Below, piece after piece: positions 1 through 32,000 of a DNA stretch of 32,000 nucleotides (the first letter of the stretch is position 1; each line of letters starts with the position of its first letter). Both the position numbers and the translations under genes were made by a program. This DNA is from Candidatus Saccharimonadota bacterium. Its GTDB lineage: Bacteria > Patescibacteriota > Gracilibacteria > Absconditabacterales > Absconditicoccaceae. The DNA is taken from assembly GCA_000503875.1 (NCBI GenBank), contig CP006913.1, forward strand, positions 420,001 to 452,000, written 5' to 3'. Below the pieces are notes generated by a model, which was given only the letters and a program-made list of their open reading frames with translations, was not told the origin of the DNA and made no database searches.

Positions 1-445
1 AAATTTACCATCTGAAGATAATTTTACTTCTATAGCTTTGATATTTCCAGCACCTGCTTCGAGTACTTTATATACTTTACCACCATCCTTTATAATAGTT
101 CAAGATTCAAGTTGATTCAATGCTGTTAAGTCTTTACTAGAATAATTTTCAGATATATTTTTACCAGGTTGTTTTTTAACTGTAGCCTTAACTTCTTTAG
201 GAGTTAAGATTTTTGGTGTTCTTCCAGGACCAATCATATCTATTGATCTAAAATCTTGCGGTTTAGCGCCAGGAATTTCAATAAATTTCCCATCTGAAGA
301 TATTTTCATTTCTATAGCTTTTATATTTCCAGGACTTGTTTCAATTACTTTAAGTATTTTACCATCATTTTTTATAATGGTTCATGATTCAAGTTGGTTC
401 ATTGCCGTTAAATCTTTACTAGAATATTTTTCAGATATATTTGTT
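1..445 (-). repeat. In-frame tandem repeat with a 282-nt (94-codon) period, in the C-terminal part of the large protein
   Basis: Positions 1-163 align with 283-445 (aaatttaccatctgaagata... versus aaatttcccatctgaagata...). The protein units are ISE(K/N)YSSKDLTA(M/L)NQLES-G-TIIK..GK..KV.E...GNIKAIE.K.SSDGKF, where the G is a TGA codon. More copies may lie beyond the window edge. Confidence 0.85.
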
Positions 446-2937
446 TCCTTTCAACTCTTATCTTTTCCAGAATTTTCTCCTTTTTCTTTTCAATTTTCTT
501 TAATTTTGTTTTTTCCTCCATCAACGAGTTCAATAGTTTTACCTCTTTTTTTGAAAGTTACTTTTTTAGGTAATTTACCGGCACCTTCTGCCATTCTAGA
601 TAATAGACATGCTTGAATAAATTCTTCCCATGTAGGATTCCATGCTTCTCAATTGAAACCACTAAATACAAATTCAAGTCATTGACTCGTTCCAGTTAAC
701 ATTCAACCTTGTACCAAGATTTTTCCAAAATTTTGTAAGATATCTTTACCTACAAGTGCTTTTGGTGCTCATATCCTTAATCCATTGGTATTAATAACAG
801 TATTTGCATTTCATTCTGATAAATTAATTTTTTGACCAAGCTTTGTATTTGCAAGTTTAGAAAAAGCTGTTCAAAGTCATTTAAGAACTCAAACAAATGC
901 AGCAGATTTTGCCATTTCTTTTCGATCTCATACATTCTCAAAAAGAGATCTATCTGGAAGTATAACGTTTGTTGCAATATTAGATCCTTGATAAAAAGCT
1001 ACTCATTCTATACCTGTTTTTAATCACCATTTAGTTAATTTTGCAGTTTTATATGCTGCTTTGGCAAGTTTTCAACCCTTAGATAAATTATTTACTCAAG
1101 AAACTATTCAAGTTCCTCGTTTAGTAGCTTTTATGGCTGTAGATCCATATTTCACAGCAGCTAGAGCAACTCTAGCAGCAATAGCTCAAGCTCCCATAGT
1201 AACAGCAGCTAATGCTATTGTTTGTCATGCTTCTATAGCATAATCTAAATTATTATCTGAAATATCCCATGTACCTACACCCAATATATCTTTCATCATA
1301 GCAAGATCTTTATCTTTTGATAAATCTTGATTTGCATCAAACATAGTCTGGATTTTACCTTCTATCATAAGTTCTTGTAACAAAAGTAGTGTAGATGTAT
1401 TTGTAGATTCTTTTATCATAAAATCAGTAGCTTTTGTTAGATAATCATCCCAATTATAAGCTTTACCTCTAGGGATTATCTTTTCTCAATTATTATTTGC
1501 TTTTTCTTCACTTTCATTTTGTTCATTCCATGATTTTAAAAGAAGCGCTTTGTCTTCTTCATTTGTGGCTTGACTTTCGATACTAGCTTTAAATTGTTTT
1601 TGATTAGAATCTTTATTATTTTTATCTTTGATTTTAATATATTCTTCAATTATTTCTTTTGAAATTGCTTTTGAATCTTTTTCATTAATTCATAAATCTA
1701 TTAAAATTTTAGATATTTTATCTTTTTCTCCTTTGGTAATTATATCAATTGTTTCTGGGTTTTGAAAAATTTTATTTATTTCATCAAAATCACTTCTTTC
1801 GAGAATTCTTTCCATAAGTTTTGATTTAACCGCATCTGAATTTCCTCCTCAATCTCATCCAACAGAATCCAACATTGCATCTCCAAATTTTCTTCTATTT
1901 ATATCCAACATATCTAATTCTAATTCTTTATATTTTGTTGAATCAAAATTGGTAAATAATTTTTTTGTTTTTTCTAAATCATCTTGTCAAAGGACAGTTT
2001 CAATACCTTTTTCTATATAATTCATTTTAGCAAATATTATATCATATACATAATCAAAGCTATTGATCTTTCAACTATTGGCTTTTTCTATAAAATCTGT
2101 AATTTCTTTGTCCATATTAGTTATTTGTGATTTTATAGCAGCTCATTCATCACTTCCTCGTGAAGAATTTAACTTGTTACGAGAATTAGCTACTTTCAGT
2201 GCTCAATCTTTATAGATTTCATAAAATTCCAAGAAAAGATTAAGTTTTTGAAAATGAGGCGGTAATTCTTTATCTCATCATTCTACAGTATATCAATTTT
2301 TCTCTATAAGATGTGGTTTGTATTTACCATCTTTACCTGGTAAATATACAGTACCATCTTCTTTAATATATCATACAACGTCTGTCTTTATTTGAGGCAT
2401 TTCCTCTTTAAATATAGCCAACCACAAAGCGTTATAAGTATGGGGACCAAGAAATCCGTCAATGAAAAGTCTTTTATTCTGATCGCCTGCTTTGTATCAA
2501 TATTTATCCGCATTATAAGGTATTGTAGCATGTTGTCATTGTAAATCATTTAATCCATTTACATAAATTTGAAGAGCCATAACGATATCACTATTATTTC
2601 AACAAATAGTTTGTAGCTCGTTAGCTACTTCTTGCACAAATATATTTGCAGCTTCCACTGTTTTAGATTCTTCTGATTTTTTATCTCGTTTAGCTCTTAT
2701 ATCTACAAGTTTTCCTTTGACATCATTTTCAAGAAAATCCCTTAGTGTTTGATTGTTTTTTTCAGGAAGTGTTTGATTCCCAAGAGTATTAATATTATCT
2801 TTTAAAGGATCTTTTTGGTCTTTCAATGTATCTAATTGTCAACCCAAACTTTTTAATGCAGTTTTTTCTCCATCTTCCCACTTACAATTAAGTTTGTTGT
2901 CAGTTGCTTCTTTAATTTCTTTAGTTAAATCTGTCAT
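1..2937 (-). CDS. Large hypothetical surface/membrane protein (at least 979 aa; 3' end runs off the left edge of the window). It has a peptidoglycan-binding-like motif, a Gly-rich hydrophobic core and C-terminal 94-aa tandem repeats
   Basis: ATG at 2937. The whole stretch to position 1 is a single frame interrupted only by about 35 TGA codons, each checked by hand; there is no TAA or TAG. ORF-track pieces 100..309, 1225..1419 and 2599..2826 all lie in this frame. The motif LFIDGFLGPHTYNALWLAI (about 2414-2471) resembles the PG_binding_1 consensus DGxFGxxTxxAl. A hydrophobic, Gly/Ala-rich segment spans about 590-1230. No family is recognised for the remainder. Confidence 0.75.
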
Positions 2938-2967
2938 TTTAAAAATATAATAAATAAAATATAAATG

Positions 2968-3312
2968 TTACATATTCAAATCTTGAAAAGTCTTTTCTAT
3001 AGCATCAAGATCATCTTTATCCATTTTTTGTGCAACTTCTTTAGTAAGAGCTTGTTTAAATAAAGTTAAATCATTTTTAAATTGTTCCAAAGAATCTCCC
3101 TGTAGACTTTCTAAATTTTTCATAATCATGGTATAATACATATCTAATGTGTCTTCCGCTATATTATTTCCCACTGTGGCAAGTTGAATAGAGATATCTC
3201 AATACATAGGAAGAGCATTTTGTACGATAGTAAGTACTGCTTTTAACTTAACTACCTTCTCTGGTTGTGATAATCATATAAATTTTTGTATCGCTGATTT
3301 GGTATCAAACAT
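2968..3312 (-). CDS. Small (114 aa) hypothetical protein with helix-like composition, immediately upstream of the giant ORF
   Basis: ATG at 3312 and TAA at 2968-2970. Two in-frame TGA join the N-terminus to ORF-track piece 2968..3174. It is on the same strand as the giant ORF, 30 nt upstream of its ATG, so they are probably co-transcribed. Confidence 0.65.
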
Positions 3313-3450
3313 GGATAACGAATACGAATTAAAATCTTTCTTCAATTATATTTCAATTAGCTCCAATTTACAAATATCTCATTGAAAATGCCAAATAACT
3401 ACATAGACAAAAATATAAAAAATGATATAATAATTGAATACAATAAAAAT

Positions 3451-3479
3451 TTGCGTTTTTTTCTATTTTCCTATATAAT
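3451..3479 (+). promoter_or_regulatory. Sigma70-like promoter for the K+ channel gene
   Basis: TTGCGT (3451-3456), a 17-nt spacer, then TATAAT (3474-3479), about 34 nt upstream of the ATG at 3513. Confidence 0.5.
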
Positions 3480-3512
3480 CTAGTATATTACATTTATTTC
3501 AAAAAAATATAT

Positions 3513-4013
3513 ATGCAATTTAAGGACATCGGAAAACTATTTACCAAAAATTTACTTATTACAGAGCTACTTTTAGTTTGACTTATTATCGTATTGGGAG
3601 CTTTTACCTTCCACTTTATAGAATGATGGAGAATTATAGATTCTTTCTATTTTATTATTAGTACGATGAGTACCGTATGATTTTGAGACTTTACACCAAA
3701 AACAGATATAGGTAAATATTTCTTTATGTTTTATGCACTCATAGGTGTACCATTCTTTGTATCTATTGGTGGATTATTTCTAGAAACAAGATTTAAGAAA
3801 ACAATTGAACATTATCTCAAAAGGGTATATAAAGAACTTAGAGAAGCAGAAGAAGAAATTCAAATAGTAGAGGAAACTGTATTAAGAAGATTTAAAAAAC
3901 CCCTCGAAGACGAGAGAAAAGAAAAAGAAATTGAAAATTTAGCAAAAAATAATATAGCTGAAACACCAATAATTGAAAAACAATCTCGATGGAAAAAAAT
4001 ATTTAAAAGATAA
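3513..4013 (+). CDS. Small two-TM potassium channel (KcsA/Ion_trans_2-like pore) with a charged C-terminal tail
   Basis: Table-25 translation gives ...IISTMSTVGFGDFTPKT..., the canonical K+ selectivity filter T-V-G-F-G-D. Both filter glycines are TGA (3678-3680 and 3684-3686). TM segments flank the pore. ORF-track piece 3726..4013 is only the C-terminal part. TAA stop. Confidence 0.9.
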
Positions 4014-4026
4014 AAACAAAAAAAAG

Positions 4027-4049
4027 ACCCGGAAAATATCCGGGTTTTT
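4027..4049. terminator. Bidirectional rho-independent terminator
   Basis: Stem acccgg (4027-4032) pairs with ccgggt (4040-4045) around a 7-nt loop. A T-run follows and an A-run precedes. It sits between two convergent genes. Confidence 0.8.
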
Positions 4050-4069
4050 AAATAATTAGAGTAAGTTTA

Positions 4070-4222
4070 TTACCAATTTTGATCAAAGAGTTGCTCATTA
4101 ATATCCTTCATTGTAAAATCCAATGATGTTGATGAGATTGGTTTAAGAGCTCTATTAAGCCAAAGCCTAAAAGCAAAAAAAACTGCAGCAACTATAGCTA
4201 CAATAATGAGAAAATTTGTCAT
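4070..4222 (-). CDS. Putative 50-aa single-TM membrane protein
   Basis: ATG at 4222 and TAA at 4070-4072. Product MTNFLIIVAIVAAVFFAFRLWLNRALKPISSTSLDFTMKDINEQLFDQNW has a clear N-terminal TM helix. It is below the ORF-track length cutoff and ends at the bidirectional terminator. Confidence 0.4.
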   Translation of the reverse strand: MTNFLIIVAIVAAVFFAFRLWLNRALKPISSTSLDFTMKDINEQLFDQNW

Positions 4223-4284
4223 AACGTTATTTTTTTAGATTTTTTTACAAAAAAAATATACATATTTCCTCCCAATAATCAATA

Positions 4285-4755
4285 TTATTTAATCTTATTT
4301 GCTATATAGGCCATAGCTAATGCATCTGCAGCATCGTTATATTCAGGCATTTCTTGTAATCCAAAAATTTTCATAACCATTTTTTGTACGAGATGTTTTT
4401 CAGCTTTACCAGTTCCTGTAATATATTTTTTGACTTCAATGGGAGTAAGTTCTTTGATTTTAATATTATGTTTCAGAAATAGCATCATCAAAGTACCTCT
4501 CAAACCATAGACAAACTCTGCGTTATTTTGATTGAATTTTGTAAAAAATAATTTTTCCATACACATAGTCTGAATTTTATGTTTTTTAATTAATTTTTCA
4601 AAGAAATCATAAATCTGAATTATTCTGGTGAATTGATCTTCTCTTGTAGGGGATTTTTGATCTTGGAGCAAAATCCCTGCATCTACGATAGTATTATCGG
4701 GTTTTATTAGTGCATATCAAAGTTTTCTTACGCCTGGATCAATACCTAAAATCAT
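4285..4755 (-). CDS. ruvC: Crossover junction endodeoxyribonuclease RuvC
   Basis: N-terminus MILGIDPGVRKL-G-YALI (G is TGA) matches the RuvC MIILGIDPG...GYG start. The C-terminal DAADALAMA motif is present. 156 aa, TAA stop. Confidence 0.9.
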
Positions 4756-5522
4756 ATATCTTCAGTAATTCCAGATAAAATTTCATATCAATCTTCCGTT
4801 ACGAGAATTGTATATTCCCATTGGGCCCCTAAATCACCATTTTTACAATAGAGATTCCAGTCATTTTCTTTTTTCATAAAAAAATCTTTTGAACTAACTG
4901 CAGTGATTGGTTCCAAAGCAAGTACCATTCCAGCTTCCAAAAATGTTGTTTTCATAGAAGGATGTGGAATATTGTATACATGTGGATCTTCATGAACTTT
5001 ATTTCCTACACCATGTCATGTGAGCTTTTCTATTACAGAAAATCCTGCATTGGTAATAGAGGAGTGAATATGATGAGAAAAGCCAAATAAAGGGCGATCA
5101 GCAGCGATATATTCAAGTCATGTATCAAGAGATTTTTTGGTGGCAACGACAAGATTATATGCCAATGGATTTGCTAATTCACCACCAACAACTACGCTAA
5201 TGGCAGAGTCAGTGATTCCTCCTTTGTAAGTGATTCCACAATCTATTTTGAGAAGATCTCCATTTTTGAGTATATAATCATCGGGAATACCGTGAACCAC
5301 ACAGTCATTGACTGATAAACAAAGATTTGCAGGGAATCCATGATAATTTTTGAAAGCTCATTTGAGATTGTTCTTTTTGATATAATCTTCTGCTATAAAT
5401 TCTAGTTCAATCAAGGCTACACCAACTTGTGTCGCATGATAAAGTTTGTATAAAAGTTCTGTAAGATATTTTCCAGATTCTCTAATATTGGAAATTTGTT
5501 GTGATGTTTTGATAATGTTCAT
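4746..5522 (-). CDS. map: Type I methionine aminopeptidase
   Basis: Pieces 5118..5300 and the C-terminal part of 5358..5729 share a frame and are joined by TGA. Motifs: FKNYHGFP, VVHGIP, LKIDCG, LT-G-HGVG (G is TGA), ALEP. The TAG stop at 4746-4748 overlaps the ruvC start by 10 nt. Confidence 0.9.
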
Positions 5523-5654
5523 GAAAATAATCCGCAAATAAAATGTTTCGTTGAATATAACGAAGTAAAGAAAAAAAGCAAAACGAAAATGAATTGAAAT
5601 TGAATTATAAAAAGATACAATACACTTCGTTATGTTTAGATAATAAATAAAAAT

Positions 5655-6017
5655 ATGAAGAAGATAGTAGGTATTATAGCTACGATTATAGGATTTTTCT
5701 CTTTTGCTGTGGCAAATACTCCAGAACAAGAAGAAGGCTTATTGGTACATGAAGAAGAAATGACCATAGAATTAGATAATAAGGAACTACCAATAATAAC
5801 AACCCAAGAACAAAGGGAAATCCGATGTCAACAAAAACAAATAATTAAAAATCATATCTTGGGGTTATACAAAGAACTCAAGGATGAAAACAATAAAGAT
5901 TCAAAAAAAGAAATAAGACATCAAATTAGTGAATTAAAAAAACAATTACGAACTATTAATTCAAAAATTGCTTATAGTTACAAAAAGCAATTCAAAAAGT
6001 TTTTCTGATTGAAATAA
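5655..6017 (+). CDS. Secreted hypothetical protein (signal peptide plus charged, possibly coiled-coil region)
   Basis: Signal-peptide-like MKKIVGIIATIIGFFSFAVA, followed by a K/E/Q-rich sequence. The standard-code stop at 6006-6008 is TGA; the real stop is TAA at 6015-6017. Confidence 0.65.
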
Positions 6018-6056
6018 TAACCACATGTTTTGGATTTATTTCTTAAATATCTTCAC

Positions 6057-7052
6057 ATGAAACACCCTGAATTTCAGTATCTTGATCTCCTTCAGGATAT
6101 TTTGGACAATGGATCAAACAAAAAACTATTTCTTACGCCAGAAGTGTTAGCGGAGTATGCAAAAGATGGTAAAGAGCCACCGTTTATTCGTTCATTATTT
6201 GGACGTCAGATTAGATTTGATCTCAGCAAGGGGTTTCCTTTGTTAACTACAAAAAAAGTCTTTTTTAGAGGAATCTTACACGAACTTATATGGTTTCTTA
6301 AAGGTGATTCCAATGTAAAATATCTTGTAGATAATGACGTACATATTTGGGATGAATGGGCATGGAAAAGATATCATAAATATTGTTTAGAAAAAGATCC
6401 AACAAATGATTTAAGTCAGGAGGATTTTATCGCAAAAATCAAAGCAGAAGACAAAGATAGTGAATTTGTACAAAAACGAGGAGATTTAATTACCATTTAC
6501 GGAAGAATGCGAAGAAGATGGCCAGCTTCAGATGGTCGTGAAATTGATCAATTAGGGTGGGTTATTCAAGGACTCAAAGAAAAACCATTTAGAAAATCTT
6601 ATGTAATATCTGCATGGAATCCAGATTTTATCTATGCTATGGCATCAGAAAAAAACAAGAGTGAAGTTCCTCCATTTTGTCATACAACATTCCAATTTGC
6701 CGTTACTGAAGACAATAAATTAAATCTGGGATTATATCAAAGAAGTGCTGATTCTTTTCTCGGAGTACCGTTTAATATAGCAAGTTATGCTTTATTATTA
6801 CTTATGGTAGCTCAAGTAACAGGATTACAACCAGGAGAATTTGTACATACATTTGGAGATGTTCATATTTATTCTGATCATTTTGATGCAGTACATACAC
6901 AACTTTCAAGAGAACCAAAACCATTTCCAACGATCAAATTAAATCCAGATATCAAAAATATAGATGATTTCAAATTTGAAGATATTGTCTTAGAAAATTA
7001 TGATTCACATCCTGCAATCAAAGCTCCAATAACTAATGTAGGAGGGTTTTAA
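6057..7052 (+). CDS. thyA: Thymidylate synthase (ThyA), long form with an insertion
   Basis: MKHPEFQYLDLLQDIL..., RSLFGRQIRFDL, ELIWFLKGDSN, ISAWNP, PPFCHTTFQF, YQRSADSFLGVPFNIASYALL and HTFGDVHIY are all classical ThyA blocks. I prefer the ATG at 6057 to the TTG at 6030 used by the ORF track. There is no in-frame TGA. Confidence 0.93.
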   Translation: MKHPEFQYLDLLQDILDNGSNKKLFLTPEVLAEYAKDGKEPPFIRSLFGRQIRFDLSKGFPLLTTKKVFFRGILHELIWFLKGDSNVKYLVDNDVHIWDEWAWKRYHKYCLEKDPTNDLSQEDFIAKIKAEDKDSEFVQKRGDLITIYGRMRRRWPASDGREIDQLGWVIQGLKEKPFRKSYVISAWNPDFIYAMASEKNKSEVPPFCHTTFQFAVTEDNKLNLGLYQRSADSFLGVPFNIASYALLLLMVAQVTGLQPGEFVHTFGDVHIYSDHFDAVHTQLSREPKPFPTIKLNPDIKNIDDFKFEDIVLENYDSHPAIKAPITNVGGF

Positions 7053-7070
7053 TCAATTACTTATAAACGT

Positions 7071-7748
7071 ATGCATACATTTGAAATTGAAATCAAAGTT
7101 CTTCTTGGAAGCCAAGAAAAAGCATCAGAACTTGTTAAAAAATTATACGAAAACGATTCAGAAACAAATATAATAGGTGAAAATAGTCAGCTTAATCATT
7201 ATTTTCTTGTTCAAGGAGATTTTGAAAAATTATATCAAGCAGTACAACAATATATAGCTCCAGAACATCATGATAAATTGCATCAAGTTATCATCGAAGG
7301 AAAAGGTCATTCTATTCGTACGAGAGAAGTTGATGGAAAAGTATTATTTATTGTCAAAGCATCAGTTGATGATACAACAAGTGCAAATGGGACAGCAAGA
7401 ATAGAATTTGAAGAAAAAATCAATCTTAGTTTACAAGAAGCAGATCAAATTCTTCTTGATAACGGATTTCCCTATCAATCAAAATGGTCAAGACAAAGAA
7501 AAGAATATAAATACAAAGACTACAATGTTTGTATTGATAAAAATGCAGGATATGGATATGTTGCAGAATTTGAAAAAATGATTACCGATAAAGATCAAGC
7601 AGAAAGTACAAAAGAAGCTATAAGAAAAGAACTTGCTTTATTGGGAATAGAGGAGTTGGATCAAGGTAGATTAGAAAGAATGTTTACTCATTATAATTCC
7701 CATCGACCAGAATATTATGGAACAGAAAAAACATTTATTATAGAATAA
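7071..7748 (+). CDS. CYTH-domain protein (CyaB/ThTPase-like triphosphate tunnel metalloenzyme)
   Basis: The N-terminal FEIEIKVLL carries the CYTH ExExK signature. Size (225 aa) and alternating charged beta-strand-like segments fit the family. It starts 19 nt after thyA, has no in-frame TGA and ends in TAA. Confidence 0.6.
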   Translation: MHTFEIEIKVLLGSQEKASELVKKLYENDSETNIIGENSQLNHYFLVQGDFEKLYQAVQQYIAPEHHDKLHQVIIEGKGHSIRTREVDGKVLFIVKASVDDTTSANGTARIEFEEKINLSLQEADQILLDNGFPYQSKWSRQRKEYKYKDYNVCIDKNAGYGYVAEFEKMITDKDQAESTKEAIRKELALLGIEELDQGRLERMFTHYNSHRPEYYGTEKTFIIE

Positions 7749-7761
7749 AAAAAAAGAAAAA

Positions 7762-7788
7762 CCGTGACATAAAATCACGGTTTTTTTT
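7762..7788. terminator. Bidirectional rho-independent terminator
   Basis: Stem ccgtga (7762-7767) pairs with tcacgg (7775-7780), followed by T8 and preceded by an A-run. It sits between convergent genes. Confidence 0.8.
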
Positions 7789-7803
7789 AGATTGAATTAT
7801 GAT

Positions 7804-8217
7804 TTAATCTGTTATACCACAGGCTAGTAATCTTCCCTCTTCATCTGTAAAGATTTTCAGCTTAGATTCTCTAAGACATCTATCCAATGTAGTATTAGGA
7901 TGTTTTAGAACAAATTCCTTTTCGATATTGTTTCTCTTATCTACAATGTAGATAGATCTACACATAAGAAATGTCTCGTCTGCAAATGGATCGGACATAA
8001 GAAAGATAAAAAAGTCTTCCGTAATATCTATTCCTGCTTTTTTGATAAAAGGAGTTTTTGTCTGATAATCTACATCTACTACACAACCAGAGATTGTATA
8101 AGATATATGGTTTTCTAACATACTAAGGATTTCTTGAAACAAAGAATCCTTAATTTCTTGGGCCTGTATTCCACTAAGGAAATACAAGAAGCTCAAAAAC
8201 AAAATAATTTTTTTCAT
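7804..8217 (-). CDS. Secreted hypothetical protein (137 aa)
   Basis: Uninterrupted ORF with ATG at 8217 and TAA stop. N-terminal signal peptide MKKIILFLSFLYFLSGIQAQ. No family recognised. Confidence 0.65.
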   Translation of the reverse strand: MKKIILFLSFLYFLSGIQAQEIKDSLFQEILSMLENHISYTISGCVVDVDYQTKTPFIKKAGIDITEDFFIFLMSDPFADETFLMCRSIYIVDKRNNIEKEFVLKHPNTTLDRCLRESKLKIFTDEEGRLLACGITD

Positions 8218-8305
8218 AAGGATAGTGTTTTTTTAGTTTTTTTTAGTTTTTTTTTTGTTGCGAACAACGGATTTTACGATAATGAAAATAGAAAGGAAGT
8301 CAATA

Positions 8306-9316
8306 CTAGTTGAAAATATATTTAAATTTTTTAATAATCATTTTGTCTGTCAATAAAATTCAAATTTCTCTATTATTATCCATACTATTGGCAGAAAAAT
8401 TTATACTTCAAAGATAAAGAATCTGATCATCTATCAACATCATTTTTGCATGAATATAGGGCTTTTTGATAAGTTTTACGATAGTTTTTCACCATTGTTG
8501 TTGGAGGGCTTTGTTCTTATCGGTATCTGGGAGCTGGACATGGATTTTTTCTGTTCAGAGAGTCGATATCTTCTCTCCCAGAAGTCAAAGGAGGCGAGGG
8601 TCTTCGATGTATTGATTTTGAATAAGAATTGATGATTTCGCCGACTCTATCAAATGCTCTAAAACTGACCTACAATTAATAGGACACACCAAAAGATTGG
8701 GATGAATATCGCTATAACGAATACTCTCACCTTTCCAATCTTTATCAAAAATAGTCGCTAAACTTTGATATACACCTGTATGCTGACTGTAGAAAAAATA
8801 TTCACGATTAGTAAAAAAAGAAGAATGCGTCAGATTTGCTGTTTGAATCAAAAATCCACTATCAATCAAAGCAAATTTACTGTGCACATACGTTGTTTTC
8901 ATTTGTTTATCGTTTTTTATTTCAAAATTATCATATCAACTAAATAGATTCTGAATTTCTTTGAAGGTATTTTTAAATTGTTGGTATTTTTTATCTTCCA
9001 TAACAAGCTTGATATCTATATTATTTTCTAGTAATTCTTTTAAAAGCGTTTTGAATCTTTTTTCGGTAAATTCATACGTTTGGATTGAAAGGCTGTTTTT
9101 TGCTTGTTGAAATATTCAAAGAGTTTGATCCATGCTTCATGGAGAAGAATAGATTATGCCAGAAATTATTTCAATTCAAGAAAGAGTATCAACAACAGAA
9201 AATAGTTCTGGTTTGCTTTTTTGTTCAAAAGAAATCACTCCAAAAATATTCCCTAAAAAAATTAGTGCAATAATTAATCCAATCCATAAAAAAACTATAC
9301 TTTGCTGTTTTTTCAT
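8306..9316 (-). CDS. Membrane-anchored phospholipase D superfamily protein with two HKD motifs
   Basis: Pieces 9176..9382 and 8585..8902 and the downstream sequence are one frame joined by TGA. The first HKD, HSKFALIDSGFLIQTANLT, has a degenerate GSxN tail. The second, HAKMMLIDDQILYL-G-SINFS, is canonical and its G is TGA. N-terminal TM anchor MKKQQSIVFLWIGLIIALIFLG. I prefer the ATG at 9316 to the TTG at 9382. TAG stop at 8306-8308. Confidence 0.8.
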
Positions 9317-9381
9317 TATTTGACAAATCACAAAAAAAAGATAAAATATCAACAAGGCAATTTTACATTTTTTATAAAACA

Positions 9382-9957
9382 ATGTCTAGTGAAAATATAA
9401 AAAATATGATAACCAATGATATAAAAGGAAAAGAATCTTTTATTATACAAAGGCCATCAGAACAAACAATATCATATCTTAATGTAGTAAACGCTCATAT
9501 AAGAGATGATATTTTTTCCCAAGAAAATTATGATAAAATCACAAAAGATCCGCTATTTACCAAAATAGTTTTTGCTTTAGATGATTCGATTCAAAGATAT
9601 AGTGAAACCTATGATTATCTTAAAGAATTTTCTCAATCAATAAAAGAAATGGTTGGTACAACTTCATTACTAGAAACAGCTGGTTTTAATAAAATAAATA
9701 AAGAATTTATTTTGAAATTATATCATTATTATCTCAATAAATATAAGCAAGGATGACTTCAGAGCCAAACTATACAAGAAAAACAGTGAGCAAAAAATGT
9801 ATATTTGGGATGAGATATGACAAGAGTTCTTGATAAACCTATTACTAATGACAAAAAATCATTGATTTTAACAATTATTCTCTATGCTATTATGTATGAA
9901 GAATGTTCTCAAAAAGATAATATATGAAAAGGAAAAAAAGATTATTTATTAGACTAA
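9382..9957 (+). CDS. Hypothetical protein (191 aa)
   Basis: ATG at 9382. ORF-track piece 9382..9756 continues through 4 TGA to TAA at 9955-9957. It is divergent from the PLD gene. No family recognised. Confidence 0.6.
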
Positions 9958-9958
9958 T

Positions 9959-10630
9959 TTAATCTGAAGATAATCCAATTACAAACTCTCCTTTGATGGG
10001 GAGTTTTTTTGTCGCGATAAGTTCTTGTATTTCCGATACTGTTCAGGTTACTTGTTGTTCAAACATTTTACTAAGTTCTCTACAAATACTTACTTTACCG
10101 GTAAATCACAAGGCGCTGAGCTCTGTAAAAAGTTTTTCCACTCTATGTACAGATTCATAAAAAAAGGTAGGTATCTCAGATTGTAAGGCATTTTTCAAAG
10201 CCGTTTGTCTTCCTTTTTTTTGGGGAAGGAATCAAATATACACAAAAGATGAAGTATCGAAACCAGCGCCTACGACTGCAGGTACTAAGGCATTCGCTCA
10301 AGGAAGAATAGAATAGGGGAGCTTTTGCTCATTACATAATTGAATGAGGCTCTTTCCTGGATCAGAGAGTCAAGGAGTGCCTGCTTCAGAGACTATTCAG
10401 ACATCATGTTCTTTGAGGATATTGAGATAATGATTCATTTTGCCTTGTTCAGTGAAACTAGTTAGCGAAGATAACTGTTTGTCAGAAAAATTGATTTCAT
10501 ACATCTGCAACAATTTCATCGTTGTCCTTGTATCTTCGCACAGCAAATATTTTAATTCTTTGAGCATACGCAAAGCTCTCAGAGTTATATCTTCTTTATT
10601 TCCAATAGGTGTCGGGATAAAATAGAGCAT
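9959..10630 (-). CDS. rsmI: 16S rRNA (cytidine1402-2'-O)-methyltransferase RsmI
   Basis: MLYFIPTPIGNKEDITLRALRMLKELKYLLCEDTR matches the RsmI N-terminus. Downstream SEAGTP-G-LSDPG (G is TGA) is the conserved tetrapyrrole-methylase-fold motif. 223 aa, TAA at 9959-9961. Confidence 0.9.
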
Positions 10631-10658
10631 CTACAAAAAGTATAAAGTAAAATCTTTA

Positions 10659-10686
10659 TTGAAATGTTTATATGAATATATATAAT
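10659..10686 (+). promoter_or_regulatory. Near-consensus sigma70-like promoter inside the rsmI/11121 intergenic region
   Basis: TTGAAA (10659-10664), a 16-nt spacer, then TATAAT (10681-10686). The predicted TSS near 10693 lies downstream of the ATG of ORF-track entry 10672..10863. Confidence 0.45.
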
Positions 10687-10692
10687 AAACCA

Positions 10693-10879
10693 CAGGTTAA
10701 TGTCAACGAGACCATTATATATTACATATATCGTCCGTTGAAAAAGCCCCTATTCCTCGCTAGAATTAAGCTTCTTTCGAGCATGCTGAGTTTTTTGTCA
10801 ACGGAAACATCTAGAGACATTTTTAAAACTTGCAGCAAGACATTAGATGTCGGACACCCGTAGTTTCTACGGGTTTTTC
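10693..10879 (+). ncRNA. Candidate structured small RNA (about 185 nt), family not identified
   Basis: Locally GC-enriched sequence in an AT-rich genome. Long-range pairing of ccgttgaaaaa (10735-10745) with tttttgtcaacgg (10792-10804). It ends in hairpin acccgta/tacgggt (10856-10874) plus a T-run. It is bounded by the promoter above. Confidence 0.3.
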
Positions 10880-10892
10880 TTTAATAAAAAAA

Positions 10893-10976
10893 GAGGAGAG
10901 TAAGGGATCCTTCTGGAAATATCCAGGTACCTTACAACTCCTCAAAGTTTTCTCCTTCCTATGGAAGTGAGTTTTT
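10893..10976. other. Second structured module: a long imperfect hairpin plus a short hairpin/T-run. The strand is ambiguous
   Basis: gaggag..gtaagg (10893-10905) pairs with ccttac..ctcctc (10930-10943), with an inner ctgga/tccag stem. Read on the minus strand it is followed by T8. On the plus strand a further hairpin ctccttcc/ggaagtgag (10952-10971) is followed by T5. Confidence 0.3.
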
Positions 10977-11120
10977 AAATAGATTAAATGACATATAGCT
11001 TTCCCAAAGAACATCCTTCAAAAAGCCTGATGAATCTAACGAAACAAAATTTAAAGTCAAGAGATATTGCTATTTCATAGGAAATATATATAAAATATAA
11101 AACAATTAAAAAAAACAAAT

Positions 11121-11420
11121 ATGGGAAATTACGCTTCAAGACAGGCTCAACTTGAGTCTGAAACCAAAAACATTTTTGATAGGTTAATGAATAAAAATAC
11201 TATCGAAAAAAGCGATGTTATGAGTCTTGTTAATAAATTTAAGGCTCTCAAGGAAGAAAACCCTGCACAGTATGTAACTATTGCAAACAAAGCTATTGGT
11301 TTAAATAATAATTTTAAGAAATTAGCCTTAAAAGGGCGTGTTAATCCGAAAGGTTGGGAAAAATTAAATTCAATTTACGAAGAGTTCAAAAGCTTTGTTG
11401 AAGCGAAAGAACTTGCATAA
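11121..11420 (+). CDS. Hypothetical protein (99 aa)
   Basis: Uninterrupted ATG..TAA ORF with K/E/N-rich composition typical of this genome, followed by a hairpin/T-run. No family recognised. Confidence 0.6.
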   Translation: MGNYASRQAQLESETKNIFDRLMNKNTIEKSDVMSLVNKFKALKEENPAQYVTIANKAIGLNNNFKKLALKGRVNPKGWEKLNSIYEEFKSFVEAKELA

Positions 11421-11435
11421 AAAATTATTTTATAC

Positions 11436-11470
11436 AAAAAAAAGAGGTATGGTGTATCCAGCCTCTTTTT
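11436..11470. terminator. Probable bidirectional terminator
   Basis: Stem agagg (11443-11447) pairs with cctct (11462-11466) around a 14-nt loop, flanked by A8 and T5. It sits between convergent genes. Confidence 0.45.
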
Positions 11471-11471
11471 C

Positions 11472-12251
11472 TTATTCTAAAATAAGTGTTCATTTTTTCT
11501 TGAGTATCAACTTTTCATCCAGCATTCCCTTGATAATATCTGCAACATCTTTGTTAGGAAATTCTTCCTGCACACGAGAAATCAAAAGGGGTTTATCATC
11601 TTTGGTCAACTGCTTCAAAATCCATCCTCTCACTTGTCTATCAGAACCTTCAAATTTTGATTGTTTGGAAAGGGGTTTGATTTTGGTCTTTCTTGCAGTG
11701 AGTTCTAATGCTCCATAATCCATCAATGCATTATGCCAATCACGAGATTTTCCTGACGGTATAATTTTTTCTGCGAAGAGTTCGAGTTCTTGAAGTGAAA
11801 TAGTTTCAGGAAGTTTGTATAAGAAGATAAGTACTCTTCTGATATTGGTATCAATCACTGGCACTTCTTGGTTCCAAGCAAAAGCCAGAATAGCAGCTGA
11901 AGTATAGGGTCAAATTCAAGGCAATCATAAAAGCTGGTTTCTTTTGTTTGGTAATTTTCCATCATATTGTTCAACGACTGTTTGTGCACAGGCTTGCAAT
12001 CTCAAAGCTCTACTATTAAATCCAAGTCACGACCGATGTTTCAAAAGGTCGGTTTTTGTTGCCTTTGCTAAACTTACATAATCAGGAAAATCTTTCATCC
12101 ATTGATGAAAATAGGGGATGACTCTCTCCACCTGAGTTTGTTGTAACATAACTTCAGAAATATGTATTGCATAAGGATCTTTTGTCTGTCTCCAAGGAAG
12201 TATTCTTCCTTGTTTTTTATATCGATCCAAAATATTTTGAGGGATATTCAT
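11472..12251 (-). CDS. mutY: MutY-like HhH-GPD adenine DNA glycosylase; no Fe-S cysteines and no NUDIX-like C-terminal domain
   Basis: GRILPWRQTKDPYAIHISEVMLQQTQVERVIPYF is very MutY-like. S-G-LGFNSRA and LL-G-LP-G-I-G-PYTSAAI (TGA at 11925-27, 11916-18, 11910-12) form the HhH-GPD hairpin. VIDTNIRRVL carries the catalytic Asp. The standard-code stop at 11490-92 is TGA; the real stop is TAA at 11472-74. The only Cys in the protein is in LQACAQ. Confidence 0.8.
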
Positions 12252-12254
12252 AAA

Positions 12255-12533
12255 TTATATAAACAGAATAAGAGCAGTAAGGATAGCTATAATCCATAAA
12301 CTTGTCCATAACCAAAACCAGAGTAGAAATTTTCCTTTAACAGTTTTGTGACGCAAAAATTCCATAGCAGCTAAGGAACCAAGCCATCCTCCTGCACCAG
12401 CAAATCCCAAAAGTGTTCTTTCTTTGATTCTCCATTTTTGGTGTTGAGCCTTCCATTTATCAACTCCTCGTACCACAAAAGTTACGACATTGATAAGCAC
12501 AAAATAGATAAGCAGGATATATACTCGAGTCAT
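12255..12533 (-). CDS. DUF1294 family membrane protein
   Basis: VDKWKAQHQKWRIKERTLLGFAGAGGWLGSLAAMEFLRHKTVKGKF matches the DUF1294 pattern (DK..A......RI.E..L......GG..G...M..FRHKT.K..F). 92 aa, ATG..TAA. Confidence 0.8.
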   Translation of the reverse strand: MTRVYILLIYFVLINVVTFVVRGVDKWKAQHQKWRIKERTLLGFAGAGGWLGSLAAMEFLRHKTVKGKFLLWFWLWTSLWIIAILTALILFI

Positions 12534-12558
12534 AATGAGAAATTAATGAGTAAAAATT

Positions 12559-15162
12559 TTATAATTCATCTTTGATTTTTGCCAAGAATTGCAAAGCTTG
12601 TAACGGTGTCATACTATTTACGTCATAGCTTTGAAGCAATGATTTGATCTTTTCATATTTTGGATCTGTTGTTGCTTTTGGGGTGAAATGAAGCAATCCA
12701 TCTTGCACAATATCTTTCTTATTCGTCTCCAAAGCTTTTAGATTTTCTTTGGCTCTTTCTACGATTACTGGTGAGATACCAGCTAATTTTGCCACATCAA
12801 GTCCGTAACTTTTGCTAGCTCAACCAGCTGCAATCTTTTTCATAAAAACAACTTCCTTCTCTGTTTCATACACACTTACACTATAATTTTTTACTCCTAT
12901 CAATGTTCATTCAAGCTGAATCAATTCATGGTAATGCGTAGCAATCAATGTTTTAGCTTTAATTTCTTGGACAATATATTCCAAAATTGCTTTGGTCAAT
13001 GCCAGTCCATCATAGGTTGAAGTACCACGTCCAAGTTCATCAAAGATAACAAAGCTTTTGGCAGTAGCATTGTTTAATATATTGGCAACTTCTATCATTT
13101 CCGTCATAAAGGTAGATTGGTTTTTGGCAATAACATCACCACTTCCTACACGAGCAAATAATGCATCAATAAGTCAGATTTTAGCTTCTTTTGCAGGGAC
13201 AAATAATCCACAATGTGCCATCAAAACTATCAAAGCATTTTGACGTAAATAGGTGGATTTACCTCACATATTTGGTCAGGTAATCACATGCAAAAAATCA
13301 TCATGATCTCCAAAATTGAGCGTATTTGGGATAAACTGTTGATCTTGAGGAAGAAAATGTTCGATTACGGGATGTCTTCCTTCAATGATTTCAATCTGAT
13401 GATGTTCCGTAATCGTCGGCTTAGTATAACGATATTGCTTTGCAAGAAGTGCTTGCGAACTAAACACATCTAACCATGAAATGTGCAATGCATATTCAGT
13501 CAACGCTTCTACAATCATCGCCATTTCTTGTTGTAGGTGAGCAAGGCGACTAAATTCTTGTTTAACTAATTGTGCTCTTGCTTCCAAAATATCTTCTTGT
13601 AAATGATCGAGATACGGAGAGGTAAATCTCTGTCCTCATTTAAGCGTATTTCTACGAATTAAATCTGATTTTGTATCGTCAGGATTGTTTGTTTTATGGT
13701 CGTTAAGTTTACTTTCAAACTGGTCAATATCCTTATTTGTGATCTCAATAAAATATCCTTGATTGAGAATAAATTTCACTTTTACATTGGAAATACCGGT
13801 GATTTCACCCAATAATTGTTGATATTCCAAGAGTAAATTATCAGAATGAAACGCTATTTTTCTCAGTCTATCAATCTCGGAATCTACACCATCACGGATA
13901 AAGTTCATATCATCAGCAAAATCTTCATCATCCTTGATCGTTGCCTGTAAGGTGTGATAAAAATCTTCAACAATTTTTTCTGTTGCCTGAGGCAATCAAA
14001 TACGAAGTAATTCTTGACGCATATCTTGCTGATCAAAAAAGAGTCTTAGCGTGCTTCTTAGTTTGATAAATCACGAAGCGAGCAGTTTTCTATACAATAA
14101 ATTACTGATAATTTTGGGAATATCATAGACATTAGCCAACTGATTATGGACTTTATGTGTCTCATGTTCATGATCAATATGCCACTGGATATGCTCCAAA
14201 CGGTGATTAAGCTGATCAAGATCATTGAGAGGATTCGCCAGCACAGAACGTAAAAGCCTTGATCATCACGAAGTTTTGGTACTATCCAAAATTCCAATCA
14301 AACTATATTTTTCGCTACTTTCATAACTCGAACTAAAGATTTCCAGATTTTTCAACGTCACTTCATCGAGCAAAACTGCTTTATCCATACTATGCAGCGC
14401 TATACGAGAAATATTAGTTAATGCTTGTTGTTGGGTTGTTTGGAGATAAGAAAAGAGGAGTGCTAACGCCTGTCATCTTCCTTCTTCAACTGCTTTTCCA
14501 TAACTTGCTAAGGTCTGGATTTTACATTGTTCGAGCAAATATTCTTCGTATCTATGGGGCACATCAGCGAGAGAAATTAAACAATTCTGATATTGTTTTA
14601 TAAGTTTGGTGAGTTCATCTTTGTTGGGGAATTCAATATCGACGATCACTTCTACCGGATTGACGATCAAAATAAATTTCTGCAGATCCTCGATGCTTGC
14701 AAAGCTTTTTGTCGCATATTCTCCCAGCGCGAAATCTCCCCATGCAATATGGAAATTATGCCCGCTTTTTACTGGTTCGAAACTCACTGCAAGCATATAG
14801 GTAAACGATTTTTTTGTCTCCTGAATAAACGTTCAGGGAGTAATAATCTGGGTGATTTTTCTTTCAACAATTTTGCCAGGAATCGGATCAGTAGTTTGTT
14901 CTGCTATAGCGACTTTGTGTCCATGACTGATAAGTTTTGGAATATATTTATCGACGCTATGATAAGGAATTCCCGCCATAGGAATAGGATTTTCAGAATC
15001 TTTGTTTTTACTTGTTAACACAAGATCCAAGATCTTGCTTGCTATTTTGGCGTCTTCGAAAAAGGTTTCATAAAAATCCCCCATACGAAAAAAGAGAATG
15101 CAATCAGCACACTGCTTTTTGATATCGATATATTGTTGCATTGCAGGAGTATAGGTAACCAT
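12559..15162 (-). CDS. mutS: DNA mismatch repair protein MutS
   Basis: Six ORF-track pieces (14833..15162, 14473..14796, 13636..13995, 13276..13587, 12907..13107, 12559..12795) share one frame and are separated only by TGA. The N-terminus [13 protein letters not shown]...[15 protein letters not shown] is canonical. Walker [17 protein letters not shown] has TGA at 13276-78 and 13264-66. [13 protein letters not shown] is present. 867 aa, TAA stop. Confidence 0.95.
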
Positions 15163-15230
15163 ATTTCAAGGGATAATAGGAGTTTAAATATATCTAGCTA
15201 TACTTAAAGTTTTCTCGTCAAAAAGCAAAC

Positions 15231-15258
15231 AAAAAAAGGGAAGGTAAAAAACCTTCCC
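15231..15258 (-). terminator. Rho-independent terminator for the 15268..15858 gene
   Basis: Stem gggaagg (15238-15244) pairs with ccttccc (15252-15258) around a 7-nt loop. A T-run follows on the minus strand (A7 at 15231-15237 on the plus strand). Confidence 0.75.
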
Positions 15259-15267
15259 TTAAATACT

Positions 15268-15858
15268 TTAAAATAATGATTTCTTTTCTAGAACACCTTG
15301 TTGTTCCAGAAATTCAGAAATATTATTTAATTCGTTTTGCCAATTCGTCAACTTTTTCCCATCATATAATTCTTGGGAAATTTGTTTTTTAATGGATTTG
15401 TAACGCTCCAAAAAGAAATTCTTTGCTCTAAGATATTCTTTCCACAATACGATAGAGATAAGGAATAGAAAAGGATATCCTAGGACTATAAATAACAAAC
15501 TAGGTACTCCTTTTTGAAGATACGTTATTAAAAAAAACAATTCAATAAGGATAAACAACCAAACGTTTGATGCTACTTTTAAAAATGCCCCAAAAGAAAA
15601 GAGTAGTTCTAACATTTGTCGTTGGCTGGACAAACTAAATGCTCTATTTTTCATAAATATTGATTTTAGGGATTTAATATAATTTATGTTTTTATAGTCA
15701 AAAGTCAAGTTCTTTGTTTTCTCTTGTATTTTCTCATCAAATCGATAACTATTGGCTATCAGTTTTTTTATTTTTACTAGTTTTCTATGAATCTCGAAAA
15801 GCTCTTTGGAAGCAAAACAAAGGTAGATATTCTCAAATATTTGCTTTTTAGAAGACAA
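15268..15858 (-). CDS. Hypothetical multi-pass membrane protein (start uncertain)
   Basis: Open frame with TAA stop and hydrophobic segments (WLFILIELFFLITYL, LLFIVLGYPFLFLISIVLW). The ORF-track start at 15858 is TTG and would overlap the divergent gene starting at 15787. The first in-frame ATG is at 15654, which would give 128 aa. Confidence 0.55.
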   Translation of the reverse strand: MSSKKQIFENIYLCFASKELFEIHRKLVKIKKLIANSYRFDEKIQEKTKNLTFDYKNINYIKSLKSIFMKNRAFSLSSQRQMLELLFSFGAFLKVASNVWLFILIELFFLITYLQKGVPSLLFIVLGYPFLFLISIVLWKEYLRAKNFFLERYKSIKKQISQELYDGKKLTNWQNELNNISEFLEQQGVLEKKSLF

Positions 15859-16323
15859 GGAATTTCTATGAGAGCATTGGAAAGTGAATTAGAATGGACT
15901 TTCCCAGCAATTAAAAAACAAGTAGATGCATTAGAAGAAGCTGGTGTAATTGACGTAAACAAAGAATGACAAGGACGATCTATTTCTCTTAAAGTTGATT
16001 TTTTTGATAAAATTAGAGATATATTTTTCTTTTGACTCAAACAATCATTAATACAACTCTTCAAAACATATGATGTTATGATAGATAAATATTATTTTGG
16101 AAAAAGGTTTTGATTAGATTTAGAAATGGATTTGGTGGTAATTTATAAAAACGCAGAAAAGCCACAAATAGATAAAATAAAAGACGAAATTAATACTATT
16201 TTTAGAAATTATTTTATAGAAATTGTTTATGTAGTGTTTATGTCAACTGAAGAACGAGAAAAACGTTATAGGTTAGCAGATAGATTTGTACTTCAGATTA
16301 TGAGAAGTATCCAAAAAACATAA
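15787..16323 (+). CDS. Winged-helix DNA-binding domain fused to a minimal nucleotidyltransferase-like domain
   Basis: Pieces 15787..15969 and 16126..16323 share a frame and are joined by 3 TGA. The N-terminal KVDILKYLLFRRQGISMRALESELEWTFPAIKKQVDALEEAGVI is an ArsR/MarR-type wHTH. The C-terminal FGKRF-G-LDLEMDLVVIY resembles the G[SK]..G....DxD strand of minimal NTases. 178 aa. Confidence 0.6.
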
Positions 16324-16346
16324 ATTTTAGGTATCCTATCATCAAT

Positions 16347-17051
16347 ATGATTATTACTGAAGAAAAAAGAAATCAAATAGTATCATATATTGTACATGCA
16401 GGAGAAATTTTACAAAAAGAAAATCATTTTCCCAAACATTCATATAAATATGCATATCTGCCTATATGATCAGAATTATATACAGGTACATTAAAAGCAG
16501 CAGGTTATTTATTTCTTGATAAAACGCTAAATAATATAATTTTTCTTATAGAACAAACAGAATATCCAAAAGAAATAATCAGCTATATAGACGAAACAAA
16601 GTTACTTATTCTATGACGTAGTATAAAAAACAAATCAATACCATCAAAGAATAATCAACCAGTTTCTAGAGAAATATTCGAACAATTACTTTATATAAGA
16701 TTATTAACAAAAGTAACATCAGTAACAATATTAGGTATAGGAACAAAAATAACAAAAAAACAAATAACAGAAGAAATTAACAATATAGGATATTCTGATT
16801 ATTGAATTATTGTTTTAGGAAAAGCATCAGAAAATAATAAATCTGAATTATCCAAGATGGAAGATATAAAAATGATAGAAAATATGATGGATAAAAAAAC
16901 ATACAAAGAGAATGCTTCTTGGCTAGGTAATATATATACAGATATAATAAAAAAACATAAAGGAAAACCAGAACTTGTTGCTTATGTGCATTCTTCTGAT
17001 TTATGAATAAAAACAATTAAACAAATCTGATATATATGTATGGTTGCATAA
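16347..17051 (+). CDS. Hypothetical protein (234 aa)
   Basis: ATG at 16347 and one frame through 5 TGA to TAA at 17049-51. The standard-code track misses it entirely because no fragment reaches 60 aa. No confident family. Confidence 0.55.
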
Positions 17052-17138
17052 AGTAAATTTGAAATGCATTTGCTCTTGCAAAAGCAAAGTAAATTAATAA
17101 AAAATACAGACGTTTCTTTATACATAATTTTTTTTGTA

Positions 17139-17321
17139 ATGATGAAGTTTATTTATGATAGTTTGGAAACTGTCAAAAAGTTAAAACATCCGACTAAAAA
17201 GGATTTTATAAACATTACTATTGCTATTTTTGTTGCAGTAATTCTTTCTAGTATTCTTTTTGTACTTTATGATACTGTCTTTACATGATTGTATAAATGG
17301 TTTTATAATATGATGCAATAA
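17139..17321 (+). CDS. secE: Preprotein translocase subunit SecE
   Basis: MMKFIYDSLETVKKLKHPTKKDFINITIAIFVAVILSSILFVLYD fits the SecE pattern (E.KKV.WPt..E, then a single TM). It lies directly upstream of nusG. One TGA is read through to TAA at 17319-21. The start could be further upstream (ATG at 17064). Confidence 0.8.
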
Positions 17322-17352
17322 TAAAAAAAAATTTATAATATAATCTTATCTT

Positions 17353-17937
17353 ATGCAAAAAACAGAAGTAAGTACCGTTGAGATAAAAAGACAGATAGAA
17401 GATAATTCATACAAATGGTATGTATTAAGTGTAATAGCAGGTCAAGAAGAACTTGTTATGGAAAATCTCAAAGAAAGAGTTAAGAAACAAAGTCTTCAAG
17501 ATGATGTAGTAGATTTTATGTCACCAGTAGTGCATGAATATGCTATTAAAAAAGGAGAAAAAATAATAAGAACAAAGAAACTTTACCCAGGATACGTCTT
17601 CATAAAATCTAAAATGAATGACAAAATCCGATACGTAATTAGAAATACTCCTTGAGTAAGATTAATTGTAGGAGCAGAAACTCGTCCAATTCCATTAACT
17701 GAGCAAGAATACTTAGATATTGTTAAACAAATAGAGAAATCACAAGAAAGATCTGAATTAGTTATTCCGTACAGAATTGGAGATGTTGTAATGCTAAAAA
17801 CAGGAGATTTTAAATGAATGAAGTGAGTTGTTAAAAATATAGATCCAGACAAATGAACAGCTGTTGTAAATGTAGAAATGTTATGAAGACTCACCCCAGT
17901 TGTTATAGATGTAGATAAAATTGAACTCATAAGCTAA
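17353..17937 (+). CDS. nusG: Transcription termination/antitermination factor NusG
   Basis: KWYVLSVIAGQEELV (Trp is TGG at 17416-18). YPGYVFIK...RNTP-G-V has TGA at 17653-55. KOW region GDVVMLKTGDFK-G-MK-G-VV. 194 aa, TAA at 17935-37. Confidence 0.92.
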
Positions 17938-17977
17938 AGAAAATATGATAGATAAAGAGTAATTATCTTCTTATAAG

Positions 17978-18751
17978 ATGCAAAATAACAGAAGATATTT
18001 CCCTTTTGCTTCTCTATCGTTTTATCTCTTGATCTTACTAATGCATCAAAAGGAATTACATGTGGTAAGATTTTCGATGGTAGTGCTATTTTCAGCACTA
18101 ATGATCGTTTATCTACTATTGTATCAAATCAAAGGCGATGATATAGTAGATCAACTTAGTGTGATAAATACTAAGGAGTATGAGTCATCAATAGATGAAT
18201 CTTTATATCAAGATAACGAAACACTTAACGAATTTGATCAAGAAAGTTTATTACTAGAAGAACCAATAGAAACAGGATCAACTATTAATAAAGAAACTGA
18301 TTCTTTGTTCGAAACAGCCACATGAAGTAATTCAACAACATGAAATAGTTCAACAACATGAAAAACCATAACAACAAATAAAATCATGGTTTTATCAGGA
18401 ACAAGTTTGTGGTATGGAAGAGTAGAGTCTGTAGAAAAATTGGGAATTAGTTATCAATATGCGTTAAAAGATCAGAAAGATATTTATTATGTCTTTTTGG
18501 ATCCAGAAAAATATAAGTTTGATGAAATAGTTAAATCATTGGGATGAACAACATATACCATAACTACAGAAAAAGATATTATGGAAAATAAATTGTTTTG
18601 AGAAAAGATTACTTTCATCAATCTTCCAGAATATAAATGAACAAAAGTTATTATGCTTATTGAATTCCAAAAAGCATTGTGGTTGATCCAGGTCAACTAC
18701 CAAATATATCATAGTTCAAAGTGATATATTAAAACACTATTTATCGAATAA
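17978..18751 (+). CDS. Hypothetical membrane protein inserted between nusG and rplK
   Basis: ATG at 17978 and one frame through about 7 TGA to TAA at 18749-51 (257 aa). There are two N-terminal hydrophobic segments and an acidic linker. An 18-nt tandem duplication (18323-18358) encodes GSNSTT/GNSSTT, each unit starting with a TGA-Gly. Confidence 0.6.
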
Positions 18752-18763
18752 CCTTATACAACA

Positions 18764-19216
18764 ATGGCAAAAATTATGAACATCTTGTACTTAGAAGTAC
18801 CTGCTGGAAAAGCACAACCATCTCCTCCTCTCGGGCCTATGCTTGGAGCTAATGGAGTAAATATCTGACAATTCATCAAAGAATTCAACGATAAAACAAT
18901 GGAAATGATGAAATCATTTTGAGGATCTGATGTAAAAATCAAATGTAAACTTACTATCTTTGCAGATAGAACATTTACGTTAGAACTTGGGAAACCAGTA
19001 ACATCAAATCTTATTTTATGGAAGATAGGACAAAAAACAGGTTCAGGAGAACCAAATAAAAAAAATATTGGTAAACTTACAAGAAAAGATTTAGAAGAAA
19101 TAGCTGAACTTAAAAGAGGTGATATGAATACAGAAGATATCGAAGCTATGATCAAAATTATTGGAGGTACTGCAAAAAATATGTGAGTAGAAGTAGAAAA
19201 ATGAGCAATTAAATAG
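18764..19216 (+). CDS. rplK: 50S ribosomal protein L11
   Basis: [28 protein letters not shown] and GTAKNM-G-VEV (TGA at 19184-86) match L11 conserved blocks. 150 aa with 4 in-frame TGA and a TAG stop at 19214-16. The antisense ORF 18754..19155 in the track is a shadow. Confidence 0.93.
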
Positions 19217-19305
19217 TAAATAGGTAAAGTACCTAGCTAACTATATTCAGTGGCAGCCCACTTTTGTGAGGCGCTACGACCACTTTTATTATGTATTATA
19301 TTATT
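19217..19305 (+). promoter_or_regulatory. GC-enriched rplK-rplA spacer with alternative hairpins (possible L1 autoregulatory or attenuator element)
   Basis: In cagtggcagcccacttttgtgaggcgctacgaccactttt, the agtgg segment can pair with either of two ccact(tttt) copies. GC content is well above the surrounding sequence. Confidence 0.3.
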
Positions 19306-19986
19306 ATGGCAAAACACGGTAAAAAGTACGTTGAATCAAAAAAAACAATTGATTCATCAAAATTGTATTCTGTTGCAGAAGCAGTAGAATTAGTAAAGAA
19401 ATCTGTTTATACTAAATTTGATCCAACTATTGATATTGCAATCAATACATTTGCAAATCCAAAGTATAATGATCAAATGATTAGATCTACAACAATTTTA
19501 CCTCATGGAACAGGAAAAACAAAGAAAATTGCTGTTTTTGTTTCTGAAGATAAAGCTGCTGAAGCAAAAAAAGCTGGTGCAGATATAGCTGGAACAGAAA
19601 ATTTATTGAATGACATTAAAGCAGGTAAATTTGATTTTGATATATTGATTACTACACCAGAAAATATCAGAGATTTAGCAGTTGTTGCTAAACAACTTGG
19701 ACCAAAAGGATTGATGCCTTCTCCAAAAGCAGGAACAGTTGTACAAAATATTGCACAAGCTGTAGAAGAAATTAAGAAAGGAAAAATAGAATTTAAATTG
19801 GATAAAACAGGAAATATTCATGCTCCTGTAGGAAAAGGTTCATTTGATGCTAAAAAACTTCAAGAAAATATAGAATGATTTATTAAATCTGTAGAAGAAA
19901 GTAAACCAGCTGGAGTAAAAGGAAAACTTATTAGAAAAATAGTTCTTTCTTCTACTATGGGACCTGGAATTCAAATAGTATGTTAA
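19306..19986 (+). CDS. rplA: 50S ribosomal protein L1
   Basis: [13 protein letters not shown]...LPHGTGK..KIAVF...[11 protein letters not shown] are canonical L1 blocks. One TGA (19876-78) is read through to TAA at 19984-86. I prefer the ATG at 19306 to 19291. Confidence 0.93.
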
Positions 19987-20006
19987 TCTCTTAAATAATA
20001 AAAAAA

Positions 20007-20035
20007 ACAGCCTTAAATGTGGCTGTTTTTTTTTA
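20007..20035. terminator. Bidirectional rho-independent terminator
   Basis: Stem acagcc (20007-20012) pairs with ggctgt (20021-20026), followed by T9 and preceded by A8. It sits between the convergent rplA and ftsX. Confidence 0.8.
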
Positions 20036-20046
20036 TTATATTTTAT

Positions 20047-20979
20047 TTATTTTTTCAAATTACGTACAATATAATAAGAAAATATCATAGTAAATAAAAC
20101 AAATAAAATTATTTCCAAAATAAATCCTAAAAATACGTATCAGATATTGGATTGTGCAAAAATATCTAGTAATCAAATATTAAATAGTTCATATAATGAT
20201 ACGCCTAATGTAGACCAACTAAGAAGAAGTAATCACAAACATAAAGTAAATCAAATAGCTAAGGTAGAAATATTAAGTGTTACAAATTCTTTTATAATAT
20301 CAAAGTAAGATCCACCCAAAAGATTTTTGATTTCAATATTTTTCTTGAGATATTGAAACATAAAAGATGTTTGATATCCTAGAAAGGTAAATATAACCAT
20401 AATTAGAAATAGAACAATAATAACTGATAAAACAACAATAAGATTGTTAATATCAATAATATTCAGAATTCTATTTTCTTGTTCTTGAATAGTTTTTCAT
20501 TCACTAATATCTTTTACATTAAGAATAATATCTTTATATTGGAGGATTGTAGTTTTTAAAAGTTCATATTCTTTATGCGAAGTAAACATAACATATAAGG
20601 TAGCCGGAAGTGGATTTTCCATACCAAATTCTTCGAAGTTTTTGCTAATTTCTGGAAGTTTATTTTCTAGAAATTTCATAGCATCATCTTTTGAAGAAAA
20701 CATTACTTTTAATCCTTTTTTTTGAAGATCATTTTGAAGATCTATAATTTTTTTATAAGTAATATCTTGAGTTTCTGGTGTTTCTTTAATATAGAAATAT
20801 ATTCATAATTTATCTCTTAATGTATCACTAAATGAATTAGTATAACTAGAAATACCAATAAAAATATTCAATAAAAACAAAAGAAATCAGACCAAAATAC
20901 CAACTCATAGAAGTTGTTTCCAATGATATTTTATCATATGATATATATCTTGTTTAACAAGTGATCCAGATAATTTCAT
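20047..20979 (-). CDS. ftsX: Cell division permease FtsX-like protein
   Basis: ATG at 20979 and one frame through several TGA to TAA at 20047-49 (310 aa). There is an N-terminal TM, then a periplasmic domain with the ENPLPATLYV motif typical of FtsX, then C-terminal TM helices. No ftsE lies adjacent. Confidence 0.8.
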
Positions 20980-20981
20980 AA

Positions 20982-21611
20982 TTATGCGTGTAAAGGAGTA
21001 AACATATGTTGTGTAGTAATAAATTTCTCAAACAAAGCTATTTTATTGTCGTAATATTCCATATCTTTATCAATGGTTTGGATATTTTTATGGTGTTTAT
21101 AAAAATAAGAAATCATACTTTTGGCTTTTTTGTAATTTTGTTCCAAAATATAGATTTCTATAAGATTATAGATAACTTCTGCATCTTTATTATTGATAGA
21201 AAAAGAATCTTTGAGAAGATTTACTCACTTTTCTCTGTTACCATACCAATATTCACAAAGACCATAACATCTAATAATTTCATGATTTTCAGCTTTAGTA
21301 AGTTCCAAAGCCTTTCTTAGATATTTTTTTGCATCAATCCAGTTGTTTTTTTCCATTTCTAGAACTCATTTAATATACAATCCCAATGGATCTTCGTGAT
21401 TTTTCTTTGCATTAAGAAAATCAATAGCTTTTGATGCTTTTCCTATTTCTCATTGTCTGTATTGAATATCCGTTACCTGCAAAAGAGCATCTTCATTACT
21501 AGGATCCTTTACGAGGATAGTATTGATCTTTTTCATAGCTTCATCAAATTTATTGAGTTCTTTAAGTTGTTCTATTTCATCAATCAATTGTTCTGGAATA
21601 TACGTGTTCAT
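20982..21611 (-). CDS. Tetratricopeptide-repeat (TPR) protein
   Basis: ATG at 21611 and TAA at 20982-84 (209 aa, 3 TGA). It shows repeated A/Y/L-spaced helical pairs (e.g. KFDEAMKKINTILVKDPSNEDALL, NWIDAKKYLRKALELT, YKKAKSMISYFYKH). It ends 2 nt before the ftsX ATG. Confidence 0.7.
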
Positions 21612-21734
21612 GAATCAATATAGATAAAAAGAGTAAAAACATATCACTTAAGATTACTCAAAAAAAAATATATATCAAATATTCACCCATAGAACGAAAA
21701 AAAGAAATTTACATTTCACTCAAAGAATATATAG

Positions 21735-22793
21735 CTATAATGTTTTTTGTCCTAAAACGACAGGAAAAGATAATGTTTGGTTATTTCTTATTATAGTAAA
21801 AACAACAGTTTCACCTGGTTTATAGGTATATAAATAATATAAGAGAGGATTGATTAAAGAAATTTTACGTTTATCTAGTGAAATAATGATATCTCCAACT
21901 AATAATTGTCATTGAACAGGAGAACCAGCAAAAATAGTATCTATTTTGGCTCAAGTGGAAGTATCGGTATAAGATATTCCAAGATATGGTCTCAATAGAA
22001 GGTTATTTTGCTGAAGAATTTCAAGTGTTGTTGTAATAAATTTATAATTCAACGGTATTGCAAAACCAATATTGTTGCCTCCACGAGAAATAGCAGTTAC
22101 TATACCCAATACATCCCCAGAAAGAGAAATCAATGGTCATCAACTATTTCAAGGATTTAGCGCTGCATCTGTTTGATAAAATCCTGCATAATAAGAATTT
22201 GTTGAAGAATCTATAGTTAATTTTCTTCATTTTCCACTAATAATTCAAAAAGAAACTGTATTTGGATACTCAGATAATGGATTCCCAATAGCAAAAACGA
22301 ACTGTCAAACATTAACAGGTTCATCAAGATCAATAAATTTAGCTTCTGATAGTAGAGGGGTTTCTATTTCAATAAAGATAATTGCTATATCGATCATATC
22401 ATCTTTTCGTATTTTTTTTACAGGGAAACTTTTTCCATCATCAGTAATAACTGTATATTTTAAGTTTAAATTATCGACTACATGATTGTTAGTAATAATA
22501 TAACCTTTTTTTGAAATTATAATACCAGTTCATTTTTTTAGTATACTTTGTTTTTCAATAAGTGTATCTTTATCAAAAGACTCTTCTTGATAATAAGCAG
22601 CTGTATCTTCAGCAACAACCTGTACGACAATATCAGTAGTAGTACTGGCTCAAGCGATTATTTGTTGTTCCAGAGATTTTGCACTACCAGGAGCCATCTG
22701 AGAATAGTTCTTATTTCAAAAGAAATAAGAAGAAAAAAAGAGAATAACTAAGATATTTACTCCAAGCATTCGTAAAAATCCCTTGTTGTGCAT
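21735..22793 (-). CDS. htrA: HtrA/DegP-family trypsin-like serine protease with a C-terminal PDZ-like region
   Basis: The N-terminal TM is followed by GYIITNNHVV (His), DIAII (Asp) and TDAALNP-G-NS-G-G-PL (catalytic Ser box GNSGGP). All three box glycines are TGA (22149-51, 22140-42, 22137-39). 352 aa, TAG at 21735-37. Confidence 0.9.
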
Positions 22794-22810
22794 TAATTAT
22801 AATGGAAAAT

Positions 22811-22850
22811 TTAAAATAAGACGCCGAAACTTTCAGAGAAGTTTAACGTC
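22811..22850 (-). terminator. Probable terminator downstream of gyrA
   Basis: Nested stems gacg/cgtc (22819-22/22846-49) and aaactt/aagttt (22826-31/22838-43), followed on the minus strand by ttatttta. A second inverted repeat atcctatat/atataggat lies at about 22856-22890. Confidence 0.45.
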
Positions 22851-22894
22851 GTTTTTATCCTATATGAAATTTTTTAATTTTATATAGGATAAAA

Positions 22895-25456
<2,562 letters not shown>

Positions 25457-25573
25457 AAACGCATACGAAATATATAAAAAAAAGACTAAGTCCAAAGTCA
25501 CGTCAATCCTTTATATAAAAATTAAGACCTAATTCAAGCATAAGAAATAGTTTTTCCTTGACAAAAAAACAAT

Positions 25574-25603
25574 AAAAAAACCCACCAGAAATAATCTGAC
25601 GGG
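25574..25603 (-). terminator. Rho-independent terminator downstream of purA
   Basis: On the minus strand cccgtcaga pairs with tctggtggg (9 bp including two G-U pairs, 25581-25603), followed by T7. Confidence 0.65.
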
Positions 25604-25627
25604 TTTAGAATATTTTCTTGAAGATAT

Positions 25628-26929
25628 CTATCTATATATGATATCTTTGCGGTCAGGACCGGTAGATACTATAGTTATAGGCAGATCCAAGTATTTTTCA
25701 ACCATCTTGATGAAAGCTAAAAAATTTTCATCAAATTTTCCATCTTCATCAACCATTTTTTTCCAACCTTCTATAGTTTTATAGATTGGAATAGCTTTCT
25801 CGTCCGGAAAATTATGGTTGTTCTCATATGCCACACAAACTTTCAATTTTGGTATTCCATCCAAAATATCAGCTTTTGTCATAATCAACTCAGTTACTCC
25901 GTTGATCATGCATGAATATTTGAGCAATACTAAATCTAACCAACCACAACGACGCGGACGTCCAGTGGTAGCACCAAATTCTTTACCAATTTTTTGAATT
26001 ATAACACCCCATTCTTTTTCAGTTTTACCTAGAAATCTTTTGTTTTTGCTAAGTAATTCTGTTGGGAATGGGCCTTCTCCAACCCTGGTTGTATAAGCTT
26101 TGAAAAGTCCAAATACTTTACCAAGATGTTTTGGAGACATACCAGTACCGGTAAAGAAACCTCCGATGGAAGTATTAGATGCGGTCACACCTGGATAAGT
26201 TCCATGATCTATATCAAGGAATGTTCCTTGAGCACCTTCTCCCAAAAACCTTTTACCATTATTGATGGCTTCATTCAAATAAATAGCTGTATCAGTAATT
26301 CTGAATTTTTTTAGGAATTCAATTGCATCAAGCCATTGATTGAACAAAGCTTTGGTATCTACGTCAAAAATCATTTCAGGGAATTTGCTAGATATAATCG
26401 AAAGATGTTCATAATATAGCTCTTTTGCTTTCTCTTGGAAATCTGGATCATTGATAGAACCGGTTCTCAGGCCAACACGCAATATTTTATCTGCGGTTGT
26501 AGGACCAATACCTTTCAAAGTAGTTCCAACCTTATTTTTTCCCTTTTTTACTTCCTGGTATTTATCCAGTATTTTGTGGCTTGGAAGAATAAGATGGGCT
26601 TTATTTGAAATAACTATTTTTTTCAATAATTCTTCCATAGTCAATAAATCCGGGAAATTATTAACCAAATTGAGAATTTCTTGCCTAAATATAACAGGAT
26701 CTATGAGAACCCCATTTGCAATGATACTTTCAGAATTTTTTTTGAAGATATTTGAAGGTATTGTGTGTAAGACCGTTTTGACAGCATCAAATTCTATGCT
26801 ATGGCCAGCATTTGGCCCACCTTGAAAACGAATACCACCATTGTAGTTTTCTTTATTAGAGATTGCATCAACTGCTTTCCCTTTACCTTCATCCCCCCAT
26901 TGGAGGCCTAATAATACGTCTGCTTTCAT
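25628..26929 (-). CDS. purA: Adenylosuccinate synthetase
   Basis: Uninterrupted 433-aa ORF. GLQWGDEGKGK P-loop, GGPNAGH, TTLKGIGP, GAQGTFLDIDHGTYP, VT(A)SN and GATTGRPRRCGW are all canonical PurA blocks. There is no in-frame TGA; the stop is TAG. Confidence 0.96.
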   Translation of the reverse strand: MKADVLLGLQWGDEGKGKAVDAISNKENYNGGIRFQGGPNAGHSIEFDAVKTVLHTIPSNIFKKNSESIIANGVLIDPVIFRQEILNLVNNFPDLLTMEELLKKIVISNKAHLILPSHKILDKYQEVKKGKNKVGTTLKGIGPTTADKILRVGLRTGSINDPDFQEKAKELYYEHLSIISSKFPEMIFDVDTKALFNQWLDAIEFLKKFRITDTAIYLNEAINNGKRFLGEGAQGTFLDIDHGTYPGVTASNTSIGGFFTGTGMSPKHLGKVFGLFKAYTTRVGEGPFPTELLSKNKRFLGKTEKEWGVIIQKIGKEFGATTGRPRRCGWLDLVLLKYSCMINGVTELIMTKADILDGIPKLKVCVAYENNHNFPDEKAIPIYKTIEGWKKMVDEDGKFDENFLAFIKMVEKYLDLPITIVSTGPDRKDIIYR

Positions 26930-27147
26930 AATTTTAAATTTATGTTAGTGTTTTGGTTAGTTTTATTTTAAATAAGTCGATATTAAAAATATAATAAATA
27001 ACCGACTTCGATGATTAACATAAAGATATAAAATAAAAAGTCAATAAAAGATATTATAATAAACTATTTTTGATAAAAAATCCAGAAATTCTCTTGAAAA
27101 ACAATAAAAAAAAGAAATACTATATATAGCTTTACTTTCTAACCCCT

Positions 27148-27342
27148 ATGGCCATGAAAAAAGCTATCACAAAACCTTTAATTGATATCAAACAACTTGA
27201 ACGAGAACTTAGAGAAAATGGTTATAATGAGTGGGATATTGAAGAAATTATTTGACGTGCAAGTGATATCAATGAAAAGCATGATTGAACAACAAAAGAA
27301 GTAAATGAATTTATGTTTAGTATGAAAGAAAAAGTAGATTAA
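27148..27342 (+). CDS. Small hypothetical protein (64 aa)
   Basis: ATG at 27148, 2 in-frame TGA, TAA at 27340-42, followed by a clean terminator. Charged composition. Confidence 0.5.
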
Positions 27343-27369
27343 ATTTTCAGGATAGATATATTGTATATT

Positions 27370-27393
27370 TCACAGATTTTTCTGTGATTTTTT
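27370..27393 (+). terminator. Rho-independent terminator
   Basis: Stem tcacaga (27370-76) pairs with tctgtga (27381-87) around a 4-nt loop, followed by T6. Confidence 0.75.
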
Positions 27394-27421
27394 ATTATTT
27401 CAAGAAAAAGTCAACAAAAAT

Positions 27422-27450
27422 TTGACAAAATCAAGAAAAATAGATAGTAT
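27422..27450 (+). promoter_or_regulatory. Sigma70-like promoter for the antiporter gene
   Basis: TTGACA (27422-27), a 17-nt spacer, then TAGTAT (27445-50), about 34 nt upstream of the GTG start. Confidence 0.5.
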
Positions 27451-27483
27451 TAATTATACATTTTAATCATTAAATATTACATC

Positions 27484-29199
27484 GTGTCTGAACAAATATT
27501 CTTAGCATTATCAATCGTTATTTGAGCAGTACTCATTACGCTTGGTATTATGAAAGTACTAAAACAACCTATGATTATCTGATATATCCTTGCAGGAACA
27601 TTAATCAGTATATTTTTACCAAATTTATTGCATGGAAATACAAGTTTCGAATCATTTGGAAATTTAGGAATAAGCTTTCTATTGTTTATGGTAGGTATGG
27701 AGCTAAATCCTAGCATTATTAAAGATCTTGGAAAAACAGCATTAATTTGATGAAGTATACAGGTAATTGTTACATCATTCGTATGACGGGGAATAGCTAT
27801 GTTGCTGGGAATGGATCCTATGACATCACTATACATAGGAGTCTGATTTTCTTTTAGTAGTACAATCGTTGTTCTAAAATTACTCGGAGATAAAGATGAA
27901 ATGGAATCAACATTCGGAAGATTAAGTATTGGTATTCTAATCGTTCAAGATATAATTGTTATGCTTATGTTGGTTGGATTGGCTACATTCAAAAATATTT
28001 GAGATACAAGTGGAATAGCAGTTATTTGATGATTAGTACTCAAAATGATTGGATTAGGTGGTGGTTTATATCTTATAGGAAAATATCTTATACCAAAAAT
28101 AACAGAAAAAATTGCAGAATCACAAGAATATCTCTTTCTTTTCGCTATATGACGATGTTTTATATTATGAAGCGTATTTCATTGGTTTTGATTTGGTATA
28201 GAAATTGGTACATTGATTGCAGGTATAACACTAGCTAACTCTTCTTATAGATTTGAAATAACGAGTAGAATAAAGTCATTGAGAGATTTTTTTATAGTAA
28301 TATTCTTCGTATTATTATGATCTCACGTGGATTTTGGATGAATTGGTATTTATCTTCCAAAAGTTATCATACTTTCTCTCTTTGTATTGATAGGAAAACC
28401 TATTATTGTAAGTATTATTTTAGGATTGATGTGACATACAAAAAAGAATAATTTTTTCACATGATTATCACTTGGACAAATTAGTGAATTTTCTTTTTTA
28501 CTTATCACCATGGGAATAGCATCATGAACGATTAAAGATCCAAATATATTATGAATAATTACCTTAGTGGGATTGGTTTCTATTGCTTGATCAAGCTATT
28601 TTATGGTGTATAATGAAAAATTATATCATATACTAAAACCACTTATTAAGTTCTTACCAGGTCTTTGGAATAAAGAATACAAAAAAATAAACAAAGAAGA
28701 TTATAATATTATGTTATTTGGATATGGAAGATTTGGAAGCAATCTCTATCAATTTTTGACAAAAAAAGAAGATAAAATTCTTATTGTAGATGAACATCCA
28801 ACAATTATAAAACAACTTCAAAAAGGAAATATTCCATGTATTTATGGAGATGTAGGAGATAGTGAATTTCTCCAAGAACTCAATATAAAAGAGACAAAAA
28901 TGATTATAAGTACTATTAAGAAATTTGATGAAAATATGGTATTATTAAAAACAATGAAACAACACAAAAAAAATCTGATTATCATCTTGGTATCAAATCA
29001 TGTTGAAGAAGCTATTAAATTGTACGAACAAGGTGCTGATTATGTTATTTTACCTCATTATATAGGGGTCGATCATACTTCTTTAATGCTTGAAGAATAC
29101 GGTTTCGATATAGAAAAATTTATTAATAACAAAGAGTATCAAATTCATAAGTTACAAGAAAAACAATGAATTTCTATTATAGAAACATTAAGTAAATAA
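27484..29199 (+). CDS. CPA2-family monovalent cation:proton antiporter (Kef-type) with a C-terminal TrkA-N/RCK domain
   Basis: GTG at 27484 (an in-frame TAA lies at 27451-53 upstream). There are about 380 aa of TM domain with more than 20 TGA-Gly, e.g. QPMII-G-YILAGTLI, FLLFMVGMELN, GI-G-ISFSSTIVVLKLL and LIVQDI. ORF-track piece 28603..29169 follows in frame and carries the Rossmann motif IMLFGYGRFG. The standard-code stop at 29167-69 is TGA; the real stop is TAA at 29197-99. 571 aa. Confidence 0.88.
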
Positions 29200-29493
29200 T
29201 TATTTTATTGCTCCTGTGTCTGTTACAGAAGACCCTTTTAATGCACTAAGAAAATAGTCTTTTAGTCCATTTTTGATATTTTCTGCAAGGACTTGTTTTT
29301 GGGCTTCTACTTTTTGACTAAGTTGTTGTTGTGCAGTACTTCCTGGATATGCTTCTTGAAATTGTGTATAAGAATTATCCCAAGCCTCCAAAAGAAGATC
29401 ACTAGAAACTCCTTCTAAAATTTTAAATCAAACTCCAGCTCCTACGATAAATCCAAAAATAAAGATAAAAAGCCAAGTAAGTAAGGTCTTCAT
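29200..29493 (-). CDS. Small membrane-anchored hypothetical protein (97 aa)
   Basis: ATG at 29493. N-terminal TM MKTLLTWLFIFIFGFIVGAGV-G-F, then a Q/A/E-rich sequence that is possibly helical. The TAA at 29200-02 abuts the antiporter stop. Confidence 0.6.
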
Positions 29494-29576
29494 AAGAAAG
29501 TAAGAAAAATATAAAAATATAAGATATTTTCTTTATAACATTATCTTTATTTTTTTCAATAAAAAAAACACCTAAT

Positions 29577-29720
29577 TTAGGTGTAAGAAGAAGTAAGAAG
29601 TAATCGAACAAGAACAATGTATCCTAAAACAGTATTTACCATAACAAGGGTAAATGCACTGAAAAGAATAAATACCACAAAGGAAAATAAAATATTTCCT
29701 AGTTTTTTAATTATTTTCAT
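29577..29720 (-). CDS. Putative 47-aa membrane peptide
   Basis: ATG at 29720 and TAA at 29577-79. MKIIKKLGNILFSFVVFILFSAFTLVMVNTVLGYIVLVRLLL is strongly hydrophobic. Its stop is embedded in hairpin acaccta/taggtgt, which is followed by T8 on the minus strand. Confidence 0.4.
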   Translation of the reverse strand: MKIIKKLGNILFSFVVFILFSAFTLVMVNTVLGYIVLVRLLLTSSYT

Positions 29721-29813
29721 CTATTTTTAGTTTTTGTTTCTCTATAAGATATATTGATTTCATTGGATATTTCAATACTACAGTAAAAAACATTTTATTT
29801 AATACAAAATATA

Positions 29814-30530
29814 ATGCTTGAAATCAAAAATTTATCAGTAAAAATAGAAGAAAAAATACTTTTAAACGATATATCTTTGAGTTTTGAATTATGAAAAAAT
29901 TATTGTATTTTAGGAAAAAACGGCTCTGGAAAATCTTCATTAGCAATGACGATTATGGGACATCCAAAATACATAATAGAATCAGGATTTATTACTGTAG
30001 AAGGGAAATCTATTAAAGAAATGGAGCCTAATGAAAGAGCTAAACTGTGAATTTTTCTTGCTTTTCAACATATTCCAGAAATTGCAGGATTGAAATTATT
30101 TGAGTTTCTTAGAACAATTTATAATGCAAATCAATGACAAGAATATTCATTTTTACAATTTAAAAAAATAATAGAGCCACTATTTTTAGAACTAAATTTA
30201 GAAAAAGATTTTTTGCGAAGAGATCTTAACGTGGGTTTTAGTGGTGGAGAAAGAAGAAAATTAGAGGTTCTTCAAATAAAATTACTCCAACCTAAATATA
30301 TAATTCTGGATGAAATTGATAGTGGACTTGATGTTGATGCATTCAAAACCGTTGCAAAATTGGTTGCTGAAGAGAACAAAGAATGAAATACATTTATTGT
30401 AATCACCCATATTTTTACAATTTTGGACTATATTTCCGTAGATAAAGTGTTTATTTTGGAAAACGGAAAAATAAGCAAAGAGTGAGATACATCTTTGATC
30501 ACAAAAATCAAAAAAGAATGATTTAATTAA
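29814..30530 (+). CDS. sufC: Fe-S cluster assembly ATPase SufC
   Basis: Table-25 translation: Walker A GKNGSGKSS, GHPKYIIESGFITVEGKSI, ERAKL-G-IFLAFQHIPEIAG, NVGFSGGERRKLEVLQ, ILDEIDSGLDVDA. This is the SufC-specific pattern. 238 aa with 7 TGA, TAA at 30528-30. The standard-code track misses it entirely. Confidence 0.88.
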
Positions 30531-31269
30531 TATTGTTTTTGATTTTTATTTCGGGTTTTTCTGGGTGTTCTACTTTTGCAATAAATCAATTCTGTCGTTC
30601 TTCAAGAGTGTTATCTTGTTTAAATTTTTCTTTAAAAAAATTTAATAACTGAGGAGAAAAATATTTTAAATCAATAATTCATTTTTTATGTAAATCTGGA
30701 AATATATCATCAAATCAAATTATTTTTCATGGAATAATTGCTGTGTTTACAATAGATTCATTGATATCACCATAATCACTAACAAATTTTCAAACACCAA
30801 TATTAACGGTATTTCTACCTTTTTGATCCACATAGTAAACTATATTGTTATGTGTTCATTCTAAACCAAAATGAAGTTTATATATTAATGGATCAGGTGT
30901 TTTTAATTCATTAACAACTAAATTAACATCGGAAAATCATGCTTCTTTCATATAATGCAATATCAAGAAAGAATATTCCAAACAAGTATTCATAAAAAAA
31001 ACTTCTTTTTCTGTTAACAATTGTCTTGTTGATAATTTTCGCATAGTATCAGGATCGTATTTTGGAGTTTTTTTTAAATTTGAATAAACACGATGAATTA
31101 TATCTGATATTACATAAAATACATCTTGATGTGTCTCGCATCAATCCAGTTTTTGGGTCTTTCCAAGAATACTATATATTTGTTGATCAGAAAGCAATTC
31201 TTTGTATCAATGAGATGCTATTTCTGATAATTGTTGTTTGGGAACTAAAATATTATTTAGATTTTCCAT
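30523..31269 (-). CDS. Hypothetical protein (248 aa)
   Basis: ATG at 31269 and one frame through about 9 TGA to TAA at 30523-25, overlapping the sufC 3' end by 8 nt. No family recognised. The antisense track ORF 31062..31271 is a shadow. Confidence 0.55.
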
Positions 31270-31344
31270 AAATAAAAAACCAAATAAAATAGAAAAAATC
31301 AATATCCGATAATAACGATTTTACAAAAAAAGTCAATTAAATGC

Positions 31345-31374
31345 AAAAAAGAAAAAACCCACTCATTTGAGCGG
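31345..31374 (-). terminator. Rho-independent terminator downstream of 31395..31910
   Basis: On the minus strand cccgctc pairs with gagtggg (31357-31374, one G-U pair) around a 4-nt loop, followed by a long T-run. Confidence 0.7.
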
Positions 31375-31394
31375 GTCATAATTTAACTCTAGCT

Positions 31395-31910
31395 CTACAA
31401 GGTAGAGTTTTTATAAATAGCAATAGAGGTAGTTGTAACTTTTAGTTTGTACTTTTCTTTTTCAAAAAGAGATAACAAATTTTCCTCTAAGGCCACAGAA
31501 TTGTTGATTAAATGAATAGTAGGCTTTATAAAAATTTTTCCTCTTTCCATTTTTGCAGCGGAAAGAAAATTGTTTTCATAAGAGCCATCTGAATCAGTAT
31601 TGTGAAATACTTTTTCAATAATTTTAGCTATTTCACTTAATGGCGGAAGTTTGATAACGATCAAAAAGCAGGTGATGTCAATTGCAGTTCCCTCAGGAAA
31701 ATGCTGTTTCAAAAGCTTTCTAAGTAGCATATTATCAAATTTCAAACAAGGTTTTGGTCTGAGATATACTTTTTCATCCGATAAAGAACAATCAGAAAAG
31801 AAATTGTTATGAAAACTTTTGTTAAAGTTCGTCTCGCTAAATGCTTTTTTAATCAGAACTACTATCTCTTCTAGAGTATAGCGGTAGAGAATAGTGTTGG
31901 AGTCTTCCAT
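31395..31910 (-). CDS. Hypothetical protein (171 aa) built from two homologous halves
   Basis: Uninterrupted ATG..TAG ORF. The halves align: EEIVVLIKKAFSETNFNKSFHNNFFSDCSLSDEKVYLRPKPCL with SEIAKIIEKVFHNTDSDGSYENNFLSAAKMERGKIFIKPTIHL. Confidence 0.65.
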   Translation of the reverse strand: MEDSNTILYRYTLEEIVVLIKKAFSETNFNKSFHNNFFSDCSLSDEKVYLRPKPCLKFDNMLLRKLLKQHFPEGTAIDITCFLIVIKLPPLSEIAKIIEKVFHNTDSDGSYENNFLSAAKMERGKIFIKPTIHLINNSVALEENLLSLFEKEKYKLKVTTTSIAIYKNSTL

Positions 31911-32000
31911 TTTTAGATTTTTTTTTGTTAGCGGGTTGTTAATATATATTTTAATACTAAAGTCAATAGATATAATTTATAAAAAAATCCCTTTATATTT

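Follow-up and report, generated by a model that had tools for sequence, protein, structure and literature searches.

The window, a stretch of 32,000 nucleotides, was very probably derived from the Absconditabacteria genome RAAC1_SR1_1, in which UGA encodes glycine, only UAA and UAG act as stops, CGA and probably CGG encode tryptophan, and purA forms an exception; we hold this reading as a whole with high confidence. Kantor et al. (2013, mBio, PMC3812714), who described RAAC1_SR1_1, reported UGA as glycine and a tRNA-UCA gene, so this finding was already known for the genome in 2013, and the same assignment was confirmed by proteomics in the related BD1-5 lineage (PMC4032931).

Source of the DNA and gene content

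The table-25 translation of GyrA was the same, residue for residue, as P148_SR1C00001G0431, the GenBank protein of candidate division SR1 bacterium RAAC1_SR1_1, and the DNA of ENA ERZ936476 and NCBI DPJE01000003.1 was 100% identical to the window. The contigs with this identity come from one Rifle aquifer sample. On the strength of these identities, we place the window in the chromosome of RAAC1_SR1_1, an uncultured member of the Absconditabacteria (candidate division SR1) that GTDB lists as species UBA5124 sp000503875. A sequence-only reading of the window had proposed a CPR bacterium of the SR1/Gracilibacteria type, which agrees with this exact match. The GC content was low, at 29.5%.

Table 1. 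Genes of the window, with the basis of each assignment and counts of recoded codons
Feature	Coordinates	Strand	Basis and codons
Hypothetical protein, 1199 aa (ENA call)	1..2937	-	N-terminal 979 codons in window; runs off left end
K+ channel (Ion_trans_2)	3513..4013	+	Pfam PF07885
RuvC	4285..4755	-	ENA gene call, PF02075; 10-nt overlap with methionine aminopeptidase start
Methionine aminopeptidase (MetAP)	4746..5522	-	Pfam PF00557; E. coli map alignment
Thymidylate synthase (ThyA)	6057..7052	+	Pfam PF00303; TGA 0
CYTH-domain protein	7071..7748	+	Pfam PF01928; TGA 0/13 Gly codons
PLD-like protein	8306..9316	-	Pfam PF13091; TGA 9
RsmI-like TP_methylase	9959..10630	-	Pfam PF00590; E. coli rsmI, 39% identity
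HhH-GPD (MutY/Nth-like) glycosylase	11472..12251	-	Pfam PF00730
MutS	12559..15162	-	Five MutS Pfam domains; E. coli mutS alignment
secE	17064-17321	+	Pfam PF00584
nusG	17353-17937	+	Pfam PF02357
rplK	18764-19216	+	Pfam; TGA 4; longest table-11 piece 34 aa
rplA	19291-19986	+	Pfam; TGA 1
FtsX-like protein	20047-20979	-	Pfam; TGA 8; orthologue in L133
TPR protein	20982-21611	-	Pfam; TGA 3; orthologue in L133
HtrA/DegP protease	21735..22793	-	Pfam Trypsin_2 and PDZ_2; TGA 11
GyrA/ParC-type topoisomerase subunit A	22895..25456	-	TGA 13, CGA 2
purA (adenylosuccinate synthetase)	25628..26929	-	Pfam PF00709
CPA2-type cation/H+ antiporter with TrkA_N domain	27550..29199	+	Pfam; TGA 19
SufC-like ABC ATPase	29814..30530	+	Pfam; E. 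coli sufC, 38% identity; TGA 6
Hypothetical protein	30523..31269	-	TGA 9/14 Gly codons; longest table-11 piece 35 aa

RuvC was missing from the gene listing of the sequence-only reading. ENA places the start of the PLD-like protein 36 nt further upstream, at 9352, and calls the antiporter at 571 aa, so that its start probably lies upstream of 27550, near 27484.

UGA as a sense codon

All 13 codons cited by the sequence-only reading were TGA on the strand given, and they lay in conserved motifs (g denotes TGA). Both glycines of the K+ channel selectivity filter, TVgFgD (3678-80, 3684-86), were TGA, and the TVGFGD and TIGYGN of K2P channels in the PDB align to its TVxFxD. All three glycines of the HtrA catalytic box, NPgNSggP, were likewise TGA (22149-51, 22140-42, 22137-39), as were three in LLgLPgIgPYT of the glycosylase (11925-27, 11916-18, 11910-12), one in RNTPgV of NusG (17653-55) and one in GQGNFgSIDGD of GyrA. 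MutS carried 12 TGA codons, two in Walker A, TgPNMgGKST (13276-78, 13264-66); MetAP carried five, including that of LTgHGVG and a last one that lay one residue ahead of the C-terminus; the RsmI-like protein carried six, one in GTPgLSDPG; and RuvC carried one, in ILGIDPGVRKLgYA.

Stop-to-stop reading frames of at least 100 aa covered 53% of the window under the three standard stops, compared with a coding density of 91% when genes were called with TAA and TAG only. In the 20 Pfam-matched genes (6361 codons), TGA occurred in frame 112 times and TAA and TAG never, while the other two frames held 341 and 307 TAA and TAG. Single domains spanned several TGA codons (DNA_topoisoIV, GyrA residues 35-493; MutS_V, residues 626-812). 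The hypothetical gene at 1..2937, whose frame was open under TAA/TAG stops only, contained 36 TGA and four CGA codons; over the whole gene, 47 of the 111 glycine codons were TGA, and the share in the window was approximately 29% (180/611). Called genes ending within the window terminated at TAA (26) or TAG (6; 33 genes tabulated), and the predicted C-terminal extensions beyond the last TGA were recovered for the glycosylase (+6 aa), the antiporter (+10 aa) and the 5655 gene (+3 aa). The genes described as invisible under table 11, namely sufC, 16347-17051 and 30523-31269, indeed lacked any in-frame table-11 piece of at least 60 aa (longest 57, 49 and 35 aa); the same was true of the TPR protein, whose longest piece was 54 aa, and of L11, at 34 aa. 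The warning that table-11 annotation would be wrong was realized in the MAG GCA_003543185.1, which has identical DNA and in which GyrA was called in nine pieces and MutS in eight.

UGA as glycine

The amino acid was inferred blind by aligning 13 genes with their E. coli K-12 orthologues and summing the BLOSUM62 scores for each codon. The 77 TGA columns held G 38 times, A 11 times, other residues 28 times and W never; glycine scored best (175), followed by alanine (19), and the controls TGG, AGA and CGT were recovered as W, R and R. Approximately half of the TGA columns were thus not glycine in E. coli, as expected for ordinary glycine codons at this degree of divergence, because GGT columns were 64% G. 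Among 147 diverse GyrA homologues (representatives of 50%-identity clusters), glycine occupied six TGA columns at 69-98%: aa74 (137/145), aa78 (126/144), aa113 (142/145), aa307 (101/147), aa403 (140/147) and aa698 (130/135). Opposite the TGA codons of the window, sister species L133 had TGA 54 times, GGN 15 times and another codon twice; L133 had TGA opposite a window GGN 26 times, and in this codon-level comparison TGA never stood opposite TGG. The SufC TGA two residues ahead of the stop was GGN in the relative L134, and the thymidylate synthases of relatives carried TGA at invariant glycine columns. UGA and GGN have exchanged freely during evolution. The claim that UGA means glycine, neither tryptophan nor stop, and that its columns are enriched for glycine was therefore upheld by E. 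coli orthologues, GyrA homologues and sister species alike.

The organism translates UGA as glycine and terminates at UAA and UAG only. In the proposed mechanism, UGA would be read by an extra tRNA-Gly with anticodon UCA and identity elements G1:C72, C2:G71, G3:C70 and U73, and release factor 2 would be absent alongside it; these steps were drawn from the literature on the RAAC1 genome and its relatives. Campbell and colleagues are said to have noted the absence of release factor 2 in 2013. No tRNA genes were present in the window or approximately 14 kb of added flanks.

CGA and probably CGG as tryptophan

The 25 CGA and two CGG codons of the window genes behaved as tryptophan and never as arginine. 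Comparison with homologues indicates that CGA, and probably CGG, has left the arginine box and is read as tryptophan, making the working code table 25 plus CGR = Trp; table-25 translations, including those in GenBank, thus place arginine at conserved tryptophan positions. CGA was infrequent (25 of 9346 codons), the main arginine codon being AGA. Eleven CGA/CGG columns held W four times and R never in E. coli, compared with 60% R at AGA and 46% R at CGT columns. The two CGA codons of thymidylate synthase (6477-79, 6510-12) fell on columns that were tryptophan in 114/120 and 117/120 homologues. In the comparison of the window organism with L134, CGA replaced TGG or the reverse eight times, and outside purA no CGA stood opposite an arginine codon. 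At the GyrA CGA of aa148, homologues had F (108) and W (16), and R was outside the five commonest residues. Both CGG codons pointed to tryptophan, with n = 2 only: the glycosylase CGG (12033-35), like its CGA (12222-24), was opposite W in E. coli MutY, and the antiporter CGG (27787-89) was TGG in the sister species. The antiporter also had a CGA at 28153-55, and the hypothetical gene at 30523..31269 had an L133 orthologue of 83% identity in which TGA and CGA were conserved.

The sequence-only reading had stated that conserved tryptophans remain TGG. This held for KWYV of NusG (17416-18), but several others were CGA or CGG, including the NusG CGA at 17629-31 on the conserved tryptophan of ..W..VRNTPGV, which is W in E. 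coli NusG. The case against UGA as tryptophan is not weakened by this.

The purA exception

The purA gene used TGA at none of its 41 glycine codons (P = 6e-7) and had no CGA or CGG, so its translation is identical in tables 11, 4 and 25. Over six species, purA had no TGA among 248 glycine codons, and in four relatives it carried CGA/CGG at invariant arginine columns while neighbouring genes used CGA as tryptophan. The gene is under purifying selection, yet is read correctly by the standard code only. By these alignments, a uniform code does not fit purA or its orthologues, and CGA decoding may be ambiguous, or non-uniform across genes or lineages. A standard-code donor resembling Bacteroidota is its probable source, and the gene has been kept UGA-free through speciation. 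The sequence-only reading recorded neither this avoidance of recoded codons nor CGA/CGG as tryptophan.

Alternative readings of the code

Under the standard code, the TGA codons would be true stops in pseudogenes, sequencing errors, selenocysteine sites or programmed readthrough sites. The only support for this was the table 11 default, under which GCA_003543185.1 was annotated, and we considered it the least credible reading: the essential genes gyrA, mutS, nusG, rplK, secE and htrA would all be broken, and by TGA only, without TAA, TAG or a frameshift; identical TGA codons were conserved in independently assembled relatives; and purifying selection extended across them (omega 0.04-0.12). Selenocysteine would be expected opposite cysteine rather than glycine, and a scan against Rfam gave no match to any family, SECIS elements included, at the gathering threshold. 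The standard code with TGA stops had thus already been refuted. Table 4, the code of Mycoplasma and certain insect endosymbionts in which UGA means tryptophan, was also highly improbable. It is the table that gene finders select on contigs of this kind, it gives ORF lengths that are no worse, many relatives in the databases have been translated with W at TGA positions, and Kantor et al. initially used it for the bin (PMC3812714). However, the column counts had already refuted it: W occupied 0/77 TGA columns in E. coli as opposed to 8/23 TGG columns, at most one W occurred among 135-147 homologues at the GyrA TGA columns, and TGA was exchanged with GGN but never with TGG. Under table 4, the thymidylate synthases of relatives showed W only at 18 invariant glycine columns, at up to 12 of the 18.

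Plain NCBI table 25, with UGA as glycine its sole change and CGA/CGG still arginine, was unlikely, albeit less so than either of these codes. GenBank uses it, giving R at both GyrA CGA codons; the purA orthologues with CGA/CGG on invariant arginine columns favour it, and several window CGA codons fell on unconserved columns where nothing is decidable. Against it, arginine occupied 0/11 CGA/CGG columns, where approximately 55% would be expected, and the thymidylate synthase columns and the swaps between CGA and TGG tell the same way. In relative L145, GyrA columns of at least 90% arginine used AGA and CGT only, and the Codetta calls for GCA_000503875.1 that bear on this point give CGA as tryptophan (PMC8629427). 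We therefore retain table 25 with CGA, and probably CGG, as tryptophan.

Comparison with known systems

The window shared low GC, UGA as glycine and UAA and UAG as sole stops with the SR1/Gracilibacteria code, table 25 (Campbell et al. 2013 and Rinke et al. 2013, as cited elsewhere; Kantor et al. 2013, PMC3812714). The organism is the same, RAAC1_SR1_1, and there was no difference at UGA; table 25, however, lacks CGA/CGG as tryptophan, as which these codons appeared to behave in the window. The Mycoplasma/Spiroplasma code (table 4) is similar in that a host-dependent bacterium with a small, AT-rich genome uses UGA as a sense codon, but there UGA is tryptophan, decoded by tRNA-Trp(UCA), whereas the decoder in RAAC1 is an additional tRNA-Gly(UCA) according to Kantor et al. 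(PMC3812714).

The closest parallel for CGA is the Codetta survey of Shulgina and Eddy (2021, eLife, PMC8629427), whose entries for GCA_000503875.1 give UGA as glycine and CGA as tryptophan, with one tRNA(UCG), one tRNA(CCG) and no tRNA(ACG). Its reassignment of CGA/CGG to tryptophan in Absconditabacteria matches the placement of window CGA codons on conserved tryptophan rather than arginine columns, and in both CGA is rare (25.7 per 10,000 in the Codetta table for this assembly) and AGA is the chief codon for arginine. CGG was called '?' there, whereas the two window CGG codons suggest tryptophan (n = 2), and the purA exception seen in the window organism and its relatives is not mentioned in the passages of that paper examined here. 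A counterpart to purA is provided by code-11-compatible phages of Gracilibacteria and Absconditabacteria, which avoid in-frame TGA (mBio 2023, PMC10746230), an avoidance that the authors ascribed to the advantage of use in standard-code cells. Both are TGA-free DNA tied to a host with UGA as glycine and readable in both codes. Unlike these phage genomes, purA is one gene of the chromosome, flanked by core genes in conserved synteny, and in some species it has kept CGA/CGG as arginine, which would be mistranslated under the host's own code.

Gene calling without a UGA stop

Gene calling that terminated only at TAA or TAG gave a non-overlapping gene set with a coding density of 91% in the window (G+C 29.5%), whereas stop-to-stop ORFs of 100 aa or longer took up 53% of it when the three standard stops were used. 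Twenty genes were matched to Pfam families (K+ channel, MetAP, ThyA, CYTH, PLD, RsmI-like methylase, HhH-GPD glycosylase, DUF1294, MutS, SecE, NusG, L11, L1, FtsX, TPR, HtrA, GyrA, PurA, CPA2 antiporter and SufC), and their 6361 codons included 112 in-frame TGA and no in-frame TAA or TAG; the other two frames of these genes contained 341 and 307 TAA plus TAG. Several of the TGA codons were crossed by single Pfam domain alignments. The terminators of the 33 tabulated genes were TAA (26) or TAG (6), and complete genes ended in one or the other. These results bore out the sequence-only reading, which had proposed a comparison of coding density between table 25 and tables 11 and 4 and had stated that its coding sequences end in TAA or TAG. 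The codons it had cited were all TGA on the strand it gave, position 17416-18 was TGG as it had stated, and the C-terminal extensions of 6, 10 and 3 residues were reproduced. In the three genes that it had called invisible to the standard-code track, every table-11 piece was shorter than 60 aa.

A gene for RuvC, absent from the list of that reading, overlapped the MetAP start by 10 nt and is easily lost by a longest-ORF picker. The C-terminal part of a 1199-aa protein carried a tandem pair of ~55-residue segments, NISE.YSSKDLTA.NQLESgTIIK..GK..KV.E....NIKAIE.K.SSDGKF, with TGA (lower-case g) at the equal position in both copies. No window gene had a recognisable Shine-Dalgarno sequence, and an Rfam search of the window returned no matches.

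Positions of the features discussed
Feature	Locus	Positions	Strand	Remark
RuvC	window	4285-4755	-	ENA gene call
ThyA	window	6057-7052	+	
ThyA, CGA codons	window	6477-79, 6510-12		
Glycosylase, CGG codon	window	12033-35		
Glycosylase, CGA codon	window	12222-24		
NusG, CGA codon	window	17629-31		
Other CGA/CGG examples	window	25013-15, 27787-89		
1199-aa protein, C-terminal part	window	~1-420	-	tandem segments
purA-gyrA spacer	window	25457-25627		
purA	window	25628-26929	-	
purA orthologue	L133	10001-11302		sister species
purA orthologue	L134	10001-11263		relative
purA orthologue	L145	6402-7670		relative
purA orthologue	L146	4172-5443		relative
purA orthologue	L147	3601-4881		relative
16-nt direct repeat	window	25565-25580, 27097-27112		brackets purA
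tRNA(UCA)	L072	596-666		NZ_QQRU01000007.1
tRNA(UCA)	L139	8966-9041		OGZM01000847.1
tRNA(UCA)	L137	452-525		BNJS01003896.1

Source organism and existing annotation

The table-25 translation of gyrA matched GenBank P148_SR1C00001G0431 of SR1 bacterium RAAC1_SR1_1 exactly over 853 residues, and the window DNA was 100% identical to SRR944699 (Rifle sediment) contigs in ENA and Logan and to the MAG GCA_003543185.1 (NCBI). At least 120 GyrA relatives were found at 72% identity or above, and among the 120 best homologues every named one was Absconditabacteria, SR1, Gracilibacteria or "uncultured bacterium (gcode 4)", in agreement with the SR1/Gracilibacteria-type source that had been proposed from the sequence. 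Shulgina and Eddy (PMC8629427) list the assembly under the GTDB species UBA5124 sp000503875.

The reading of UGA as glycine is correct for this very genome and was already known. Kantor et al. (2013) reported that RAAC1 reads UGA as glycine, that table 11 yields 2,288 short ORFs, and that it has a tRNA-UCA gene almost the same as its counterparts in other SR1 genomes (PMC3812714); in the related BD1-5 lineage, UGA as glycine was confirmed by proteomics (PMC4032931). Codetta, the codon-meaning inference of Shulgina and Eddy (2021), predicted UGA = Gly, CGA = Trp and CGG = "?" for this assembly, and the same authors treated RF2 presence as a counter-indicator in non-recoded "Gracilibacteria" (PMC8629427). 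The gene calls of GCA_003543185.1 (DPJE01000003.1) appear to have been made with table 11: GyrA was split into nine pieces and MutS into eight, and the SufC, antiporter and HtrA calls were stubs. The warning that table-11 annotation would be wrong was thus realised in a deposited record.

Meaning of UGA

TGA, and later also CGA and CGG, were masked as X and the aligned positions were compared with standard-code sequences. Against the E. coli K-12 orthologues of 13 window genes, the 77 TGA columns held G in 38, A in 11 and W in none, with the remainder scattered; as a reference, G stood in 71% of GGA columns and 64% of GGT columns. In a blind inference, each of the 20 amino acids was scored by BLOSUM62 summed over the aligned residues. 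This assigned TGA to G (score 175; runner-up 19), the controls TGG to W and AGA and CGT to R, and the other well-sampled codons, CGA and CGG apart, to their standard meanings. A panel of 147 GyrA homologues, representatives of 50%-identity clusters, showed 69-98% Gly at six TGA columns (137/145, 126/144, 142/145, 101/147, 140/147 and 130/135). The K+ channel filter TVxFxD matched TVGFGD/TIGYGN of solved K2P channels (PDB).

Codon interchange with the sister species L133 (~92% amino-acid identity, shared synteny, ~3,400 codons aligned) gave the same answer. Window TGA codons stood opposite TGA in 54 cases, GGN in 15 and other codons in 2, L133 TGA stood opposite window GGN in 26 instances, and TGA/TGG interchange was not seen in the aligned codons. 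A TGA two residues ahead of the SufC stop was GGN in the relative L134, which indicated that near-terminal TGA was also read through. Together, the homologue columns, the codon interchange and the SufC tail excluded pseudogenes, sequencing errors and selenocysteine as accounts of the TGA codons. They also excluded table 4 (UGA = Trp), under which Trp would be expected at columns where E. coli had none and the GyrA panel at most one apiece. UGA stood in frame in genes terminated by UAA or UAG, its columns pointed to Gly, and UGG was still Trp and distinct from UGA, as table 25 describes. The claim that UGA encodes glycine, and with it the expectation that TGA columns would be Gly-enriched in homologues, was upheld by the E. 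coli columns, the blind inference, the GyrA panel, the channel filter and the GGN interchange alike.

ThyA contained no TGA in the window. Under table-4 translation of its relatives, W was confined to the 18 Gly columns invariant in standard-code Patescibacteria, and up to 12 of the 18 were TGA, so that a lasting absence of TGA from this gene was rejected. The window ThyA was 76-82% identical to that of standard-code Patescibacteria (Moranbacteria, Parcubacteria, Uhrbacteria and Falkowbacteria), far nearer to non-recoded lineages than GyrA is, which suggests an unusually conserved gene or one moving among CPR.

Meaning of CGA and CGG

The called genes used CGA 25 times and CGG twice, against 66 TGG and 171 AGA. 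Of the 11 CGA/CGG columns alignable to E. coli, four were W and none R, whereas R stood in 60% of AGA and 46% of CGT reference columns; in the blind inference, CGA scored as W, and so did CGG on two codons. The two CGA columns of ThyA were W in 114/120 and 117/120 homologues, and the few "R" entries came from the closest relatives, which also had "R" where the window has TGG. The NusG CGA and the glycosylase CGA and CGG lay opposite W in E. coli. At the GyrA CGA (aa148), an F/W column, R was outside the five commonest residues. Between species, CGA or CGG was swapped with TGG and, purA apart, never with an Arg codon. In the window genes, these codons thus lay on conserved Trp and off conserved Arg, as in the Codetta prediction; the exception was purA of four relatives.

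In these alignments, CGA and CGG behaved as Trp, not Arg, which agrees with the Codetta prediction and hence is not new. Table 25 leaves the other 61 codons standard, and this did not hold for CGA, nor for CGG on two codons. Table 25 therefore misreads these 27 codons, and the GenBank table-25 protein has R at them. The sequence-only statement that conserved tryptophans remain TGG was correct in that TGG is still W, but several conserved Trp columns (ThyA, NusG and glycosylase) were CGA or CGG. The interpretation of UGA as Gly is therefore supported in an amended form, table 25 plus CGA(/CGG) = Trp.

Decoding tRNAs and release factor

According to the literature, UGA would be decoded by a tRNA-Gly(UCA) with glycine identity elements, and CGA/CGG by tRNA(UCG) and tRNA(CCG) with Trp features, for which G73 and a lack of A20 would be expected, with no tRNA(ACG). 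The supplement to PMC8629427 counts one tRNA(UCG), one tRNA(CCG) and zero tRNA(ACG) genes in this assembly. ARAGORN found no tRNA genes in the window, in the retrieved loci L001-L003 or in L141 and L143, two flank loci that extend the sequence covered by ~14 kb. Campbell et al. in 2013 reportedly found RF2 to be absent. A degenerate tRNA pattern run over genome contigs listed at least 120 matches, almost all in unrelated genomes that were mostly high in GC; among those listed, the relevant Gly-type tRNA(UCA) matches came from two MAGs, one of Gracilibacteria (L053) and one of Patescibacteria (L100). When five of the unrelated loci were re-checked with ARAGORN, tRNA(UCA) was found in the Streptococcus locus L072 alone. 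A stricter pattern run over metagenome contigs gave six matches, none traceable to SR1, and EF-Tu of three of these contigs aligned poorly (47-51% identity).

The L072 gene, from the standard-code Streptococcus sp. LQJ-218, was 71 nt long, had the anticodon UCA and an acceptor stem of glycine type (GCG...CGC-U73), and was placed in a normal cluster between tRNA-Phe and tRNA-Ile; it is possibly a UGA suppressor derived from tRNA-Gly(UCC). Two further contigs carried near-identical Gly-type tRNA(UCA) genes. That of L139 (31% GC) was one of 11 clustered tRNA genes, and the ORFs of this contig need no TGA readthrough; that of L137 occupied the Gly position of a Thr-Tyr-Gly-Thr cluster.

Standard-code readability of purA

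None of the 41 Gly codons of purA was TGA, compared with 29.5% window-wide (P = 6e-7), and the gene also contained no CGA or CGG, so that its translation was identical in all the codes. Five database proteins were at least 62% identical to this PurA, followed by Bacteroidota PurA at ~50%; all five came from independent assemblies (L133, L134, L145, L146 and L147) with shared SufC-(antiporter)-purA-(gyrA) synteny. Across the six species, TGA was used at 0 of 248 purA Gly codons, whereas in neighbouring genes it made up ~5-80% of Gly codons, with outliers such as MurA (2/32) and L147 SufC (1/17). The purA of L134, L145, L146 and L147 carried CGA or CGG where standard-code homologues have Arg, and 10 of these 12 codons, including those of the GRPRR motif, lay on columns that were Arg in 115/115 homologues. 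At the purA Arg columns of the six species, CGT, CGC, CGA, CGG, AGA and AGG interchanged freely, the standard six-fold pattern, whereas other genes on the same contigs used CGA as Trp and kept it off conserved Arg. The lack of TGA and the placement of CGA and CGG on invariant Arg indicated that purA reads correctly in the standard code only.

Recent horizontal transfer was rejected as the cause of the TGA avoidance, as the orthologues were TGA-free at 62-92% identity, in conserved synteny and with divergence like that of their neighbours. Conserved purA Gly codons had changed at 14 of 41 positions in the L133 comparison and at 24 of 36 in the L134 comparison, without TGA in any, whereas the neighbours' Gly codon changes involved TGA in 41/74 and 32/41 (Fisher P = 6e-5 and 1e-10); purA Gly codons thus turned over at a normal rate, and recency does not account for the absence of TGA. 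General codon atypicality was likewise rejected, as the non-Gly usage of purA was like that of the TGA-using MutS, RsmI and PLD genes. A decaying pseudogene was incompatible with the purifying selection on purA (omega 0.12) and with the 118-123 of 134 invariant columns kept. Flanking direct repeats were considered as integration scars, and the sole candidate was an exact, A-rich 16-nt repeat, AAAAACAATAAAAAAA, which is probably due to chance. The purA-gyrA spacer, conserved in the six species, contained a clean intrinsic terminator hairpin 3' of purA and, ahead of gyrA, a TTGTCAAG ... TATTATGCTTGAAT motif.

Implications

The UGA = Gly result is of practical worth rather than novelty. The same DNA is in GenBank twice, as RAAC1 by table 25 and as GCA_003543185.1, apparently by table 11, with its genes shredded, and table 25 itself still sets Arg on conserved Trp in three proteins (ThyA, NusG and the glycosylase), with further genes probably affected. 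Absconditabacteria genes should be translated with UGA = Gly together with CGA(/CGG) = Trp before they enter homology searches, structure predictions or expression constructs.

The exception of purA could prove of greater consequence, as a naturally occurring test for uniform decoding of the reassigned codons, and it merits genome-wide follow-up. Selection appears to act on the standard-code reading of purA. Possible accounts are expression in a standard-code setting, replenishment from a standard-code pool that has not been sampled, decoding that is ambiguous or varies with context, or something else. Tentatively, and with considerable doubt, we suggest that selection might keep purA readable in the standard code within UGA/CGR-recoded genomes, the gene being translated, or renewed again and again, where the standard code applies (for example in the cell of a host or of prey, or in a mobile pool shared across codes), or that CGA and UGA decoding might depend on the gene or condition. 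The gene could also show whether these epibiotic, host-dependent bacteria keep some genes compatible with the code of their partner, as proposed for some of their phages. Those TGA-avoiding, code-11-compatible phages (PMC10746230) are the nearest precedent for purA.
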